Below are positions 1 through 64,000 of a DNA stretch of 64,000 nucleotides, in pieces. The stretch spans positions 325,937 to 389,936 of the forward strand of contig OY760505.1 of NCBI GenBank assembly GCA_963663545.1, in the 5' to 3' direction. The DNA comes from Candidatus Delongbacteria bacterium (lineage in GTDB: Bacteria > CAIWAD01). The stretch's first letter is position 1; each line of letters begins with the position of its first letter. Under the pieces are notes generated by a model. That model saw only the letters and a list, made by a program, of their open reading frames with translations, was not told where the DNA came from and did not search any database. The translations under genes and the position numbers were made by a program.

Positions 1-3000
1 TCTCTACTGCTCTGTGCAAGCTTGTTCTGCCTAAGCGCTCCGGCTTGGGCTGATCATCTGCAGTTCAGTTATCAACTTCCCGATCCGCAGGTTGCAAACA
101 GCGATACAGGCATGATGCTGAATCTGCCGGGCGCCCATCGTCACGATGTGGCCGGCGCTCCGGACCTGCCCGTTTGGCCGATGCGTCTGCTTCTGCCAGC
201 GGGACACGAAGCCCTTTCGCTCAGCGTGCGCTACGAGGACGTGGAGCTTCAGTCCATCGACCCGCTGCGCCCGCACCAGCAGGACTTCCCCATTTCGCAG
301 CGCCAGCTGGCCACTCGCACCGCACCCGATGCGGACCTCTACGGCAGCGACGCCTTCTGGCCCGCCGTCGACAGTGCGAACCTGAGCACTTCGGCCGAGG
401 ACGGCCACTGCATCGCGCTTGCCGACCTTTACCCGCTGCGCTACAATCCGGTGAGCGGCGAACTTTCCATCGCGCATCGCATTGTGGTCGAGGTGGAAAC
501 CGCAGCCAACGAGCGCTTCCTGCCCCCGCGCGCGGATCATTTGCGCGAGGTGCGCGCCCACGTGGACAATCCCCAGGCGCTGGCCACATATCAGTACGCG
601 GACGAGGCTTCGCGCACGGACGATGTGGAAATGCTGATCATCACCGACGACTATTTCCTGCCCGCCTTTCAGCTCTTGGCCGACTACAAGAACAGCCTGG
701 GCCTGAGCTGCGAAATCCAGTACATCATGGACATTCTGGATGCACAGGATGGACGCGACAACGCCGAGCGCCTGCGCAACCATCTCATCGCCCAGTACGC
801 CACGCGCAATGTGCGCTACGTGCTGCTTGGTGGTGACACGGAGTACATTCCCCTCCGCAGCCTTTACGTGGACACCGGCGGCGGAACCGCCGACCACCTG
901 CCCTCCGACTTCTACTATGCGGCGCTGGACGGCGACTGGAACGCCGACGGAGACAGCCGCTGGGGCGAGCCCGGCGAAGAGGACTGGTACGCCGAACTGG
1001 CCGTTGGCCGTGCGGGCGTCAGCACCTTGGCCGATGCACAGAATTTCGTGCATAAGCAGATTTCCTATCAGGACGATCCGGTTACCGCCGATGTGTCAAG
1101 CTACCTGCTTGTGGGTGAGCAGCTGAATGACGATCCCGTCACCTGGGGCGGCGACTGCAAGGACGAAGTGGCCGACGGCAGCAGCAATTGGGGCATGACC
1201 ACAACAGGTTTCCCAACTACGGTGGGCGTCACCACCCTTTACGATCGTGACCACTTCTGGGCCAACACCGAGCTTTTCTCGGCCCTGTCGGCTGGCGTGA
1301 ACTTCAGCAATCACCTGGGCCATTCGAACTGGAACTACGTGATGAAGTTCAGCAATGACGACGTCACCACCAGCAATTTCCCCAGCAATGGCGATTCCCA
1401 CAGCTACCATTTGGGCTACAGCCAGGGTTGTATTCCCGGTGCTTTTGATGAAGATGCCTGCATTCTGGAGCGCCTGACCAACCTGAGCACCGGCTACGCG
1501 GCCTTCATCGGCAACTCGCGCTACGGCTGGTACTCGCCCGGCCAGACCAGCGGACCCAGCCAGCTCTTCGATCGCCAGTTCTTCGATGCCCTCTTTGGCG
1601 AAGGCATTCGCGAGCTGGCTGCCGCCAACAACGACAGCAAGCACGACCTGGTCAGCTGGGCCAACAGCCAGGGCACCATGCGCTGGTGCTACTACGAACT
1701 GAATCTCTTCGGCGACCCCAGCCTGATTCCCTGGAGTTCGCCCCCCTGCATGCTGCAGGTGTTCGCCGACAATCAGGTTCTGCCCGGCACCAACAGCATC
1801 GACCTTTCGATCAGTGTGGCAAGCCAATCCCCCGAGGGAACCCGCGTAGCGCTGCTGAATGAGGACGGCACCCTTCTGGGCGCAAGCACCGCAGACGCCG
1901 CGGGCGATGTGCAGCTGCTGCTGGACACTCCCATGACCGAGGTTGTCGACTACGAGCTGGTGGTTTCGGGCTTCAACCTGCGCACTCATCGTGAGACGAT
2001 TACGCTGATCGAGCCGGAGAACGCGCACCTGGCCTCTTCCGCCATGAGCTTCACCGACAGCAACGGGAATGGAGTGATGGAGGCCGCCGAGCCCTGTGCC
2101 CTTCAACTGACGCTGACAAACTACGGAAACACCGATGCGCACAACGTAGTGCTGACTCTGCTGACCAGCGACAATTATGCTGTGACACAGGGCAGTCTGA
2201 TCTGCGGCACCATTGCCGCCGGTGGCAGTGCAACCCCGGGTGGCACGCTGCAGCTTATCCCCGCTTTCTCACTTGCCGATGGCGCCGTCCTCAGCTTGCA
2301 GTTTGAAGCCGTGGCCGACGAGGGAAGCTGGGAGTTCGAACTGCGTCAGACGGTGCAGAGCCCGGTCTTCGGTCTGGGCACTCTGCTTGCCCAGGACGGC
2401 AGCAACGATCACCTGGACCCGCAGGAAAGCACAAGCCTGGTTCTCGAGCTGCTCAACAACGGTGAAGGCAGCTACCTGAACGGCAGCGCCACCCTGCTCT
2501 GCAGCACTCCAGGCGTGACAATTACCAGTCCGGCACAGCAGGTGGGCAATCTGGCCTACGGTGAAAGCCAGTCTTTGAGTTTTGCCATGAACATTGGTGG
2601 TGCGCTGCAAAACGGCGACAATCTGGAGTTCACCTTCCAGGTGCACGACGCCCAGAGCAACCTGCGCTACGAGCAGGTGCTTCAGCTTCAATTGGGCGAT
2701 GTGGAAGTGGGCTACGAGAGCGGTGCCCTGGATGAACTCAACTGGGAAAGCGAGGGTGCTTCCTGGTCGGTGACATCCAGCGGAGCCGCGGAGGGCAGTT
2801 ACTGCGCACGCAGCGGATCCATCGGACACAACAGCCGCAGCGTGCTCTACGTCGAGCGTTGGTTTGATTGTATCACGCAGGTTGCCTTCCAGTACAAAGT
2901 CAGCTCCGAACAGGGCTTCGACTTCCTGCGCTTTGAGGTGGATGAAGTTCCGGTGGCTTCCTGGTCCGGCGAAGTGGACTGGTCGGAGTACAGCTACAAT

Positions 3001-4170
3001 GTATCACCGGGTTTCCATCGCATCGGCTGGCGCTACGCCAAGGACGGCGGAGCCGTTGAGGGCAACGACTGTGCCTGGCTGGACGCACTGCAACTGGGAC
3101 CTGCGCCCCAGGCACGTATTGCCTGTGACACAGAATCCATCAACCTGACCCTGGCAGCGGGTGCCAGCACGACCCTTGAACTGGCCCTCAGCAATCCGGG
3201 TAGCGACGAACTGCACTGGCAGGCCATGGCCCTGGCACAAAGCGTGCGCTCCTTCTCCGACGATATGGAAGACGGTGACGGCGACTGGACGCACGATGGC
3301 ACCCACGACAACTGGCACCGCAGCACTCAGCGCGCCTACTCCGGCAGCACCTCCTGGTACTGCGGCGTTGAGGGCGACGAATACCAGAATGACACCCACT
3401 CCTGGCTGATTAGTCCTGCCTTCCTTGTCGAGCCCGAAGCCACTTTCGGCTTCCGTCACTGGATTGATATGGAAATTGCCAGCGCCACTCACGCCTGGGA
3501 CGGTGGTCTGGTGGAGATCAGCCTTGAGGGCAGCGACACCTGGACGGTGATCAATCCGCTGGGCGGTTATCCCTACCTGGTGGAGCCCAACGAAGACTCG
3601 CCCTTTGACGCCAACACGCCGGTCTTCTCCGGTAGCGTAAACTGGGAACTGGCCGAATTCGATCTGGCGGATTACGCCGGGCAGATCGTGCGCGTACGTT
3701 TCCGCTTTGGCAGTGACGCAGCCGTCACTGAAGAAGGCTGGTACATCGACGATGTGAGCCTCAGCGGCATTGGCGTAGATTGGCTGAGCATCGATCCCAC
3801 CAGCGGCACGGTGCTACCCGATGGATCACAGACGCTAACCCTTAGCGTGGATGCTACGGATCAAGAACCTGGTGCACTGGAAGCCGTGCTGCTTTTTGTT
3901 AGCGACGCGGTCAATGCACCAAGTCTTGCGGTGCCCGTGAGTCTGGTGGTGGGCATGACCGATCCCATCAGCGATCTGCGTATCACGCTGGCTACACCAA
4001 TGCTGCAGCTTCAGTGGTCGGCACAGAGCGGGGCGCTGAGTTACCTCATTCAGCGGTGCAGCGAGCCCTACGGCACCTACAGCACTGTGGGCACCACGAC
4101 TGACACTTTCTGGCAGGAGCAGATCCCGCGCTCTTCTGCCGCCTATTACCGGGTAATTGTCGAGCGCTGA
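1..4170 (+). CDS. Giant secreted multidomain protein, peptidase C25 (gingipain/clostripain-like) core, paralog 1; 5' end lies outside window
   Basis: The frame is open from nt 1; SLLLCASLFCLSAPAWA (signal-peptide tail) precedes the annotated Met at 22. Colinear with 4488..8675 (~60% aa identity along the full length). Motifs NHLGHSNWNY...GYSQGCIPGAF (His/Cys dyad context), MAM/CUB-like segment (GWYIDDVSLSG), C-terminal FN3-like ~70 aa ending YYRVIVER. No T9SS sorting domain. Confidence 0.6.
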   Translation, partial: SLLLCASLFCLSAPAWADHLQFSYQLPDPQVANSDTGMMLNLPGAHRHDVAGAPDLPVWPMRLLLPAGHEALSLSVRYEDVELQSIDPLRPHQQDFPISQRQLATRTAPDADLYGSDAFWPAVDSANLSTSAEDGHCIALADLYPLRYNPVSGELSIAHRIVVEVETAANERFLPPRADHLREVRAHVDNPQALATYQYADEASRTDDVEMLIITDDYFLPAFQLLADYKNSLGLSCEIQYIMDILDAQDGRDNAERLRNHLIAQYATRNVRYVLLGGDTEYIPLRSLYVDTGGGTADHLPSDFYYAALDGDWNADGDSRWGEPGEEDWYAELAVGRAGVSTLADAQNFVHKQISYQDDPVTADVSSYLLVGEQLNDDPVTWGGDCKDEVADGSSNWGMTTTGFPTTVGVTTLYDRDHFWANTELFSALSAGVNFSNHLGHSNWNYVMKFSNDDVTTSNFPSNGDSHSYHLGYSQGCIPGAFDEDACILERLTNLSTGYAAFIGNSRYGWYSPGQTSGPSQLFDRQFFDALFGEGIRELAAANNDSKHDLVSWANSQGTMRWCYYELNLFGDPSLIPWSSPPCMLQVFADNQVLPGTNSIDLSISVASQSPEGTRVALLNEDGTLLGASTADAAGDVQLLLDTPMTEVVDYELVVSGFNLRTHRETITLIEPENAHLASSAMSFTDSNGNGVMEAAEPCALQLTLTNYGNTDAHNVVLTLLTSDNYAVTQGSLICGTIAAGGSATPGGTLQLIPAFSLADGAVLSLQFEAVADEGSWEFELRQTVQSPVFGLGTLLAQDGSNDHLDPQESTSLVLELLNNGEGSYLNGSATLLCSTPGVTITSPAQQVGNLAYGESQSLSFAMNIGGALQNGDNLEFTFQVHDAQSNLRYEQVLQLQLGDVEVGYESGALDELNWESEGASWSVTSSGAAEGSYCARSGSIGHNSRSVLYVERWFDCITQVAFQYKVSSEQGFDFLRFEVDEVPVASWSGEVDWSEYSYNVSPGFHRIGWRYAKDGGAVEGNDCAWLDALQLGPAPQARIACDTESINLTLAAGASTTLELALSNPGSDELHWQAMALAQSVRSFSDDMEDGDGDWTHDGTHDNWHRSTQRAYSGSTSWYCGVEGDEYQNDTHSWLISPAFLVEPEATFGFRHWIDMEIASATHAWDGGLVEISLEGSDTWTVINPLGGYPYLVEPNEDSPFDANTPVFSGSVNWELAEFDLADYAGQIVRVRFRFGSDAAVTEEGWYIDDVSLSGIGVDWLSIDPTSGTVLPDGSQTLTLSVDATDQEPGALEAVLLFVSDAVNAPSLAVPVSLVVGMTDPISDLRITLATPMLQLQWSAQSGALSYLIQRCSEPYGTYSTVGTTTDTFWQEQIPRSSAAYYRVIVER

Positions 4171-4194
4171 AGCGCGTATCACACAAGTCGAGTT

Positions 4195-4234
4195 CCCCGG
4201 GGTCGCGAGGATTTCCTTCGCGGCCCCTTTTGCT
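4195..4234 (+). terminator. Rho-independent terminator (GC hairpin ccccggggtcgcgagg/ccttcgcggcccc + TTTTGCTTC)
   Basis: Imperfect GC-rich inverted repeat 25 nt after the stop codon, followed by a T-run. Confidence 0.55.
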
Positions 4235-4237
4235 TCA

Positions 4238-4287
4238 TCGATACCGATCCGACGCCGATGGTGTCGGCACCGATAGCGATAGCGATT
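4238..4287. repeat. Short palindromic repeat element (GATACCGAT-CCGAC...GTCGG-CACCGAT family), copy 1
   Basis: atcgataccgatccgacgccgatggtgtcggcaccgatagcgat; related copies at 37588, 49649, 59708, 61720. Confidence 0.6.
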
Positions 4288-4487
4288 TAAGACAGGCTTA
4301 ACACTCCCGTCATTTCTCCGTGCAGAGCAGCAAGAGTCCAACCTTCGCAGAACTCGTTCAATACTGTAGTTTCAGCACTTAGCAGCGACCCGCGCCTCCA
4401 AGCTGAGGGCATGAAATTTGCATCATTAATGGATCTACTCTGAATCGTGGGACATTCAGATGACATTCATAGACACGGGGAGACCTC

Positions 4488-7400
4488 ATGCCGGGTCGTT
4501 CGTCTCTTGTACTCTGTGTGACACTCGTAGGCTTTGCGCTACAGGCACACGCAGACCATCTGCAATTCAGCTATACCCTTCCAGCAGCGCACTTCACGCG
4601 CAGTGCGGAAGGCGGCACCTTGAACCTTCCGGGTTCTCATCGTCATGGTATTGCGGGTGCTCCCGACCTTCCCGTCTGGCCGCTGCAGCTACTGTTGCCA
4701 GCTGGTCACGAAGCGATTTCGCTCAACGTGCGCTATGAGGACGTGGAGCTTCAATCCGTCGATCCACTGCGACCCAGCCAACAGGCTGTGCCCATCTCCC
4801 AAAGTCAACTTGCCCGTCGCACACGGCCCGACGAGCAGATCTACAACCGAGATGCTTTCTGGCCGGAGTCCGACTATGCGCACTTGAGCACTTCTGCGCT
4901 GGGCGGCCACTGCATCGCCCTGGCGGATCTTTATCCCCTGCGCTACAATGCTGTCAGCGGCGAATTTAGCTTCGCGCATCGCATCGTCGTGGATGTGGAA
5001 ACAGCACCCGGCGAGCGCTTCCTGCCGCCGCGTGCGGAGTTCCAGCGCGAGCTCAGCGGTCGCATCGACAACGCGCAGGCGATGGCCGACTACAGGTATT
5101 GCATGGACGCCAGCCGCACTGATCCTGTGGAGATGCTGATCATTACCGACAGCTCTCTGGAATCCGCCTTTCAGCCGCTGGCTGACTACAAAAACAGCCT
5201 GGGTCTGAGTTGTGAGATTCAGTCGATCGATGAGATTCTGGCCGCCCAGAACGGGCGCGACAACGCCGAGAAGCTGCGCAATCACCTGATCGCCCAGTAT
5301 GAGGAGCGCAATATCCGCTACGTGCTGCTGGGCGGTGATACAGAGGTCATTCCCTACCGCAGTCTCTACGTGGATACGGGCTATGATACTGCCGATCACC
5401 TCCCCTCCGATTTCTATTTCGCCGCCTTGGATGGCGATTGGAACAGCGATGGCGACAACCGCTGGGGTGAGCCGGGCGAAGAAGACTGGTACGCCGAATT
5501 GGCTGTGGGAAGGGCCAGCGTCAGCACCACGACCGAAGCGCAGAACTTTGTACACAAGCAGATTTCCTATCAAAGCAATCCGGTCCTTGCCGATGTATCA
5601 CAGTACCGCATGGTGGGCGAAGAACTGAACGATGATCCCCAGACCTGGGGCGGCGACAGCAAGGATGAAGTGGCCGCAGGCAGCAGTACCTATGGAATCA
5701 CGACTGCGGGGTTCCCGCCCTCGGTCACCACGAGCACTCTCTACGATCGCGACCACACCTGGGTCAAAACCGAACTCTTCTCTGCGTTGGCCAATGGCGT
5801 GAACTTCAGCAATCACTTGGGTCACTCCAACTGGAACTACGTGATGAAGTTCGGCAACTCCGATGTGACCACGGCCAACTTCCCCAGTGATGGCGTGAAT
5901 CACAGCTATCATCTGGGCTATAGCCAGGGCTGCATTCCCGGCGCCTTTGAATACAACGATTGCATTCTGGAGCACCTGACCAATCTGAGTACGGGCTACG
6001 CGGCCTTCATTGGCAACTCGCGCTACGGCTGGTACTCGCCCGGCCAGACCAGCGGCCCCAGCCAGTTCTTTGATCGCGAGTTTTTCGACGCCCTCTTCGA
6101 CGAGGGTATTCGCGAATTGGCTGCCGCCAACAATGACAGCAAACACGATCTGGTGAGCTGGGCCAACAGCGATGGCATCATGCGCTGGTGCTACTATGAA
6201 TTGAATCTCTTCGGCGACCCCGGACTGATCCCCTGGAGCTCAGCCCCCTGCGTGCTGCAAGTCGATGTGGAAAACGAAGTGCTGCCCGGCACAAACAGCC
6301 TTTCGCTACTGCTGAACCTAACCGGCCAATCACCCGCTGGCACGCGTGTGTCCCTGCTGGACGCAGGCGGCAACATTCTGGGCACGACTACGGCTAACGC
6401 TTTCGGGGAAGCGACCCTGCAACTGGATGCGCCAATGACCGAAATCGCCGACTACGAGTTGGTGGTATCCGGTTACAACCTGCTGGTGCATCGGGAAACC
6501 ATCCGTCTGAGCGAACCTGCGGAGGCGCATCTTGTTGCCAATGCCATGCTCATTGAGGACACGAACGGCAACGGTGCACTGGAAGCCGGCGAAGAAGCCA
6601 GCCTCTTTCTCAACCTGCACAACTACGGCGGGGCTGATGCCACGAATGCTGGGCTACAGCTGCTTGAAAGCGAGGACTACGAAGTTGTCCAGGGCTCGCT
6701 GGCCTTCGAGAATTCCATTGCGTCGGGTGGAGACGCTACGCCTGCCACTCCTCTGGTGATACGCCCCCGCTTTGATCTTGAGGACGGCACGGACCTGACC
6801 CTTTTCTTTGCGGCAAGCGCGGACAATGGATACTGGGAGTTTGAACTCTCCCGAACGGTGCTGAGTCCGCTCTATGCACTGGGAAGCCTGACGGCTGAGG
6901 ATACCGCCAACGGCCATCTGGACCCGCAGGAAAGCTCACAGCTCATTCTGGAATTGCAGAACGAGGGCCAGGGCAGCTATCTGGACGGCGAGGCTGAACT
7001 CCTGTGCAGCATCGGCGGTGTCGACATTAGCACGAGCATTCTGCCGGTGGGCGATCTGAGTCACGGCGCTAGCCTGCAATTGCCCTTTGCCCTGAACATT
7101 GGTGGAACTCTCCAGGCGGGTGATCTACTGGACTTCAGCTTCCGCGTCCGCGACGAGCAAAACAACCTGCGCTTCGAGCAGGACTTTGTGTTACAACTGG
7201 GCGAAGTCGCCGTCGGCTTCGAGAGTGGTGCGCTGGATGAACTGAGCTGGGAATCCGAAGACACAGTCTGGTCGGTGATCTCCAGTGGTGCGGCGGAAGG
7301 CGGCTACTGTGCGCGTAGCGCTTCCATCGGTCACAACAGCAGCAGTGGGCTTTTCTTCGATTTGGGTTTCGATTGTATCACACGCGTGGCTTTTCAGTAC

Positions 7401-8675
7401 CGTGTCAGCTCTGAAGAGGGCGACGACCTTCTGCGTTTCGAAGTGGATGGGCAAACGGTGGCCTCCTGGTCGGGCGAGGAAGGCTGGGACTCATACAGTG
7501 TCAATGTATCACCCGGTCTGCATCGCATCGGCTGGCGCTATGTCAAGGACAACGCCTACAGCAGCGGCCAGGATTGCGCCTGGTTGGACGATATTCAAAT
7601 CGGTCCCGCGCCCCAGGCTCGCATCTACTGTGACACAGAATCCATCCATACTACTGTTGCCGCTGGCAGCAGTGGCAGCATCGACTTGGTGCTAAGCAAC
7701 ACCGGTAGCGACGATCTGCACTGGCAGGCGGCGCTCCTGGAGCAAATTACGCGCTCCTTCAGCGACGACATGGAAGAAGGCGAAGGCGGCTGGAGTCACG
7801 ACGGCAGCAACGACGATTGGCACCTTAGCACTCAGCGCGCCTACTCCGGCAGCACTTCCTGGCACTGCGGCATTGATGGAGGTGACTACCAAAACAACAC
7901 CCACGCCTGGCTGGTTAGCCCGACCTTCTTCGTGGAACCGCAGGCCACCTTCGGCTTCCGTCACTGGCTGGAGATGGAGCTAGGCAGCCCCACTCACGCC
8001 TGGGATGGCGCCCTGGTGGAGATCAGTCTTGCGGAAAGTGATACGTGGACGTCGATCAATCCGCTGGGCGGTTATCCTTATCTCGCACAGCCCAATGTGG
8101 ATTCACCTTTTGATCCCTACACGCCGATCTACTCCGGTTCGGTTGACTGGGAGCAGGAGGAGTTTGATCTGGCGGATTACGCTGGCCAGCTTGTACGTGT
8201 ACGCTTCCGCTTCGGTAGCGATGCTGGAAACAGCGCGGAAGGCTGGTATATCGACGATGTGCGCATCAATGGTCTCACGGTGGAATGGCTGAGTCTCGAT
8301 CCCGCTGCGGGCACAATTCTGCCGGAAGAATCCCAGACCTTGACCCTTGCCGTGGACACGAACGACCTGGATCTCGGTGTGCATGAGGCAAGACTGTTCT
8401 TTGCCAGCGATGCGATCAATGATCCCAGTCTGGCCCTGCCCGTGACCTTGATTGTCGGCGTGGCCGAACCGGTCGACGACCTGCAAATCAGCTGGACGGC
8501 GCCCTACGTTTGTCTGCACTGGACCGCCCTGAGTGGCACTCCGGTTTATCGGATACAGCGCAGCGGCGAGCCCTATGGCGACTACATAACCGTGGGCACA
8601 ACCACCAACGCCTTCTGGCAGGAGCGCATGCCGCGCTTCCCCGTCGGCTACTACCGGGTGATCGTCGAGCGTTAG
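4488..8675 (+). CDS. Giant secreted multidomain protein, peptidase C25-like core, paralog 2 (1395 aa)
   Basis: Signal peptide MPGRSSLVLCVTLVGFALQAHA. Same domain order and motifs as paralog 1 (NHLGHSNWNY, GYSQGCIPGAF, GWYIDDV, ...YYRVIVER). Confidence 0.6.
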   Translation: MPGRSSLVLCVTLVGFALQAHADHLQFSYTLPAAHFTRSAEGGTLNLPGSHRHGIAGAPDLPVWPLQLLLPAGHEAISLNVRYEDVELQSVDPLRPSQQAVPISQSQLARRTRPDEQIYNRDAFWPESDYAHLSTSALGGHCIALADLYPLRYNAVSGEFSFAHRIVVDVETAPGERFLPPRAEFQRELSGRIDNAQAMADYRYCMDASRTDPVEMLIITDSSLESAFQPLADYKNSLGLSCEIQSIDEILAAQNGRDNAEKLRNHLIAQYEERNIRYVLLGGDTEVIPYRSLYVDTGYDTADHLPSDFYFAALDGDWNSDGDNRWGEPGEEDWYAELAVGRASVSTTTEAQNFVHKQISYQSNPVLADVSQYRMVGEELNDDPQTWGGDSKDEVAAGSSTYGITTAGFPPSVTTSTLYDRDHTWVKTELFSALANGVNFSNHLGHSNWNYVMKFGNSDVTTANFPSDGVNHSYHLGYSQGCIPGAFEYNDCILEHLTNLSTGYAAFIGNSRYGWYSPGQTSGPSQFFDREFFDALFDEGIRELAAANNDSKHDLVSWANSDGIMRWCYYELNLFGDPGLIPWSSAPCVLQVDVENEVLPGTNSLSLLLNLTGQSPAGTRVSLLDAGGNILGTTTANAFGEATLQLDAPMTEIADYELVVSGYNLLVHRETIRLSEPAEAHLVANAMLIEDTNGNGALEAGEEASLFLNLHNYGGADATNAGLQLLESEDYEVVQGSLAFENSIASGGDATPATPLVIRPRFDLEDGTDLTLFFAASADNGYWEFELSRTVLSPLYALGSLTAEDTANGHLDPQESSQLILELQNEGQGSYLDGEAELLCSIGGVDISTSILPVGDLSHGASLQLPFALNIGGTLQAGDLLDFSFRVRDEQNNLRFEQDFVLQLGEVAVGFESGALDELSWESEDTVWSVISSGAAEGGYCARSASIGHNSSSGLFFDLGFDCITRVAFQYRVSSEEGDDLLRFEVDGQTVASWSGEEGWDSYSVNVSPGLHRIGWRYVKDNAYSSGQDCAWLDDIQIGPAPQARIYCDTESIHTTVAAGSSGSIDLVLSNTGSDDLHWQAALLEQITRSFSDDMEEGEGGWSHDGSNDDWHLSTQRAYSGSTSWHCGIDGGDYQNNTHAWLVSPTFFVEPQATFGFRHWLEMELGSPTHAWDGALVEISLAESDTWTSINPLGGYPYLAQPNVDSPFDPYTPIYSGSVDWEQEEFDLADYAGQLVRVRFRFGSDAGNSAEGWYIDDVRINGLTVEWLSLDPAAGTILPEESQTLTLAVDTNDLDLGVHEARLFFASDAINDPSLALPVTLIVGVAEPVDDLQISWTAPYVCLHWTALSGTPVYRIQRSGEPYGDYITVGTTTNAFWQERMPRFPVGYYRVIVER

Positions 8676-8700
8676 GTCTTGTATCACACGAACAAACAGA

Positions 8701-8737
8701 AGGGGTCGTGAGCAGTTCACGACCCCTTTTCTTCTCC
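8701..8737 (+). terminator. Rho-independent terminator (perfect hairpin aggggtcgtga-gcagt-tcacgacccc + TTTTCTTCT)
   Basis: Perfect 10-bp stem, 5-nt loop and T-tract, 26 nt after the stop of 4488..8675. Confidence 0.8.
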
Positions 8738-8758
8738 AATCGATGGGAACGGGTGCGA

Positions 8759-8977
8759 TCACTTCAGCAGCAGCACCTTCTGCGTTTGTGTTACGTCAGC
8801 GGCTTGAAGCCGAACGAGGTAAACGCCGCTCGCCAGACCGCTGCCATCAAAGGCCAGACGATGTTCTCCCGCCGGGCGCACTTCGTCACACAAACACGCC
8901 ACTTCCTGCCCCAACAGGTTGTAGACACTCAGGCTCACGCGGGACTCGCTCCCCTGTTGCCAACGGATCTGTGTCAC
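8759..8977 (-). pseudogene. Orphan T9SS C-terminal sorting-domain fragment (72 aa, no N-terminal body)
   Basis: ...VSLSVYNLLGQEVACL...GVYLVRLQAADVTQTQKVLLLK is a sorting domain alone, with no signal peptide or passenger. It is followed by a lower-GC stretch (8980-9170). Confidence 0.55.
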
Positions 8978-9171
8978 GGGATTGAAGGGGTTTCCGGATC
9001 GCTTATGGTCAGTTCTTGTGATAGGATTCGAGTGATTGCGGTGCTGCCCAAGTAGCTACAGAATCAGCAACTCATTAGGCGCAGATACTACTATTGCCAA
9101 CCTTGTGATACGAGAGGAATTGCACCTGCAACTAGCCTATAAAAGTCAGGTACTGGTTTTGAACTGAGCGG

Positions 9172-9705
9172 CTACATGGAAAGAGGAGGCAAATACACCC
9201 AGCGCTCGCGAAGAAGCACTCCATCCTCGTCCTGCAGTTCGTCACGCAGGCCGATCTCATTCCAGTCGGTCGGTGATACAAATCCTAGTTCACGGCTCAG
9301 TCTGCGCTCCGTGATACGCATGGTGCGTCCAAGATCGGTGCTGGATTCGGTCACAAGTGGTTGCAGGTATTCTTCACCACGCAGCAACAGCAGCTCGCAA
9401 TCAAAGAGTGTAGGCCAGGTGATACAGCACACGGGGATCAGCGCGGAAGCCTCGCCTTTGAGTTTGCGCTGCAATAGAGCGGATGCCCTGAGCACTTCCT
9501 GTAGCACCGTACGCTGTATCACGAAACGCGCTCGCGGGCCTTCCACCATTGCCGAGTTCACCGGCAGACGCCAGTAGTAGCCGGCGTCGTCCACACCATC
9601 GGGCGCTGGCGGGTGCTGTGCAAACCTATCGGCCCAGGCAGCCAGCGCACGCAGTCGGCGTTTGAGGCCGCGTACACGTTTGTTGCTGATGGCAAGCTCT
9701 CGCAT
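9172..9705 (-). CDS. Hypothetical protein (177 aa), no recognisable domain
   Basis: Long ORF with consistent codon usage; unusually dense in the YGTATCAC motif (5 copies in 440 bp). Sits between the orphan sorting-domain fragment and the tgt-derived direct repeat. Confidence 0.4.
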   Translation of the reverse strand: MRELAISNKRVRGLKRRLRALAAWADRFAQHPPAPDGVDDAGYYWRLPVNSAMVEGPRARFVIQRTVLQEVLRASALLQRKLKGEASALIPVCCITWPTLFDCELLLLRGEEYLQPLVTESSTDLGRTMRITERRLSRELGFVSPTDWNEIGLRDELQDEDGVLLRERWVYLPPLSM

Positions 9706-9720
9706 GATGTCACCTCACTA

Positions 9721-9816
9721 TGCCCAAACTTCGTCCCATCGCATCGCCTCCAGCACGCCCTTGCGGTACTCCTGCCAGCGGCCCTGCTGAAGGGCCAGAC
9801 GGGCGTCGCGCAACGC
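9721..9816 (-). repeat. Direct repeat derived from tgt 3' end (copy 1, diverged: ...GRWQEYRKGVLEAMRWDEVWA)
   Basis: Nucleotide similarity to 15541..15650 and to the genuine tgt 3' end at 21425..21530. It translates to a Tgt C-terminus-like peptide. Confidence 0.7.
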
Positions 9817-12393
9817 CTATTTTAGCAACAAAACCTTCCGTGTCTGCGCCACATCTTCTGTGCGCAAGGTGATGAAGTAAACGCCGCTGGCCAGCGCTTG
9901 GCCATCAAAGCGAACCTGATGCTCGCCGGGCATGAAATCCCCTTCGGCCAAATCGGCCACAAGCTGCCCGCACAGGTTGTAGGCGGAAAGACGCAGATGC
10001 GTGGGTGCCTGTATGATAAAGGGAATCGTCGTTACCGGATTGAAGGGATTGGGATACGCGTCACCCAGTGTCGGCGAGGCGGGAAGCGTGGCCGCCTTGA
10101 GCGGCGGCACCGCCAGCCAGGGATCACCCGGAGCCAGCGGACCGCCGGTGTAACCGATATCACAGCGCAGGCCGCCCAGCCCGGGCCACAGGGCAATGGC
10201 GGGAATCTCGCTATCGGGAAGATCCTGCCAGCTAGGATCTGGATCGCCCGCATCCACACAGGGCGAGTTGCTCGCTAGATACGGCACACCACGCTGCTCA
10301 TCGAAGCGCGCGTCGGCCACCACGAAATTACCTTCGCCGGGCTGCGCCTCCTGCAAACAACTATAGGTGAATGGCGGCGTGTACTTATCGCCGGCGTACC
10401 ATTCATGCAGCTCGTGCCCCAAGCTGATATAGCTGCAATTGTTCACCAGGATGTTGCGCCATACCGAATACCTTGGGCGAATTCGAATATTGTACGTGTT
10501 GCTCTCGTGCGTGAGGAACTTGGTGTTGCAGTCCACCAGAGTGACGTTTTCCACATGAACGCTATCGCTACAGACACAAAAGGGGTCCTGCTCACCGACA
10601 TCGTAGGCTACGCCAGGAAAGATTCTTAGCGTATCTGTGTTCTGAATCAGAACGTTTTGCACCCGCGCAAAACAGACAGAATCGTAGGGTGCGGGAATTC
10701 CTGAAGCACGCAGAGCATAGCGGTTGTTGTCGATGTATTGACAATTGCGCACCGTCAAACGCCTGGCTGAAAACTCGCTGGCGCCGTCGTCATTGTCCAC
10801 AAACAGGCAGTCCTCCACCAGCATGTCGCCCTTTGACAAGCCCAGCATCTGACGAGCACCAGCGGACACCGTGCTGCCAACGTGTATTAGGCGCAAATTC
10901 GGGTCAAAGGGCCAGGTATATTCCATGTTCTCGTACCGGTTGTGTAGCACACGCAGATTGCGCAACTCGAGACGACAGGGATGGCAGTACGCATATACGG
11001 ATATTGTAAGCACTCGAAATGGGCAACGGGTGCCACGGCTGAAGTAGTTGTAGGGGTCATCTAGGTCAATCACTTCATTGCCCTCACAAAGCAAGTCCTC
11101 AAAAACAAAGGTGCCTTCAGTATCTGAAAACTCTGCCTCTAACAGTGCTTTGCTAACAGCGTGCACTTCATGAAGCACGCCATCACCGTAATCGACCAAA
11201 TACTTCGGCGCAACGGAGGTGTTCCGGCAAAGCTCGCCATGACGCAGATTCATCCGCCTAGTGGCCATAGCTCTGCCTGGACCGGCAGAGTACAAAGTGT
11301 CCTCATCTCCTGGATCAGTAACATTGTCGTTAAAACGAAAATTGCTCAACTCGCCAAGCCGCCCACCGACGATTCCGAGCAGGCGCCAGGATCTACTTGA
11401 ACAACGTTCGAAGACCAGCCCGTCCACGGTGGTCATACTTTCGCAATGGATCATTGCGTAGAAGCTCGCGTCGTAGTTAAGCGGATCGTCCGAAACCGTG
11501 TTATCACTAATCTCAACATCTCGCACGCGCACATCCCGATCCGATGCGATGTTAAGAAGGGGGCTGTAGTTGTGAATGTGCGTCATGCGCACGCCCTGCA
11601 CATCAAGATCAAACTCGCTTCCCACATTAAACACAGAACAGCCGGAGTTACCGAAAAGGTGAAGATTGTGGAAGTCGACGCCTTCTACGCGAGTGTAGGT
11701 ATCGCTACCGAAGCTGAACTCTGCTTCGGCTACTGAATCCCCCTCCATGCTGACCTGCAGATCTCGGACTTCAAGGGTATCCTCAACACCGATTCGCACA
11801 CTGTATGACGAATACTCAAAGGATCTCGTGTCATCCATTACAAAGTGGCTGTTATACAAGCGAGTAGAACGTGGCGTTTCCGTGATCTGCACATGGGTGG
11901 AATCCACCAAGTACACATGGGGTTTTGCCATCAGATCTCGAGCAGCAACCCCAATCTCTGTACGGTTCCAGCGAAAACGCAGATGCTCCAGACGGGCATC
12001 GGCCAGTTCCCGCTGATGAATACCGCCTGGGAAATCGTAAGGAGGTTCATCTAAACGCCTCATCCCCATGCCGTGCTGTATGGTAAAGCCCACAACGCGG
12101 CAGAAATGCGGATCTGTATTGCGAATAGTCAGCACGGTGCCCGTCAGTTCTCCATCGAGCTGAGTTTCCAGAATGTCGGTGGTGTCGCCGCTGAACAGAT
12201 AATTGGAGCACAGAGTCAGATCCCGGTCCGGCGTCACCAGATGAACCGGCCAGCAGCCACGGGCCACCAGCACCGTATCGCCAGGCTCGGTCTGGTCCAG
12301 GGCCTGCTGGAGATTGTCGATCTGGGAAGGGAACTCAAGAACAGCCGCACGGGCACAGAAGCAGCAAACAAGCAACAGCAGGTGGCGTATCAT
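9817..12393 (-). CDS. Parallel beta-helix repeat protein with T9SS C-terminal sorting domain (paralog A1)
   Basis: Start set at the ATG of MIRHLLLLVCCFCARAAVLEF, preceded by AAGGAGGAG. Repetitive right-handed beta-helix style body; ends ...GVYFITLRTEDVAQTRKVLLLK. Near-identical to 15634..18204 except for an internal cassette. Confidence 0.75.
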   Translation of the reverse strand: MIRHLLLLVCCFCARAAVLEFPSQIDNLQQALDQTEPGDTVLVARGCWPVHLVTPDRDLTLCSNYLFSGDTTDILETQLDGELTGTVLTIRNTDPHFCRVVGFTIQHGMGMRRLDEPPYDFPGGIHQRELADARLEHLRFRWNRTEIGVAARDLMAKPHVYLVDSTHVQITETPRSTRLYNSHFVMDDTRSFEYSSYSVRIGVEDTLEVRDLQVSMEGDSVAEAEFSFGSDTYTRVEGVDFHNLHLFGNSGCSVFNVGSEFDLDVQGVRMTHIHNYSPLLNIASDRDVRVRDVEISDNTVSDDPLNYDASFYAMIHCESMTTVDGLVFERCSSRSWRLLGIVGGRLGELSNFRFNDNVTDPGDEDTLYSAGPGRAMATRRMNLRHGELCRNTSVAPKYLVDYGDGVLHEVHAVSKALLEAEFSDTEGTFVFEDLLCEGNEVIDLDDPYNYFSRGTRCPFRVLTISVYAYCHPCRLELRNLRVLHNRYENMEYTWPFDPNLRLIHVGSTVSAGARQMLGLSKGDMLVEDCLFVDNDDGASEFSARRLTVRNCQYIDNNRYALRASGIPAPYDSVCFARVQNVLIQNTDTLRIFPGVAYDVGEQDPFCVCSDSVHVENVTLVDCNTKFLTHESNTYNIRIRPRYSVWRNILVNNCSYISLGHELHEWYAGDKYTPPFTYSCLQEAQPGEGNFVVADARFDEQRGVPYLASNSPCVDAGDPDPSWQDLPDSEIPAIALWPGLGGLRCDIGYTGGPLAPGDPWLAVPPLKAATLPASPTLGDAYPNPFNPVTTIPFIIQAPTHLRLSAYNLCGQLVADLAEGDFMPGEHQVRFDGQALASGVYFITLRTEDVAQTRKVLLLK

Positions 12394-12420
12394 GATCTCT
12401 CCTCCTTGCACTCTTTCGCA

Positions 12421-12460
12421 ACTAAAGGGAAAGCGCGGCCGCCGCACGAAGCGGCGACCG
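12421..12460 (-). terminator. Hairpin gcggtcgccgc-ttcgt-gcggcggccgc + T-rich tail between B1 and A1
   Basis: Inverted repeat followed by gctttcccttt on the minus strand; an identical copy lies at 18233..18272. Confidence 0.5.
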
Positions 12461-12478
12461 CATCAAGTATCACCTCAG

Positions 12479-15340
12479 TTACTTGACCATCAGCATTTTC
12501 TGCATGGCCAACTGACCGCCACCGGCGGCGCGCACCAAATAGCAACCAGAGGCCAGGGCAGAGCCATCAAACTGGAACTGATGGCTGCCGGCGTCCAGGT
12601 GTCCCTGGTGCAGTGTGCTCACAAGCTGTCCCTGCAGGTTGTACACCTCGACCGTCAGGGTCTGGGCAGTATTCACCTGTAGAGTGATGCTTGTTGTCGG
12701 ATTGAAGGGATTGGGATAAACCTCACCCAACTGGAATGCCGCAGGCTGCGCAGTGCGGCTTCCCGGCTCGGCTCCCGCGCTGGACAAGGGGCGGTAGTCA
12801 AGCATATTCTGCACGGCTTCCTGCTGCCGCTGCGCTTCGTGTCCGCCAAGGCTGCTGGTAGCACCCACGGAGGGATAAGTGGCAATCTCAAGCAGGGCCA
12901 GAGTTGCTGTTTCCACCGCGGCCTCGTTTGCCCCCTCAAGAAGGACGGCCTGCAAATTGGCGCGGGCTCCTTCGACATCGCCGGCACGGGCCAGCACGCA
13001 CTGGGCAGCGCTGTACTGCATGGCGGCCTGCCAGCTCAGATCGGCCTCGGCGGAACCCACGGCAGCAGCTTCAAGAGTGCTGGCAATGGCAAGCTTCTCA
13101 TCGGACTGATACTTACCCAGCTCCTTCAGTCGACTGGCGGCTTCAGCCGCGTACTTCGACTGAGGATAGAGCAGCACCAGCTCGGAATAGTACCATACGG
13201 CATCCGAGCTAAGACCCAGCTCTTCTGCCCCATTGCCGTCGTCCCACAGCTTCACATCGTCGATATTGCCGTTGGGATCGGGACAGAAGGGGGTGTAATT
13301 CAGGGTGGGACCCCAGAAGCCGATGCACAGGCTGCCATCGGCATAAGCGGGGATTTCTCCATTTGGATTGTGATCTAGAATGCTGCAGTCGGGAATCGAA
13401 GTATTCTGGTCTTCACCCCAGAAATTGTTGCGCCAGTAAAGAGAGACAGGATCCGGGGATTCGGAGTAGAAAAAGCGTGAATCACTGTCTAGCCAATCGC
13501 GGTTGGCAAAGCCGTTGTAGCCACAGTCCATCAGGGTGTGCCCATGGATCTCGTGTACTAGACAATCGACATCGTGTACTTCTACAGAAAAGCCATTGCA
13601 GCCTTCATCGCTCATATCCGTGGCATTGCAGAGCAGTCCCAGTTGAAGCTCCTCGCCTCCCGTAAAGGTGTTGCGCAGCATGCGCGTGGCACCATTGCTG
13701 AGTTGCGCAATGGGGCGATCTGCATAGCTTTCACTGCAATTGAAGTCGCAGTCAATGAGGCTTGTGTTCGTTCCGCATAGCGCATACAGTGGGTAGTAGT
13801 TACCGGCGGGGGTCTGGTTTTCAACAAAGCTGCAATTTTTCACTCGTAGCTTGCCGCCCAGCACAAGGGCCACTGAACGAACGCCTATCTTGTCGTACAT
13901 GTAAGGCGTATCCAAGAACTGGTTATGCCCATTATCATCAAAATAGAAGTCCCTGAGAGTGCCCGTAACGTCAACGAAGTGCAGGTTGGCGTGCCCCAGG
14001 TTGGCCAGCTGCAGGTTCTCATCTTCGGCGTCCTTGCTGCCCACCAAGCTCAGGTTCTTCATGTACCCAAAGGAGAACGCAGTGCTGGGGGCCACATTCA
14101 GCAGAAGGCCGTGAATCGTCGCATTGCTGCGAGTAGAGGTATTGCCGCGCAAACTGAAGTAGCTACCTGCAATGAGGTTGTAATTGACGGGATCGAAGTC
14201 GCCGCCAACAAAGGCCACACGGGGCTTGCCGCTTTCGCCAATGACAATATCGCCACTCGTATTCAAATAGGTATTGGCACCTGCGGAGGTCACGCGGAGC
14301 ACCACATCCGACTTGATCTGCATTCCCGTCGGAAAATCATGAGTCGTCTGTGTGTCGACGGTGTACCAACCGGGCTTCACCTGCTCGCCCTGGAAGGACT
14401 CGCTGATCGGGCGCACAGGATACTTCTGCTTCCAGCCAATGTCGGCGTAGCTCAGGTCGAAATCGCGAGGGAAGCTGGGATCGCCTGCGTCTTCCAGCAC
14501 GCTCTTGAAGCGAGGACGGTAATCGTGGTTGGCCAGGTTGGTGAAGCCAAGGTCTGCCACTTGCAGCCATCCGCGAACACCAGGCACAGGACTGTAGCTT
14601 CTATCCGAGGCCAAGAAAGCAGCATCCAAAGTCCCGGTGAATTGAAGACAGGGAGTTTGCCCAGTGCCTTTATAACGGCTGAACACACAGTTGCGAACGT
14701 GGGCATGGCCCCCGCGAAAGCTCACGTCGGCATGATCGCCCACAGAGTTGTTATCAAAGGTGCATCCTGCCACAATCGCACCGTAATTCGCTTCGAGAAT
14801 ACACTCATCAGCCTCGTTCTCGTAGAACAGACAGTTCTCAAACCTAGGCGGCGTGCCATGGGCCGGACGATGAACGGCTCTCAACATACTCCTGGCCGCT
14901 TCACAAGAGTTGCCGTAGAATCGGCAATCGCGCACTACGCAATCGGCGCCTGAAAGTCTGAGCACCGCACCTCGACTCCATCCACTGAACGTAATTCCCT
15001 GTAGTGTCAGCGATCCATTGTCCCAGCAATCCACCAGGAAAACGCCCCCTGCACTTCCGTCCATGACTACGGAACCATCGTAGCATTCCTGATGGCTCTG
15101 CGGAGTCCCGGCGACGGCGCGAATTCGCACCTTGGCGCGATTCGAGACCAAGAAAACAGGACCGCGGGGTTGGTATTTACCGGGGAAAACCAGCAATTCA
15201 CAGTCAGAGCTCTGGCTGTCAATCCAATTCGATGCCGCATCAAGGTCGGCAAAATCGAAGATCGGCGGACCACCTGGCCCCAGGGTCTTTGACACATCCG
15301 CGGCCAGGACCGTCGTGTGAATCCAACACAACACGATCAA
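12479..15340 (-). CDS. Parallel beta-helix repeat protein with T9SS C-terminal sorting domain (paralog B1, ~950 aa)
   Basis: Ends ...GCYLVRAAGGGQLAMQKMLMVK. Start is a TTG in the ORF track, so the exact start is uncertain. The C-terminal ~680 aa are almost identical to B2; the N-terminal ~260 aa are divergent. Confidence 0.7.
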   Translation of the reverse strand: MIVLCWIHTTVLAADVSKTLGPGGPPIFDFADLDAASNWIDSQSSDCELLVFPGKYQPRGPVFLVSNRAKVRIRAVAGTPQSHQECYDGSVVMDGSAGGVFLVDCWDNGSLTLQGITFSGWSRGAVLRLSGADCVVRDCRFYGNSCEAARSMLRAVHRPAHGTPPRFENCLFYENEADECILEANYGAIVAGCTFDNNSVGDHADVSFRGGHAHVRNCVFSRYKGTGQTPCLQFTGTLDAAFLASDRSYSPVPGVRGWLQVADLGFTNLANHDYRPRFKSVLEDAGDPSFPRDFDLSYADIGWKQKYPVRPISESFQGEQVKPGWYTVDTQTTHDFPTGMQIKSDVVLRVTSAGANTYLNTSGDIVIGESGKPRVAFVGGDFDPVNYNLIAGSYFSLRGNTSTRSNATIHGLLLNVAPSTAFSFGYMKNLSLVGSKDAEDENLQLANLGHANLHFVDVTGTLRDFYFDDNGHNQFLDTPYMYDKIGVRSVALVLGGKLRVKNCSFVENQTPAGNYYPLYALCGTNTSLIDCDFNCSESYADRPIAQLSNGATRMLRNTFTGGEELQLGLLCNATDMSDEGCNGFSVEVHDVDCLVHEIHGHTLMDCGYNGFANRDWLDSDSRFFYSESPDPVSLYWRNNFWGEDQNTSIPDCSILDHNPNGEIPAYADGSLCIGFWGPTLNYTPFCPDPNGNIDDVKLWDDGNGAEELGLSSDAVWYYSELVLLYPQSKYAAEAASRLKELGKYQSDEKLAIASTLEAAAVGSAEADLSWQAAMQYSAAQCVLARAGDVEGARANLQAVLLEGANEAAVETATLALLEIATYPSVGATSSLGGHEAQRQQEAVQNMLDYRPLSSAGAEPGSRTAQPAAFQLGEVYPNPFNPTTSITLQVNTAQTLTVEVYNLQGQLVSTLHQGHLDAGSHQFQFDGSALASGCYLVRAAGGGQLAMQKMLMVK

Positions 15341-15540
15341 AGCGAATGAATGAATCAGTCGGCTCTCCGTGCATTAGAACTACGCTGTGGTGGCTGTGTG
15401 ACCACCTCTCGACCCTAGAGTAATACAGTGTTTTGCCATGCACAAGGCTTATTTGTCTTGCGTATCACCTTGCGCCCTCTTCTATCGTGTGACACAAAAG
15501 GAGGCGAAATTCTATCAAGTACTGCTGCGATATAGGACGG

Positions 15541-15650
15541 AGCTCAGCGCTCGCCCTCGTAGGCAGCCAGCACGCCCTTGCGGTACTCCTGCCAGCGGCC
15601 CTGCTGAAGGGCCAGACGGGCGTCGCGCAACGCCTATTTTAGCAACAAAA
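15541..15650 (-). repeat. Direct repeat derived from tgt 3' end (copy 2, ...[10 protein letters not shown])
   Basis: Near-identical to the last ~100 nt of tgt (21425..21530) and to 9721..9816. Marks the junction of the tandem duplication. Confidence 0.75.
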
Positions 15651-18204
15651 CCTTCCTTGTCTGCGCCACATCCTCTGTGCGCAAGGTGATGAAGTAAACG
15701 CCGCTGGCCAGCGCTTGGCCATCAAAGCGAACCTGATGCTCGCCGGGCATGAAATCCCCTTCGGCCAAATCGGCCACAAGCTGCCCGCACAGGTTGTAGG
15801 CGGAAAGACGCAGATGCGTGGGTGCCTGTATGACAAAGGGAATCGTCGTTACCGGATTGAAGGGATTGGGATACGCGTCACCCAGTGTCGGCGAGGCGGG
15901 AAGCGTGGCCGCCTTGAGCGGCGGCACCGCCAGCCAGGGATCACCCGGAGCCAGCGGACCGCCGGTGTAACCGATATCACAGCGCAGGCCGCCCAGCCCG
16001 GGCCACAGGGCAATAGCGGGAATCTCGCTATCGGGAAGATCCTGCCAGCTAGGATCTGGATCGCCCGCATCCACACAGGGCGAGTTGCTCGCTAGATACG
16101 GCACACCACGCTGCTCATCGAAGCGCGCGTCGGCCACCACGAAATTACCTTCGCCGGGCTGCGCCTCCTGCAAACAACTATAGGTGAATGGCGGCGTGTA
16201 TTCATCGCCGTAGTACCATTCATGCAGCTCGTGCCCCAAGCTGATATAGCTGCAATTGTTCACCAGGATGTTGCGCCATACCGAATACCTTGGGCGAATT
16301 CGAATATTGTACGTGTTGCTCTCCTGCGTGAGGAACTTGGTGTTGCAGTCCACCAAAGTGACGTTTTCCACATGAACGCTATCGCTACTGACAACAAGTG
16401 GATCCTGCTCGCCGATATCGTAGGCTACGCCAGGAAAGATTCTTAGCGTATCTGTGTTCTGAATCAGAACGTTTTGCACCCGGGCAAAACAGACAGAATC
16501 GTAGGGTGCGGGAATTCCTGAAGCACGCAGAGCATAGCGGTTGTTGTCGATGTATTGACAATTGCGCACCGTCAAACGCCTGGCTGAAAACTCGCTGGCG
16601 CCGTCGTCATTGTCCACAAACAGGCAGTCCTCCACCAGCATGTCGCCCTTTGACAAGCCCAGCATCTGACGAGCACCAGCGGACACCGTGCTGCCAACGT
16701 GCACTAGGCGCAAATTCGGGTCAAAGGGCCAGGTATATTCCATGTTCTCGTACCGGTTGTGTAGCACACGCAGATTGCGCAACTCGAGACGACAGGGATG
16801 GCAGTACGCATATACGGATATTGTAAGCACTCGAAATGGGCAACGGGTGCCACGGCTGAAGTAGTTGTAGGGGTCATCTAGGTCAATCACTTCATTGCCC
16901 TCACAAAGCAAGTCCTCAAAAACAAAGGTGCCTTCAGTATCTGAAAACTCTGCCTCTAACAGTGCTTTGCTAACAGCGTGCACTTCATGAAGCACGCCAT
17001 CACCGTAATCGACCAAGTACTTCGGCGCAACGGAGGTGTTCCGGCAAAGCTCGCCATGACGCAGATTCATCCGCCTAGTGGCCATAGCTCTGCCTGGACC
17101 GGCAGAGTACAAAGTGTCCTCATCTCCTGGATCAGTAACATTGTCGTTAAAACGAAAATTGCTCAATTCGCCAAGCCGCCCACCGACGATTCCGAGCAGG
17201 CGCCAGGATCTACTTGAACAACGTTCGAAGACCAGCCCGTCCACGGTGGTCATACTTTCGCTATGGATCATTGCGCAGAAGCTCGCATCGTAGTTAAGCG
17301 GATCGTCCGAAACCGTGTTATCACTAATCTCAACATCTCGCACGCGCACATCCCGATCCGATGCAATGTTAAGAAGAGTTCTGTAGTTATGAATGTGCGT
17401 CATGCGCACGCCCTGCACATCAAGATCAAACTCGCTTCCCACACTAAACACATTATAGCCGGAGTTGCCGAAGAGGTGAAGATTGTGGAAGTCGACGTCT
17501 TCTACGCGAGTGTAGGTATCGCTGCTAAAGCTGAACGCTGTTCCCGCTACTGAATCACCAACCATGCTGACATGGAAGTCACGGACTTCAAGGCTGTCCA
17601 CAACGTAAATCCTCACATTCTGCCTGAAAGAAGGTGTTGTTTCCATATCATCGAGGACAACATGACAGGCTTTGACGCGAGCAGCCCTGGGATACAAGCC
17701 TATATACTCACCATCAATCATGAAATAACCACCGATTGAATTGATATCAATGGCCGCAGATGAACTCTGGGTACGATTCCAACGAAATCGCAGGTGCTCC
17801 AACTCCCCCTCTGACAACTCCCGAATGTGTATTCCACCGGCGAAATCGTGGGGTGGATCATCAGGACGCCTCATCCCCATGCCGTGCTGTATGGTAAAGC
17901 CCACAACGCGGCAGAAATGCGGATCTGTATTGCGAATAGTCAGCACGGTGCCCGTCAGTTCGCCATCAAGCTGAGTTTCCAGAATGTCGGTGGTGTCGCC
18001 GCTGAACAGATAATTGGAGCACAGAGTCAGATCCCGGTCCGGCGTCACCAGATGAACCGGCCAGCAGCCACGGGCCACCAGCACCGTATCGCCAGGCTCG
18101 GTCTGGTCCAGGGCCTGCTGGAGATTGTCGATCTGGGAAGGGAACTCAAGAACAGCCGCACGGGCACAGAAGCAGCAAACAAGCAACAGCAGGTGGCGTA
18201 TCAT
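15634..18204 (-). CDS. Parallel beta-helix repeat protein with T9SS C-terminal sorting domain (paralog A2)
   Basis: Same start context and sorting domain as A1. Internal segment (~aa 131-250) replaced by unrelated sequence. Confidence 0.75.
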   Translation of the reverse strand: MIRHLLLLVCCFCARAAVLEFPSQIDNLQQALDQTEPGDTVLVARGCWPVHLVTPDRDLTLCSNYLFSGDTTDILETQLDGELTGTVLTIRNTDPHFCRVVGFTIQHGMGMRRPDDPPHDFAGGIHIRELSEGELEHLRFRWNRTQSSSAAIDINSIGGYFMIDGEYIGLYPRAARVKACHVVLDDMETTPSFRQNVRIYVVDSLEVRDFHVSMVGDSVAGTAFSFSSDTYTRVEDVDFHNLHLFGNSGYNVFSVGSEFDLDVQGVRMTHIHNYRTLLNIASDRDVRVRDVEISDNTVSDDPLNYDASFCAMIHSESMTTVDGLVFERCSSRSWRLLGIVGGRLGELSNFRFNDNVTDPGDEDTLYSAGPGRAMATRRMNLRHGELCRNTSVAPKYLVDYGDGVLHEVHAVSKALLEAEFSDTEGTFVFEDLLCEGNEVIDLDDPYNYFSRGTRCPFRVLTISVYAYCHPCRLELRNLRVLHNRYENMEYTWPFDPNLRLVHVGSTVSAGARQMLGLSKGDMLVEDCLFVDNDDGASEFSARRLTVRNCQYIDNNRYALRASGIPAPYDSVCFARVQNVLIQNTDTLRIFPGVAYDIGEQDPLVVSSDSVHVENVTLVDCNTKFLTQESNTYNIRIRPRYSVWRNILVNNCSYISLGHELHEWYYGDEYTPPFTYSCLQEAQPGEGNFVVADARFDEQRGVPYLASNSPCVDAGDPDPSWQDLPDSEIPAIALWPGLGGLRCDIGYTGGPLAPGDPWLAVPPLKAATLPASPTLGDAYPNPFNPVTTIPFVIQAPTHLRLSAYNLCGQLVADLAEGDFMPGEHQVRFDGQALASGVYFITLRTEDVAQTRKVLLLK

Positions 18205-18232
18205 GATCTCTCCTCCTTGCACTCTCTCGCAA

Positions 18233-18272
18233 CTAAAGGGAAAGCGCGGCCGCCGCACGAAGCGGCGACCGC
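18233..18272 (-). terminator. Hairpin + T-rich tail between B2 and A2 (copy of 12421..12460)
   Basis: Identical inverted repeat. Confidence 0.5.
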
Positions 18273-18289
18273 ATCAAGTATCACCTCAG

Positions 18290-21130
18290 TTACTTGACCA
18301 TCAGCATTTTCTGCATGGCCAACTGACCGCCACCGGCGGCGCGCACCAAATAGCAACCAGAGGCCAGGGCAGAGCCATCAAACTGGAACTGATGGCTGCC
18401 GGCTTCCAGGTGTCCCTGGTGCAGGGTGCTCACAAGCTGTCCCTGCAGGTTGTACACCTCGACCGTCAGGGTCTGGGCAGTATTCACCTGTAGAGTGATG
18501 CTTGTTGTCGGGTTGAAGGGATTGGGATAGACCTCGGCCAACTGGAATGCCGTAGGCTGTGCAGCACGGTTTCCCGTCTCGTGTTCCGAAGTGGACAGAG
18601 GCTGGTACCCAAGCAAGTTCTGCACGGCTTCCTGCTGCCGCTGCGCTTCGTGTCCACCAAGGCTGCTGGTGCCACCCACGGCGGGGTAGGTGGCAATCTC
18701 AAGCAGGGCCAGAGTTGCTGTTTCCACCGCGGCCTCGTTTGCCCCCTCAAGAAGGACGGCCTGCAAATTGGCGCGGGCTCCTTCGATATCGCCGGCACGG
18801 GCCAGCACGCACTGGGCAGCGCTGTACTGCATGGCGGCCTGCCAGCTCAGATCGGCCTCAGCGGAGCCCACTGCGGCAGCTTCAAGAGTGCTGGCAATGG
18901 CAAGCTTCTCATCGGACTGATACTTACCCAGCTCCTTCAGTCGACTGGCGGCTTCAGCCGCGTACTTCGACTGAGGATAGAGCAGCACCAGCTCGGAATA
19001 GTACCATACGGCATCCGAGCTAAGACCCAGCTCTTCTGCTCCATTGCCGTCGTCCCACAGCTTCACATCGTCGATATTGCCGTTGGCATCGGGACAGAAG
19101 GGGACATAATTCAGGGTGGGACCCCAGAAGCCGATGCACAGGCTGCCATCGGCATAAGCGGGGATTTCTCCATTTGGATTGTGATCTAGAATGCTGCAGT
19201 CGGGAATCGAAGCATTCTGGTCTGCACCCCAGAAATTGTTGCGCCAGTAAAGAGAGACAGGATCCGGGGATTCGGAGTAGAAAAAGCGTGAACCGGCATA
19301 GGACCAATCGCGGTTGGCAAAGCCGTTGTAGCCACAGTCCATCAGGGTGTGACCCAGGATCTCGTGCACCAGACAATCGACATCGTGTACTTCTACAGAA
19401 AAGCCATTGCAGCCTTCATCGCTCATATCCGTGGCATTGCAGAGCAGTCCCAGTTGAAGCTCCTCGCCTCCCGTAAAGGTGTTGCGCAGCATGCGCGTGG
19501 CACCATTGCTGAGTTGCGCAATGGGGCGATCTGCATAGCTTTCACTGCAATTGAAGTCGCAGTCAATGAGGCTAGTGTTCGTTCCGCATAGTGCATACAG
19601 TGGGTAGTAGTTACCGGCGGGGGTCTGGTTTTCAACAAAGCTGCAATTTTTCACTCGTAGCTTGCCGCCCAGCACAAGGGCCACTGAACGAACGCCTATC
19701 TTGTTGTACATGTAAGGCGTATCCAAGAACTGGTTATGCCCATTATCATCAAAATAGAAGTCCCTGAGAGTGCCCGCAACGTCAACGAAGTGCAGGTTGG
19801 CGTGGCCCAGATTGGCCAGCTGCAGGTTCTCATCTTCGGCGTCCTTGCTGCCCACCAAGCTCAGGTTCTTCATGTACCCAAAGGAGAACGCAGTGCTGGG
19901 GGCCACATTCAGCAGAAGGCCGTGAATCGTCGCATTGCTGCGAGTAGAGGTATTGCCGCGCACACTGAAGTAGTTGCCTGCAACCAAGTTGTTACCGTTG
20001 AAGTTGCCACCAACAAAGGCCACACGGGGCTTGCCGCTTTCGCCAATGACAATATCGCCGCTCGTATTCAAATAGGTATTGGCACCTGCGGAGGTCACGC
20101 GGAGCACCACATCCGACTTGATCTGCATTCCCGTCGGAAATACATGAGTCGTCTGAGTGTCTACGGTGTACCAACCGGGCTTCACCTGCTCGCCCTGGAA
20201 GGACTCGCTGATCGGGCGCACAGGATACTTCTGCTTCCAACCAATGTCGGCGTAGCTCAGATCAAAATCGCGAGGGAAGCTGGGATCACCGGCGTCTTCC
20301 AGCACGCTCTTGAAGCGGGGACGGTAGTCGTGGTTGGCCAGGCTGGTGAAGCCGAGGTCTGCAGTTGAGAAAGAATGCACTGCGCCCATTCTAGAGAAAC
20401 CACCATCAGTAGCGATGTAGTCCGCATTCAGGATACCACCACAATCAATGTAAATTGACGATCCCGTTCCATAACGACGACTAAATACGCTGTTTCGAAT
20501 GGTGGCATTTCCCGCCGATGAGACTACGGGCTCATAGCCATTTCCGTTGTAATCAAACGTGCAGCCGTTCATCGTAAGAGTTGACGTCTCGACAATGTAC
20601 TTGTCAGGGGTTGGAGCACTATTCTGGTAAAACAGGCAGTTGTTCAGACAGAGCATACCTCCATAAACGGCTCCATGACAAATGATCTGGTCACTCGACG
20701 TATTGTCATGAAACACACAGTCGCTTAACTCGAGGTAGTCACCTTCACTGTCGATAACCCTATTTTGAAAACCAGCAAAGGTTACGCCCTGCAACTTGAA
20801 CGATGAGTTAAAGGCAATGGTGATATGACACGGGCTGTTAATGACGACGGCTCCATTATAGCTATCCTCATAGTCGGCGGGCGTACCTGATACAGCACGG
20901 AACGTAACTTCGTAGCCACTGGCGACGAAGCCTGCCCCGGCATATGTTCCTGGGAAAACAAGGATCTCACAATCGTCGGTCTGATCAAGAACCCAATTGT
21001 TTGCATCATCCAACGTTAGAAAGTCGTAGGTTTGGTCTCCACTTGGCCCCACGGTCCTGGTTGTGAGAGCCATTGATTGGACGGCCATACAGGACAAGCC
21101 GAGTACGGCCAGTACGAGTGTGTTTTTCAT
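18290..21130 (-). CDS. Parallel beta-helix repeat protein with T9SS C-terminal sorting domain (paralog B2)
   Basis: Start set at the ATG of MKNTLVLAVLGLSCMAVQSMA (GGAG 8 nt upstream). C-terminal two thirds are ~97% identical to B1. Confidence 0.75.
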   Translation of the reverse strand: MKNTLVLAVLGLSCMAVQSMALTTRTVGPSGDQTYDFLTLDDANNWVLDQTDDCEILVFPGTYAGAGFVASGYEVTFRAVSGTPADYEDSYNGAVVINSPCHITIAFNSSFKLQGVTFAGFQNRVIDSEGDYLELSDCVFHDNTSSDQIICHGAVYGGMLCLNNCLFYQNSAPTPDKYIVETSTLTMNGCTFDYNGNGYEPVVSSAGNATIRNSVFSRRYGTGSSIYIDCGGILNADYIATDGGFSRMGAVHSFSTADLGFTSLANHDYRPRFKSVLEDAGDPSFPRDFDLSYADIGWKQKYPVRPISESFQGEQVKPGWYTVDTQTTHVFPTGMQIKSDVVLRVTSAGANTYLNTSGDIVIGESGKPRVAFVGGNFNGNNLVAGNYFSVRGNTSTRSNATIHGLLLNVAPSTAFSFGYMKNLSLVGSKDAEDENLQLANLGHANLHFVDVAGTLRDFYFDDNGHNQFLDTPYMYNKIGVRSVALVLGGKLRVKNCSFVENQTPAGNYYPLYALCGTNTSLIDCDFNCSESYADRPIAQLSNGATRMLRNTFTGGEELQLGLLCNATDMSDEGCNGFSVEVHDVDCLVHEILGHTLMDCGYNGFANRDWSYAGSRFFYSESPDPVSLYWRNNFWGADQNASIPDCSILDHNPNGEIPAYADGSLCIGFWGPTLNYVPFCPDANGNIDDVKLWDDGNGAEELGLSSDAVWYYSELVLLYPQSKYAAEAASRLKELGKYQSDEKLAIASTLEAAAVGSAEADLSWQAAMQYSAAQCVLARAGDIEGARANLQAVLLEGANEAAVETATLALLEIATYPAVGGTSSLGGHEAQRQQEAVQNLLGYQPLSTSEHETGNRAAQPTAFQLAEVYPNPFNPTTSITLQVNTAQTLTVEVYNLQGQLVSTLHQGHLEAGSHQFQFDGSALASGCYLVRAAGGGQLAMQKMLMVK

Positions 21131-21424
21131 GCTGTTCTCCAAATCATCTCTTGTGTTGCTGTGGTGGCTGTGCTACCACCTCTCGCGGGACAGGATAGTA
21201 CAGATTCCGGCGTGGCGCAACAGAAATCTGTTCTTATTCAAATTCTCACACACTCTGCCAAAGCGTACCTTTCAAAACCTGTACGTCATGAATTCTGCTA
21301 TGTGATCTGTTCCATCTTGCAGACTATCCAATTGCCCCCTTCATTACCTTCAGCTCGAGTACAGCGCGTTGGTCGCGGTGACCGAACATGAATATCCATC
21401 TTTTCCGCTGCACAATGAAGCAGC

Positions 21425-22582
<1,158 letters not shown>

Positions 22583-22627
22583 TCAATTGGGCTGTCAAGG
22601 TAAGGAAGAAGGAGCGTGCGCGCAGTG

Positions 22628-22660
22628 GAAAAAGCAAAAGCCCGCCGGGCAAGACGGGCT
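22628..22660 (-). terminator. Rho-independent terminator (aagcccg...cgggctt + TTTTGCTTTTT on minus strand)
   Basis: Hairpin + T-tract ~270 nt downstream of the ATL gene stop, upstream of tgt. Confidence 0.5.
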
Positions 22661-22923
22661 TTCATCTCCTGGACACTTGGTCCCCTAGGGCAAACCGAAA
22701 GGGCACATCAGTAGTAGCGGCTACCGATGACCGCAGGTGTCGCACTTCGTCGGATTCCATTTGGGCTCCCCACAAGCACCAGAAGCCGATGAAAGGGGTT
22801 ATTGCGACTCCCCGGTTCGCACACACCGACAGCACGAATTGTGCCAGAATCTACGCAGCTTGTGTTTTAAGCCTTTAGCGACTGTACAGGCCGCATCAGG
22901 AGCTGGAAATGCGTTCCAGTTGT

Positions 22924-23268
22924 TCAAAACCCGACAGGCGCCATGTCGCCGTGGTCGGCGCCCGGCTGCCACATGGCCAAAGACATGTCCACTTGGTGCG
23001 CCGAACGCAAGGGGACGTCCTCTTCCCACAAGCGCGCGAACTGCTCCTCCTGCCCATCCACACCGGGCATCCGGCTGCGACCATCGGACGACAGCACGCG
23101 GTGCCAGGGGAGGTCCGGATCCGGCAAATGACTGCAGAACCAGGCGGCCAACCGCGCCTGTCCGGGCACACCGGCCAACTCGGCCAAACGGCCATAACTA
23201 AGGACCCTGCCGGTGGGGATGCTCTCCACCAGCAGGGTCATACGGTCAAGAATCGTCTTGCGGTCCAC
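22924..23268 (-). CDS. Alkyltransferase-like (ATL) protein, MGMT DNA-binding fold with active-site Cys replaced by Trp
   Basis: ...HLPDPDLPWHRVLSSDGR: the MGMT/Ogt PCHRV motif is present as PWHRV, as in the non-catalytic ATL damage sensors. Only 13 nt downstream of the protease gene. Confidence 0.6.
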   Translation of the reverse strand: MDRKTILDRMTLLVESIPTGRVLSYGRLAELAGVPGQARLAAWFCSHLPDPDLPWHRVLSSDGRSRMPGVDGQEEQFARLWEEDVPLRSAHQVDMSLAMWQPGADHGDMAPVGF

Positions 23269-23281
23269 GAATACGTGCCTT

Positions 23282-26200
23282 CTATTTCAACAACAACAAG
23301 CGCTGCACTCGCATCTCACCCCCGACCTGCACACTGAGCAGATAGACACCGGAGGCAAGCATGGCACCGTCCACTTCCAGATCATGATCACCGGCGGCCA
23401 GGGTGCCTCGCAGGATCTCATGTACCAATTCACCGCGCAGGTTGTAGAGACGCGCGTGCACCTGCGACTGCTGTGGTAACGACAAGCTCAGGTGACACAC
23501 GGGATTGAAGGGATTGGGATAGGGTGTTCCCAGGCGGAAAGCCTCCGGCGTGGCCAGCGGTGCAGCCACATCCAGTGCACCGTCCACCAGCGAGAGTTCG
23601 TCCACGTAGTAGCCGACGTTCAGCCCGTTGGTGTCGAAGTCGCTGAAAAGCCGGAAGCGAATGCGCAGCGTTTCCTCGCCCACAAACTCACCCAGCGAAA
23701 TCTGGTTGTTGTGCCAGGTCGAACCACCCGTACGTGTGGCAACCGTGTTCCAGCTGCTGCCCTGATCGGTGCTGACTTCAACAAACACAAAGTCGTCGTC
23801 CTGCTCGAGGAACCAGCATTCCCATAGCTCCAGACATACATCGTCGGGCGCGCCCACCAGACAGAAGTCGTAGTCCAGCTCAGCGGTGCTGTTATCGTTG
23901 GCACTGTAGAAGCCGGTGTCGCTGGTCCCCAGTGCCCACTCGCCCTCGTGCACACGCATATCCTGGGCGGTCCAGCCACCCTGTAGCGACCAAAACTCCG
24001 TCTGGTATTCGGGGAAGTTGTCGATGAACTGGTACTGCCCCAAGCTAATCTGCACCGTGTCGCTGTGACCCGCGTTCGGAATTTGTGCCTGATCATCGGC
24101 ACCAAGACGGAAGAAGAGCTCGTCCTCGGTGGCTTCGTCCAGCGCAAGCTCGTAGGTCCAGACGCCAGCCTCTTCGTCACACTGCAAATCGGCGACAAAC
24201 TCCCACTCGCTGCCGTTGCTGCTGCGTTCCAGCCAGACTTGGTTCACACCCAGATTGTCATAGGCTTCGGCTTGAATGTCGAAGCGGCCCGTGTGGCCGA
24301 TGAGATCGTGCGGTGCTTCTACAAAAACGGTCACTGGCGGAGTGGTATCGGCGCCAACGCGGAAAGAGAACCAATCTTCACCCGCGGGCAGCGAACTGAA
24401 GAAGCCCACCGTATTGCTGACTTCCAGCCTGTAGTCGATGCTCTGGTCATTGAAGGGGCCAGGTATGGCGGCGTGATACAAAAGTTGCGTGGAATCGGGC
24501 AACATCTCCACATCCTGAGTTTCACCGCCGTCCACGCGATAACGCAACAGGAAGGAGTCCACCGGAATGGCCGTGCTCAGCGTAGCATAAATCTCAAAGC
24601 TGGTTTGCGTCAGATCCTCGCTATCACAGAGGGGCTCGTGCTGGATGCTCGCAGGACTGGCAAAGCCCAGATACTGCAGATCGTCGATGTACCAGCCCGG
24701 CGCAGTCACCTCTCCATCCGAGAACAGATTGAAGCACAGGGCTACTTCATCTCCGGGTTCAACCAGCTCCGTCAGGTCCAGCACATCGCGCACCCAACCA
24801 TCGCTGTAACCGTTGAAAGCGGGAACATAGGACCAGATATTGCTCTCCGGCGTTGTGAAATCGTAGCCATCAACAGGTGTGATATTCTGCCAAGGACCTT
24901 CATTGATGGAAATCTGGCAGTTGGCACCATCCCAACCCTCTTCGATAGCGTACCAGTGGTGGAAGTGAATGATCGCGCGCTGGTCGCTCTCAACGACCTG
25001 GGATGGGAAAATGAGCTGATGCAGCGAGAAGTCCTCGTAGTGACCGCTGAGATTGGTCGCCCAAACCCGGTCTCCCGAGTGCGCTCCCCAAGGTCCGCTT
25101 TGCGGTTCACCCCAGGCCCAGACGCCATCACCCTCGGCGGCACCGTCCTCGTCTTCAAAATCAAGCAGCAAGCCATCCGCGTAGCCATAAGTGACCCTAT
25201 AGACGCTTTCCGGCGCATCTGCAGGCAAGCGCAACACTTGGTCCAGTGAGTTCAGCACATCCAAATAGAGACTGACCATCGTACCGAGAGCTTGACCGGG
25301 CAGTACGCCCTCCCAGCCGTCCTCCAGCTGGACACAGGGCGTGTACTGCGTGTCGGCGTCGCTGGTCCACCATACAAGCTGAATGCCCTCTGGTTGCAGG
25401 ATGGTGGGCAGGCTGAGCTGCACGTGTAGCGGCAGGTCCTCCATTGGCATCTGGAAGAAGGGCACATCATCCTCGACATAGAGCTCAGCGCCGATCCAGG
25501 CGAGATCCGTGCCAATACCATGGTTGTTGAAGGCCTCGTTCAACTGTGCGAAGTGTGGCGTCAAGTTGCCCAGGTCGCCGTCGTCATCATCCACCACCAA
25601 CACTTCGAGAAAGTAATCGAAGTAGCAGCGGCCAAGGTCCACATCGTCAGCGGTTCCCCAACGGGCAAAGTGCACCAAGTTGCTGATCAGGTCAATGTCA
25701 CCGGTCAGCAGGCGCGCATCCCAGATGGCGCCACCCATGAAGCGTCCATCGGCGTGGCTCTCGCCTTGCATGTCTTCGGGATAGTGCAGCGTGTTGCTCA
25801 AGTCGCGTAGCGCCCATCCGGGAGCAACATAGTCCACGTCCATCTGCAACACGGCAGTCGCGTCGGCCAAGCCCTCGTGAAGTGAAGCATTGGCCATGCC
25901 ACCTACGCCCGCCTGCTGGTAGACGCGATCGTTGATCCCGTGACCATACTCGTGATACAACACTCCCGCAAGCTGCGCCGTGTTGGGGCAGCCGCCGCCT
26001 TCACGATAGAAATTGATGGAGCTGCCATCCCAATAGGCATTGCATGTAGCATTGATGTTGACGTTTACCGGCAGGCTGGAGTCGAGCAGGGTGAAGCTGG
26101 AATCCATGTCCTTGATGTACTTGTGTACGCGGTTGGTGGACGCGTAGCCGTCCAGCTCGGCAATGTGCGCGTCGTCTTCGGTGAGGGTAAACACCTGGCC

Positions 26201-27196
26201 ATCTGCGCTGAGCTGCGAAGTAAAATCCGCATCGGCACCGTCCGTGCGATTGGCGTCGGCATAGAAACCGCGAAGTTCCGTGCTGAGGCTCCAGGGGCCT
26301 TCGCCCTGCAGGTTCACTGTGAAGTAGCCGTCGGCATCGGTGCTGGTACCCACTCCGCCAACGGTGACGTAGGCGTAAGACAAGGGCTGTACCAGGGAGG
26401 GATCGGAGGGCTGCTCGAGCTCGCACTCCAGCATCATGCGGCCGGTCATCTCGACATGGCGTACGCGGTTGTAGCTCATCAGCAGTCGGGCGTCATTGGC
26501 GGAAAGCCAGACCTCGTAGATTTCCTCCGGGGAGTCCAGACGGACCGTTGCGTGACGGACGGGCTCAAAGGTCCATCCGCTCTTCAGATAGCGTGGCAGC
26601 AGCTGCAGCTCCTCGTCCAGCTCCACCGAGCTTATGGCAAGGGCCTCGCTCGGCAGCTCGTAGCAGGCGCGCTCCAACTGTGCCGCAGAAAGGCGCGTGG
26701 CGTTCAGCGAGTAGTCGACGGGCAGATCGCTACCCATCAAGAGCAGGTGGCCCTCTTCGCTCACGCGGAAGTTGACTTCGGCCTGTTGCAGCGCCATGCC
26801 GTCCACCACCAGCTGGTAGTCGGCGTACCACACCTGTCCGTGCAAGGTCAGCTGACGCGCCCGCAGTTTGCCCACCTGATGACTCTGGCAGAGCAGATCC
26901 GCGTGCTTGCTCATAAATGAGCGCAGGCGCGAATCCAGGTCCTCCGCCGATTTCACATGGCCGCCCTCAAGCGGCGACTGGCTCATCAGAACGCGGTGCG
27001 GGTAGGGGTGGTAACGGTCCCAGTCCATGATGCGCGTGCCAGGGTGAGTGCCAAGGTAGGCCTCCCAGGAAGCGCTGACCCCCATGTGATCCGCCTGCAG
27101 CGGGTGAAGCGGTTGTTCGGGGAAAACGACCGGCAACTGCGCCAAGGCGGAGACACTGAGAGCCAAAATCAGAACAGAGTGATGTAGGAATCGCAT
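23282..27196 (-). CDS. Large secreted zinc metallopeptidase (HExxH...ExxxD gluzincin, thermolysin/fungalysin-like) with MAM-like beta-sandwich domains and T9SS sorting domain
   Basis: Signal peptide MRFLHHSVLILALSVSALAQ. VLYHEYGHGINDRV ... HEGLADA zinc motif. C-terminal ...GVYLLSVQVGGEMRVQRLLLLK. Confidence 0.65.
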   Translation of the reverse strand: MRFLHHSVLILALSVSALAQLPVVFPEQPLHPLQADHMGVSASWEAYLGTHPGTRIMDWDRYHPYPHRVLMSQSPLEGGHVKSAEDLDSRLRSFMSKHADLLCQSHQVGKLRARQLTLHGQVWYADYQLVVDGMALQQAEVNFRVSEEGHLLLMGSDLPVDYSLNATRLSAAQLERACYELPSEALAISSVELDEELQLLPRYLKSGWTFEPVRHATVRLDSPEEIYEVWLSANDARLLMSYNRVRHVEMTGRMMLECELEQPSDPSLVQPLSYAYVTVGGVGTSTDADGYFTVNLQGEGPWSLSTELRGFYADANRTDGADADFTSQLSADGQVFTLTEDDAHIAELDGYASTNRVHKYIKDMDSSFTLLDSSLPVNVNINATCNAYWDGSSINFYREGGGCPNTAQLAGVLYHEYGHGINDRVYQQAGVGGMANASLHEGLADATAVLQMDVDYVAPGWALRDLSNTLHYPEDMQGESHADGRFMGGAIWDARLLTGDIDLISNLVHFARWGTADDVDLGRCYFDYFLEVLVVDDDDGDLGNLTPHFAQLNEAFNNHGIGTDLAWIGAELYVEDDVPFFQMPMEDLPLHVQLSLPTILQPEGIQLVWWTSDADTQYTPCVQLEDGWEGVLPGQALGTMVSLYLDVLNSLDQVLRLPADAPESVYRVTYGYADGLLLDFEDEDGAAEGDGVWAWGEPQSGPWGAHSGDRVWATNLSGHYEDFSLHQLIFPSQVVESDQRAIIHFHHWYAIEEGWDGANCQISINEGPWQNITPVDGYDFTTPESNIWSYVPAFNGYSDGWVRDVLDLTELVEPGDEVALCFNLFSDGEVTAPGWYIDDLQYLGFASPASIQHEPLCDSEDLTQTSFEIYATLSTAIPVDSFLLRYRVDGGETQDVEMLPDSTQLLYHAAIPGPFNDQSIDYRLEVSNTVGFFSSLPAGEDWFSFRVGADTTPPVTVFVEAPHDLIGHTGRFDIQAEAYDNLGVNQVWLERSSNGSEWEFVADLQCDEEAGVWTYELALDEATEDELFFRLGADDQAQIPNAGHSDTVQISLGQYQFIDNFPEYQTEFWSLQGGWTAQDMRVHEGEWALGTSDTGFYSANDNSTAELDYDFCLVGAPDDVCLELWECWFLEQDDDFVFVEVSTDQGSSWNTVATRTGGSTWHNNQISLGEFVGEETLRIRFRLFSDFDTNGLNVGYYVDELSLVDGALDVAAPLATPEAFRLGTPYPNPFNPVCHLSLSLPQQSQVHARLYNLRGELVHEILRGTLAAGDHDLEVDGAMLASGVYLLSVQVGGEMRVQRLLLLK

Positions 27197-27396
27197 ACTC
27201 CCTCACAAGTCGTTGGTGGCTTGTTGGCACTTGTGTTGAGGATCTGACACCGATTCTTCAGCAAGTGTGAGGCAAGCCTATGAATATCAAGCACACCCGC
27301 GCAAATCGGCTCGATGTGCGGCGGGAGGTGCAGGTGTATTGAGCAAATTGTAGGCCAATGCAGCTGGTGCTGCGCTCGTGCTGGGTATCGCGGGAA

Positions 27397-28044
27397 TCAG
27401 CCGCGCAGGACGTCAACAAATTCCGCAAGCAGCGACTCATTCAGGTGCCCGTCCAGGCGCAGACCCGAACAGACATCGACTCCGAAGGGATGCACTCCGC
27501 GCAGCGCGTCCGCCAAGTTGCCGGGGTTCAAGCCGCCAGCCAGATAGACGGGCAGGGGAACACGATTCACAATCTCGGCACTCAGCGACCAATCGTGGGT
27601 CTTGCCGGTGCCTCCAAGCGTTGGCGTGGACGCTAGTGGATTTCCGGAATCCAGCAACAGCGCGTCCACCTTCTCCTGCAGCCGTAGTGCCTCGGTCACC
27701 GCATCGGGACCGCAAACGTGGACCACCTGCACAATGCGCAGCGTAGGATGGGACTCGCGCAATGCCGCGTACACTCGGTCTTCAACGCGGTCCACCAGTT
27801 GTATCACCGAACAACGACAGCGCCTAACCTGCTCCACAACTTCGATGGGCCGGGTTTCGGAACTCAGAAGAAAGCTATCCACCCCGGGAGGCACCAGCGG
27901 CGCAAGACGGGCGATTTCGGACTCCGTCAAGCAGCCCGGTCCACTGGGCATCGGCCCGACCAATCCTATGGCGTCAGCGCCATAGGCGACGGCCAGCTCC
28001 AACTCGGCGGGCGATGTGATACAACAGACTTTCAGCCGTGTCAC
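27397..28044 (-). CDS. trpF: Phosphoribosylanthranilate isomerase
   Basis: MTRLKVCCITSPAE..., GGTGKTHDWSL, LAGGLNPGNLADA, VDVCSGLR: PRAI motifs. Confidence 0.75.
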   Translation of the reverse strand: MTRLKVCCITSPAELELAVAYGADAIGLVGPMPSGPGCLTESEIARLAPLVPPGVDSFLLSSETRPIEVVEQVRRCRCSVIQLVDRVEDRVYAALRESHPTLRIVQVVHVCGPDAVTEALRLQEKVDALLLDSGNPLASTPTLGGTGKTHDWSLSAEIVNRVPLPVYLAGGLNPGNLADALRGVHPFGVDVCSGLRLDGHLNESLLAEFVDVLRG

Positions 28045-28086
28045 ACTGAATTCCTTAACGAAAAGCTGTCGGAGCAGAAAAGGCGC

Positions 28087-28701
28087 CTACTCCTCTACGC
28101 GGCTACGCACGATCCAGGCGTCGCGATAGCCCAAACGCAGCGCCTGGCGGCGCAGAACGTCAGCGTCATCGCGACGGGCAAACATGCCCACGCGCACTTT
28201 ATAATTGGGCGCATCCCAGACCACATTCACGGACTCACCGGGAAACAGGTACAGCGCCTGCTCACGGTACTCGTCCGCCTGGCTTTTGCTGGTGGAAGCG
28301 AAGAGCTGCACCTGGAAGCCTTCGCGGAGCTGCGGCGCGGCGGGGGCGGCTTCCTGTTCGGCCACTTCGGCGGCTACCTGCTCGGGGTTCTCCACCAGAT
28401 CAGCTTCAACCTCCTGTGCAGGAGCGGGCGGGCCAGTGGCATCAGGCAGCGGCAGCGGTGGCGCCAAGGGCTGCATTTCTTCGATGACCGGCACCTCGCG
28501 AGGACGAAACACCAGCTCGGCGTCGGGCAGCAGGAAGGGATCCAGGCTCTCCTCCTGTGTCACGGTTCCGGCGGGACTCAGGACCAGGCTGTCGGCAGAC
28601 TGGTCGACGGGCAACTCGGGTTTGTCGGGACGGACCGCCGGAGTCATGCAGGCGGCCAGAAGCATCAGCGTAGGCAGCAAGGCGTAAGCAATTTTCCTCA
28701 T
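28087..28701 (-). CDS. SPOR-domain lipoprotein
   Basis: Start moved to MRKIAYALLPTLMLLAAC (lipobox LAAC); this removes the 134-nt overlap with the upstream gene. C-terminal EGFQVQLFASTSKSQADEYREQ...YKVRVGMFARRDDADVLRRQALRLGY is a SPOR-like fold. Confidence 0.55.
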   Translation of the reverse strand: MRKIAYALLPTLMLLAACMTPAVRPDKPELPVDQSADSLVLSPAGTVTQEESLDPFLLPDAELVFRPREVPVIEEMQPLAPPLPLPDATGPPAPAQEVEADLVENPEQVAAEVAEQEAAPAAPQLREGFQVQLFASTSKSQADEYREQALYLFPGESVNVVWDAPNYKVRVGMFARRDDADVLRRQALRLGYRDAWIVRSRVEE

Positions 28702-28732
28702 CCATCCCTCCTGTTCCGTCCGAGTAGCGGCG

Positions 28733-29515
28733 TCATCGCGTTTCGATGGCTTCCAGCGCCTCCAGCGAACACCAGCCCTCGCGACCGTCGGGCAAGCGCA
28801 GCTGCTGCCAGCCAGCACTCTCGCTGCGTCGTCCCAGGGCGACGACAGTGCCTTCGTGCAAATCAAACAGATTAGTGGCCCCTTCGCTGGGCGCGGCTTG
28901 CACCACTACCTTGTCCACCAGAATCACGCCGCGATTGCGTTGTCCGGCCAGATCGGCTCGCATAAGAAGAAAGCCAAGGGCCAGCAGCACCAGCGTGAGG
29001 CCAGAAGGTAGCAGAATCCGGTGGAAGCTGTTCAGTCGACCGCCGGGGAGCCAGGGTCTGCGCACCAGCGCCAAAGAGGCAAAGGCAAGCCCCAGGCTGA
29101 AGATCCACCAGGGCAGATCACGGGGCAGCAGCAGAAAGAGGCGATCCAGCCAGTCCCAGAGCGGCAGGCGAACCGTGGGCGGCAGTTCGTCCACCAATCC
29201 CGTGCGGGCCAGCTCCAAATTAGCGCGGACTTCGCGATCGAGCGGAGCAATGAGCAGCGCGCGTTCCCAATGCAAAATAGCCTCGCCCAGCTCGCCACGC
29301 CGGTACCAGGCGTTGCCCAGATTAAACTCCAGCTCGACGGAGCTCAGCCCCTGATCTACAAGACCTTGCCAGAGCTCGACCGCCTGCTCAAAGTCCCCAT
29401 TGTTGTAGGCGACCGTAGCCTGCTCGAATATGGCGTGCGCGGCGTCCTGATTCACTTCAGCAGAAGCGCAAAGAGCGAGCGCGCACAGCAGGCAGAGAAA
29501 AACAAAGCGTCTCAT
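28733..29515 (-). CDS. BatE-like TPR/SH3b protein (last gene of Bat operon)
   Basis: Signal peptide, TPR-like repeats (FNLGNAWYRRGELGEAILHWERAL), internal TM, C-terminal SH3b-like (GWQQLRLPDGREGWCSLEALE). 4-nt overlap with batD. Confidence 0.55.
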   Translation of the reverse strand: MRRFVFLCLLCALALCASAEVNQDAAHAIFEQATVAYNNGDFEQAVELWQGLVDQGLSSVELEFNLGNAWYRRGELGEAILHWERALLIAPLDREVRANLELARTGLVDELPPTVRLPLWDWLDRLFLLLPRDLPWWIFSLGLAFASLALVRRPWLPGGRLNSFHRILLPSGLTLVLLALGFLLMRADLAGQRNRGVILVDKVVVQAAPSEGATNLFDLHEGTVVALGRRSESAGWQQLRLPDGREGWCSLEALEAIETR

Positions 29516-31308
29516 CGTGCACCTCCCCGCGACGTGGACTCCTGTTCGAGGGCGTGGAAGGCCTCCTCCAGCATGGGCAGCAGTGCGGTCAATTCCTGCT
29601 GCAGCACTTCGGGCTGTCCACCGCCGTAGCGGATCAGCTCCAGCCTGCGCACCAGCTCGCGCAGCGCGCGGGTAGCACTCTCGCTCAGGCCGCGTGTCAC
29701 CAGCTGTTCCACTTGTTCGCCCAGCACCAGCCCCGCAGCGGACAGATTCTGCTTGTCGGCCAGATACTGCAGGAGAATAGCCTCCACCAGACCGGCCTGC
29801 GTGTCAGCTTCCTTGCCCGTCAGTTCCTTCATACGACGACGCGCCTGTGATAGGGCCAGACGCCGACGCTCGCCGGGCAGATTACGGCGCTTCTCCTGCA
29901 GACGCTGCGCCCAAAGGTGCGAGCCAAGCGGCGCAGCCAGCAGCATGAGAATCAGCAAGCGCCACCACCAACGGGCACTCAGCGGCGTGCCAAGCTCTTC
30001 GAAGCGCTCCGGCGCGGCCAGCAGATGGCGGATGTCCTGACCATAACTGCGCACGCGCTCGGCGGCACCCACCACGAGCGCGCCTCCTGCGCTGGATTTG
30101 CCTGCGCTGACCTGAATGCTCCAGGGCCCCTGACTGAGCACCTTGTACTGGCCCTTGTCGGTATCGTAATACACAAAACGAACGGCCTCGATGCGCTGCT
30201 CGCCAGCGGCGCGTGGTACCAGCAGAGTTTTGAATTTGCGCTGGCCGCGCATGCCCGTTTCGCCGGGGCGCAGGCTTTCTTCGGTCTGCGTGTCGTAACG
30301 CTCGAAATCGGGAGAAAGCACCAGCTCGGGCGCCTGCAACATGCCCACATTGCCGCGACCACTCAAGGTCACCGTCATGGTCAAAGCCTCGCCCGCGGCC
30401 AGACTGTTGCGATCAGGCTCGGCCTGCATGCGATACACGCCCACAGCTCCACTGAAGCCTGCGGGTGCGCCCGGGGGCAGGTCGCTCACCTTCAGCGTCA
30501 CCACATCGCTGGCCAGATTCAGCCGCTCGTTGCGATCGAAGACCGGCGAATCAAACAACGAGCCAAAGGGATCCCGGCTGCGCCGCGCCTTCTGTGCTGG
30601 CACGGAAACCGTCGCCGTGGCGGGCTCCAGCGTCAGCTCTCCGGAGCGGGTCGGATACAGCAGGCAACGACCGATGACGGCGCTGTTCCAGGTCTGTCCG
30701 TCCAGATCGCGCTGCTCGATCTCGGGCTGTCTCACGGGTTCGAGCTCCTGCACCAGAAAACCGGGCAGGCGATCGATGCGCGGTGGCTCGTAGGAATTCA
30801 CATTGCTGTTGAAGTAGAGGACCCAGTTCAGCACCAGCTCCTGGCCCACGACGGCCTCGGTATCGCTCAGCTCGGCGCGCAGAAAAATCTTGCGGCTGCC
30901 CGAACCCGCACTCTGTCCGGGAGCCGCCGCACGTATTTTCAGCGGTCGCGAACTCAGCGTAGTACCGTCGTATTGCACACGCGCTGGCGAGACACTCACA
31001 TCGCCCGCTTTCAGCGGCATCAGCACGTAGGTCCAGGTGCGCTCGTTGCTGGAGCGACCGTTGATCAGATTGACCGAGGTCGAAATGCTGGGACCGGCCA
31101 GAACGCGAAAGCCCTCGAAATCCGGGGCAATGAGGTTTGTGTTACGCGGAATGCTCTTCTCGGAGCGCAGTGTCCAGCTCAGCTCCCAGGTGCCGCCGTT
31201 CTCCTGCGCCTGTCCCGTCAGCGAGGCGGCACACGCACCTATCGCCAGCGTCAGCAACAGCGCCCAGCACCAGAGTGTCCGTTGTATCACGGTGTGGCCG
31301 ATCACCAA
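29512..31308 (-). CDS. batD: BatD-family protein (aerotolerance operon)
   Basis: ~600 aa; N-terminal signal peptide and a C-terminal TM followed by a basic tail. Position between batB/C and batE. Confidence 0.65.
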   Translation of the reverse strand: MVIGHTVIQRTLWCWALLLTLAIGACAASLTGQAQENGGTWELSWTLRSEKSIPRNTNLIAPDFEGFRVLAGPSISTSVNLINGRSSNERTWTYVLMPLKAGDVSVSPARVQYDGTTLSSRPLKIRAAAPGQSAGSGSRKIFLRAELSDTEAVVGQELVLNWVLYFNSNVNSYEPPRIDRLPGFLVQELEPVRQPEIEQRDLDGQTWNSAVIGRCLLYPTRSGELTLEPATATVSVPAQKARRSRDPFGSLFDSPVFDRNERLNLASDVVTLKVSDLPPGAPAGFSGAVGVYRMQAEPDRNSLAAGEALTMTVTLSGRGNVGMLQAPELVLSPDFERYDTQTEESLRPGETGMRGQRKFKTLLVPRAAGEQRIEAVRFVYYDTDKGQYKVLSQGPWSIQVSAGKSSAGGALVVGAAERVRSYGQDIRHLLAAPERFEELGTPLSARWWWRLLILMLLAAPLGSHLWAQRLQEKRRNLPGERRRLALSQARRRMKELTGKEADTQAGLVEAILLQYLADKQNLSAAGLVLGEQVEQLVTRGLSESATRALRELVRRLELIRYGGGQPEVLQQELTALLPMLEEAFHALEQESTSRGGAR

Positions 31309-33107
31309 TCCTTCTCCACTTTTCGCCTGGGGCCGGGAATGGCCTTCAGTTGCTCTTCCATCGTCTCCCGCTCCATCTCCTGCACTGCCTGCAGAATTTG
31401 CTGTACTTGCTCGGGACTCATGACCTGCGTGCTGTCAACCGGCTGGGGCTGGGGCTGCTCTTCCTGCTCCTGCTGCTCGCTCTGCTGCCCTTGCTGTTGT
31501 TGCTGGTCTTGCTTCTGTTGATCCTGTTGTTGCTGGTCCTGCTGTTGCTGATCTTGCTTCTGTTGGTCCTGGTCTTGCTGATCCTGCTGTTGATCTTGCT
31601 TTTGCTGATCCTGGTCCTGATCCTGCTGATCCCGATCAGGATCCCGCTCCTGGTCTTGCTGTTGCTGCATTTGCTGCAGCGCCAGTTCCAGATTGTGCTT
31701 GGCGTCAAACATGCGTGGATTGCGTTTGAGCGCTTCGACATAGGACTTCAGCGCTTGATCCGGCTGCTGTTGCGCCAGCTGCGCGTTGCCCAGATTGTAC
31801 CAGGCGTCGGCGGCCAGGGAAGCGTCCTCGCGCGAAAGGGCAGCCTCCTGATCCAGCAAGTGCTGCAGGGTTTGCGCCGCTGCGGCTGCATCTCCGCTCT
31901 TCAATTGCGCATCGGCCAGATTGAAGCGCGCCACGGGGTCATCGCCTGCATCCAGCACACTCTGATAAGAAAGCACAGCACTGCCGTAGTCGCCCTGATC
32001 GTAGGAGCTGTTGCCAGCCTTGATTTGGTCGACCGCCTCGCTGCTACGCGCAGCCTGTGATACAGCCGGAAACAGCACAACAAGCAGCAGTGCCGCTCCA
32101 AGTCCGCTACGTGATACCCGCTTCAGTGGTGGCAGCCAAAGACCCAGCGCCAACAACACCAACGCTGGCCAGAGGAACCAGGTATAGCGATGCTGCCAGC
32201 CGGAATACACACGACTGCCCAGCAACGCACGATCCATCTCGTCCAGACGGTCGCGAATGTCCACCAGTTCGCCTCCTCCGGGTGTGGAGCGATAATAGGC
32301 GCCGTTGCCCATGCGTGCCAGCTCGATCAGCGCCTCTTCGTTCAGACGACTGAGTACGATGCTGCCGTCGCGGTCCTGTTTGTAGGCGCCGGTCCTGTCG
32401 GGGTCGGGTACAGGGGCGCCTTCGGGGGACGCCATGCCGACGGTGAAAACTCGTACGCCCTCGGCAACCGCCTTCTCCGCATCCGAGCGCCAATCGCCGA
32501 CGAAGTCTTCGCCGTCGGACATGATGACAATCACGCGCTCGTGGTCAGCGCCCTCGGCAAAGGAATTCATGGCCAGCCGAATGGGCGCTCCCAGATCGGT
32601 GCCGGGCACGGGAATCAGTCCGGGCTTCAGTAGATCCACCAGCATGCCCACCATGTTGTAGTCGGTGGTCAGCGGATTCTGCAAATAGGCGCTGCCAGCA
32701 AAGGGCAGAAGCGCAACGCGGTCGCCGTGTAGTTCGGCCAGCAGACGGCGGATGCTGTGACGCGCGCGCGCCATGCGGTCGGGGGCGAGGTCCTGCGCCG
32801 CCATGGACTGACTGACGTCCACTGCGAGAATCACATCCACGCCCTTGCGCTCGACTTCCATCAGCTTCGTACCCACTTGCGGGCCAGCAGCGGCCACAAT
32901 CAGCAGCGCTAGCGCCAACAACTGCAACAGCAGACGCAGACGCTGTCTGCTGGTGGACCAGCCGGGCAGCATGGCCTGCAGTGTATCACGGCACCCCTGG
33001 GCGTTGAGCTTGCGTTTCAGCCCGCCCGCACGCCGCCAGCCCAGCACCAGCAGTACCGGCAGCAGCCAACCCAGATGCAGCAGCCAGGGATAGGCAAAAC
33101 GTATCAT
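31302..33107 (-). CDS. batB: BatB/BatC fusion: vWA-domain membrane protein + TPR region with poly-Q/D low-complexity insert
   Basis: Start moved to MIRFAYPWLLHLGWLLPVLL (typical BatA/B N-terminus). vWA MIDAS DVILAVDVSQSM. TPR repeats. C-terminal QQDQERDPDRDQQDQDQDQQKQ... run. Confidence 0.7.
   Translation of the reverse strand: MIRFAYPWLLHLGWLLPVLLVLGWRRAGGLKRKLNAQGCRDTLQAMLPGWSTSRQRLRLLLQLLALALLIVAAAGPQVGTKLMEVERKGVDVILAVDVSQSMAAQDLAPDRMARARHSIRRLLAELHGDRVALLPFAGSAYLQNPLTTDYNMVGMLVDLLKPGLIPVPGTDLGAPIRLAMNSFAEGADHERVIVIMSDGEDFVGDWRSDAEKAVAEGVRVFTVGMASPEGAPVPDPDRTGAYKQDRDGSIVLSRLNEEALIELARMGNGAYYRSTPGGGELVDIRDRLDEMDRALLGSRVYSGWQHRYTWFLWPALVLLALGLWLPPLKRVSRSGLGAALLLVVLFPAVSQAARSSEAVDQIKAGNSSYDQGDYGSAVLSYQSVLDAGDDPVARFNLADAQLKSGDAAAAAQTLQHLLDQEAALSREDASLAADAWYNLGNAQLAQQQPDQALKSYVEALKRNPRMFDAKHNLELALQQMQQQQDQERDPDRDQQDQDQDQQKQDQQQDQQDQDQQKQDQQQQDQQQQDQQKQDQQQQQGQQSEQQEQEEQPQPQPVDSTQVMSPEQVQQILQAVQEMERETMEEQLKAIPGPRRKVEKDW
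31440..31660. repeat. Trinucleotide (CTG/TTG/ATC) microsatellite-like tract encoding poly-Q/D inside batB/C
   Basis: Tandem ctgctgttgttgctggtc / ttgcttctgttgatcctg... units. Confidence 0.7.
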
Positions 33108-34087
33108 AGGACCTGCCTCCTCATCAGCAGGGACAGCATCATGGCACAAGCCAGAAGCAGCACGGCGGCCTGCAGCCAGGGCGCGAAGCGCTCCTCCACC
33201 AACCGGTATTCGGTGACTTCAATCTCGCTGCGTTCGAGCTTGTCGATCTGTTCGTAGACGGCCTTCAGCTCCGAAAGGTCGTGAGCACGGAAATAGCGGC
33301 CACCGGTTTTGGTGGCGATCTCGCGCAGCAGCTCCTCGTCGATGTGCGCCTCAATATTCTGCAAGCGCGTTCCAAAGGGCGTCTGCACGGGAATGGGCGC
33401 CATGCCATCGCGGCCCACGCCGATGGTGTGCACGGTAATGCCTTCGGTAATGGCCAGATCCAGCGCGGTGCGCGGATCGATGCCGCGATTGTTCTCGCCA
33501 TCGGTGAGCAGAATCAGCACGCGACTCTTGGCATCGCTTTCACGCAAACGGTTGACGCCCGTTGCCAGCGCCAGACCGACGGCGGTGCCGTCCTCCATCT
33601 CGCCGATTTCTACCTGATCGAGCTGGGAGAGCAGCAGGTCGTGATCCAGCGTCAAGGGGCACTTGGTGTAGGCTTCGCCCGCGAACACCACCAGCCCCAG
33701 CCGGTCCTGCCCGCGACCGCGAATGAAATCGGCGGCCACCGCACGGGCGGCATCAAGTCGATTGGGCTTCAGATCCTGCGCCTGCATGGAACCAGAAAGA
33801 TCCAGCGCCAGCACGATGTCGATGCCCTCGCTGTGAACTTCTTGCTCGCTCTGCACGGCAATCGGCCTGGCCAGCGCGACCACGGCAGCGGCCACGGCAA
33901 GGGCCAGCAGCACAGGCGAAAGCCACAGTTTCAGCAGACTCTTGTAAGACAAGCGCACGATGGACAACTCTTCGCGCGAGGAAGTCAGCAGGGACGGTCG
34001 ACGCACTCGTTCGCGCCCCAGATGCCAGACGGCGGCTAGCGGAATCAGGAGCAGCAATAGCAGCAGCCAGGGATGCATGAAGGTCAT
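33104..34087 (-). CDS. batA: BatA (vWA-domain membrane protein)
   Basis: MTFMHPWLLLLLLLIPLAAVWHL N-terminal TM pair; vWA DIVLALDLSGSM; 4-nt overlaps with neighbours. Confidence 0.75.
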   Translation of the reverse strand: MTFMHPWLLLLLLLIPLAAVWHLGRERVRRPSLLTSSREELSIVRLSYKSLLKLWLSPVLLALAVAAAVVALARPIAVQSEQEVHSEGIDIVLALDLSGSMQAQDLKPNRLDAARAVAADFIRGRGQDRLGLVVFAGEAYTKCPLTLDHDLLLSQLDQVEIGEMEDGTAVGLALATGVNRLRESDAKSRVLILLTDGENNRGIDPRTALDLAITEGITVHTIGVGRDGMAPIPVQTPFGTRLQNIEAHIDEELLREIATKTGGRYFRAHDLSELKAVYEQIDKLERSEIEVTEYRLVEERFAPWLQAAVLLLACAMMLSLLMRRQVL

Positions 34088-35106
34088 GGGCGCACCTCCC
34101 CGGGTTGTGATTCAGCCCTTGTCTCATCATCAGCTGTGTCACGCTCCTGCTCCGCGAGTTCGCGGGAGTGATACAGCGCCATCAGACCCGGCTTGACGCT
34201 TTCGGCCCAGCGTGCGTAGTCGTCGGCAAGGTGACGGTTACGCTCGTCCGTGGGCCACTGGCGCGCGTACTTCACCAGATCGTTCTCGCGCAGCAGCTCC
34301 AGCAGCCGGCGGCGATCCGCCTCACCAAAGGGCGCGTGATCCAGCAGCTCCTCGATTTCGTAGGTGGTCATTTCACGTGCCGGACGTCGCATGCTGTCTT
34401 CCAGCAGACCACGCACGGCCAGGCTAAGTTGCGCCCAGTACTCGACCACGTCGCCGCTGCGCCAGAGTTCCTCAAAACGGATGCGGGTCATCGCGGCGCT
34501 GAAGATCTCCCAGGGATCGCGCTGCGGTTCCGGCTCTACCCGTACGCCAGCGAGGGCTCGCGGTCGAGTCCACCAACGCCAGCCCAGCCAGCATAGTAGC
34601 AGAACAGCCAGCAGCACAATGGCACGTATCACAAACCACAGCGGGCCGTGATGCACATTGAGCGGCGGCACGATGTCGCGCGGCAATGGCGCCTGCTGCG
34701 GCTCTCCGGCGTTCTCTAGCGGAACGCCACGGGGCAGGACGCTGAGCACTTCCAGACGCAGGCTGTCACTAACCAGCTCGCCCGAGTCACCTCCGCGCGT
34801 CCATGTGACACCTTGCGGCGGAAGTGTCACTGTGCCGATTTCGTAGGCGGCCAGGGTCAGAATGCGACGCTCGCCGCCTCCCTCAATCGCGACCAGGGTA
34901 TCGGCCAGCAGGCCGCACGAGCCGAGGCGCAGCTTTTCGACGGCGGGCCAGTTGAGCTCACCGCCTTCGCCTGCGCTGGCGTCCATCCACAATTGAAAGG
35001 GATCGCCGACCGTGATGCTGTCGACGCCCACCAGGTTGTACTCCAAAGTGGCTCCGCGAGCGAGCAGCAACGCCGGCCACAGCAGTAGTGTGATCCAGAG
35101 TCTCAT
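34084..35106 (-). CDS. Bat-operon membrane protein (DUF4381-like position between DUF58 and batA)
   Basis: Start moved to MRLWITLLLWPALLLARG (signal peptide; ATGA overlap with the DUF58 stop); the Arg-rich upstream extension is rejected. Internal TM LWFVIRAIVLLAVLLLCWLGW. Confidence 0.55.
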   Translation of the reverse strand: MRLWITLLLWPALLLARGATLEYNLVGVDSITVGDPFQLWMDASAGEGGELNWPAVEKLRLGSCGLLADTLVAIEGGGERRILTLAAYEIGTVTLPPQGVTWTRGGDSGELVSDSLRLEVLSVLPRGVPLENAGEPQQAPLPRDIVPPLNVHHGPLWFVIRAIVLLAVLLLCWLGWRWWTRPRALAGVRVEPEPQRDPWEIFSAAMTRIRFEELWRSGDVVEYWAQLSLAVRGLLEDSMRRPAREMTTYEIEELLDHAPFGEADRRRLLELLRENDLVKYARQWPTDERNRHLADDYARWAESVKPGLMALYHSRELAEQERDTADDETRAESQPGEVRP

Positions 35107-35978
35107 CGGCGACGGCTCCTGTTGCGGAAGAAATGATTGAGTGGACGCGCGTAGTCTTCGCCTGCCACCAGCTCCACCTGGTCGATGCGCAGACGGCGCA
35201 GAGTGTGGGTGAGCTCTTCGCGGCGACGATGCGCGGCGCGTCGATAGGCGTCCCGTGTGCGAGGACAGGCCGTGTCGACCCAACGGCGCTGGCCGCTTTC
35301 CAGATCCTGCACGCGCAGAAGACCGGCCTGGGGCAGTTCATCCTCCCAGGGGTCGCGCACGCTCATGGCCACAAGATCGTGCTTTTGGCGCAGTGCGCGC
35401 AGAGCGGGCGTGTAGTCCGTATCACGAAAATCACTGAGCAGGAAGACAATGGCCTTCTTCTTCTGCACGCGCGCCAAGTGTTCCAGACCAGCCGTGATAC
35501 GCGTCCCACGGCCCTCGGGCTGGAAATAGAGCAGGTCGCGGATCAGGCGTAACACATGACGATTGCCCTTGGCCGGTGGCACGTAGTGCTCGACGCGGTC
35601 GCTGAAGAGCAGCAGGCCCACACGATCACGATTACGAATGGCGCTGAAAGCCAGTACCGCGCCCAACTCGGCGATGAGTTCGCGCTTGCTCTGGCTCTGG
35701 CTGCCGAAGTAATCGCTGGCCGAAAGGTCCACCGCCAGGATCACCGTCAGTTCGCGCTCTTCGCGAAAAACCTTGATGAAGGGCTGGCCCATGCGGGCGC
35801 TGACATTCCAGTCGATGGAACGCACTTCGTCGCCGGGGTGATACTCGCGCACCTCGTCGAAGTCCATACCGTGGCCCTTGAACGCGCTGTGATACTCGCC
35901 GCCGAAAAGATTCTGCACGATGCTTCGCGTGCGGATCTCGATGCGCCGGATGCGCTTGAGCAATTCTCGCGGAATCAT
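35103..35978 (-). CDS. DUF58 (vWA-like) protein, MoxR partner
   Basis: EYHPGDEVRSIDWNVSARMGQPFIKVFREERELTVILAVDLSAS: DUF58 signature. Immediately downstream of moxR. Confidence 0.75.
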   Translation of the reverse strand: MIPRELLKRIRRIEIRTRSIVQNLFGGEYHSAFKGHGMDFDEVREYHPGDEVRSIDWNVSARMGQPFIKVFREERELTVILAVDLSASDYFGSQSQSKRELIAELGAVLAFSAIRNRDRVGLLLFSDRVEHYVPPAKGNRHVLRLIRDLLYFQPEGRGTRITAGLEHLARVQKKKAIVFLLSDFRDTDYTPALRALRQKHDLVAMSVRDPWEDELPQAGLLRVQDLESGQRRWVDTACPRTRDAYRRAAHRRREELTHTLRRLRIDQVELVAGEDYARPLNHFFRNRSRRR

Positions 35979-35988
35979 ACCGCGCCCC

Positions 35989-36978
35989 CTACGCGACTTG
36001 GATAGTGTCCAGGATACGACGCAGCACGTCGTCCGCCTTCAGTTCCTCGGCCTCGGCCTCGTAGCTGAGTCCGATGCGGTGACGCATCACGGGCAGCGCC
36101 ACCTGCTTGACGTCGTCGGGTGTCACAAAACCGCGACGACGCAGGAAGGCCATCGCGCGAGCGGCGCGGGCCAGATAAATTGTAGCACGCGGACTGGCAC
36201 CGTACTCCAGCAGCGGGGCTACATCCTTCAGGCCGTAGCGTTCGGGCTCGCGAGTGCAGAAGACCAGATCGAGGATGTAGTCTTCGACCTTCTGCTCCAG
36301 CAGAATCTGCTGAGTCAGCTCGCGGGCGGCGATGATCTTCGCCGGATCACAAACCGCGCTCACGGCGGCGGCAAAGGCGCCCGTGTTACGGCGCAGAATC
36401 TCGCGTTCCTCGTCGCGTTCGGGGTAGTCGATGAGCACTTTCAGCATGAAGCGGTCCACCTGGGCCTCGGGCAGCGGGTACGTGCCTTCTTGCTCCAGGG
36501 GGTTCTGGGTGGCCATGACCAGGAAGGGCTGCGGCAGCGGCATGGTTTCACCGCCGATGCTCACCTGGCGCTCCTGCATGGCTTCCAAAAGCGCGCTTTG
36601 CACCTTGGCCGGGCTGCGGTTGATCTCGTCGGCCAGCACCAGATTGGCGAAGACCGGTCCTTTGCGCGTGTGGAAATCGCCGGTGCGCTGATCGTAAATC
36701 TGCGTTCCCACCAGGTCGGCGGGCAGCAGGTCGGGGGTAAACTGGATTCGCGCAAAGCTCGTGTCGATGGCCTTGGAGAGCGTGGCGATGGCCGTGGTTT
36801 TGGCCAGGCCGGGAACGCCTTCCAGCAGAATGTGGCCGTCCGCCAGCAGCCCCAGCAGCAGGCCTTCGAACATGCGGCGCTGCCCCACCAGCACCTTGCG
36901 CACTTCCTGATCCAGCTCCGTCAGAAAGCCCGAGGCTTCCTCTACGCGACGTGAAAGTTCCATGGCATCCAGTTGCAT
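35989..36978 (-). CDS. MoxR-family AAA+ ATPase
   Basis: Walker A LLEGVPGLAKTT; Walker B LLADEINR; ...ATQNPLEQEGTYPLPEAQVDRF. Confidence 0.85.
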   Translation of the reverse strand: MQLDAMELSRRVEEASGFLTELDQEVRKVLVGQRRMFEGLLLGLLADGHILLEGVPGLAKTTAIATLSKAIDTSFARIQFTPDLLPADLVGTQIYDQRTGDFHTRKGPVFANLVLADEINRSPAKVQSALLEAMQERQVSIGGETMPLPQPFLVMATQNPLEQEGTYPLPEAQVDRFMLKVLIDYPERDEEREILRRNTGAFAAAVSAVCDPAKIIAARELTQQILLEQKVEDYILDLVFCTREPERYGLKDVAPLLEYGASPRATIYLARAARAMAFLRRRGFVTPDDVKQVALPVMRHRIGLSYEAEAEELKADDVLRRILDTIQVA

Positions 36979-37089
36979 CCTAGCACCTATCTACTTCTAA
37001 ACTGTTTGTGTAATACAAACAGCCCCCGGTTGGAGGCTGTGAAAGAAATTGCAGGCTTGTGTACGCTCTCTTGCGGCGCAAGTTCCCGC

Positions 37090-37482
37090 TCACTCGCTTT
37101 CGGAGTCCTGCAGGAAATCCACCTCGCTGATATCGCTGCCAAGATGCTGCAACTCCCACTCCGCAGACGCGCGCAGGCCCTCGTCGGCGGTGGGGTATTT
37201 ACTCAGGAATTCCTGATACGCCTCACGCGCCTTCAGAGTATCCTGCAGATCATTGGCATAGATGAAGCCGATCATGAAGGCACAGCGGGAGGCCTGCTCG
37301 CTCTCAGGGCAGTTCTGCACGTGCGTCTTGAAGGCTTCCAGTGCCTCCACCAGCTTGCGATCCTGATAGTATTTCTCAGCCTGGGCGAAGAGCTGGTCGC
37401 AATCGGGCTTACTGCTGCAGGCGGCAAGCAGAACCAATCCGCACAAGAGCACTGACAAGTGCACCAAACGCTTCCGAATCAT
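37090..37482 (-). CDS. Small lipoprotein with TPR-like helical repeats (130 aa)
   Basis: Start set at MIRKRLVHLSVLLCGLVLLAAC (lipobox). The 5' extension in the ORF track runs through the palindromic repeat cluster and is rejected. Confidence 0.5.
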   Translation of the reverse strand: MIRKRLVHLSVLLCGLVLLAACSSKPDCDQLFAQAEKYYQDRKLVEALEAFKTHVQNCPESEQASRCAFMIGFIYANDLQDTLKAREAYQEFLSKYPTADEGLRASAEWELQHLGSDISEVDFLQDSESE

Positions 37483-37587
37483 GACATCTCCCGTTCTTTC
37501 ACGAAGCCATGCCGATCCCCATGCCGGGGCGGACGGAGGTCCAAGATACAAAAGATGAGCAGAGGGGAAAACAGCCGTGATACAACG

Positions 37588-37698
37588 CCCCTCCCATCGG
37601 TATCGGTATCGCTGCCGACGCCCAAGGCGTCGGATCGGTATCGGTGCCGACGCCCAAGGCGCCAGGCCGACTCTTCGAGTCGGATCGGGATCGAAATC
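37588..37698. repeat. Cluster of 3-4 tandem palindromic repeat units (ATCGGTATCGGT...GCCGACGCCCAAGGCGTCGG; CCGACTCttcGAGTCGG; CGACTTcgGAGTCG)
   Basis: Two ~33-bp tandem units followed by two GANTC-containing hairpins, between convergent gene ends. Confidence 0.65.
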
Positions 37699-37977
37699 GA
37701 CTTCGGAGTCGCAATCGGAAGGAAGAGAATCACTCTCGCCAAGCACGCGAAGCACGCAAAGAAGAAAGTGACGGTTCAAGAGCGCTGTATGAGAGTAGGA
37801 GCTAGCTGAAATGCGATTGCTCAAAACTCGCCAAGAAAAGGATGGTTGAGCGGTTTCGGTCAGTAACAAAGCAACCTTCACCCAGTAACCAGGGGCGTAA
37901 CAAAACCCCCGACGGCACACGGTGCCATCGGGGGCAAGAATCGTTCTCTCAAGAACCAAGGGGACAAAACCCAAGGG

Positions 37978-39192
37978 TCAAAACACCGTGCGGGCGGCGC
38001 GGAAACCCACGCTGCCGGACGTGTACGTCGGGTAGTTGTCGATGTGGGGCGCACACCGAACGTACGCGGCATCGTTGTACCAGCCGCCACCCCGAAGCAC
38101 ACGGGTGGAGCCGCCTGTAATTCCGTATGGGTCAGATTGAGTGGAGCTGCTGTAGCTCCCATACCAATCACCGCACCACTCCCAGACATTGCCCGCCAGG
38201 TCGTAGAAACCACGACCCGTCGCAGGATAACTGCCCACAGGGGTGGACCAGCCCACACAGTAGTTGTAGTTCAACCGCTCGCAGGTCGGCAACTCACTAC
38301 CCCAGGGGTACTCTCTCTCATCGTCCCACTGGGCGGCGTACTCCCACTCCGCCTCCGTGGGTAGGCGGTAGCCCTGGGCGAGATAGGGATCATGGCTGGC
38401 GCTTTGATTCCAGTTGCCCTGGTAGAATGCTGGCAGACCTTCCATCAGACTGCGCCAGTCGCAGTAGCAGGCGGCACCGCACCAGCTGACTTCGATCGCC
38501 GGGTGATCGGCCGGGTCGTAGCCGTCCGGGTAGGCAAAGCCGGGTCCCCAGGTGCCATTGTTGTACGTACGCGCCACCAGGTAGAACTGCTGGGTGCCCG
38601 TGTTAAAGGCGATCTCGCAGTAGTTGGTGTCATCCAGATCGAACAGCTCTACCCCGTAGGCCTGCACGCTGCTGCTGCTGGCGCTCACCAGGCCCTGGCC
38701 GAGCGCCCACTGCAGGGCGTCCATGTACTCCGCGTTGGTCACTTCGTGGGCGTCTAGGTAGAAGTCGTGGGTCAGGTGTACCGTGTGTTCGGGTGTGATT
38801 ACACCAGCCTGCCCCATCATGAAGCTGCCGGCGGGAACGAGCACCATGTCCTCCGGAGCCATTGCTTCCGCATCAACACGCACCACCGCATTCTCGTGAT
38901 ACACACTGCCCAGCCAGGCCTGCAGGTTGATGCTGGCGAAGTGTTCTCCGACGAGCATCTCGCCGAAGTCGCCCCCAAGGTACGGGTCGGGAACGGCCGT
39001 GAAGCTCACGCCTCCGTCCAGGGAGAGCAGCAGGCTGATGTTCGCGTCCTGGTCCGCCAGCCGGTAGTGCACCTGCAGCCAGCCGGGCGTGTTGCTGTCC
39101 TGGTAAAAACTTACCTCAGACACCGTCTGCGCCGCCACGAAACCTGCCAGCAGCAGCGTCCACAGCAGGGCGATCATTGTACTCCTGTTCAT
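37978..39192 (-). CDS. Secreted FGE-sulfatase (SUMF1/DUF323) domain protein, type A (conserved ~100-aa N-terminal beta domain)
   Basis: Signal peptide MNRSTMIALLWTLLLAGFVAAQ. FGE motifs HPAIEVSWCGAACYCDWRS, YRLPTEAEWEYAA, YDLAGNVWEWCGDWY, RVLRGGGWYN, GFRAARTVF. Confidence 0.75.
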   Translation of the reverse strand: MNRSTMIALLWTLLLAGFVAAQTVSEVSFYQDSNTPGWLQVHYRLADQDANISLLLSLDGGVSFTAVPDPYLGGDFGEMLVGEHFASINLQAWLGSVYHENAVVRVDAEAMAPEDMVLVPAGSFMMGQAGVITPEHTVHLTHDFYLDAHEVTNAEYMDALQWALGQGLVSASSSSVQAYGVELFDLDDTNYCEIAFNTGTQQFYLVARTYNNGTWGPGFAYPDGYDPADHPAIEVSWCGAACYCDWRSLMEGLPAFYQGNWNQSASHDPYLAQGYRLPTEAEWEYAAQWDDEREYPWGSELPTCERLNYNYCVGWSTPVGSYPATGRGFYDLAGNVWEWCGDWYGSYSSSTQSDPYGITGGSTRVLRGGGWYNDAAYVRCAPHIDNYPTYTSGSVGFRAARTVF

Positions 39193-39201
39193 CTTCCCCC
39201 C

Positions 39202-39876
39202 CTACTTCAGCAAAGTGATTTTGTGCTGGGCGACACAATCACCCGCCTGCAGACGTACGATGTAGATGCCGCTGGCCAGCGCGCTTCCGATAAAGAGCGC
39301 CTGGTGCTCGCCGCTGTTCTGCAGGCCGTGATACAAGTCCGCCACCCTCTGTCCACGCAGGTTGTAAACGCAAAGGGAAGTCTCCTCCGTCTGCGCCAGC
39401 ACATAGTGGATCACCGTGCCGGGGTTGAAGGGATTGGGGTGTGCGCCCAGCAGCGCAAAACTGGCTGGCTGCTCATCGGCGGAAGCAACGGCCTCTTCGA
39501 TCACCTCGAACTCCGTCGACCAGAGCTCGCCTACATTGCCGCAGGCGTCCTGTACGTGAAAGTGAAACTGGTAGAAGCCCAGCTCCAGCTCGCAGGGCCA
39601 GTCGAAGTTGGCGCCGTAGCCCAGGGTCGTGTGCATGGGAACGCTGAGGCCAGCGCCCTCGGCAGTAATCGTGACCAGCGGCGCTTGCGCGCTCTGATCC
39701 GTCACACTGTATTCGACATAGATATCGGTGCCTTGGACGATCTGCGCGTCCAGCACGCTGTCCAGCGAAACCTGCGGCGCGACGGTGTCAATGACGCCGG
39801 GTGCGCTGTCGGCATAGCTGGCAAAAAGGGACGGGCAAGCGAGAAGGCTCGCCAGCACCAGAGTGCGGTAGTACAT
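39202..39876 (-). CDS. Small secreted Ig-like protein with T9SS sorting domain (FGE partner, 224 aa)
   Basis: MYYRTLVLASLLACPSLFA signal peptide, ~120-aa beta-sandwich, C-terminal ...GIYIVRLQAGDCVAQHKITLLK. 10-nt gap to the downstream FGE gene. Confidence 0.7.
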   Translation of the reverse strand: MYYRTLVLASLLACPSLFASYADSAPGVIDTVAPQVSLDSVLDAQIVQGTDIYVEYSVTDQSAQAPLVTITAEGAGLSVPMHTTLGYGANFDWPCELELGFYQFHFHVQDACGNVGELWSTEFEVIEEAVASADEQPASFALLGAHPNPFNPGTVIHYVLAQTEETSLCVYNLRGQRVADLYHGLQNSGEHQALFIGSALASGIYIVRLQAGDCVAQHKITLLK

Positions 39877-40217
39877 ACTCTCTCCTCGAACCTGGGGTGA
39901 ATCCCTGGCACACGGTGTTGTGCAGTGCTTTGTTGCTCCTGGGAATGGATGATTCTGCTATAACTGTCCGAGCAAGCCGTATGCCAACGGAGCATTATCG
40001 TTTACGGGCGCTAAGTGTTTGTTCCTTGCTTTAATATTTCCTGGGTGTGTGGGCGTGGAGCGCGCGCTGGTGCCGGATCTGGTACAATCTCCCCGACAGT
40101 CCAGACACAACAGCGCAGCTGTAGCCGATGCCCGGGCAACCATCGCAGCTCCCACAGAGCGCAACGGCAAAGGCTCGGCCAGAAGTTGTTGCTTCCATCA
40201 GGCGTGCGCGACTGCCG

Positions 40218-40250
40218 GACAGAGGCAAGCGGCCCGTCGGCTGACGGGTC
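40218..40250 (-). terminator. Conserved hairpin element 3' of FGE gene (gcggcccgtcgg-ctga-cgggtcgc + T-run on + strand)
   Basis: Inverted repeat ~45 nt after the stop of 40294..41532; paralogous copies at 42525 and 44842. Confidence 0.45.
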
Positions 40251-40293
40251 GCTTGATTTTTCTTGCGGGCCATGCCCGGCATGTGATACAAGA

Positions 40294-41532
40294 TCAGGGA
40301 TTGGCGGTACGGCAGACGCGGAAGCCCACGTGGCCGCTCGTGCGCGACGGGGAGTAGTGGCCGTCGCGATACGCACACCGGACGTACTCGGCAGCGTGGT
40401 TCCAGCTGCCACCCCGAATCACGCGGTAGGAGCTGCTCGATATTCCGTATGGATTCGACTGTGCCGAACTGCTATAGTTGCCATACCAATCACCGCACCA
40501 CTCCCCGACATTGCCCGCCAGGTCATAAAACCCGCGGCCAGATGGCGGATAGCTGCCTACGGGCGAGGTCCAGCCCACGCAGTAGCTGCTGCCGTTGTAG
40601 TAGTTCAGCAACGCGCAGTCGGGTGGTTCATTACCCCAGGGATAGCTGCGTTCGTCGTTCCACTGTGCCGCGTACTCCCACTCGGCCTCCGTGGGCAGGC
40701 GATAGCCCTGCGCCGTGTATGGATCATGGCTGGCCGACTGATTCCAGTTGCCCTGGTAGAATGCCGGCAGACCCTCCATCAAACTGCGCCAGTCGCAATA
40801 GCAGGCTGCCCCGTACCAGCTCACTTCCTTCACCGGGTGATCGGCCGGGTCATAGCCGCCGGGGTAGGCAAAGCCAGGACCCGAGAAGCCGCTGGTGTAC
40901 GAGCGTGCCACCAGATAGAACTGCTGGGTATTGGTGTTGAAGCCGATCTCGCAAAAGCTCGTGGCATACAGGTCAAGCAGCTCTACCCCGTAGGCCTGCA
41001 CGCTGCTGCTGGTTACGCTAACCAGCCCCTGGTTGAACGCCCACTGCATCGCGGCCAGATACTCGGCGTTGGTCACTTCATGGGTATCCAGGTAAAAATC
41101 TTGCGTCAGCGTGACTGTGTGTTCGGGTGTGGCCACATCAGAATCAGACTCGCCCATCACGAAGCTTCCGGCGGGAACGAGGATCATGCTCACCAGAGCC
41201 GCCGCTTCCGCATCAACACGCACCACCGCATTCTCGTGATACACGCTGCCCAGCCAGGCCTGCAGGTTGATGCTGGCGAAGTGTTCGCCGACGAGCATCT
41301 CGCCGAAGTCGCCCCCGAGGTACTGGTCGGGAACGGCCGTGAAGCTCACGCCGCCGTCCAGGGAGAGCAGCAGGCTGATATTCGCATCCTGCTCTGCCAG
41401 CGTGTAATGCACCGTCACTAGCCCGCTGCCGTCCTGCGCCTGAGCAAAGCTCACATCTGACACCGTTTGCGCCGCAGCAAAGCCTGCCAGCAATAGCGTC
41501 CACAGCAGGGCGATCATTGTATTTCGATTCAT
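40294..41532 (-). CDS. Secreted FGE-sulfatase domain protein, type A
   Basis: MNRNTMIALLWTLLLAGFAAAQ; HPVKEVSWYGAACYCDWRS, YRLPTEAEWEYAAQW, YDLAGNVGEWCGDWYG, RGGSWNHAAEYVRCAYR, GFRVCRTANP. Confidence 0.75.
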   Translation of the reverse strand: MNRNTMIALLWTLLLAGFAAAQTVSDVSFAQAQDGSGLVTVHYTLAEQDANISLLLSLDGGVSFTAVPDQYLGGDFGEMLVGEHFASINLQAWLGSVYHENAVVRVDAEAAALVSMILVPAGSFVMGESDSDVATPEHTVTLTQDFYLDTHEVTNAEYLAAMQWAFNQGLVSVTSSSVQAYGVELLDLYATSFCEIGFNTNTQQFYLVARSYTSGFSGPGFAYPGGYDPADHPVKEVSWYGAACYCDWRSLMEGLPAFYQGNWNQSASHDPYTAQGYRLPTEAEWEYAAQWNDERSYPWGNEPPDCALLNYYNGSSYCVGWTSPVGSYPPSGRGFYDLAGNVGEWCGDWYGNYSSSAQSNPYGISSSSYRVIRGGSWNHAAEYVRCAYRDGHYSPSRTSGHVGFRVCRTANP

Positions 41533-41541
41533 GCTTTCCCC

Positions 41542-42216
41542 CTACTTCAGCAAAGTGATTTTCTGCTGGGCCACGCGCTCGCCCGCCTGCAGACGTACGA
41601 TGTAGATGCCGCTGGCCAGCGCGCTGCCGTCAAAGAGCGCCTGGTGCTCGCCGCTGTCCTGCAGGCCGTGGTACAATTCCGCCACACGCTGACCGCGCAG
41701 GTTGTAGACCTCGAGCGAAGCCTCGGCGGTCTGCGCCAGTGCGTAGCGAATCACCGTGCCGGGGTTGAAGGGGTTGGGATGCGCGCCCAACAGCGCAAAG
41801 CTGGCCGGCTGCTCATCGGCGGAAGCAACGGCCTCTTCGATCACCTCGAACTCCGTCGACCAGAGCTCGCCTACATTGCCGCAGGCGTCCTGTACGTGAA
41901 AGTGAAACTGGTAGATGCCCAGCTCTAGCTCACAGGGCCAGTTGAAGTTGGCGCCGTAGCCCAGGGTTGTGTGCATGGGAACGCTGAGGCCAGCGCCCTC
42001 GGCTGTAATTGTGACCAGCGGCGCTTGCGCGCTCTGGTCTGTCACGCTGTACTCAACGTAGACGTCGGTGCCGTAGACGATCTGCGCGTCCAGCACGCTG
42101 TCCAGCGAAACCTGTGGCGCAACGGTGTCAATGACGCCGGGTGCGCTGTCGGCATAGCTGGCAAAAAGGGACGGGCAGGCGAGAAGGCTCGCCAGCACCA
42201 AAGTGCGGTAGTACAT
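41542..42216 (-). CDS. Small secreted Ig-like protein with T9SS sorting domain (FGE partner)
   Basis: Start set at MYYRTLVLASLLACPSLFA. ~93% nt identity to 39202..39876. Ends ...RVAQQKITLLK. Confidence 0.7.
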   Translation of the reverse strand: MYYRTLVLASLLACPSLFASYADSAPGVIDTVAPQVSLDSVLDAQIVYGTDVYVEYSVTDQSAQAPLVTITAEGAGLSVPMHTTLGYGANFNWPCELELGIYQFHFHVQDACGNVGELWSTEFEVIEEAVASADEQPASFALLGAHPNPFNPGTVIRYALAQTAEASLEVYNLRGQRVAELYHGLQDSGEHQALFDGSALASGIYIVRLQAGERVAQQKITLLK

Positions 42217-42524
42217 ACTCTCTCCTCGAATCCGTGCGAATCCCTCACAGTGGCGCTGCGGCAGGATTCTGTGTTTGCTGAAAACGAAATCTGATTTTGC
42301 TGCTACGCTTGATTGCAAGCTTCATACCAATTCCTGCAATGCGTGCCGGAATTGGCAACTGTTATAATTCCAAGTAGATGCTTCGCTAATTCGGTGTTGC
42401 AGAAATGCAAGTGTGCCGGATACGCGACAGAAGTACAGAACAGCGCGAACACTATTACGCCTGCGGCGGGAATGGGACACGGCTTTGGAGGGTGGACCGA
42501 TTCAGGTGCCTTGTCTGTGCACAC

Positions 42525-42555
42525 AAAGAAAGCGACCCGCCGACTAACGGGTCGC
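42525..42555 (-). terminator. Bidirectional hairpin terminator (gcgacccg-ccgactaa-cgggtcgc; T-runs on both strands)
   Basis: Perfect 8-bp stem ~45 nt downstream of the stop of 42597..43817. Minus strand continues with tttctttgtgt, plus strand with ttgattttcc. Confidence 0.55.
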
Positions 42556-42596
42556 TTGATTTTCCTTGCGGGCCATGCCCGGCATGTGATACAAGA

Positions 42597-43817
42597 TCAG
42601 GGATTGGCCGTACGGCAGACGCGGAAGCCCACTTGGTAGCTCATTCCATTCGGGCTGTTGCCATTGCGGTACGCACACCGGACGTACGTGGCAGAGCTGC
42701 TCCAGGCTCCACCTCGACGCACGCGAGCATTAATGCCATCAATTCCGTATGGATTGGATTGAGGGGAGCTGCTGTAGCTTCCAAACCAATCTCCGCACCA
42801 CTCATAGAGATTGCCCGCCATGTCGCAGAAGCCAAGGTCTGTAGCCGGATAACTGCCCACCGGGGTGGTCCAGGCCACACAGTTGTTGTAGTTCAACCGC
42901 TCGCAGATCGGCAAGTCATTGCCCCAGGGGTATTCTCTATTATCGTCCCACTGGGCGGCGTACTCCCACTCTGCCTCCGTGGGTAGGCGGTAGCCCAGGG
43001 CCAGATAAGGATCATGGCTCAGGTCTTGATTCCAGTTGCCCTGGTAGAAGGCGGGTAGGCCATCCATCAGGCTGCGCCAGTCGCAATAGCAGGCGGCGCC
43101 GAACCAGCTGACTTCCTTCACCGGGTGATTAGCCGGGTCGTAGCCGTCGGGATAGGCAACGCCGGGCCCCCATAAGCCACCGCTCGTGCGCGCAACCAGA
43201 TAGAACTGCTGGATGCTGGCATCGAAGGCAATCTCGCAGTAGTCGGTAGCGTTCAGGTCCAGCAGCTGCTTACCATAGGCCTGCACGCTGCTGCTGCTGG
43301 CGGTCACCAGGCCCTGGTTGTACGCCCACTGCAGCGCGGCCAGGTACTCGGCATTGGTCACCTCGCAGCGTCCCAGGTAGAAGTCGTTCGTTAGTGTGAC
43401 CTGATGCTCAGGTGATGAAAAATATATGCCCTCCTGCCCCATCATGTAGCTGCCGGCGGGAACGAGGATCATGCTCACCAGAGCCGCCGCTTCCGCATCA
43501 ACACGCACCACCGCATTCTCGTGATACACGCTGCCCAGCCAGGCCTGCAGGTTGATGCTGGCGAAGTGTTCTCCGACGAGCATCTCGCCGAAGTCGCCCC
43601 CAAGGTACTGGTCGGGAACGGCCGTGAAGCTCACGCCTCCGTCCAGGGAGAGCAGCAGGCTGATGTTCGCGTCCTGGTCCGCCAGCCGGTAGTGCACCTG
43701 TAGCCAGCCGGGTGTGGTACTGTCCTGATAAAAGCCCACTTCCGACACGGTTTGCGCCATCGTGACACACGCCATCAGCAGTCCGAGCAGCAGGGCGATG
43801 CAGGTAGTCTTCTTCAT
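42597..43817 (-). CDS. Secreted FGE-sulfatase domain protein, type A
   Basis: MKKTTCIALLLGLLMACVTMAQ; HPVKEVSWFGAACYCDWRS, YRLPTEAEWEYAAQW, CDMAGNLYEWCGDWFG, GFRVCRTANP. Confidence 0.75.
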   Translation of the reverse strand: MKKTTCIALLLGLLMACVTMAQTVSEVGFYQDSTTPGWLQVHYRLADQDANISLLLSLDGGVSFTAVPDQYLGGDFGEMLVGEHFASINLQAWLGSVYHENAVVRVDAEAAALVSMILVPAGSYMMGQEGIYFSSPEHQVTLTNDFYLGRCEVTNAEYLAALQWAYNQGLVTASSSSVQAYGKQLLDLNATDYCEIAFDASIQQFYLVARTSGGLWGPGVAYPDGYDPANHPVKEVSWFGAACYCDWRSLMDGLPAFYQGNWNQDLSHDPYLALGYRLPTEAEWEYAAQWDDNREYPWGNDLPICERLNYNNCVAWTTPVGSYPATDLGFCDMAGNLYEWCGDWFGSYSSSPQSNPYGIDGINARVRRGGAWSSSATYVRCAYRNGNSPNGMSYQVGFRVCRTANP

Positions 43818-43830
43818 TTCTCTTCCCCCC

Positions 43831-44505
43831 CTACTTCAGCAAAGTGATTTTGTGCTGGGCCACGCGCTCGCCCGCCTGCAGCCGTACGATGTAGATGCCG
43901 CTGGCCAGCGCGCTGCCGTCGAAAAAGACCTGGTGCTCGCCGCTGTCCTGCAGGCCGTGATACAAGTCCGCCACCCGCTGTCCACGCAGGTTGTAGACGC
44001 AGAGGGAAGTCTCCTCCGTCTGCGCCAGCGCATAGTGGATTACCGTGCCTGGGTTGAAGGGGTTGGGATGTGCTCCCAACAGCGCAAAACTGGCTGGCTG
44101 CTCATCGGCGGAAGCAACGGCCTCTTCGATCACCTCGAACTCTGTCGACCACGTGTCACAGAAGTTGCCGCAGGCGTCCTGTACGTGAAAGTGAAACTGG
44201 TAAATGCCTAGCTCCAGCTCGCAGGGCCAGTTGAAGTTGGCGCCGTAGCCCAGGGTTGTGTGCATGGGAACGCTGAGGCCAGCGCCCTCGGCAGTAATTG
44301 TGACCAGCGGCGCTTGCGCGCTCTGATCCGTCACGCTGTACTCAACGTAGACGTCGGTGCCTTGGACGAGCTGCGCGTCCAGCACGCTGTCCAGCGAAAC
44401 CTGCGGTGCGACGGTGTCAATGACGCCGGGTGCGCTGTCGGCATAGCTGGCAAAAAGGGACGGGCAGGCGAGAAGGCAAGCAAGCATCAACGTGCGAACA
44501 GTCAT
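43831..44505 (-). CDS. Small secreted Ig-like protein with T9SS sorting domain (FGE partner)
   Basis: Start set at MTVRTLMLACLLACPSLFA. Near-identical to the other partner genes. Ends ...RVAQHKITLLK. Confidence 0.7.
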   Translation of the reverse strand: MTVRTLMLACLLACPSLFASYADSAPGVIDTVAPQVSLDSVLDAQLVQGTDVYVEYSVTDQSAQAPLVTITAEGAGLSVPMHTTLGYGANFNWPCELELGIYQFHFHVQDACGNFCDTWSTEFEVIEEAVASADEQPASFALLGAHPNPFNPGTVIHYALAQTEETSLCVYNLRGQRVADLYHGLQDSGEHQVFFDGSALASGIYIVRLQAGERVAQHKITLLK

Positions 44506-44841
44506 GATCACTCCTCGATTCCGCACAGTCTTACACCTAGCTGTAGGCTGCGGTGAATGCTGTTGTAGGTTATAGATCGATTTTGCTGAAGCGCAGAGCG
44601 CAAATGATGTGCCATTTTCGTCACACACCTTCGCGTTTGAACAATTGTTCAAATTTCAAGCAGATAGCAACCAGAGAATTGAGGAAGAAAAGGCCTCGTG
44701 TGCCGGATTTTCTACAGAATTAGGCTCAGACTGAACAATATTTCGCGAACCTTTCCATTGCTTGGTGGATATCGAGCCAGAATGCCGAAGCTCCATCCAT
44801 GTACGCACAACGGGCACTTCTACTCGTGCACAGAGCAAGGC

Positions 44842-45000
44842 GACCCGCCAGCTGACGGGTCGCAGAAGGTTCGAATTCCAAAACATGAAGGCAGCCAACT
44901 GTATCCGGTCACGGCTGGAAGCCCCTCCCTCAGGCTTAGCCAGTCGCAATAACAGGCGGCGCCGTGCCAGCGGACTTCCTTCACCGGGTGAGAGGTGCTT
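44842..45000 (-). pseudogene. Relic of an FGE-domain gene 3' part plus its conserved downstream hairpin (deletion remnant)
   Basis: ...GSTSHPVKEVRWHGAACYCDWLSLREGLPA... fragment with no N-terminus or start. The hairpin gcgacccgccagctgacgggtcgc is retained. Confidence 0.55.
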
Positions 45001-45081
45001 CCAGAGCGCGGGTGAGCCCCGAAGCCAACAGCAGAAGCAGAGCAAACAGTGTTGTGAGCTTCCTCATGGTCTCCTCTCAAG

Positions 45082-46284
45082 TCAGGGGTTGACAGTTCGG
45101 GCGGCGCGAAAACCCACTCCGCTGCTCGCGTACAAGGGGTCGCTGTTGCGTCGATGCGCACACTGGACGTTTGTGTCATCGCCGGTCCAGCAGCCACCCC
45201 GAATCACTCGAGAGGGGCTACCAGCAATTCCGTATGGATTGGTTTGGTTTGAGCTGCTATAGCTGCCATACCCATCACCGCACCACTCCCGGATGTTCCC
45301 CGCGAGATCTGAAAAACCACGTCCCGTCAGCGGATAGTTGCCAACCGGGGAGGTCCAGCCTATGCAGTAGCTGCCGCCGTCGTGGTAATTCAGCAATGCG
45401 CAGGTGGGGGATTCATTTCCCCAGGGGTAGCTACGTTCATCGTCCCACTGCGCCGCATATTCCCATTCAGCCTCCGTCGGCAAACGGTAGCCCTGCGCCA
45501 GATAGGGATCGTGGCTGGCGCTTTGATCCCAGTTGCCCTGATAGAACGCGGGCAAGCCCTCGCGCAGGCTACGCCAGTCGCAGTAACACGCGGCCCCGTA
45601 CCAGCTGACTTCCTTCACCGGGTGATCGGCCGGGTCGTAGCCGCCGGGGTAGGCGAATCCAGGCCCCCAGCTACCACTGTTGTATGAGCGCGCCACCAGA
45701 TAGAACTGCTGTGTACTCGTGTTGAATGCGATCTCGCAGTAGTTAGTGGCATCCAGATTGAGCAGCTCCACACCGTAGGCCTGTACGCTGCTGCTGTCAG
45801 CAGTCACCAGGTCCTGCCCTAGAGCCCACTGCAAGGCTTCCATGTACTGCTGGTTGGTCACCTCATGTGCGTCCAGGTAGAAGTCGTAGGTCAGGTGTAC
45901 CGTGTGCTCCGGCGTGGCCACACCAGCCTGTCCCATCGTGAAGCTACCGGCGGGTACGAACACCATGTCGCCTAACTCGCCGATAGCTACAACATTGAAG
46001 CTGCCGAATCGAGACGGCTGAAACAGCGAGTCCCACCCCGTAGGCAGGGCGAATTGGCAGCTAGTTGTATCGGTCCAGGCCAGCAGCGAGTCGGGGCCCG
46101 TCCACTGGGTTCTCCCCCGAACCTGATAGGAGACCGCCCCTGCTACGGAAATCCAGTCCAGCCTGACGCAAGTAGTGTCGCCGTCACACGCGGCAGTGAT
46201 GGAGACCTGCGGAGCGTCCAGCGCAAAAACAGCCACCAGCGGGATCAGCCACACAGCAGCCATGACAAGCACATTCCTCATCAT
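45082..46284 (-). CDS. Secreted FGE-sulfatase domain protein, type B (FN3-like N-terminal domain)
   Basis: Start set at MMRNVLVMAAVWLIPLVAVFA. HPVKEVSWYGAACYCDWRS, YRLPTEAEWEYAAQW, GFRAARTVNP. Confidence 0.7.
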   Translation of the reverse strand: MMRNVLVMAAVWLIPLVAVFALDAPQVSITAACDGDTTCVRLDWISVAGAVSYQVRGRTQWTGPDSLLAWTDTTSCQFALPTGWDSLFQPSRFGSFNVVAIGELGDMVFVPAGSFTMGQAGVATPEHTVHLTYDFYLDAHEVTNQQYMEALQWALGQDLVTADSSSVQAYGVELLNLDATNYCEIAFNTSTQQFYLVARSYNSGSWGPGFAYPGGYDPADHPVKEVSWYGAACYCDWRSLREGLPAFYQGNWDQSASHDPYLAQGYRLPTEAEWEYAAQWDDERSYPWGNESPTCALLNYHDGGSYCIGWTSPVGNYPLTGRGFSDLAGNIREWCGDGYGSYSSSNQTNPYGIAGSPSRVIRGGCWTGDDTNVQCAHRRNSDPLYASSGVGFRAARTVNP

Positions 46285-46963
46285 TCTCTCCTGTTTCTTT
46301 CGTCGTCGTGTTTTGATCTCTGCTCGGGTTTCTGCTCTGCGCCCTACCACTCGCCAGCGATCCATCCGCCTACGGCCCTATGCGCAACGCGTGTGCGGCA
46401 TGGCAGCAGATGTACTCAGCGGGTACGGCTGTTGGTCGGCAACTCAACGTGACTGGTAATCAATGCCAGGTAGAACAGCATGGCCGTCCGCGAAAGTGTC
46501 CACGGGCGTGTCACCCCATGTACTCCCGCGACTCCCCGTCTTGCTGCAAAACGGGACGACTCTGTGATTTCGTTGCTATTTCTGGTCTTGCTGCAATACT
46601 GTTGCGCAATCGGCAGACCAGTTTGCCTCCGCTGCGTGCTTGAGCGTAATGACACTATTTTCAGTCAGATATCAGCTGCGGTCAGACCGGCTTTTCCTGT
46701 ACATGCCGGATATTCACCAAATTGGGCGTCGGCATGAACACCTAGGAGCAGCGTTCTCCAGCAATCACACTTTCAGTCTGGTTGCTCATGGGACAAGCAA
46801 CCCGTCAGCTAGCAAGTCGAAGTGGGAACTCTATCGTACCAGGCAGCGAGGCTGTCCGCCGTGACACACGCTCACTCGCGTCCTGTCTACCCTGGACATC
46901 TTCAATACGCGAGAGTTGGCGCAGCAAACTCCAACGGACCGGCGATTGTGTCACGCGGTAACA

Positions 46964-48103
46964 CTAATCGACGGTACGCACGCAGCGAAAACCGCAGTCG
47001 CTGTACGCGCTCGTAGGCGTTTCGTTGTCGCGGTACGCACAGCGGGCGTAGCTGGCATTGTCGTTCCAATCTCCCCCGCGCAGCGCACGAGCCGTGCCGC
47101 TCGCATTTCCGTATGGATTAGTCTGAGTCGAGCTGCTGTAGTCCCCATACCAATCGCCGCACCACTCCCAGACATTGCCCGCCAGATCGTAAAACCCACG
47201 TCCCGTCGCCGGATAACTGCCCACCGGGGTGGTCCAACCCACACAGTTGTTGTAGTTCTGCCGTTCGCAGGAAGGGGATTCATTGCCCCAGGGGTAGCTA
47301 CGCTCATCGTCCCATTGCGCGGCGTACTCCCACTCCGCTTCCGTCGGTAGACGATAGCCCTGTGCCATGTAGGGATCGTGGCTCGCGTCAATATTCCAGT
47401 TGCCCTGGTAGAAGGCGGGCAAGCCTTCCCTCAGGCTGCGCCAATCGCAGTAACACGCGGCTCCGTACCAAGTGACCTCGATCACCGGGTGTTGCTCGCT
47501 CCCCGCATCCACGCTGAACTGGGACCCGGAGTAGGAGATCTCGCAATCAATATCATCCAGGTCCAGCAGCTCCAGTCCGTAAGCCTGCACGCTGCTGCTG
47601 CTGGCAGTGACCAATCCCTGGTCGTACGCCCACTGCAGGGCCTCTACGTATTCCTGGTTGCTCACCTCGTACTGTCCCAGGTAGAAGTCGTGGCTCAGGG
47701 TCACGGTGTGTTCCGGCTCGGCCACGCCCACCTGTCCCATGACGAACTCACCGGCAGGCACGAGCACCAGCGGCATCTCCTCCACCGTCGTCACCGCGCG
47801 CACGGAAAAGAGCCGCGCCACGTTGGGGCGTACGCGACCGACCTGCAGCATGGGCACGCGCAGACTGTACTCGCAGTTGGTGGTCGTGGTCAGCAGCGAG
47901 TCCGTCTGCCAGGCGGCGTTGCGCGGGTCGCGGTGGTAGAGCTCGTAATACTCAGCGCCGCTGACGCTGGGCCAGGAAAGCTGCACCTGCACGCAATCCA
48001 GATCCGGGTTGTACTGGGTGCTCAGGCTGAGCTGGGGCGTCTCCAGAGCGTGCGCGAGCCCGGCGGTCAGCAGCAGGGCAAACAAGGTGATACGTCGCAG
48101 CAT
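46964..48103 (-). CDS. Secreted FGE-sulfatase domain protein, type B
   Basis: MLRRITLFALLLTAGLAHA. HPVIEVTWYGAACYCDWRS, YRLPTEAEWEYAAQW, YDLAGNVWEWCGDWYG, GFRCVRTVD. Confidence 0.7.
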   Translation of the reverse strand: MLRRITLFALLLTAGLAHALETPQLSLSTQYNPDLDCVQVQLSWPSVSGAEYYELYHRDPRNAAWQTDSLLTTTTNCEYSLRVPMLQVGRVRPNVARLFSVRAVTTVEEMPLVLVPAGEFVMGQVGVAEPEHTVTLSHDFYLGQYEVSNQEYVEALQWAYDQGLVTASSSSVQAYGLELLDLDDIDCEISYSGSQFSVDAGSEQHPVIEVTWYGAACYCDWRSLREGLPAFYQGNWNIDASHDPYMAQGYRLPTEAEWEYAAQWDDERSYPWGNESPSCERQNYNNCVGWTTPVGSYPATGRGFYDLAGNVWEWCGDWYGDYSSSTQTNPYGNASGTARALRGGDWNDNASYARCAYRDNETPTSAYSDCGFRCVRTVD

Positions 48104-48120
48104 GATGGATCCTTTTGAGT

Positions 48121-49326
48121 TCAGGGGTTGGCGGTGCGACAGACGCGGAAGCCCATGCGGCTGAACGCGACCGACGGGGCAGCGAAATGGCGACTTGCGC
48201 AGAGCAGGTACGACGCGTTGTTACCCCAGCTGCTGTCCCGGCTCACACGGAGGGAGCCGCTTGGGGGCCCCGTCGGATTGCTCACGCTATCGCTGCTGTA
48301 GCTGCCAAACCAATCGCCGCACCATTCGGAGACATTACCGCCCAGGTCGTAGAAACCAAGGCCCGTCGCTGGATAGCCGCCTACCGGAGTAGTCCACCCC
48401 ACGCAGAAGCTACTGCCGAGAAAGCAGTTCACCACCTCACAACTGGGGGACTGATCGCCCCAAGGGTAAGTACGCTCGTCGTTGAACTGGGCCGCATACT
48501 CCCACTCAGCCTCTGTGGGCAGACGGTAGCCCTGAGCCAGATAGGGATCGTGGCTGGCGCTTTGATTCCAGTTGCCCTGGTAGAAAGCTGGCAAGCCCTC
48601 CCTCATACTGCGCCAGTCGCAGTAGCAAGCGGCCCCGTACCAGCTGACGTCCTTCACCGGGTGATGGGCAGGGTCGTAGCCCTCGGGGTAGGCAAAACCT
48701 GGGCCGAAGGTGCCAGTGTTGGTGGTGCGTGGTACTAGAGTGAACTGTTGAAGGCTTGAGTCGAAGGCAATCTCGCAGGACTCGACATCACCAATGGCGA
48801 GCAGCCCCGCGCCATCAGCCTCGACTCTCGTGTCGGTCACCGTTACCAGGCCCTGATCGTAGGCCCACTGCAGGGCCTCCATGTACTCCTGGTTGGTCAC
48901 CTCGTAGCGTCCCAAGTAAAAGTCTTGCGTCAGGGTCGCCGTGTGTTCCGGCTCGGACACGCCCACCTGCCCCATGAGGAAGCTGCCCGCAGGTACGAGC
49001 ACCAGCGGGGACAGCACCGCCCGCACGGAAAAAAGCCGCGCCACGTTGGGGCGCACGCGGCCGATCTGAATCATGGGCACGCGCAGGCTATACGCGCAGT
49101 TGGTGGTCGTGGTCAGCAGCGAGTCCGTCTGCCAGGCAGCGTTGCGCGGGTCGCGGTAGTAGACTTCGTAAACCTCGGCGCCGCTGACGCTGGGCCAGGA
49201 AAGCTGCACCTGCACACAATCCAGTTCAGGGTTGTACTGGGTGCTCAGGCTGAGCTGGGGTGCTTCCAGCGCGTGCGCGAGCCCGGCGGCCAGCAGCAGG
49301 GCAAACATTGTGATGCGGTGCGTCAT
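48121..49326 (-). CDS. Secreted FGE-sulfatase domain protein, type B
   Basis: Start set at MTHRITMFALLLAAGLAHA (the upstream 50-aa extension is rejected). HPVKDVSWYGAACYCDWRS, YRLPTEAEWEYAAQF, GFRVCRTANP. Confidence 0.7.
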   Translation of the reverse strand: MTHRITMFALLLAAGLAHALEAPQLSLSTQYNPELDCVQVQLSWPSVSGAEVYEVYYRDPRNAAWQTDSLLTTTTNCAYSLRVPMIQIGRVRPNVARLFSVRAVLSPLVLVPAGSFLMGQVGVSEPEHTATLTQDFYLGRYEVTNQEYMEALQWAYDQGLVTVTDTRVEADGAGLLAIGDVESCEIAFDSSLQQFTLVPRTTNTGTFGPGFAYPEGYDPAHHPVKDVSWYGAACYCDWRSMREGLPAFYQGNWNQSASHDPYLAQGYRLPTEAEWEYAAQFNDERTYPWGDQSPSCEVVNCFLGSSFCVGWTTPVGGYPATGLGFYDLGGNVSEWCGDWFGSYSSDSVSNPTGPPSGSLRVSRDSSWGNNASYLLCASRHFAAPSVAFSRMGFRVCRTANP

Positions 49327-49648
49327 GGTGGATCCTTGGCCGTGGAACACCTCTGGACACGAGTGAGCGCGCCACGTAGCTACCACCGCGCGCTGGCAAT
49401 CGGACGATGTCGTGCGTGCAGGTGCATTCGTGGATTCTGCTCCATTTTTCTTGTTGTGCTGCAAGCTTCGCACCAAAGCTGCAACGAGCGCGGCCTTGCT
49501 CGTATGTTCTATAATTTCAATTCATGTCACTTCAGCCTGGAACCTGTCTGCCCGCCGGATTCTCGACATAGATAACAGGAATAGAACAGTATGAATCCAA
49601 CGCAGACATCGGCAGCCTGGGGCGCGAGACGCGGGGTCCCTTCCCCTC

Positions 49649-49737
49649 CCAATCGGTATCCGACTCGCCCCGAGTCGGCGGGATCGCTATCGGTATCGGT
49701 ATCGTTCCCCCTTCCCCCCCCAATCGGTATCATTCTT
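49649..49737. repeat. Palindromic repeat element (CCCAATCGGTATCCGACTCgccccGAGTCGGcgggATCGCTATCGGTATCGGTATCG + partial second copy)
   Basis: Same GATACCGAT/CCGACTC...GAGTCGG architecture as the copies at 4238, 37588, 59708, 61720. Confidence 0.65.
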
Positions 49738-49909
49738 CCTTCTCCTGTTCCTTCGCGTAGATTCCAGCAACAAGCAGGTTTCCGAATCCGACTCCGAAAT
49801 CGACCTGCCCCCGTGACGAGCTGGGTCGGCACCGATCGAGATGAGGAAGTGGATGAGACCACGCATCCCGTGATCTTGAGAGCGAGCCCTGTTCGCTTCG
49901 ATCCTCCCG

Positions 49910-51154
49910 CTACGGGGCCACCGTCCGACAGATACGGAAGCCGAGGTCCTCGCTCGCGTTCCCTGGCAGGGCATTGTAGCGAAAAGCGCAACTCACCGTA
50001 CCTGCATGGGAGTACGACGAATGGCATCCTCCGCGAGCCACCCGTGCACCCCCCTGACTTGGGCCTGCGGGGTTGATCGCGTAGTTCGCATTGGGATAGG
50101 CGGCAAACCAGTCATTGCACCACTCCCAGACGTTGCCTGCTAAATCATGCAAGCCCAGCGCCGCGTCGCCGGCGGGATAGCTGCCTACGGGCGCAGTCCA
50201 GCGCGCGCAGTTACCGTAGTTTGCCTGCAGGCAAGGTGTGGGTACTGTGTCACCCCATGGATAGAGTCGCCTATCGTTGTATTGCGCTGCGTATTCCCAT
50301 TCGGCCTCCGTCGGCAGGCGGTACCCTTCGGCAGCGTATGGATTACCGGGGTCCGGTATTTGTGACCATTGGCCATTGTAATAGGGAGTGAGTCCCTCCA
50401 ACTGACTGCGCCAGTCGCAATAGCAGGCAGCACCGTACCAGGTCACGTGCATGACGGGGTGCGTGGCAGGATCGTACCCGTTCGGATAAGCCGCCCCCGG
50501 ACCTCGGCCCTGCGCGCTGAAAGTACCCTCATGAAGGACAAACTGCGGGGAATCGTAGCGGATCTCGCAATTATCCACCCCTGTGTACCATACCAAAAGG
50601 ATCTGCCCATACTGCACAACCCTCCCACCACTGGCATTTGGTATCACCAGCCCCTGCTCCAGCGCCCACTGCAAAGCCTCCAGGTATTCCTCGTTGGTCA
50701 CTTCGCTACGCCCCAGATAGAAGTATTCCGTCAAGTACACGGCGTGCACGGGCTCGGCCACACCGGTACGCCCCATGACAAAATAGGCGGCCGGCGGCAT
50801 CAGCACCATGCCCTCGGGAGCCGTGTGTTCTGCCAACACGCGCACCACGGCATTCGTGCAGTACAGACTGCCCAGCCAGGCTTGTATGTTGATGGCAGCG
50901 GAGCCATTCCCCGCAGCCACCTCGCCCACATCGCCGCTGGTGTACTCTGCTGGTACGAGCGTGAAAGAGCTTCCGCCATCCAGCGAGAGCTCAAGGCTGA
51001 CGTTGGCGTTCAAATCCGGCATCCAGTAGTGCACTTGTAGCCAGCCGGGTGCATTTGCATCCTGGGAGAAGCTCACGGACATCACGGTCTGCGCGGCGGC
51101 AATCCCCGCCAGCTGGAGCGTCCATAGCAGAGCGATCGCGGTAGTTCGGTTCAT
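49910..51154 (-). CDS. Secreted FGE-sulfatase domain protein, type A (most divergent member; retains two Cys near C-terminus)
   Basis: MNRTTAIALLWTLQLAGIAAAQ; HPVMHVTWYGAACYCDWRS, YRLPTEAEWEYAAQY, HDLAGNVWEWCNDWF, GFRICRTVAP. Confidence 0.7.
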   Translation of the reverse strand: MNRTTAIALLWTLQLAGIAAAQTVMSVSFSQDANAPGWLQVHYWMPDLNANVSLELSLDGGSSFTLVPAEYTSGDVGEVAAGNGSAAINIQAWLGSLYCTNAVVRVLAEHTAPEGMVLMPPAAYFVMGRTGVAEPVHAVYLTEYFYLGRSEVTNEEYLEALQWALEQGLVIPNASGGRVVQYGQILLVWYTGVDNCEIRYDSPQFVLHEGTFSAQGRGPGAAYPNGYDPATHPVMHVTWYGAACYCDWRSQLEGLTPYYNGQWSQIPDPGNPYAAEGYRLPTEAEWEYAAQYNDRRLYPWGDTVPTPCLQANYGNCARWTAPVGSYPAGDAALGLHDLAGNVWEWCNDWFAAYPNANYAINPAGPSQGGARVARGGCHSSYSHAGTVSCAFRYNALPGNASEDLGFRICRTVAP

Positions 51155-51163
51155 GCTTCCCCC

Positions 51164-51838
51164 CTACTTCAGCAAGGTGATTTTGTGCTGGGCGACGCAA
51201 TCACCCGCTTGCAGACGCACAATGTAGATGCCGCTGGCCAGCGCGCTTCCGTCAAAGAGCGCCTGGTGCTCGCCGCTGTCCTGCAGGCCGTGAACCAAAT
51301 CCGCTACCCGCTGACCGCGCAGGTTGTAGACGCAGAGAGAAGCCTCCTCAGTCTGCGCCAGCGAATAGTAGATCACCGTGCCGGGATTGAAAGGGTTTGG
51401 ATGTGCGCCTGAAAGGGCAAAGCTGGCCGGTTGGTAGTCCGCAGAGGCAACGTCCTCTCCGATGACTTCGAACTCCGTCGACCAGAGCTCGCCTGCATTG
51501 CCGCAGGCGTCCTGTACGTGGAAGTGAAACTGGTAGATACCCAGCTCCAGCTCACAGGGCCAGTTGAAGTTGGCGCCGTAGCCCATGGTTGTGTGCACGG
51601 GAACGCTGAGGCCAGCGCCCTCGGCAGTAATCGTGACCAGCGGCGCCTGAGCGCTCTGATCTGACACGCTGTACTCGACGTACACCTGTGTGCCAACCAC
51701 GATCTGCGCGTCCAGCACGCTGACCATCGTAATCTGTGGCGCGACGGTGTCAATGACGCCGGGCGCGCTGTCGGCGTAACTGGCAAACAGTGCCGGACAA
51801 GCAAACAGGGCCGTCAGCACGAAAGTGCGGCAGTGCAT
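51164..51838 (-). CDS. Small secreted Ig-like protein with T9SS sorting domain (FGE partner)
   Basis: MHCRTFVLTALFACPALFA; ...GIYIVRLQAGDCVAQHKITLLK. Confidence 0.7.
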   Translation of the reverse strand: MHCRTFVLTALFACPALFASYADSAPGVIDTVAPQITMVSVLDAQIVVGTQVYVEYSVSDQSAQAPLVTITAEGAGLSVPVHTTMGYGANFNWPCELELGIYQFHFHVQDACGNAGELWSTEFEVIGEDVASADYQPASFALSGAHPNPFNPGTVIYYSLAQTEEASLCVYNLRGQRVADLVHGLQDSGEHQALFDGSALASGIYIVRLQAGDCVAQHKITLLK

Positions 51839-52094
51839 ACTCTCTCCTCAAATGCGGATGTCCTCCTGCGAGGCCTGCTGCGGGAAGATCAATTGCTTGC
51901 TGATGATGGAATCGGATTCTGCCGCGCACAGCACATGCAAGCTTCGTACCAAAACAGCCCAGGAGATAAGACAACCCTTAATCTCTATCTAAACAAGCAG
52001 TTCCAATGAATAGTACCGGGTGTTCACTCCGAGCCAGCAAGCACATATGTCGGATTTATAACAAGATTCTCGGCAGACTGAACAAGGCTGCAGG

Positions 52095-53316
52095 CTACTC
52101 GGCCGCTTTAGCACACGGAAGCCCAGATAGTCCTTTGCGTAGGGTGGAGAATAGCTGACCCGATAGGCGCATTTCACGTAGGACGCAGTGGCCTTCCCAG
52201 GTACCACCCCGGAAGAAGCGGGCAGAGCCGGTGCTTGCACCGAGGGGGTCGGACGCGGCACTCGAGGGATAAACCCCATAACAGTCGCCACACCACTCAG
52301 CGATGTTACCCGCTATATCATGCAAGCCCAAGGTGCTGCCCCCACAGGATAGCTGCCCACGGGTGCTGTCCAGCCCACACACCTGGCCATGTCTGCATGG
52401 ACGCACTCCACGGGTAAGTCATTGCCCCATGGATAGGTACGTTCGTTCTCTTACCGCACCGCGTACTCCCACTCCGCTTCTGTTGGCAGTCGGTAGCCAT
52501 CGGCCAGGTAGGGGTTGTGGCTGGTTGTCTGATCCCAGACTCCATAATAGAAGGGCGACAAGCCTTCTCTTTGGCTGCGCCAATCGCAGTAGCAGGCGGA
52601 ACCGTACCAAGTGACATACTTCGCAGGATGTGATGCGGGATCATAACCTTCTGGATAGGCTGCCCCTGGGCCGGAGATCCCATTGACGTAGGTTCCTGCT
52701 TGTAGGAAAAACAGCTGCGAGCTGCTATTGAATTGAATCTCGCACCGATCAGCAGCAGTTCATCGATGCCCAGCAGGTCCTGTCCGTACTGGCACACGTA
52801 CTCCCCATCTTCAGAAATCGTCAACAATCCCTGAACCCAGGCCCATTGCACAGCTGCCAGGTACTCCTGATTGCTCACCTCATACTGGCCAATCAGGAAG
52901 TCATGGGTCAGGGTCACTTAGTGTTCCGGCGGAGCCACGCCATTCTGCCCCATCATGCAGCCGCCAGCAGGGATGAGAACCATGGCTGCTTCATCGATCG
53001 CCGCTCGCACGTGGAAGGTGCGCGCCAGGTTCGAGCGCACACGGCCAGGCTGGCGCCAGCGCAGGTGCAATTCAAAGCCACAGTCCGTGATTGTAGCCAG
53101 CAGGAAATCCTCCACCCAGGTAGAACTACGCGGATTGCGGTAGTAGACTTGATACTGCGTGGCACCAGTGACGCAGGGCCACTGAAGCTGGACAAGCGCG
53201 CTATCCGTCCCCTCGATGCACTGCGCAGCAACACTTATCTGCGGAGCTTCCAGAGCACAGGCGACTCCTGCTGTCAGCAGCAGGAGCACCCCAACCAGTT
53301 GCTTCAAGCGTGTCAT
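52095..53316 (-). pseudogene. FGE-sulfatase domain pseudogene (copy of 53483..54715 with nonsense mutation and frameshifts)
   Basis: Split into three ORFs (52918..53316, 52318..52917, 52095..52406). In-frame TAA at ~52918 where the intact paralog has CAG. Remaining sequence ~85-90% identical to the neighbour. Confidence 0.7.
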
Positions 53317-53482
53317 TTCCAGCTCTTCGTTTGTTGCCCCCTCGTGTTGCCAGCAGTCCGGTCAAAGGGTTCCAAAGACCTATCGATCACTGACTTCTTG
53401 ACGCCAGGTGCTGTTCTCCCAGCAGTGGCCAATCGCGGCTCACGCTATTCCCAAGGCAGAAGTTCAGGGTGCGCGCACTCGA

Positions 53483-54715
53483 TCATGGCGTGGCCAGCCG
53501 GCAGATACGAAAGCCATGGCGGGGGTGCCAACTTGACGGGCCTTGAGCTTCGCGATAGGCACAGCGCAAGTAGAAGGTGCTGCAGAGCCAGTCCCCGCCT
53601 CGCACCAAGCGATTGAGGCCAGCATCCGAACCGCAAGGATCCACTTGGGCGTCGCTGCTATAGACAGCAAACCGGTCGTTGCACCACTCCCCCACATTGC
53701 CCGCCATGTCCAGCAAACCCAAAGCGTTCGCACCTGTCGGGTAGCTGCCCACGGGTGTCGTCCACCCCACACAATAGCCATTTAGACGAAAGTTCGCCCC
53801 ACTAAGATCCGGTGTATCCTCGCCCCAAGGGTAAGTACGTTCGTCACTGTATTGCGCCGCATATTCCCATTCTGCTTCCGTCGGCAGGCGATAACCTAGG
53901 GCCAAGTATGGATTGTGACCGGCAGACTGATCCCAGACTCCACTGTAGAAAGGTGTTAATCCCACCATTTGGCTGCGCCAGTCGCAGTAGCAGGCGGCGC
54001 CGTACCAGGTGACTGACTTCACAGGATGCGGTGCCGGATCGTAGCCTCCAGGATAGGCTGCCCCCGGCCCATAGATATCATCTGCGTAGGTCCCTGCATA
54101 AAGGAAAAACAACTGTGTGTCGACGTCGAATCGAATTTCGCACCAGTCAGAAATGTCATCGTTGATGTTCAGGAGGTTCTGGCCGTACTGACATACAAAG
54201 TTCCCATACGCGGAGATCGTCAACAACCCCCGATCCCAGGCCCACTGTAAAGCTTCCAAGTACTCCTGGTTGGTCACCTCGTACTGGCCCAAGTAGAAGT
54301 TGTGGGTCAAGGTTACCTGGTGCTCGGGTGTGGATACGCCGTTCTGGCCCATGACGAACTGCCCGGCGGGAACAAGAACCATGGCTGCTTCATCGATCGC
54401 CGCTCGCACGTTGAAGGTGCGCGCCAAGCTCGGGCGCACACGGCCAAGCTGGCGCCAGCGCAGGCGCAATTCATAGTCACAGTCCGTGGTCGTAGCCAGC
54501 AGAGAATCCTCCACCCAAGTAGAACTACGCGGATTGCGGTAGTAAACTTGATACTGCGTGGCACCGCTGACGCAGGGCCACTGAAGCTGGACAAGCACGC
54601 TGTCCGTCCCCTCGATGCACTGCGCAGTAACACTTACCTGCGGAGCTTCCAGAGCACAGGCAACTCCTGCAGTCAGCAGCAGGATCACCCCGACCAGTTG
54701 CTTCAAGCATGTCAT
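53483..54715 (-). CDS. Secreted FGE-sulfatase domain protein, type B
   Basis: Start set at MTCLKQLVGVILLLTAGVACA. HPVKSVTWYGAACYCDWRS, YRLPTEAEWEYAAQY, LDMAGNVGEWCNDRF, GFRICRLATP. Confidence 0.7.
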   Translation of the reverse strand: MTCLKQLVGVILLLTAGVACALEAPQVSVTAQCIEGTDSVLVQLQWPCVSGATQYQVYYRNPRSSTWVEDSLLATTTDCDYELRLRWRQLGRVRPSLARTFNVRAAIDEAAMVLVPAGQFVMGQNGVSTPEHQVTLTHNFYLGQYEVTNQEYLEALQWAWDRGLLTISAYGNFVCQYGQNLLNINDDISDWCEIRFDVDTQLFFLYAGTYADDIYGPGAAYPGGYDPAPHPVKSVTWYGAACYCDWRSQMVGLTPFYSGVWDQSAGHNPYLALGYRLPTEAEWEYAAQYSDERTYPWGEDTPDLSGANFRLNGYCVGWTTPVGSYPTGANALGLLDMAGNVGEWCNDRFAVYSSDAQVDPCGSDAGLNRLVRGGDWLCSTFYLRCAYREAQGPSSWHPRHGFRICRLATP

Positions 54716-55069
54716 ATCCAGTCCTTTGTTTGTTGACCTCTCGTGTTGCCGGGCGCTTGGAGCCACAGAAAGTGAACACGCCCTCTCCTGCAATGAAAAA
54801 TGATTCAGCAGTTTTTATGCCAGTTCTGACGCAGGGGAATTGAAGTAATCACTTTAAATAACAACAGCTTGTTACGAAGTGAATTGATCCAAATCTGGAA
54901 AAGTGTTCAATCCGCCTGAAACAGAACAAGTATTCTGTTTGGTAGCCCCCAAAGCCAGCTGACCGCAGCGTGGCACGCGGGGCACGTGTGCTTGTAAAGC
55001 ATGTGCATTGAACGCTACCCTATCTGTAGAAAGCTGCAGATGGCGCGGAATCTGTGCTGGCTGGCGTAA

Positions 55070-56182
55070 GTGTTGCCCCCTGACTGCATTTCCTCCAGCC
55101 TGAGGTCTTCCACGATGCCAGCGCAATGGCACAATCTGCATCAGAAGAGTTGCAGCAGGCAAATCGAGCAATCTTCCTATCTTGATGAAGTTCGCGTTGT
55201 GATACATGGAGATGTCGTGCAAGCCATTCCTCCGCTTTTCCCGCTTGATGATTGGAAGGATAGCCGCTACCGTCGCGATTTCCCGCGCGTCCCCGAATTA
55301 GTCAACGAGCTGCCCGACGGCCTGCGCAACCGCATCTTCGCGGGCGACTGTGCAGAGCTGTTCGCCCGGCTTCCCGACAACAGCATCGACCTGATCCTCA
55401 CCGACCCGCCTTACAAGGACTACCAGTCCAACCGGCCCGTAGCGCGCGAAAAGGTGAAGAAGATCCACGTCAATACCTTTGACCTGGGGCTCTTCATTCG
55501 CGAATCCAACCGTGTATTAAAGCCGGGCGCGCACTTCTACTGCTGGTGCGATCATCTGACCTTCGCGGGTATTTATGAGGAGCTGCGCGCACTGACAGCT
55601 GGCCTCACCTCCAAGGAAGCGCGCAACCATCTGCACTACAAGAACATGCTGGTCTGGGTCAAGAACAACCACGGCTCAGGCGACCTGAAGGGCAATTATG
55701 CGCCGCAGCACGAGGTCGTGATCTACGGAGCCAAGGGCGCGACGCGGCCCCTGATCGGTAGTCGCCCCACCAACGTCTTCTTCGATCGCGACGAGCAAGG
55801 CAACATCAGCTTCTATAGCAAGGTCAGCAACTACCGTTTTCAGCACGGCACCAGCAAGCCGCTGGCCATTCTGCGGCAGATGATCCTGAAGAGCACGCAT
55901 TTGGGCGAAGTGGTGCTGGACCCCTACGGCGGCAGCATGTCCACCGCCGAGGCCGCCATGGAAGAGGGCCGCGCGTTTATCATGGGCGAACTGGACGGCG
56001 ATCACTGTCGACGCGGGCTGGAACGTTTGCAGGAAGTACGCGAGCGTCTGTTGGCAGGTGGGCATCCAGACCGCTTTCCGGGGCTTGAGCTGATTGAGAT
56101 GGATCAGCCAGTCGAAACACATCCACTGCTGTTCGCACCGGATGAAATTGCCGCTCAACCCATTCAGATTCCTAGCGCATAG
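55070..56182 (+). CDS. Beta-class N6-adenine/N4-cytosine DNA methyltransferase (orphan)
   Basis: Motif IV IDLILTDPPYKD precedes motif I VVLDPYGGSMSTAEAA (beta-class order). No adjacent endonuclease ORF. The true start may be an internal Met (~55115). Confidence 0.7.
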   Translation: MLPPDCISSSLRSSTMPAQWHNLHQKSCSRQIEQSSYLDEVRVVIHGDVVQAIPPLFPLDDWKDSRYRRDFPRVPELVNELPDGLRNRIFAGDCAELFARLPDNSIDLILTDPPYKDYQSNRPVAREKVKKIHVNTFDLGLFIRESNRVLKPGAHFYCWCDHLTFAGIYEELRALTAGLTSKEARNHLHYKNMLVWVKNNHGSGDLKGNYAPQHEVVIYGAKGATRPLIGSRPTNVFFDRDEQGNISFYSKVSNYRFQHGTSKPLAILRQMILKSTHLGEVVLDPYGGSMSTAEAAMEEGRAFIMGELDGDHCRRGLERLQEVRERLLAGGHPDRFPGLELIEMDQPVETHPLLFAPDEIAAQPIQIPSA

Positions 56183-56248
56183 TGAGCTACCGGCAAAGCT
56201 AAAGGTTGGCAGGCTGGACAGATCCGGCGTTGAGGTGCCAGAGGGGGG

Positions 56249-57598
56249 TCAGACACTGCTCTGACACGGGTCAGACACCAACTCCCCCAAAACCACTTCG
56301 CCCTCCACCCGCATCAGCCGCACATTCCACACGCACCCTGCTACTTCCGCTACGTTCTCCGGTGATACATTCACCTTCACTCGAAGATAGTTGGAAGTGA
56401 AGCCACTCAGTGCCCCATCTCGAAAGTCGCGCTCCAGCAGCACGCGCTGGGTCGATCCCAGCCAACGCTGCTGCCAGTCCGCCTTTTTCTTCCTGCCCAA
56501 CTCCAGCAGCTGATTCGCGCGCTCCTTGCGTATCACGCGAGGTACGACTTCGCTCATCTCGACAGCGCGAGTTCCCTTGCGCTCGCTGTAGGGAAACACA
56601 TGCAGATTGGAAAAGGGCACACGTTGAATCATGTCCACCGTGGCGGCGAAATCCGCATCGTTCTCGCCGGGGAAACCTGTCATGACATCGGTGCCCAGAC
56701 CGATGTGCGGAATGCGTGAACCAATCTCCTCGAAGAGATCCAGCAGACCCCGCCGCGTGATACGCCGCCTCATGCGCTTCAGCACACGCGCGCTGCCCGA
56801 TTGGATGGCCGTGTGCAGGTGAGCGCACAGACGCGGCTCCCCGGCCATCAACTCAATCAGCTCGTGTGATACATCCCAGGGTTCAATGGACGACAACCGT
56901 AGGCGCTTCAGATCCGGCAGCTGCAGCAGGCACTTGCAGAGCTCCGTCAGCGTGATCCCCCCAGGCAGGTCGCGGCCATAGTCGCCAATGTGTACGCCCG
57001 TCAACACGAGCTCCGGATGTCCTGCCGCCACAAGGCGACTCGCCTGCGCCAGGACCTCGCCCGGAATCAGACTGCGGCTGCGCCCTCGTGTCAGCGGCAC
57101 AATGCAGTAACTGCAGAAAACATCGCAGCCGTCCTGCACTTTGAGAAAAGCACGCGTCTGCTTGTGAAAGGCGCCAACAGGCAACAGCCTGCGCTCTTCA
57201 CGGCTGGCGCTGGGACCGACGATCACTTGCGCCTGCGCTTGTTTGCCGTGATACAATCCAAGATGCTCAAGCAGTTGGCCCTTCTCCAGATTGCCCAGCA
57301 CCAGATCCACACCCTCAATGGCAGCGATCTCTTCTGCAGCCACCTGGCAGTAACAGCCCGTCACGACCATCATCGCCTCGGGATACCTGCGCAGCGCGGC
57401 GCGTATCACCTGACGCGCTTTCTGATCTGCGCGATCCGTGACGGTGCACGTGTCCACCAGCAGCAGCTCGGCCTCTGTGTGCCAAGGCACAATCTCCCAA
57501 CCGGCCCGGCTGAGCTGTTCCAACATGGCTTCCGTCTCGTAGGTGTTGAGCTTGCAGCCTAGGCTATAGGCGCTCGCTCGCAGCACAGGCGCACTCAT
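56249..57598 (-). CDS. Radical-SAM methylthiotransferase of the MiaB/RimO/MtaB family (MtaB-like)
   Basis: N-terminal methylthiotransferase domain Cys (LGCKLN, DTCTVT, TGCY), radical-SAM CDVFCSYCIVP, C-terminal TRAM-like region. Confidence 0.75.
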   Translation of the reverse strand: MSAPVLRASAYSLGCKLNTYETEAMLEQLSRAGWEIVPWHTEAELLLVDTCTVTDRADQKARQVIRAALRRYPEAMMVVTGCYCQVAAEEIAAIEGVDLVLGNLEKGQLLEHLGLYHGKQAQAQVIVGPSASREERRLLPVGAFHKQTRAFLKVQDGCDVFCSYCIVPLTRGRSRSLIPGEVLAQASRLVAAGHPELVLTGVHIGDYGRDLPGGITLTELCKCLLQLPDLKRLRLSSIEPWDVSHELIELMAGEPRLCAHLHTAIQSGSARVLKRMRRRITRRGLLDLFEEIGSRIPHIGLGTDVMTGFPGENDADFAATVDMIQRVPFSNLHVFPYSERKGTRAVEMSEVVPRVIRKERANQLLELGRKKKADWQQRWLGSTQRVLLERDFRDGALSGFTSNYLRVKVNVSPENVAEVAGCVWNVRLMRVEGEVVLGELVSDPCQSSV

Positions 57599-57666
57599 GG
57601 CAGCTCCAGAAAAAAGCCGGCCCGCAGAGAGCGGACCGGCTGGATCACATGATTGTGCGACGGGGA

Positions 57667-59529
57667 CTATTCCTCGTCGTCACTCATCAGACCGGCCTTG
57701 CGCAGAGCGTCGCCCATGGCACCGCCAGCACCACTGCCACTATTGCTGGCGGCGGGCGCAGACTGGTTCTTGCGGGAGTATTCGGCCACGGCCTGGGTCT
57801 CGTCGTTCAGACGCGGCGGAGTGGCCAGAATGACCTTCTTGTTGTTGCGATCGTACTCGATGATTTTGAAGGTCGAGGTCTCGCCCTCATTGAACTGGAC
57901 CTTGTTGCCCTCGTCATCGGTCTGACGCAGCTTACTGTTGGGAACGAAGCCTTCGAGGCCGTGCGGCAGGGTCACAACAAGACCCTTGTCGATAACCTTG
58001 GTGATCTCGCACTCGGCCATGCTGCCCACGTTGTACTCGCCTTCGAACTTCTCCCAGGGATTCTCCTCGAGCTGCTTGACACCCAGCGCGATGCGACGCT
58101 CGTCGCGATCGAACTGCAGCACCTGCACCTGAAGCTCCTGGTCCTTCTTGACCAGCTCGCCCGGGTGACGCAGCTTGCGGGTCCAGGAAAGGTCGCTGAT
58201 GTGCACCAGGCCCTCGATGCCAGCTTCCAACTCGACGAACACGCCGAAGGGAACCAGGTCACGCACGACGCCGGTGTGCACCGTACCAATGGCGTACTTC
58301 TCAGCCAGCTCTTCCCAGGGATTGGGCTCGGTCTGCTTGAGACCCAGGCTGATCTTGCGCTCTTCCTTGCGCACCTCGAGCACCATCACCTCGACCTCCT
58401 GGCCGACGCTCAGAATCTGACTCGGATGCTTGACGTGCTGGGTCCAGCTCATCTCGCTGATATGAATCAGGCCCTCGATACCCTCGGAAAGCTCCACAAA
58501 GGCACCGTAGCGGGTCAGGCTGACCACCTTGCCCTGAACGCGCTCGCCCACCGGATAACGCTCGTCGACGTCGTTCCAGGGGTGCGGCTGCAGTTGCTTG
58601 AGGCCGATGGAAATGCGATTCCGGTCGCGATCGAAGTTGAGCACCTTGACGGTGATCTTCTGATCCAGCTTGACCACGTCGGAAGGATGATTGACACGAC
58701 CCCAGGACAGGTCGGTGATGTGCAACAGTCCGTCCACACCGCCCAGGTCGACGAAGACGCCGAAGTTGGTGATGTTCTTGACCACACCCTCGCGGATCTG
58801 GCCGACTTCCAGCTCGCCCAGGACCTTCTCGCGGATCTCGCGCATGTCCTCTTCGATGAGCACCTTGCGGCTGACGACGATGTTCTTGCGCGCGTCGTTA
58901 ATCTTGACGATACGGAAGTCCATCTTCTTGCCGATGAGGCCGTCGAAGTCGCGGACCGGATGAATGTCGATCTGGCTGCCGGGCAGGAAGGCGTCGATAC
59001 CCATCAGGTCGACCACGAGGCCGCCCTTGATGCGACGAATGACCTTACCCTCGATCACGGCACTGTCGTTCTCGAGCGTCTTCAGGGACATCCAGGTGCG
59101 CTCCACGTCGGCGCGCTTCTTGGATAGCATCAGCGTGCCGCCGGGACCTTCGAACTTCTCGATGAAGACTTCGATGGTGTCGCCGATGGTCAGCGCCTTG
59201 GGATCGTCAAACTCGTCCAGGGGAACCCAACCTTCGGACTTAAAGCCGATGTCCACTGCCACGTCACGATCGGTGATGTTGACAATGCGGCCCTCGGAGA
59301 TCGAATTCTCCTGGTTGTCCTTGAAGGTCTCGTTGTACAGGGCTTCCAACTGGTCCCGCTCATTGGCGGAGTAGGAATACTCTTCCGCAAAGAGGTCTTC
59401 GTCGCTCAGCTCAAACTCGGACTTCACGGGTGTCTTGGCGGCTGCTGCAACCGGCTGGGTCGCTTCAACCTGCGGGGTGGCCTCTACCGGGGTCTCTTCC
59501 GGTGCGGGATTCCTGGTTTCTTCGGACAT
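57667..59529 (-). CDS. rpsA: 30S ribosomal protein S1
   Basis: Six consecutive S1 domains (…GEGLIHISEMSW…, …GLVHISDLSW…) and an acidic C-terminus. Confidence 0.9.
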   Translation of the reverse strand: MSEETRNPAPEETPVEATPQVEATQPVAAAAKTPVKSEFELSDEDLFAEEYSYSANERDQLEALYNETFKDNQENSISEGRIVNITDRDVAVDIGFKSEGWVPLDEFDDPKALTIGDTIEVFIEKFEGPGGTLMLSKKRADVERTWMSLKTLENDSAVIEGKVIRRIKGGLVVDLMGIDAFLPGSQIDIHPVRDFDGLIGKKMDFRIVKINDARKNIVVSRKVLIEEDMREIREKVLGELEVGQIREGVVKNITNFGVFVDLGGVDGLLHITDLSWGRVNHPSDVVKLDQKITVKVLNFDRDRNRISIGLKQLQPHPWNDVDERYPVGERVQGKVVSLTRYGAFVELSEGIEGLIHISEMSWTQHVKHPSQILSVGQEVEVMVLEVRKEERKISLGLKQTEPNPWEELAEKYAIGTVHTGVVRDLVPFGVFVELEAGIEGLVHISDLSWTRKLRHPGELVKKDQELQVQVLQFDRDERRIALGVKQLEENPWEKFEGEYNVGSMAECEITKVIDKGLVVTLPHGLEGFVPNSKLRQTDDEGNKVQFNEGETSTFKIIEYDRNNKKVILATPPRLNDETQAVAEYSRKNQSAPAASNSGSGAGGAMGDALRKAGLMSDDEE

Positions 59530-59660
59530 CAGGGTTGTTCCTTACTTGCTTCGTTTGGGGTTGTACTCGCCCGACCGCGCCCAGTTCGCGAGCGGGGAAA
59601 CCGCATAGTATAACACATGAAGATGGAATATGCCGCAAGTTCTCTCATACAATAGGAAAG

Positions 59661-59679
59661 GGCCGGTTGCCCGGCCCAT
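59661..59679 (-). terminator. Perfect GC hairpin gggccgg-ttgc-ccggccc downstream of the LTD gene
   Basis: 7-bp perfect stem; on the minus strand it is followed by tttcctattg. Confidence 0.5.
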
Positions 59680-59707
59680 AGTTGATTGCGTCAATCCGTT
59701 TGGATCA

Positions 59708-59752
59708 CGATAGCGATCCGACTCCATTTGGAGTCGGCCTCGATACCGATTC
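59708..59752. repeat. Palindromic repeat element (GATAGCGATCCGACTCcatttgGAGTCGGCCTCGATACCGAT)
   Basis: Immediately after the stop of 59759..61363; family member. Confidence 0.65.
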
Positions 59753-59758
59753 TAAGAG

Positions 59759-61363
59759 TTACTTCAGCAGAACCATGCGACGGGTCTGGCTCAGGCCATC
59801 CGCCTCAAGGTGATACAAGTACACACCGCTGGCGAGCGCACTGGCATCAAAGCTCAGCTGATGCTCGCCGGCTTCAAGCAGACCCTTCCGAAGCACGGCC
59901 ACCGTCGCGCCGCTGAGGTCGTAGACGGTCAGCTTGACCTGCGAAACTGCGGGAAGCGTGAACGCAATGGTAGTGCTGGGATTGAAGGGATTCGGATAAT
60001 TTTGATGAAGCGAGAAGGTGCCAACCTGCTCATGGGCGTCGGCGGTCTGGTTGGTTGAATTGGGTGCGCCGGGAGTGCCGCCAAACACGTAGCTGGTGTA
60101 CCAGTTGTCGCCCTCGTTGTTGTCCAGTGCAGGATCCATCAACTCAAGGCTGGATCCATCGCCGTCGGCGGCTCCGCCGCCCCAGCCATCGCCGTAGGCC
60201 ACCAGGTCGATCTGCACGCCGCAGGCGTTCTGCAGCTCCACGCTCTCACCACCGTTGGAGAGATTGCCATCGTCCCACTGCAACGGCTCAAAGCCGTACC
60301 AGGCCGCAAAGGTGGTCGCGTTTTTGGCGATTACCAGATAGTCTTCGGCAGCGATGCTGCAGGTGTCGGCAAAAGTGAAGTCGATGCCCTGGGTGAAAGC
60401 CCAGCCCGCCAGACTGACCGCGTAGGTATTGGGATTGTAGAGCTCGATGAATTCGTAATCATCATCGTCACCCTGGTCGCCGCTGGGATTGAAGTGCAGC
60501 TCGTTGATCACGATCACTTCAGCCGCAGCGCAAACGGTGTAAGTGAAGCCGTACTCCGTGTGCATGCTGTTGCCCGAGTAAGCCGAGATTTCGTAATACA
60601 CTTCGGTGCCTGCGGGCTGTCCGGGAATGGTCGTGGACCAGACATTGTCGGCACCTTCGGTCATCCACAAGCTGTCGTAGTCATAGACGCCGGGAATGAG
60701 GTTGTAGGCCAGTGCCACGGAATCGATGCCAAGAGCACAAATGGCCGTGCAACTCACCTGCACCGCCTCGAACGCTGTAGGTTGAAGCGGATCCTGGCTG
60801 ATGCTGCTGATGAGGATCTCGTCACTGATCTCCTGATACACGGAGTTCTGCGCACCGGGAGTACCATCGTCCACCAGGGAGGCGGCCCAGTTCACACCCG
60901 CATTATTGTCGAAGATCGGGTTGATCAGCTCGCAGCTGGGGCCGTCGCCATCCGCCGCGCTGGGCCAGTCGTTGCCATCATCATAGGTGACGCTGTCCAG
61001 CAGCAGATCGTCGCCATCGTGTAGTTCAATGGTTTCGCCGCTGTTGTTGATTGCCTCTCCGGTATCCCACTGGATCACACCGCTGATGCCGTAGTAGGTC
61101 TCCACTTCGCTGGCGGTCTGCGCAAGAACCAGATAGCCATGCGCGCCTATTGTGGTGCCCGCAGGAATGACTCCTTCAACGCCGTTGGCCAGATAAGCCC
61201 CGCCAAGATCCACGGCAAAGTCAGCGGTGTTGTAGAGCTCGATGAACTCATAAAGAGCATCGTCGCCCTGGTCGGGATTGTAATGGATCTCGTTGATCAC
61301 GATGTCCGCCAGCGCTGCAGTGCAGAACAAGGACATCGAACAAAGCACGAGCAAGCTTTTCAT
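59759..61363 (-). CDS. Secreted protein with two lamin-tail (LTD) domains and T9SS sorting domain
   Basis: Signal peptide MKSLLVLCSMSLFCTAALA. DIVINEIHYNPDQGDDALYEFIELYN and VIVINELHFNPSGDQGDDDDYEFIELYN (LTD signature). Ends ...GVYLYHLEADGLSQTRRMVLLK. Confidence 0.7.
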   Translation of the reverse strand: MKSLLVLCSMSLFCTAALADIVINEIHYNPDQGDDALYEFIELYNTADFAVDLGGAYLANGVEGVIPAGTTIGAHGYLVLAQTASEVETYYGISGVIQWDTGEAINNSGETIELHDGDDLLLDSVTYDDGNDWPSAADGDGPSCELINPIFDNNAGVNWAASLVDDGTPGAQNSVYQEISDEILISSISQDPLQPTAFEAVQVSCTAICALGIDSVALAYNLIPGVYDYDSLWMTEGADNVWSTTIPGQPAGTEVYYEISAYSGNSMHTEYGFTYTVCAAAEVIVINELHFNPSGDQGDDDDYEFIELYNPNTYAVSLAGWAFTQGIDFTFADTCSIAAEDYLVIAKNATTFAAWYGFEPLQWDDGNLSNGGESVELQNACGVQIDLVAYGDGWGGGAADGDGSSLELMDPALDNNEGDNWYTSYVFGGTPGAPNSTNQTADAHEQVGTFSLHQNYPNPFNPSTTIAFTLPAVSQVKLTVYDLSGATVAVLRKGLLEAGEHQLSFDASALASGVYLYHLEADGLSQTRRMVLLK

Positions 61364-61719
61364 GGCTTCCCCTCATATGGTTAGTAGATGATTTGATCAC
61401 TCAGGTAACGCCTGATCCGGACAGAACTGGCGTTGGGCACAACGGAGGGTACCTTAGTATTGTTAGGCTAGTATGTCGAGTTAAAGCTAGTGCATGTGAA
61501 AATATCTGAAGACCCGAACAATGGACGAAAGTCACGTCCCGCTCCAGCCGAAGTCAGCCTGAGCGGGTTTAGCACATTGCCTCAAGTGGATCACAGGGGA
61601 AGAGTGCCAGCACTGCGAATCACGCTCATGTGACATATAAGAAAAGGCCGGATCGCGCCGGCCATTTCTTTTGTGTCACGATGATCATGCTAATGTGGCT
61701 TTTGGGATAGGCCACTCTC

Positions 61720-61762
61720 CGATACCGATCCGACTCTGAAGGAGTCGGCACCGATCCGGGTG
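61720..61762. repeat. Palindromic repeat element (GATACCGATCCGACTCtgaaggaGAGTCGGCACCGATCCG)
   Basis: Immediately after the stop of the FG-GAP gene; family member. Confidence 0.65.
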
Positions 61763-61796
61763 CAACGCAACCGGCAGCGATATCAATGAAGGGCGG

Positions 61797-64000
61797 TTAC
61801 TTGAGCAGCAGCACACGCTGCACTGCGCTTTGCTCCTCGCCCGCAAGATGCACCAGATAGAGACCGCTGGCCAGCGCGCTGCCATCAAAGCGCGCTTCGT
61901 GCTCACCAGCGAGGAACTGGCCCTCAGCCAGAGTCTGCACCAGGCGGCCCTGCAGGTCGTAGACCTTCAGGCTGAGCTCCTGAGTGCGCTCGGTGTCGAA
62001 ATTGATCACCGTGCTCGGGTTGAAGGGATTGGGAAATGCTGTTATCGCAAGACTGCCAGGTTGCGTGATACGAGGGTTGCTCACCCCGACATCTGACACG
62101 TTCTCCAACCATCCCAGATGCTGTCCCTGACTCGCACTGTACACGAGGTCGATCAAACCGTCGCCGTTGATATCACCCGGTTTCATGGCAATCCGATAGG
62201 GAAGGTTGCATACAATGGACTCTTCATAATCGCTTTCCGGAGTGTAGCAGTGTACGTACCAATACCTCATCGCAAGGACTTCAGCACGAGAATCGCCTGC
62301 CAGGTTTGCATAAACAACAGATTCGACCTCGCGATATGCGTGCTGTGGACCAAGGAAATGTACACCCCCAAAGCCGTTTCCGCTGTTAGTGTTCTCTATC
62401 CATTGAAAATTGTAGACTATTGTGTATTCAGGAATTACGTCCTTGGATATTAAAATGATATCAGGATCGCCATCGAGATCCAGGTCGTGTGTTCCAAAGT
62501 AGTGACAGTAGTATCCCCCTATCCCTACTGAAGAGGTCACTCCGCCATAAGACCCGGCTCCATCCTCGTTCAAATAGAGGCTCATATGACTACCCGAACA
62601 GAGAACCAGGTCATTATCATCATCCTGATCGAAGTCCACAAGTGCAGCGTAGTCAGCTCTTGGGACTTCGAAAAGCTCGATGTAGGCAGCAAATGTATCA
62701 GCCTGATCAACATGCGGATAGTACACCAGACGTTGCGAAGGTATCTGATACATGAGGACATCGGGCAGTTGATCGCCGTTTACATCACCACATGTGAGAT
62801 ACCTGACGGTCTCACCACCATCAAGGTATTGTACATTTTTCCGGTATTGCCCAGTACCCAAGTTCTGCAGCCAGTACACTTCGATCCCACTGCTTTGGCC
62901 GTAGGTGTAGTAATAATAGAAATAGTCCAGGTCGCCATCTTGGTCAAAATCCAGCACCTCGCCAGACAGGGGCACTGGTCCATGGGCATTTCGGTCAAGG
63001 AGGATCGCTGGGGAAAAAGCACCGGACGCGTCCTGATTCTCGTACCAGAAAACCCTGCCCTTGTTGGCGGCAATCAGGTCCAGATCTCCGTCCTCGTCGA
63101 CATCGAAGAGGTCGAACTCTGAGCACTCAGGGGCCGAGAAAGTCAGATCCGCCTGCCAGGTATATTGCGCGTCCACACAATTGTAGACCGTCACCATGCC
63201 CTCATTTGCAGCTACTGTGAGCAGCTCACAAGCGCCATCTCCCCACAGATCTGCAGCTTCTGCATAGGAAGCCAGCAGCACATCGTCCGCAACCACTTGA
63301 GCGGGTTGAAAACTACCCGCGGGAGTAGCGTTGGCGAACCAACTAACCGTATACTGATCCCCAGAAACCAAACAAACGTCGTAGTCGCCGTCCGCGTCCA
63401 GATCGCGCGCCAGCAAGTGCGAAAGCTGGCCCATTCCGGTCGCAATCGAGTGACTCTCTGAGAAGCCACCACTTCCATTGTTCTCGTACCAGAGAGCTTC
63501 TCCCGCTGTAGCATCGGCACACAGCAGATCCAGATCGCCGTCTGCATCCAGATCGGCGACGTCCAGCTCCGGGATGTAGGCCAACGCAGCACTGATCTCG
63601 TGGACAACCAGGAAACTCATCTCCCGGTTCTCGTACCAGAACAGCTGATCGGGACATGCGAGCAGCACGTCCGCGTCTCCGTCACCATCCAGGTCCACCA
63701 CATGGAGCGCGCTCACTGCCGAGTACTCTCCACCCACAAGCGTAGGCCCAACAAACGAACCCATGCCATTCACATTTTCATATAAGGACACAGTATCACT
63801 GAGCAGCAGCAGGTCCAGATCACCATCCTCGTCCAGATCAGCCAGTTCTACGCGCGAACCACCCGCGTCACTGAGAATCAAGTACCACAGTCCCTGTCCT
63901 TCTCCAGTGCCTAAGTTTGGATACCAACGCAATCCAGCTTGACCGGAAGAGACCGTTACAACGTCGGGATACTGGTCTCCATTCAAGTCGGCCACCTGCA
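61797..64000 (-). CDS. FG-GAP/VCBS repeat (integrin-alpha-like beta-propeller) protein with T9SS sorting domain; N-terminus beyond window end
   Basis: Repeated DxDxDGDxD calcium-binding FG-GAP motifs (DLDEDGDLDLLL, DLDGDGDADVLL, DVDEDGDLDLIA...). Ends ...GLYLVHLAGEEQSAVQRVLLLK. The ORF runs to the window edge. Confidence 0.7.
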   Translation of the reverse strand, partial: QVADLNGDQYPDVVTVSSGQAGLRWYPNLGTGEGQGLWYLILSDAGGSRVELADLDEDGDLDLLLLSDTVSLYENVNGMGSFVGPTLVGGEYSAVSALHVVDLDGDGDADVLLACPDQLFWYENREMSFLVVHEISAALAYIPELDVADLDADGDLDLLCADATAGEALWYENNGSGGFSESHSIATGMGQLSHLLARDLDADGDYDVCLVSGDQYTVSWFANATPAGSFQPAQVVADDVLLASYAEAADLWGDGACELLTVAANEGMVTVYNCVDAQYTWQADLTFSAPECSEFDLFDVDEDGDLDLIAANKGRVFWYENQDASGAFSPAILLDRNAHGPVPLSGEVLDFDQDGDLDYFYYYYTYGQSSGIEVYWLQNLGTGQYRKNVQYLDGGETVRYLTCGDVNGDQLPDVLMYQIPSQRLVYYPHVDQADTFAAYIELFEVPRADYAALVDFDQDDDNDLVLCSGSHMSLYLNEDGAGSYGGVTSSVGIGGYYCHYFGTHDLDLDGDPDIILISKDVIPEYTIVYNFQWIENTNSGNGFGGVHFLGPQHAYREVESVVYANLAGDSRAEVLAMRYWYVHCYTPESDYEESIVCNLPYRIAMKPGDINGDGLIDLVYSASQGQHLGWLENVSDVGVSNPRITQPGSLAITAFPNPFNPSTVINFDTERTQELSLKVYDLQGRLVQTLAEGQFLAGEHEARFDGSALASGLYLVHLAGEEQSAVQRVLLLK

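Follow-up and report, generated by a model that had tools for sequence, protein, structure and literature searches.

GTATCAC is an over-represented, orientation-independent DNA word in one Delongbacteria clade and a candidate uptake or self-recognition signal

Introduction

What keeps a single seven-letter word at high density on both strands of a bacterial genome, within genes and between them? The question is raised by a 64-kb stretch of DNA from a Candidatus Delongbacteria bacterium (hereafter the window; species A). A first-pass annotation had reported strong over-representation of GTATCAC there and had proposed an uptake signal, a Chi-like signal or some other genome-wide motif as its cause. 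We therefore examined the abundance, context and conservation of the word and weighed its possible readers.

Results

An exact search located 54 copies of GTATCAC or its complement GTGATAC in the window, 21 on the forward and 33 on the reverse strand (Table 1), which corresponds to 0.84/kb. Dinucleotide-preserving shuffles (n = 100) contained only 3.62 copies on average (sd 1.78, maximum 8), so the enrichment was about 15-fold. The expected count was 5.8 from base composition, 9.2 from an order-3 Markov model, a figure inflated through the word's own sub-words, and 15.3 at order 4. GTATCAC was by far the top-ranking heptamer (z = 14.8); its extension TGATACA reached 9.9, and unrelated heptamers did not exceed 6. 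Against a motif-masked background, species A and its sister species B together held 87 copies versus 7.4 expected (about 12-fold), and the word stood about 5-fold above a null that preserves all protein sequences and per-gene codon usage. The over-representation is thus confirmed. None of the 47 positions given in the first-pass annotation was more than 23 nt away from a true site (median offset 2 nt), and seven true sites were absent from its list (3001, 5335, 7506, 25952, 27801, 50641 and 63793).

Duplication of paralogues accounts for some copies (12467/18278; 38896/41236/43521; 39328/43957; 40283/42586; 2870/7375; 3001/7506; 4176/8681). Once copies with similar flanks were dropped, 48 independent sites remained in the window, which rules out duplication as the cause. 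The first-pass annotation had named two outcomes that would undo its claim, confinement to paralogue families and no excess over a third-order Markov expectation; neither was found, and the enrichment recurred in two related species.

Table 1. Copies of GTATCAC and other features of the window.
Feature	Coordinates	Strand	Context
copy	2870..2876	+	C25 peptidase gene a (C25a), sense, phase 1 (D-C-I-T-Q); paralogous to 7375
copy	3001..3007	+	C25a, sense, phase 0 (N-V-S-P); paralogous to 7506
copy	3980..3986	+	C25a, sense, phase 1 (L-R-I-T)
copy	4176..4182	+	intergenic, 6 nt past C25a stop codon; outside stem of terminator hairpin 4199-4227
copy	5335..5341	-	C25b, antisense
copy	5595..5601	+	C25b, sense, phase 0
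copy	6756..6762	-	C25b, antisense (V-I; rare ATA codon)
copy	7375..7381	+	C25b, sense
copy	7506..7512	+	C25b, sense
copy	8038..8044	-	C25b, antisense
copy	8681..8687	+	intergenic, 6 nt past C25b stop codon; adjoins hairpin 8700-8728
copy	9105..9111	-	intergenic, downstream of DUF3916 gene
copy	9273..9279	-	DUF3916 gene, sense
copy	9311..9317	-	DUF3916 gene, sense
copy	9419..9425	-	DUF3916 gene, sense
copy	9516..9522	+	DUF3916 gene, antisense
copy	12467..12473	+	intergenic between two T9SS cargo genes; beside hairpin 12434-12462
copy	15462..15468	+	intergenic between duplicated T9SS cargo units
copy	18278..18284	+	intergenic; duplicate of 12467
copy	21575..21581	-	tgt, sense, phase 2 (L-Y-H); outgroups: same peptide, other codons
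copy	24473..24479	-	MAM-domain protein gene, sense, phase 2
copy	25952..25958	-	MAM-domain protein gene, sense, phase 2 (V-L-Y-H-E; outgroups VVYHE)
copy	27801..27807	+	PRAI (trpF-like) gene, antisense
copy	28016..28022	-	PRAI gene, sense
copy	31284..31290	+	batD, antisense
copy	32057..32063	-	batB-like gene, sense, phase 0 (A-V-S-Q; species C AASQ)
copy	32111..32117	-	batB-like gene, sense
copy	32983..32989	+	batB-like gene, antisense
copy	34168..34174	-	hypothetical gene of Bat operon, sense
copy	34626..34632	+	hypothetical gene of Bat operon, antisense
copy	35419..35425	+	DUF58 gene, antisense
copy	35494..35500	-	DUF58 gene, sense (T-R-I-T; relatives TRIA)
copy	35838..35844	-	DUF58 gene, sense (R-E-Y-H; relatives REYV, a non-synonymous change)
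copy	35889..35895	-	DUF58 gene, sense (G-E-Y-H-S); position also occupied in species C; L094 TAC CAC
copy	37577..37583	-	TPR protein gene, sense
copy	38896..38902	-	FGE-sulfatase paralogue 1, sense (S-V-Y-H-E)
copy	39328..39334	-	Por_Secre_tail protein 1, sense
copy	40283..40289	-	5 nt downstream of FGE paralogue 2 stop codon
copy	41236..41242	-	FGE paralogue 2, sense; paralogous to 38896
copy	42586..42592	-	just downstream of FGE paralogue 3; paralogous to 40283
copy	43521..43527	-	FGE paralogue 3, sense
copy	43957..43963	-	Por_Secre_tail protein 3, sense; paralogous to 39328
copy	48087..48093	-	FGE paralogue 5, sense, close to 5' end
copy	50641..50647	+	FGE paralogue 7, antisense
copy	55199..55205	-	18 nt upstream of orphan methyltransferase GTG start (55217); in block conserved with species B (TGTGATACA.GGAGA)
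copy	56362..56368	-	MiaB-like radical-SAM gene, sense; species A only
copy	56530..56536	+	MiaB-like gene, antisense; species A only
copy	56757..56763	-	MiaB-like gene, sense (R-R-I-T; outgroups RRID); common to species B
copy	56866..56872	-	MiaB-like gene, sense (D-V-S-H; outgroups DVDD or DITD); common to species B
copy	57248..57254	-	MiaB-like gene, sense, indel region; species A only
copy	57403..57409	+	MiaB-like gene, antisense (Q-V-I-R; outgroups QLIR); common to species B
copy	59810..59816	-	lamin-tail-domain T9SS protein gene, sense
copy	62065..62071	-	FG-GAP T9SS protein gene, sense
copy	63793..63799	+	FG-GAP T9SS protein gene, antisense
orphan beta-class N6/N4 DNA methyltransferase	55217..56182	+	Pfam PF01555, DPPY motif
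word-free block	9817..21142	-	four T9SS cargo genes (duplicated two-gene unit)

Genes held 85% of the copies in the window, and the others were intergenic. Sense copies occupied all three frames (8/11/13) and antisense copies both stop-free frames (9/5); the frame that creates TGA was never used. Synonymous-codon shuffling predicted 9.4 coding copies (sense:antisense 5.7:3.7), whereas 46 were seen (32:14). Of the 116 peptide contexts synonymously able to hold the word, 45 did so, where codon usage predicts 8.4, and for x-Y-H contexts the figure was 13 of 19; permissive sites are therefore close to saturated. The rare codons GTA, TCA and ATA were recruited to form it. The first-pass annotation was right that copies occur in either orientation, in more than one frame and between genes, and also that codon usage is an unlikely cause. 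Since GTATCAC occupies both strands and every usable reading frame, it is a DNA-level "self" signal, independent of orientation.

Of the 54 copies, 32 had T and 15 had C at -1, in agreement with the preference already noted. Apart from this Y and the avoidance of T at +7, the flanks were random, giving YGTATCACV. The variants GTGWCAC and GTAACAC were also enriched, more weakly (about 3-fold), and with the same flank preferences. None of the 21 single-mismatch neighbours of GTATCAC was clearly depleted; GTGTCAC and GTAACAC were about 3-fold up, and GTATTAC was 2.6-fold up with only 7 copies. Neither flank conservation nor hairpins were found at the copies, so GTATCAC is not a mobile repeat. The window contained no inverted pairs of the word, and no terminator stem included a copy. 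Spacing was over-dispersed (variance-to-mean ratio about 2 for 2-kb bins), with no preferred spacing or pairing.

In species B the word was enriched at about 1.4/kb, more densely in non-coding (2.2/kb) than in coding DNA (1.2/kb). A third lineage, species C (L092), showed weaker enrichment (8 copies versus 1.2 expected; 0.38/kb), and did so in two independent assemblies, a JGI metagenome contig and an ENA scaffold. Enrichment was absent from eight other relatives; L094, for example, had 0 copies in 21 kb. The abundance of GTATCAC thus belongs to one clade whose relatives are without it.

These observations bear on whether the enrichment could be an artefact, arising from the way codons or dipeptides are used, from duplicated paralogues or from systematic long-read basecalling errors where a motif is modified. 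Duplicated genes do hold several copies, and frameshifts typical of long-read errors occur in the related assemblies L081 and L090. However, the non-redundant sites, the spread over frames, strands and intergenic DNA, the codon-shuffle result and the paired species C assemblies all speak against it, and conversion by errors would require depleted neighbour words. Words truly driven by paralogues or peptides (AGGTTGTA, AGGGATTGG and ACTCCCACT in the window, CAGGCTGA in L083) stayed on a single strand and in a single frame. The artefact reading is effectively refuted; frames, codon shuffling and flanks rule out a codon, peptide, repeat-element or basecalling origin.

Among orthologues and paralogues, 8 of 22 sites were shared, compared with 3.2 expected for other 7-mers (P ~0.006), a 2.5 times better retention in the same alignments. 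Sites therefore turn over between lineages yet are kept above baseline. A qualitative, unscored inspection of the orthologue alignments placed the copies mostly in poorly conserved segments, and new sites were often made by amino-acid changes (e.g. DVDD to DVSH, RRID to RRIT). The rpsA gene had no copies in species A or species B. The 11 kb of coding DNA in the T9SS cargo block contained no GTATCAC, GTGWCAC or GTAACAC, and the three copies within 9817..21142 were all intergenic; this block is compositionally atypical, with lower GC3 (0.61-0.64).

GTATCAC might instead have no function and simply reflect a bias of mutation or mismatch repair, dependent on sequence context, that turns near-cognate words into it. 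Sites do originate independently in each lineage, and enrichment in one clade would fit a repair activity acquired in that lineage alone. Against this stand the undepleted neighbours and the superior retention of sites. Moreover, several substitution types create copies, some of them non-synonymous at otherwise conserved residues, and a word of 7-9 bp needs several coordinated changes. We regard this origin as improbable.

GC skew was negative and constant along the entire window, indicating that the replication direction does not change within it. Nevertheless, orientation flipped with gene strand, from 8+/3- in 1-8.7 kb to 13+/30- beyond (Fisher p = 0.015). Species B had 16+/14-, although nearly all its genes share one strand. 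A polar signal, whether Chi (read by RecBCD/AddAB) or a KOPS-like guide for FtsK, would also be a short, non-palindromic, over-represented word, and 61% of the window copies lay on the G-rich, presumed leading strand. Strand polarity is about 75% for Chi and above 85% for KOPS, however, and the sense/antisense ratio here was near the prediction from coding constraint. Orientation thus follows coding constraints rather than replication direction, which disfavours the Chi-like role proposed in the first-pass annotation and makes any polar signal very unlikely.

Discussion

These results are best explained if YGTATCACV is a signal particular to its lineage, whose reader recognises double-stranded or incoming DNA and not RNA or protein. 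Our preferred but tentative reading, held with less than even confidence, is a word for DNA uptake or self-recognition in transformation, and we infer the uptake machinery as its reader. The competence machinery would include a DNA receptor, on the surface or in the periplasm, that favours word-bearing fragments. Such fragments would be taken up more often, homologous recombination would then spread the new copies they carry, and selection for within-species exchange would retain those copies. Copies would then accumulate where the protein tolerates them: between genes, in variable segments of proteins and at Y-H, V-S-x and x-I-T peptides. The value of the word would lie in its genome-wide density and not in particular positions.

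The proposed role is known for the uptake sequences of Haemophilus and Neisseria (USS and DUS), and the densities in species A, B and C match the approximately 1/kb of such sequences. In species C, GTGWCAC was about as frequent as GTATCAC (7 versus 8 copies), a balance that resembles a shift of dialect. The core is shorter, however: 7 bp, or 9 with degenerate flanks, against 9-12 bp. USS spacing has been described as even, and the over-dispersion found here counts against an uptake role. To our knowledge, uptake specificity is established in only two proteobacterial families, and we know of nothing reported on transformation in Delongbacteria. One preprint describes uptake sequences as absent from recently acquired genes, to which the word-free 11-kb block may be likened, and places about half of known uptake sequences in terminators, unlike the copies here (bioRxiv 10.1101/2025.10.24.684340). 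The uptake signal suggested by the first-pass annotation fits the statistics best, but the window supplied neither competence genes nor a candidate receptor, and none of its terminators enclosed an inverted pair of the word. The same statistics would arise equally well under any strong selection for density at the DNA level.

One such alternative, which we consider unlikely but worth weight, is that the orphan adenine methyltransferase in Table 1, or another elsewhere in the genome, targets YGTATCACV or GTRWCAC. The abundance would be kept because methylated sites act in epigenetics, repair, recombination or methyl-dependent enhancement of transformation; alternatively, a methylation-linked repair bias would create the sites. 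HIP1 of cyanobacteria is likewise a hyper-abundant word. HIP words there co-occur with methyltransferases specific for them (PMC4390886), and methylated HIP1 boosts natural transformation (bioRxiv 10.1101/2024.09.10.611283). The enzyme occupies the same place in species B, with no restriction gene nearby, and the block containing the word copy upstream of its start is conserved between the two species. Its best solved homologue, the orphan M.BceJIV, reads GTWWAC, which superficially resembles GT-AT-C-AC. That alignment is limited to the catalytic and SAM-binding motifs, though, and the target-recognition domain does not align. Orthologues with 61-64% identity and highly conserved blocks throughout occur in both the enriched species C and the non-enriched L094, so presence of the enzyme does not predict enrichment; both also lack the upstream copy. 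Furthermore, GTATCAC is non-palindromic, its single-mismatch neighbours are not depleted, and an N6-adenine enzyme offers no deamination route to a VSP-type, repair-driven origin. The methyltransferase is a candidate reader or writer only.

An abundant sequence-specific nucleoid or chromosome-organising protein, with YGTATCACV as its non-polar, high-copy site selected for density, is quite unlikely. Genome-wide, orientation-independent occurrence at about 1/kb and the maintenance of sites above baseline agree with it, and a role in nucleoid structure has been argued for HIP1 (PMC5861425). On the other hand, the window encodes no such protein, most copies are genic, some long genes are empty (rpsA, the T9SS block), and preferred spacing or pairing is missing. 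We know of no nucleoid protein for such a word. Resemblances to the parS half-site TGTTTCAC and to the IHF consensus WATCAA-N4-TTR found no support: GTTTCAC was seen 6 times versus 8.5 expected, and no TTR signal appeared at +11 to +13. The shared flank preferences of GTGWCAC and GTAACAC are what graded affinity to one reader predicts.

Abundance of GTATCAC in the window

An exact search of the window returned 54 copies of GTATCAC, 21 on the forward strand and 33 on the reverse strand. This frequency of about 1 per kb lies far over every expectation (3.6-9.2 copies). Dinucleotide-preserving shuffles (n = 100) gave a mean of 3.62 and a maximum of 8, and base composition alone (59% G+C) predicted 5.8 copies. 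An order-3 Markov model predicted 9.2, a value that is inflated because GTATCAC feeds its own sub-word counts. Ranked by deviation, GTATCAC was the top heptamer (z = 14.8), and the runners-up were its own one-base shifts. The over-representation reported by the first-pass annotation is therefore confirmed against the shuffled background. All 47 of its positions fell within 23 nt of a true copy, and seven copies had been overlooked. A TGT protein identical to that of the window is encoded on a 3.72-Mb contig, presumably the source genome, and at this size the density would correspond to about 3,000 copies. A literature search for the word itself matched primer sequences only.

Copies at equivalent positions do occur in recent paralogues: in the two C25 peptidase genes, which are 73% identical in nucleotides, in the duplicated unit of T9SS cargo genes (88-94%) and in the array of FGE-sulfatase and Por_Secre_tail genes. 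Nevertheless, duplication as the source of the excess, a weakness that the annotation had itself raised, was excluded: 48 sites were left in the window after copies with similar flanks were dropped. For comparison, the 8-9-mers AGGTTGTA, AGGGATTGG and ACTCCCACT were also enriched in the window, nearly all on a single strand. We read these as the antisense of conserved peptides in paralogue families (Y-N-L and P-N-P of the T9SS sorting domain, and W-E-W of the FGE domain).

Coordinates of features in the window and in homologous loci
Feature	Sequence	Position	Strand	Remark
Densest cluster of GTATCAC	window	9105-9522		five copies in 420 bp, four within the small DUF3916 gene
Small DUF3916 gene	window	9172-9705
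Copies adjoining terminator-like hairpins	window	4176, 8681, 12467, 18278		outside the stems
Copy upstream of the methyltransferase gene	window	55199		intergenic after the start was set to GTG 55217
Orphan methyltransferase gene	window	55217-56182	+	start at GTG 55217, not the longer ORF from 55070
T9SS cargo block	window	9817-21142	-
Sorting-domain remnant	window	about 8765-9000	-	between the C25b peptidase gene and the DUF3916 gene
FGE-sulfatase/Por_Secre_tail array	window	37978-54793
Inserted 29-kb block	window	27397-56182
AGGTTGTA	window	for example 8916, 9974, 12636, 39359
AGGGATTGG	window	for example 10044, 12706, 40296
ACTCCCACT	window	for example 38340, 40674
TTC(C)TATCTT element region	window	55100-55230
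TTC(C)TATCTT element region	L091 (species B)	9880-10010
TTC(C)TATCTT element region	L092 (species C), L094 (non-enriched relative)	just upstream of 10001

Reading frames, codon usage and flanks

All sense phases were occupied by coding copies (8, 11 and 13), and the two antisense phases that create no stop codon held 9 and 5. The TGA-creating phase held none in the window, where 8-9 copies are intergenic. To quantify the part played by codon usage, synonymous codons were permuted within each gene, which preserves the proteins and the per-gene codon usage. These shuffles predicted 5.7 sense and 3.7 antisense copies, compared with 32 and 14 observed. Synonymous choice permits the word in 116 peptide contexts, and it was present in 45 of them (8.4 expected). 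The x-Y-H contexts were occupied in 13 of 19 cases, despite a 2 to 1 preference for TAC as the tyrosine codon. The V-S-x phase, which draws on the rare codons GTA and TCA, contained 8 copies against 0.16 expected. Likewise, 9 of the 44 ATA codons lay inside GTGATA, eight of them in full in-frame GTGATAC copies. GTATCAC is accordingly a word of the DNA itself.

Flanks were then compared across 86 non-redundant sites drawn from the three enriched species. The base at position -1 was T in 54 sites, C in 23, A in 5 and G in 4 (about 90% pyrimidine), and position +7 was T in only 3 (97% not T). Every other flank position carried at most 0.10 bit, the strongest being A at -10 (29/86, chi-square 12.5). 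The core thus consists of seven invariant positions with degenerate positions -1 and +7, and the word is therefore YGTATCACV. A REP- or MITE-type repeat was ruled out by these nearly informationless outer flanks together with the hairpin stems of the window, none of which contained a copy. An association with terminators was also rejected: four copies lie beside terminator-like stems but never inside them, and no opposite-strand pair in the window is less than 75 nt apart.

Variants of the word

All 21 single-mismatch neighbours were counted in species A (the species of the window) plus its sister species B, against a background in which the word was masked. With this background GTATCAC itself occurred 87 times against 7.4 expected. 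GTGTCAC (equivalently GTGACAC; 29 versus 8.9) and GTAACAC (20 versus 5.3) were also enriched, and GTATTAC (7 versus 2.7) exceeded its expectation at a low count. The remaining neighbours had ratios near 1, and none of the 21 was clearly depleted. The enriched neighbours had the flank preferences of the main word, and the reader of the word seems to accept GTRWCAC in a graded manner.

The lack of any depleted neighbour argues against a one-step conversion, such as VSP-like repair, and against systematic basecalling error. We accordingly regard a neutral repair bias as decidedly improbable. A basecalling artefact was rejected on the same observation and on the equal enrichment of two independent assemblies of species C, a third and more weakly enriched lineage (a JGI contig and an ENA scaffold). 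The tests run disfavour an artefactual origin of the enrichment, and the chance that we leave it is negligible. Three possible likenesses, to the parS half-site TGTTTCAC, to IHF (WATCAA-N4-TTR) and to a collapsed CRP palindrome (TGTGA...TCACA), were dropped, as neither variant counts nor flanks gave them support.

Orientation relative to genes and replication

GC skew was negative over the entire window, so the direction of replication does not change within it. The strand of the word instead tracked that of the genes, with 8 forward and 3 reverse copies in 1-8.7 kb, where genes are on the forward strand, and 13 and 30 beyond, where they are on the reverse strand (Fisher p = 0.015). The ratio of sense to antisense copies was close to the one that coding constraint predicts. 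In species B the copies were split 16 forward to 14 reverse though nearly all genes share one strand, and the genic ones comprised 9 sense and 11 antisense. This lack of a consistent transcript-strand bias argues against an RNA signal, and an RNA-level motif was rejected on the antisense and intergenic copies as well as on the proportions in species B.

The strand flip with the genes, together with the even split in species B, also means that the word has no replication polarity, the defining property of Chi and KOPS. GTATCAC does resemble Chi and KOPS/AIMS in being a short, non-palindromic, over-represented word scattered genome-wide. However, it is not G-rich, and strong co-orientation with the leading strand was seen in neither species A nor species B. 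Chi in E. coli is presumably several-fold less dense. The Chi-like candidate of the first-pass annotation is thus disfavoured, and we consider any polar signal of this kind very unlikely. A non-polar site bound by a nucleoid protein would fit the orientation data, and we judge it improbable overall.

Distribution among relatives

Pfam annotation of the window indicated a bacterium of the FCB group. Its closest named relatives were metagenome-assembled genomes labelled Candidatus Delongbacteria (78% identity in S1, the rpsA product, and 69-74% in TGT, the tgt product). Loci were retrieved through exact matches to homologues of S1, of the methyltransferase and of TGT. Contigs of species B include ERZ21878212 contig_14 and ERZ21831093 contig_26. 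A contig search with TGT, which is too conserved to single out near relatives, yielded 80 loci, all of them distant; these gave a background of 0.078 copies/kb. A metagenome contig search with S1 returned three clade members only, none of them enriched.

GTATCAC in loci from relatives and controls
Lineage	Loci	Relationship or composition	GTATCAC copies
Same species	L081	S1 99% identical over 74% of the query (frameshift-truncated P0014)	16 in 21 kb
Species B	L082, L090, L091	S1 92% identical (amino acids), MiaB 73% (nucleotides)	29-31 per 21 kb (about 1.4/kb)
Species C	L092, L093 (two independent assemblies)	66.8% GC	8 in 20.9 kb versus 1.2 expected, P about 3e-5
Eight more distant relatives	L083, L086, L088, L089, L094, L096, L098, L133	64-70% GC	3 in 127 kb jointly versus 2.5-7.3 expected
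Unrelated bacteria (controls)	L001-L080		0.08/kb

Comparison with related genomes had been proposed at first pass as a check, and the enrichment recurred in species B and C. The core is common to species A, B and C. In species C, GTGWCAC was about as frequent as GTATCAC (7 copies versus 8, with 0.7 expected for GTGWCAC), and TGTATCAC occurred 6 times against 0.2 expected; neither GTATCAC nor GTGWCAC was enriched in the eight further relatives. Species C is nearer to the window than is the non-enriched relative L094 in BatD, BatB, BatA and DUF58 of the Bat operon; MoxR is equidistant. Within the group, the enrichment is derived and belongs to a single clade.

Another word, CAGGCTGA, reached 19 copies in 21.7 kb, where 2.1 were expected, in Candidatus Delongbacteria (L083/L084/L085; 69% GC). 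It was rejected as a second dialect of Delongbacteria, since all but one of the copies share a strand, on which they form the antisense of xxC-AGC-CTG, a codon-pair effect. Frameshifts split rpsA and the MiaB-like gene in one locus each of species A (L081) and species B (L090) and look like long-read consensus errors, which suggests that some of the assemblies, at least, derive from long reads.

Evolution and placement of sites

The MiaB-like gene, 73% identical between the two species, carries six copies in the window and four in species B, of which three are common. Relative to outgroups, some copies had come with amino-acid replacements (DVDD to DVSH, RRID to RRIT and QLIR to QVIR), and others left the protein unchanged, as with LYH in tgt or EYHS in DUF58. 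Retention was scored in 13 alignments of orthologues or paralogues. In this small sample 8 of the 22 sites had been kept, whereas the rate for all remaining 7-mers of those alignments predicts 3.2 (P about 0.006).

In a qualitative, unscored reading of the inspected orthologue alignments, copies lay mostly in variable segments. MiaB, DUF58 and a DUF3916 gene were dense in copies, and the most conserved genes were free of them (rpsA in species A and B; moxR and batA in the window). The density in species B was 2.2 copies/kb outside genes and 1.2/kb inside them. The 11 kb of coding DNA in the T9SS cargo block contained no GTATCAC, GTGWCAC or GTAACAC. This block has a lowered GC3 (0.61-0.64) and a tandemly duplicated two-gene unit (94% and 88% nucleotide identity), and it may be a recent acquisition. 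Overall, the picture is that copies are continually created where they are tolerated and are preferentially retained, so that density is maintained rather than given positions.

The orphan methyltransferase and the comparison with HIP1

The main rival to an uptake function is that the word is tied to an orphan methyltransferase, as the abundance of HIP1 in cyanobacteria is (PMC4390886). The candidate in the window is an orphan enzyme of the beta class that bears a DPPY motif and occupies the same place in species B. A copy of the word precedes its start by 18 nt and is part of a conserved block. The best solved homologue is M.BceJIV, an orphan regulatory enzyme of Burkholderia whose site, GTWWAC, has the GT...AC frame in common with GT(A/G)(T/A)CAC. 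However, M.BceJIV aligns with the enzyme only over the catalytic and SAM motifs. GTWWAC in Burkholderia, moreover, shows no genome-wide enrichment: it occurs about once in 8 kb, and AT content accounts for its excess between genes (PMC11380664). Orphan PF01555 methyltransferases are present in species A, B and C; orthologues with 61-64% identity and highly conserved blocks throughout occur both in the enriched species C and in L094, which has no copies of the word. Species A and B alone share the upstream copy, which species C and L094 lack. With this distribution of orthologues, the motif-only alignment and the missing upstream copy, the methyltransferase link is a lead and not a finding, and we regard it as fairly unlikely. 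An element TTC(C)TATCTT, conserved 35-70 nt upstream of the methyltransferase start in four lineages (the window, L091, L092 and L094), resembles a Bacteroidetes-type -7 promoter box.

Outside uptake sequences, HIP1 is the nearest analogue, and in several respects GTATCAC behaves like HIP1 (GCGATCGC) and the alternate HIPs. Both are hyper-abundant words of octamer scale that occur in all frames and in intergenic DNA, are lineage-specific and are conserved above expectation (for HIP1 sites, PMC5861425), with orphan methyltransferases in the genome. For both, nucleoid structure, repair bias and transformation enhancement are debated as functions, and methylated HIP1 has been reported to enhance natural transformation (bioRxiv 10.1101/2024.09.10.611283). 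By contrast, HIP1 is a palindromic, GC-rich octamer enriched 15-300-fold, whereas GTATCAC is non-palindromic (reverse complement GTGATAC), has 43% GC in a 59% GC genome and is enriched about 5-15-fold. Unlike the HIP1 case, the enzyme beside GTATCAC is of the N6/N4 beta class and has orthologues in a word-free relative. HIPs are distributed periodically at the 10-90 kb scale. To our knowledge, HIP1 is still not understood after three decades.

A possible uptake or self-recognition sequence

Uptake enhancing sequences are short, number hundreds to thousands of copies in genic and intergenic DNA, avoid stop-creating frames and accumulate in permissive regions; they are enriched in the core genome, are lacking in recently acquired genes and form dialects among relatives (bioRxiv 10.1101/2025.10.24.684340). 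Sequence-specific uptake signals are established in Pasteurellaceae and Neisseriaceae only (bioRxiv 10.1101/2025.10.24.684340). GTATCAC shares with the USS of Pasteurellaceae and the DUS of Neisseriaceae a density of about 1 copy/kb in both orientations, genic copies in stop-avoiding frames, and a concentration in permissive protein segments and intergenic DNA. Like them, it is common to related species, among which sites turn over and variants may be shifted; it is lacking in a block of atypical composition that may be a recent acquisition; and its flanks show no extended conservation. Because its genomic properties largely match those listed for uptake sequences, we rank a transformation-linked self-recognition word first among the readings, as a tentative choice. 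Biased uptake plus recombination would then be the drive that spreads the word.

Other features depart from USS and DUS. Those sequences are 9-12 bp long, whereas the GTATCAC core has 7 bp (9 with its degenerate flanks), and they form inverted pairs embedded in terminators, whereas GTATCAC forms no pairs and has no copies in terminator stems. The spacing of GTATCAC is over-dispersed, unlike that of USS and DUS. Their hosts are proteobacterial, and GTATCAC comes from an uncultured FCB-group bacterium, which the records label Delongbacteria. USS and DUS work through a specific receptor (ComP, ComN) and competence machinery, and biased uptake has been shown for them by experiment; a search for com or pil genes found none in the 64-kb window. 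It is conceivable, though doubtful, that YGTATCACV is a third independently evolved uptake or self-recognition sequence, the first outside Proteobacteria, and that it may act with the orphan adenine methyltransferase. Methyl-dependent discrimination in Campylobacter and the enhancement by methylated HIP1 offer parallels for such cooperation.

The finding is real and robust, and it was reproduced in each of three species. GTATCAC is new and hyper-abundant, is neither palindromic nor tied to one orientation, and belongs to an uncultured phylum. Its genomic statistics are like those of uptake sequences or HIP1, yet it lacks defining features of each family, namely length and terminator pairing for the former, and palindromy and GC-richness for the latter. 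Genome-wide "self" words are rare and informative. Here up to two thirds of cost-free positions are saturated in one clade while close relatives lack the word, a natural contrast of gain or loss in which the reader can be sought. Should the uptake machinery be the reader, selective transformation would extend far beyond Proteobacteria, and sequence-selective natural transformation would be implied in a lineage with no known case. If it is a methyltransferase or a nucleoid protein, the word would provide a second, independent HIP-like system for testing those hypotheses. In practice, GTATCAC is a strong marker, both in binning and in spotting foreign DNA in these genomes.

Gene content of the window

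Rfam and tRNA scans of the window were both empty. By Pfam, the window encodes many proteins with a T9SS C-terminal sorting domain, two C25 peptidases, a BatA-D/MoxR/DUF58 operon, eight FGE-sulfatase paralogues, tgt, rpsA, a MiaB-like radical-SAM enzyme and the orphan N6/N4 DNA methyltransferase. In the array, the eight FGE-sulfatase-domain paralogues alternate with small Por_Secre_tail proteins, and neighbouring pairs are about 80% identical in nucleotides. The sorting-domain remnant (...SVYNLLGQEV...GVYLVRLQA..., approximate translation) has no upstream gene body and is probably a pseudogene fragment. In four relatives (L083, L086, L088 and L133) the MiaB-like gene is followed directly by a MAM-domain protein gene, an MGMT-like gene and tgt. 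In the window, the 29-kb block is inserted between the MiaB-like gene and these genes, and it contains the methyltransferase gene, the FGE-sulfatase/Por_Secre_tail array, the Bat/MoxR operon, and SPOR and PRAI genes.

Follow-up and report, generated by a model that had tools for sequence, protein, structure and literature searches.

Gene content of the array

The window (the whole stretch of 64,000 nucleotides that was analysed) carries eight intact genes with an FGE-sulfatase domain (PF03781, E 1e-45 to 1e-53 in profile searches), all on the minus strand, together with one true pseudogene, one relic, and four partner genes encoding 224 aa each. The array was first described from sequence alone, and that observation is confirmed as a whole; the text of the sequence-only reading had the same copy count, while the nine genes plus two pseudogenic copies of its title are an overcount. 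Its division of the FGE-like genes into two N-terminal subtypes, A and B, is borne out, as are the four partners, each lying just upstream of a type-A gene at a spacing of 9–13 nt.

The array is headed by a type-B gene (53483..54715, 410 aa, PF03781 E 7.5e-48, supported by alignment), after which comes the type-B pseudogene (52106..53316), with a stop in frame at 52918-52920 in place of a glutamine codon and the frame lost near 52750. In a second assembly of the same strain (L035) the sequence around both lesions is unchanged, and the only differences within the pseudogene are three single-base homopolymer indels 3' of these, at 52552, 52373, and 52206. Partner 4 (51164..51838, TIGR04183 E 4.4e-9) precedes a divergent type-A gene (49910..51154, 414 aa, PF03781 E 1.5e-46). 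Three type-B genes follow, at 48121..49326 (401 aa, E 9e-45), at 46964..48103 (379 aa, E 2e-50), which is 17 nt downstream of the former, and at 45082..46284 (400 aa, E 6e-45), which has no partner. The relic, at 44883..45056, consists of 36–50 aa around the HPVKEVSWYGAACYCDW region, found by tblastn at 56–75% identity with E down to 1e-11. The remaining units are partner 3 (43831..44505) with the type-A gene 42597..43817 (406 aa, E 4e-47), partner 2 (41542..42216) with 40294..41532 (412 aa, E 8e-53), and partner 1 (39202..39876, TIGR04183 E 2.2e-9 and PF18962), 9 nt upstream of 37978..39192 (404 aa, E 2e-46, supported by alignment). Every one of these features is on the minus strand, as is a terminator-like hairpin with a 14-bp stem and a T-rich tail 3' of the last gene (37905..37935); similar hairpins are found 3' of 40294 and 42597, at 40226-40255 and 42530-42557.

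The product of 37978..39192 consists of a signal peptide, a beta-sandwich N-terminal domain, and a head with the FGE/C-type lectin fold. That the FGE-like proteins are secreted, as had been proposed, is supported by their Sec signal peptides; they could simply remain periplasmic. A lipobox-like LMAC was seen on reading the N-termini only in the signal peptide of 42597, of the eight copies. The type-A N-terminal beta domain that had been read from the sequence is modelled by AlphaFold2 as a confident beta-sandwich, with a pLDDT of 86–95 over residues 24–110. Type B stands as a separate N-terminal type, but its earlier label, FN3-like, has behind it a sub-threshold Pfam match to GH85_C (E 8e-4).

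Active-site residues and the hypervariable tip

The AlphaFold2 model of the 40294 product has a pLDDT of 90.9, and its overall fold is that of FGE (SUMF1; human 1Y1E, Streptomyces coelicolor 2Q17), with a Foldseek E of 2e-18. Target-normalised TM-scores from Foldseek are 0.73 for PvdO, 0.71 for TvpA of Treponema denticola, 0.68–0.70 for human FGE, and 0.42 for PorK. TvpA stands here for the FGE-type C-type-lectin-fold variable proteins of diversity-generating retroelements (DGRs), the "category b" targets of Wu et al. 2018.

In the alignment, the equivalent of human Cys336 is missing from six of the eight copies, being present in 49910 and 53483, and that of Cys341 is missing from all eight, so that in contrast to FGE the two Cu-binding cysteines never occur together in one copy. 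The 49910 product, aligned to the C341S mutant of human FGE (structure 2afy), has a CHxSY motif with the Cys336 equivalent and a serine at the Cys341 position; 53483 has, of the pair, the Cys336 equivalent only. The array proteins further differ from FGE in a catalytic loop 3 residues shorter in seven copies and in their extra N-terminal beta-sandwich domains. The cysteine of the RCAxR motif is kept, but it corresponds to the cysteine of human RCAAR that follows the catalytic loop, and is neither of the catalytic cysteines. The earlier statement that most copies lack the first Cu-binding cysteine is therefore correct (6/8), the pair as such is incomplete throughout, and the RCA cysteine is a non-catalytic one. 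None of the real ORFs in the window has a sulfatase signature, and CxPxR is absent from the array proteins, partner included, as had also been noted. With the cysteine pair incomplete in all eight copies and no sulfatase motif in the window, the proteins are, on this sequence evidence, non-catalytic for formylglycine generation and not sulfatase maturases, in line with the non-enzymatic role (as FGE) that had been suggested for them.

Each FGE-like domain ends in ~35 residues that are hypervariable between the copies. This tip is at 53507-53611 in 53483, 49934-50044 in 49910, 48145-48249 in 48121, 46985-47089 in 46964, 45106-45210 in 45082, 42621-42725 in 42597, 40318-40425 in 40294, and 37999-38103 in 37978, all on the minus strand. 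Its alignment to TvpA is gap-free and falls on C-terminal residues inside the 45-aa variable region of that protein (PMC6328139). Amino-acid differences between copies are 38–69% in the tip against 19–49% in the core, and dN/dS among the four closest copies is 0.84–1.9 in the tip (above 1 in five of six pairs) against 0.10–0.28 in the core, dS being near saturation in many pairs. These columns are also the most variable ones across 82 homologs from other genomes. At the hypervariable sites S, Y, G, D, and N are abundant and K, E, Q, M, and W together make up 5%, as compared with 19% at other variable sites, a composition typical of binding sites. The loops that make up the tip are those in which true FGE has its catalytic cysteines and TvpA-like DGR proteins have their variable region. 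Divergence is concentrated in the C-terminal loops that make up the variable region of DGR variable proteins, which had been overlooked. The divergence of the tips could in part reflect relaxed constraint on a former active site.

The small partner and related loci

Partner 1 has a signal peptide, an Ig-like domain, and a type-A sorting domain of the type IX secretion system (T9SS). Of the four partners, the two that were scanned with profiles, 39202 and 51164, match TIGR04183 (E 2e-9 and 4e-9) and PF18962, and the other two are 93% (partner 2) and 92% (partner 3) identical to 39202, which bears out the sorting domain assigned earlier. The Ig-like label is likewise backed, by homology to the repeats of giant Big_7/Big_13 proteins. 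AlphaFold2 gave an unusable model of the partner, with a pLDDT of 46.

The partner copies are 87–93% identical, with a dN/dS of about 0.15. Partner 4 is 87% identical to partner 1, even though identity between 49910 and the other type-A genes is only about 55%. Within the repeat unit, conservation is highest in the partner and the type-A N-terminal domain, at 84–100% nucleotide identity, while identity between units drops to 43–77% at the tip. Of the pair, the partner is conserved and the FGE-like heads diverge, and the partner co-occurs with the type-A N-terminal domain, not simply with the FGE domain; neither point had been noticed before.

The proposal that partner and type-A gene form a two-gene unit is supported by the recurrence of orthologous pairs on two further metagenome contigs. 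In L042 a type-A FGE-like gene has a full-length partner homolog 12 nt upstream of it, and in L039 a 39%-identical partner is 10 nt upstream of a gene with an N-terminal domain 42% identical to type A, the following ~190 aa of which are not FGE-like. The type-A homologs in L040 and L041 have no partner upstream. In 14 of 23 close loci the gene immediately preceding the first FGE-like gene encodes a T9SS sorting-domain protein, compared with a background of 9% (p about 1e-9 in a naive binomial test). FGE-like and T9SS sorting domains are fused in single ORFs in L007 (441 aa) and P0010, and other fusions join FGE-like domains to PKD, peptidase C10, and Laminin_G_3 domains. L036 has eight tandem FGE-like genes with a constant N-terminal domain and variable tips, and the gene of a sorting-domain protein about 850 nt upstream of the first. 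The relatives repeat the same themes, in sorting-domain fusions, an eight-gene array, and sorting-domain genes at the head of loci. A literature search turned up no description of such a system, in agreement with the earlier claim.

Possible roles of the array

An even chance is given to the array being a genome-encoded repertoire of lectin-fold binding heads displayed by way of a constant, T9SS-exported subunit. Each protein consists of a Sec signal peptide, a small constant beta-sandwich domain of type A or B, and a non-catalytic FGE-like head. Since the tips differ between copies in the loops that form the FGE active site and the DGR variable region, each copy presumably has a different binding specificity. 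Each of the four type-A genes would be co-transcribed with its nearly invariant partner, which may be exported by the T9SS, anchored on the cell surface, and there dock the type-A N-terminal domain, a constant carrier thus showing interchangeable variable heads at the surface. The diversity may have arisen by gene duplication, divergence, and patchy gene conversion, with nothing to indicate hypermutation in place. Against the display model, the FGE-like proteins themselves lack a sorting domain, and the type-B genes have no partner. A signal-less subunit is not known to be co-exported with T9SS cargo. In the Eisenbacteria relatives the small partner has another N-terminal domain and the FGE-like genes lack the type-A domain, so the docking model is not directly transferable to them.

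In Flavobacterium, genes for T9SS cargo with a type-B sorting domain are followed by a cognate PorP/SprF-like accessory gene. The array resembles these pairs in having a dedicated second gene directly after the cargo gene and in the repetition of the pair, but differs in that the sorting domain is type-A (TIGR04183) and the second gene encodes a soluble FGE-like protein and not an outer-membrane beta-barrel. An unlikely alternative is that the FGE-like proteins serve the neighbouring cargo as dedicated periplasmic accessory or chaperone-like factors, distant functional analogues of PorK/GldK and GldJ, the FGE-fold lipoproteins of the T9SS and gliding machinery. GldK/PorK is the best NCBIfam match and PorK the best full-length sequence match among solved structures; a non-catalytic FGE-like fold in a T9SS organism is common to both, and a Sec signal peptide without a sorting domain, as well as tight linkage to sorting-domain genes in many genomes, would fit such a role. 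The scaffold analogy drawn earlier is nevertheless weak, as the TIGR03525 scores are 75–112 against a cut-off of 350, seven of the eight copies have no lipobox, and PorK is structurally less similar than FGE, TvpA, and PvdO (TM-score 0.42 as against about 0.7). PorK/GldK are conserved and single-copy, whereas the array is multi-copy and hypervariable, with no lipoproteins and no porLMN neighbours. One constant cargo should not go with a hypervariable, binding-site-like surface on its factor, close homologs are T9SS cargo themselves (the L007 and P0010 fusions), and the type-B copies and the L036 array provide many heads per sorting-domain gene.

Among DGR targets, the largest class is that of FGE-sulfatase-type lectin domains whose variable region is C-terminal, and remote targets and eight-gene tandem arrays of targets are on record (PMC5758913). 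The array shares with TvpA-type proteins the absence of the FGE cysteine pair, a secreted or surface location (here predicted), variability limited to the C-terminal ~35–45 residues aligned without gaps, variable sites with binding-site-like composition, and membership of multi-copy families. It might be a set of remote targets served by a reverse transcriptase and a template repeat in another part of the 3.72-Mb genome, with the tips rewritten by adenine-specific mutagenic retrohoming. The depletion of K, E, Q, M, and W, which AAC codons cannot yield, would agree with this, as would the GC-rich hairpins 3' of three genes and an excess of NNY at hypervariable codons (76% vs 59% in the core, p = 6.5e-5). 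However, the NNY excess is gone after control for amino-acid composition (67% vs 56%, p = 0.07), the copies have different sequences at the 3' end of the tip, and the second assembly of the strain has 0 substitutions over 14.8 kb including three tips. Neither a reverse transcriptase nor a template repeat turned up in the window or in 36 related loci: the reverse-transcriptase motif is absent from all long ORFs of the window, L001-L034 and the called genes of L036 and L042 likewise showed no reverse transcriptase, the window holds no template-repeat-like copy, and an adenine-biased repeat pair is absent from the window and L001-L034. Synonymous differences at conserved tip codons are 19–82%, against 25–66% in the rest of the gene, with no pair significant. 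Such ordinary synonymous divergence means that the tips have not been rewritten from a single template since the copies split, and active DGR targeting is therefore unlikely. The array differs from TvpA systems also in that its diversity is spread over genomic paralogs and not made within one gene, and in its constant N-terminal domains and predicted coupling to a T9SS-exported partner.

There is a slim chance that these are SUMF1/EgtB/PvdO-superfamily enzymes acting on small molecules or on the partner, with the tip setting substrate specificity. The proteins are about as similar in sequence to ToxD, PvdO, CalU17, and EgtB-type FGE-like domains as they are to FGE, and the GNxxEW motif, which in human FGE lies at a Ca-binding site, is kept across the family. 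The NCBIfam scores are far under the cut-offs, though (EgtB 47–60 vs 360, SenA 46–58 vs 420, PvdO 33–62 vs 500), neither DinB nor any other metal-binding partner domain is present, there are no biosynthetic genes nearby, the partner lacks CxPxR, and conservation along the protein is lowest in the loops equivalent to the active site. An ordinary expansion of sulfatase-maturing FGE, for which the strong PF03781 matches might speak, is contradicted by the missing catalytic residues and, with no sulfatase substrate encoded nearby, is scarcely credible.

If the array does provide lectin-fold heads on a constant carrier, then the set of eight genes suggests a hard-wired repertoire of surface binding proteins.

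The FGE-like array and its surroundings

Within 37978-54793, on the minus strand, lie eight intact genes, each with a full-length PF03781 FGE-sulfatase domain (E 1e-45 to 1e-53), together with a ninth copy that is a pseudogene (52106-53316, minus strand) and a relic of 36-50 aa (44883-45056, minus strand). The body of the sequence-only reading gave this same inventory, and only its title, with nine paralogs plus two pseudogenic copies, overcounts. Intact copies are named here by N-terminal domain type, A or B, and start coordinate. The pseudogene is interrupted by an in-frame stop (52918-52920), and its frame is lost near 52750.

The genome of origin is a contig of 3,721,866 bp. The same strain has been assembled a second time (L035, ENA ERZ21862665 ctg6282l); that assembly matches window positions 61831-47051, with no substitutions in 14.8 kb and 17 single-base indels, nearly all of them in homopolymers. 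Around the stop and the point where the frame is first lost, L035 does not differ from the window, and elsewhere in the pseudogene it has three homopolymer indels only, all of them further downstream; this rules out the pseudogene being an assembly artefact. Several of the L035 indels disrupt ORFs intact in the window (the partner at 51164, A49910, and B48121) and therefore look like errors of the L035 assembly.

The neighbours of the array genes are paralogs, partner genes, a Bat/MoxR-like operon, and a DNA methyltransferase. The methyltransferase (N6/N4 type, 55070-56182, plus strand; PF01555 and PADLOC type II methyltransferase models) is divergent from the head of the array, and no restriction enzyme was recognised adjoining it. 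From about 28700 to 36978 on the minus strand, the translations read as those of a Bat/MoxR aerotolerance-type operon, with a MoxR-like ATPase (35989-36978), a DUF58-like protein, and VWA-domain membrane proteins, one of which (31302-33149) has a long, Q/D/E-rich, low-complexity C-terminal tail. The array proteins themselves have no match in PADLOC and in PHROGs match a single family, labelled 'kinase'.

Strong hairpins lie 3' of three type-A genes, which fits separate two-gene transcription units, each of a partner and a type-A gene. Two of them, at 40226-40255 and 42530-42557, are homologous GC-rich palindromes with 12-13 bp stems and 4 nt loops, about 40 nt past the stop codons of their type-A genes. 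Both are flanked by A-rich and T-rich runs and so could act as bidirectional terminators; the hairpin at 40226 is without a T tail on the strand of its own gene.

Catalytic residues and fold

When aligned to human FGE, all eight array proteins are missing the equivalent of Cys341, and the equivalent of Cys336 is kept in A49910 and B53483 only, so that the pair of Cu(I)-binding cysteines, the first of which the sequence-only reading had found missing from most copies, is complete in none of them. In A49910 the sequence 'CHSSYS' occupies the position of 'CHRSYC' in human FGE. The catalytic loop is three residues shorter than that of human FGE in seven of the eight copies, and the conserved 'RCA' cysteine corresponds to the cysteine of 'RCAAR' that follows the catalytic loop in human FGE, rather than to a catalytic cysteine.

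The array proteins score far below the NCBIfam equivalog cut-offs for related enzymes: 47-60 bits against 360 for EgtB, 46-58 against 420 for SenA, 33-62 against 500 for PvdO, and 26-40 against 400 for OvoA. The AlphaFold2 model of the 40294 protein (pLDDT 90.9) is matched by Foldseek to human FGE with E 2e-18, and its target-normalised TM-scores are 0.73 for PvdO, 0.71 for TvpA (the variable protein of a Treponema diversity-generating retroelement), 0.68-0.70 for human FGE, and 0.42 for PorK. An enzymatic role of another kind is an improbable rival to a binding function, with the equivalog scores against it. An ordinary expansion of sulfatase maturases is contradicted by the incomplete cysteine pair and by the lack of any sulfatase in the window, where, as had been claimed for the neighbourhood, the C/S-x-P-x-R signature is absent from the real ORFs of all 64 kb and CxPxR from the array proteins.

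The likeness to PorK/GldK that had been proposed proves weak. Scores against TIGR03525 are 75-112 bits, where the equivalog cut-off is 350, over the C-terminal half alone; a lipobox-like LMAC is seen in A42597 only, and no porL/M/N (gldL/M/N) genes adjoin the array. The array proteins are neither FGE enzymes nor PorK/GldK.

The partner and its pairing with the type-A N-domain

Each type-A gene has a partner gene, encoding 224 aa, directly 5' of it. The four partners, at 39202, 41542, 43831, and 51164, end 9-13 nt upstream of the type-A gene, which bears out the two-gene unit described from sequence. Those at 39202 and 51164 match the sorting-domain models TIGR04183 (36-37 bits, cut-off 23) and PF18962 (27.4-29.9 bits, cut-off 27), so that the sorting domain read by eye is upheld for the two scanned, and the remaining two are 92-93% identical to 39202. 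With a hydrophobic N-terminus that reads as a signal peptide, the partner is predicted to be a T9SS type-A cargo.

Sorting domains recur across the 64 kb window, with at least 12 when tblastn matches are included. Tandem paralogs at 22-4170 and 4488-8675 (plus strand; 69% identical, about 1,390 aa each) combine a gingipain-like Peptidase_C25 with an InhA-like MAM domain. A two-gene unit of large T9SS cargo is duplicated in tandem at 9817-15340 and 15634-21142 (minus strand), its proteins of about 875 aa being 91% identical and its beta-helix proteins of about 950 aa 79% identical. Further T9SS cargo, all on the minus strand, comprises a 1,304 aa protein with an InhA-like MAM domain (23282-27196), a lamin-tail-domain protein (59759-61363), and a protein rich in FG-GAP-like repeats (61797-63995).

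The four partners are 87-93% identical to one another, with a dN/dS of about 0.15 and a dS of 0.28-0.64, and the identity of their FGE-like neighbours falls to 55%. Along the repeat unit, nucleotide identity is 84-100% across the partner and the type-A N-domain and 43-88% across the head, and is lowest in the tip, the last ~35 residues of the head, at 43-77%. The AlphaFold2 model of the partner, built on a shallow alignment, has a pLDDT of 46.

Word-index searches with the partner N-domains returned one match each, and distant orthologs came from exhaustive HMMER only, which also relates the partner N-domain to repeat units of giant Ig-like Big_7/Big_13 proteins. One ortholog (P0140, on contig L039) is likewise 224 aa and 39% identical over its full length. 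The gene that starts 10 nt after it matches the type-A N-domain at 42% identity over its first ~110 residues (E 3e-18); the next ~190 residues are not FGE-like and have no Pfam match, and the gene (950-1867 of JAGRCW010000804.1, GCA_020433285.1) is cut by the contig end. This suggests, from the sequence of L039, that heads that are not FGE-like may also use the same partner. The pairing with an FGE-like gene recurs in another genome as well, since L042 has a type-A FGE-like gene preceded, at 12 nt, by a homolog of the whole partner (29% identical, E 2e-22); the type-A homologs of L040 and L041 have no partner beside them. Taken together, the contexts in L039 and L042 indicate that what is conserved is the pairing of the partner with the type-A N-domain, and that the head is exchangeable.

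Of 23 close loci, 14 also have a sorting-domain gene that ends directly 5' of their first FGE-like gene (naive binomial p ~1e-9, the loci not being independent). At least 11 of these upstream genes belong to one family of small proteins of about 193 aa, the N-domain of which is unlike that of the window partner. At L036 (JGI 3300056626, Ga0558126_00544, 10001-20253), eight tandem FGE-like genes have nearly identical FN3-like N-domains and variable tips, with a sorting-domain gene about 850 nt upstream of the first; two of them, 11288 and 19003, have lost the conserved cysteine of xCAxR and have divergent cores. A single 441 aa ORF at L007 holds a signal peptide, an FGE-like domain, and a sorting domain, P0010 has two FGE-like domains and a sorting domain, and other homologs are fusions with PKD, peptidase C10, Laminin_G_3, or fn3. 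These fusions and gene contexts point to an extracellular location of the FGE-like module and to a link with T9SS. The same association might instead mark periplasmic accessory factors, each specific to its cargo, which is a less probable, rival explanation of the pairing.

Variable tips and the interpretation of the array

The paralogs diverge most in the tip, between 'RxxRGG' and 'GFR', where 38-69% of amino acids differ, compared with 19-49% elsewhere in the domain. Among the four closest copies, dN/dS in the tip is 0.84-1.9, exceeding 1 in five of six pairs, against 0.10-0.28 in the core, and the tip columns are also the most variable among 82 homologs of other genomes. Alignment of the tip with the TvpA C-terminus is gapless; the latter is a 45 aa variable region in which the variable residues are solvent-exposed and make the ligand-binding site (PMC6328139). 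Hypervariable sites are enriched in S, Y, G, D, and N; K, E, Q, M, and W together make up 5% of them, against 19% of other variable sites.

The variable proteins of diversity-generating retroelements (DGRs) have the FGE-type C-type-lectin fold with a C-terminal variable region, as do the array proteins. Indeed, no class of DGR targets is larger than that of FGE-type lectin domains, and remote targets and tandem arrays of targets are known (PMC5758913); a DGR was therefore looked for directly. In such a system the template repeat differs from the variable region at adenines only, and variable regions that share a template are identical at non-adenine positions. No reverse-transcriptase motif is present in the long ORFs of the window, and no reverse transcriptase in L001-L034 or in the genes called for L036 and L042. 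Blastn finds no extra tip-like copy in the window that could be a template repeat, and there are no adenine-biased repeat pairs in the window or in L001-L034.

Conserved tip codons have 19-82% synonymous differences, not fewer than in the core. That the tip matches the rest of the gene in this respect means that no shared template has overwritten the tips since the divergence of the copies. NNY codons make up 76% of hypervariable sites against 59% in the core, an excess that follows from amino-acid composition, since after control for composition the figures are 67% against 56% (p = 0.07). Three tips are unchanged in the second assembly, L035. Within the window, an active DGR is therefore rejected, there being no reverse-transcriptase motif in the long ORFs, no template, and no adenine-biased repeats, with normal synonymous divergence in the tips and no significant result from the codon test. 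A DGR elsewhere in the genome, acting in trans on the tips, would be in keeping with the remote and tandem targets of this fold, but is improbable given the ordinary synonymous divergence of the tips and the lack of a reverse transcriptase, template repeat, or adenine-biased repeat pair in the window and in L001-L034.

The best-supported reading of the array is a genome-encoded repertoire of non-catalytic binding heads with a C-type-lectin fold, in which the type-A heads would be displayed by a constant, T9SS-exported subunit that docks their N-domain. The domains present, the lost catalytic residues, the place and make-up of the variable sites, the near-constant partner, and the recurring gene pair are observed; the docking, the route by which the heads are exported, and the ligands are inferred. 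More tentatively, and less likely than not, the type-A copies may form a modular display that depends on T9SS. The constant, small, T9SS-exported cargo would dock the beta-sandwich type-A N-domain, and by this docking carry and anchor interchangeable heads that have no sorting domain of their own, which would hitch-hike through the type IX system as a hard-wired set of hypervariable C-type-lectin-fold binding sites, paralogs achieving here what DGRs achieve by hypermutation.

Variable binding proteins with the FGE fold have been described in DGR systems, and T9SS too has FGE-fold proteins. The combination of a paralog array without a nearby DGR, a constant module with a variable head, and conserved pairing with a small T9SS cargo is undescribed in the literature found; no relevant work turned up on FGE-sulfatase with T9SS or on Eisenbacteria with T9SS, in line with the earlier judgement that this is not a described system.

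The family is a large one: with one type-A protein as query, at least 5,988 of the 8,000 candidates scored are relatives at E <= 1e-10. The closest, at about 50% identity, are in metagenome-assembled genomes of Candidatus Eisenbacteria, Delongbacteria, and Gemmatimonadetes. Where a relative has a name, it is 'formylglycine-generating enzyme family' or 'SUMF1/EgtB/PvdO family nonheme iron enzyme', and either is misleading for the copies studied here because their catalytic cysteines are missing. To our knowledge, no mechanism is established by which T9SS exports a protein without a sorting domain through a carrier subunit, and the array, if the display reading is true, would be a test case for such export and display by a dedicated subunit. 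It would also mean that the fold and binding site hypermutated by DGRs can be diversified by paralog arrays alone.
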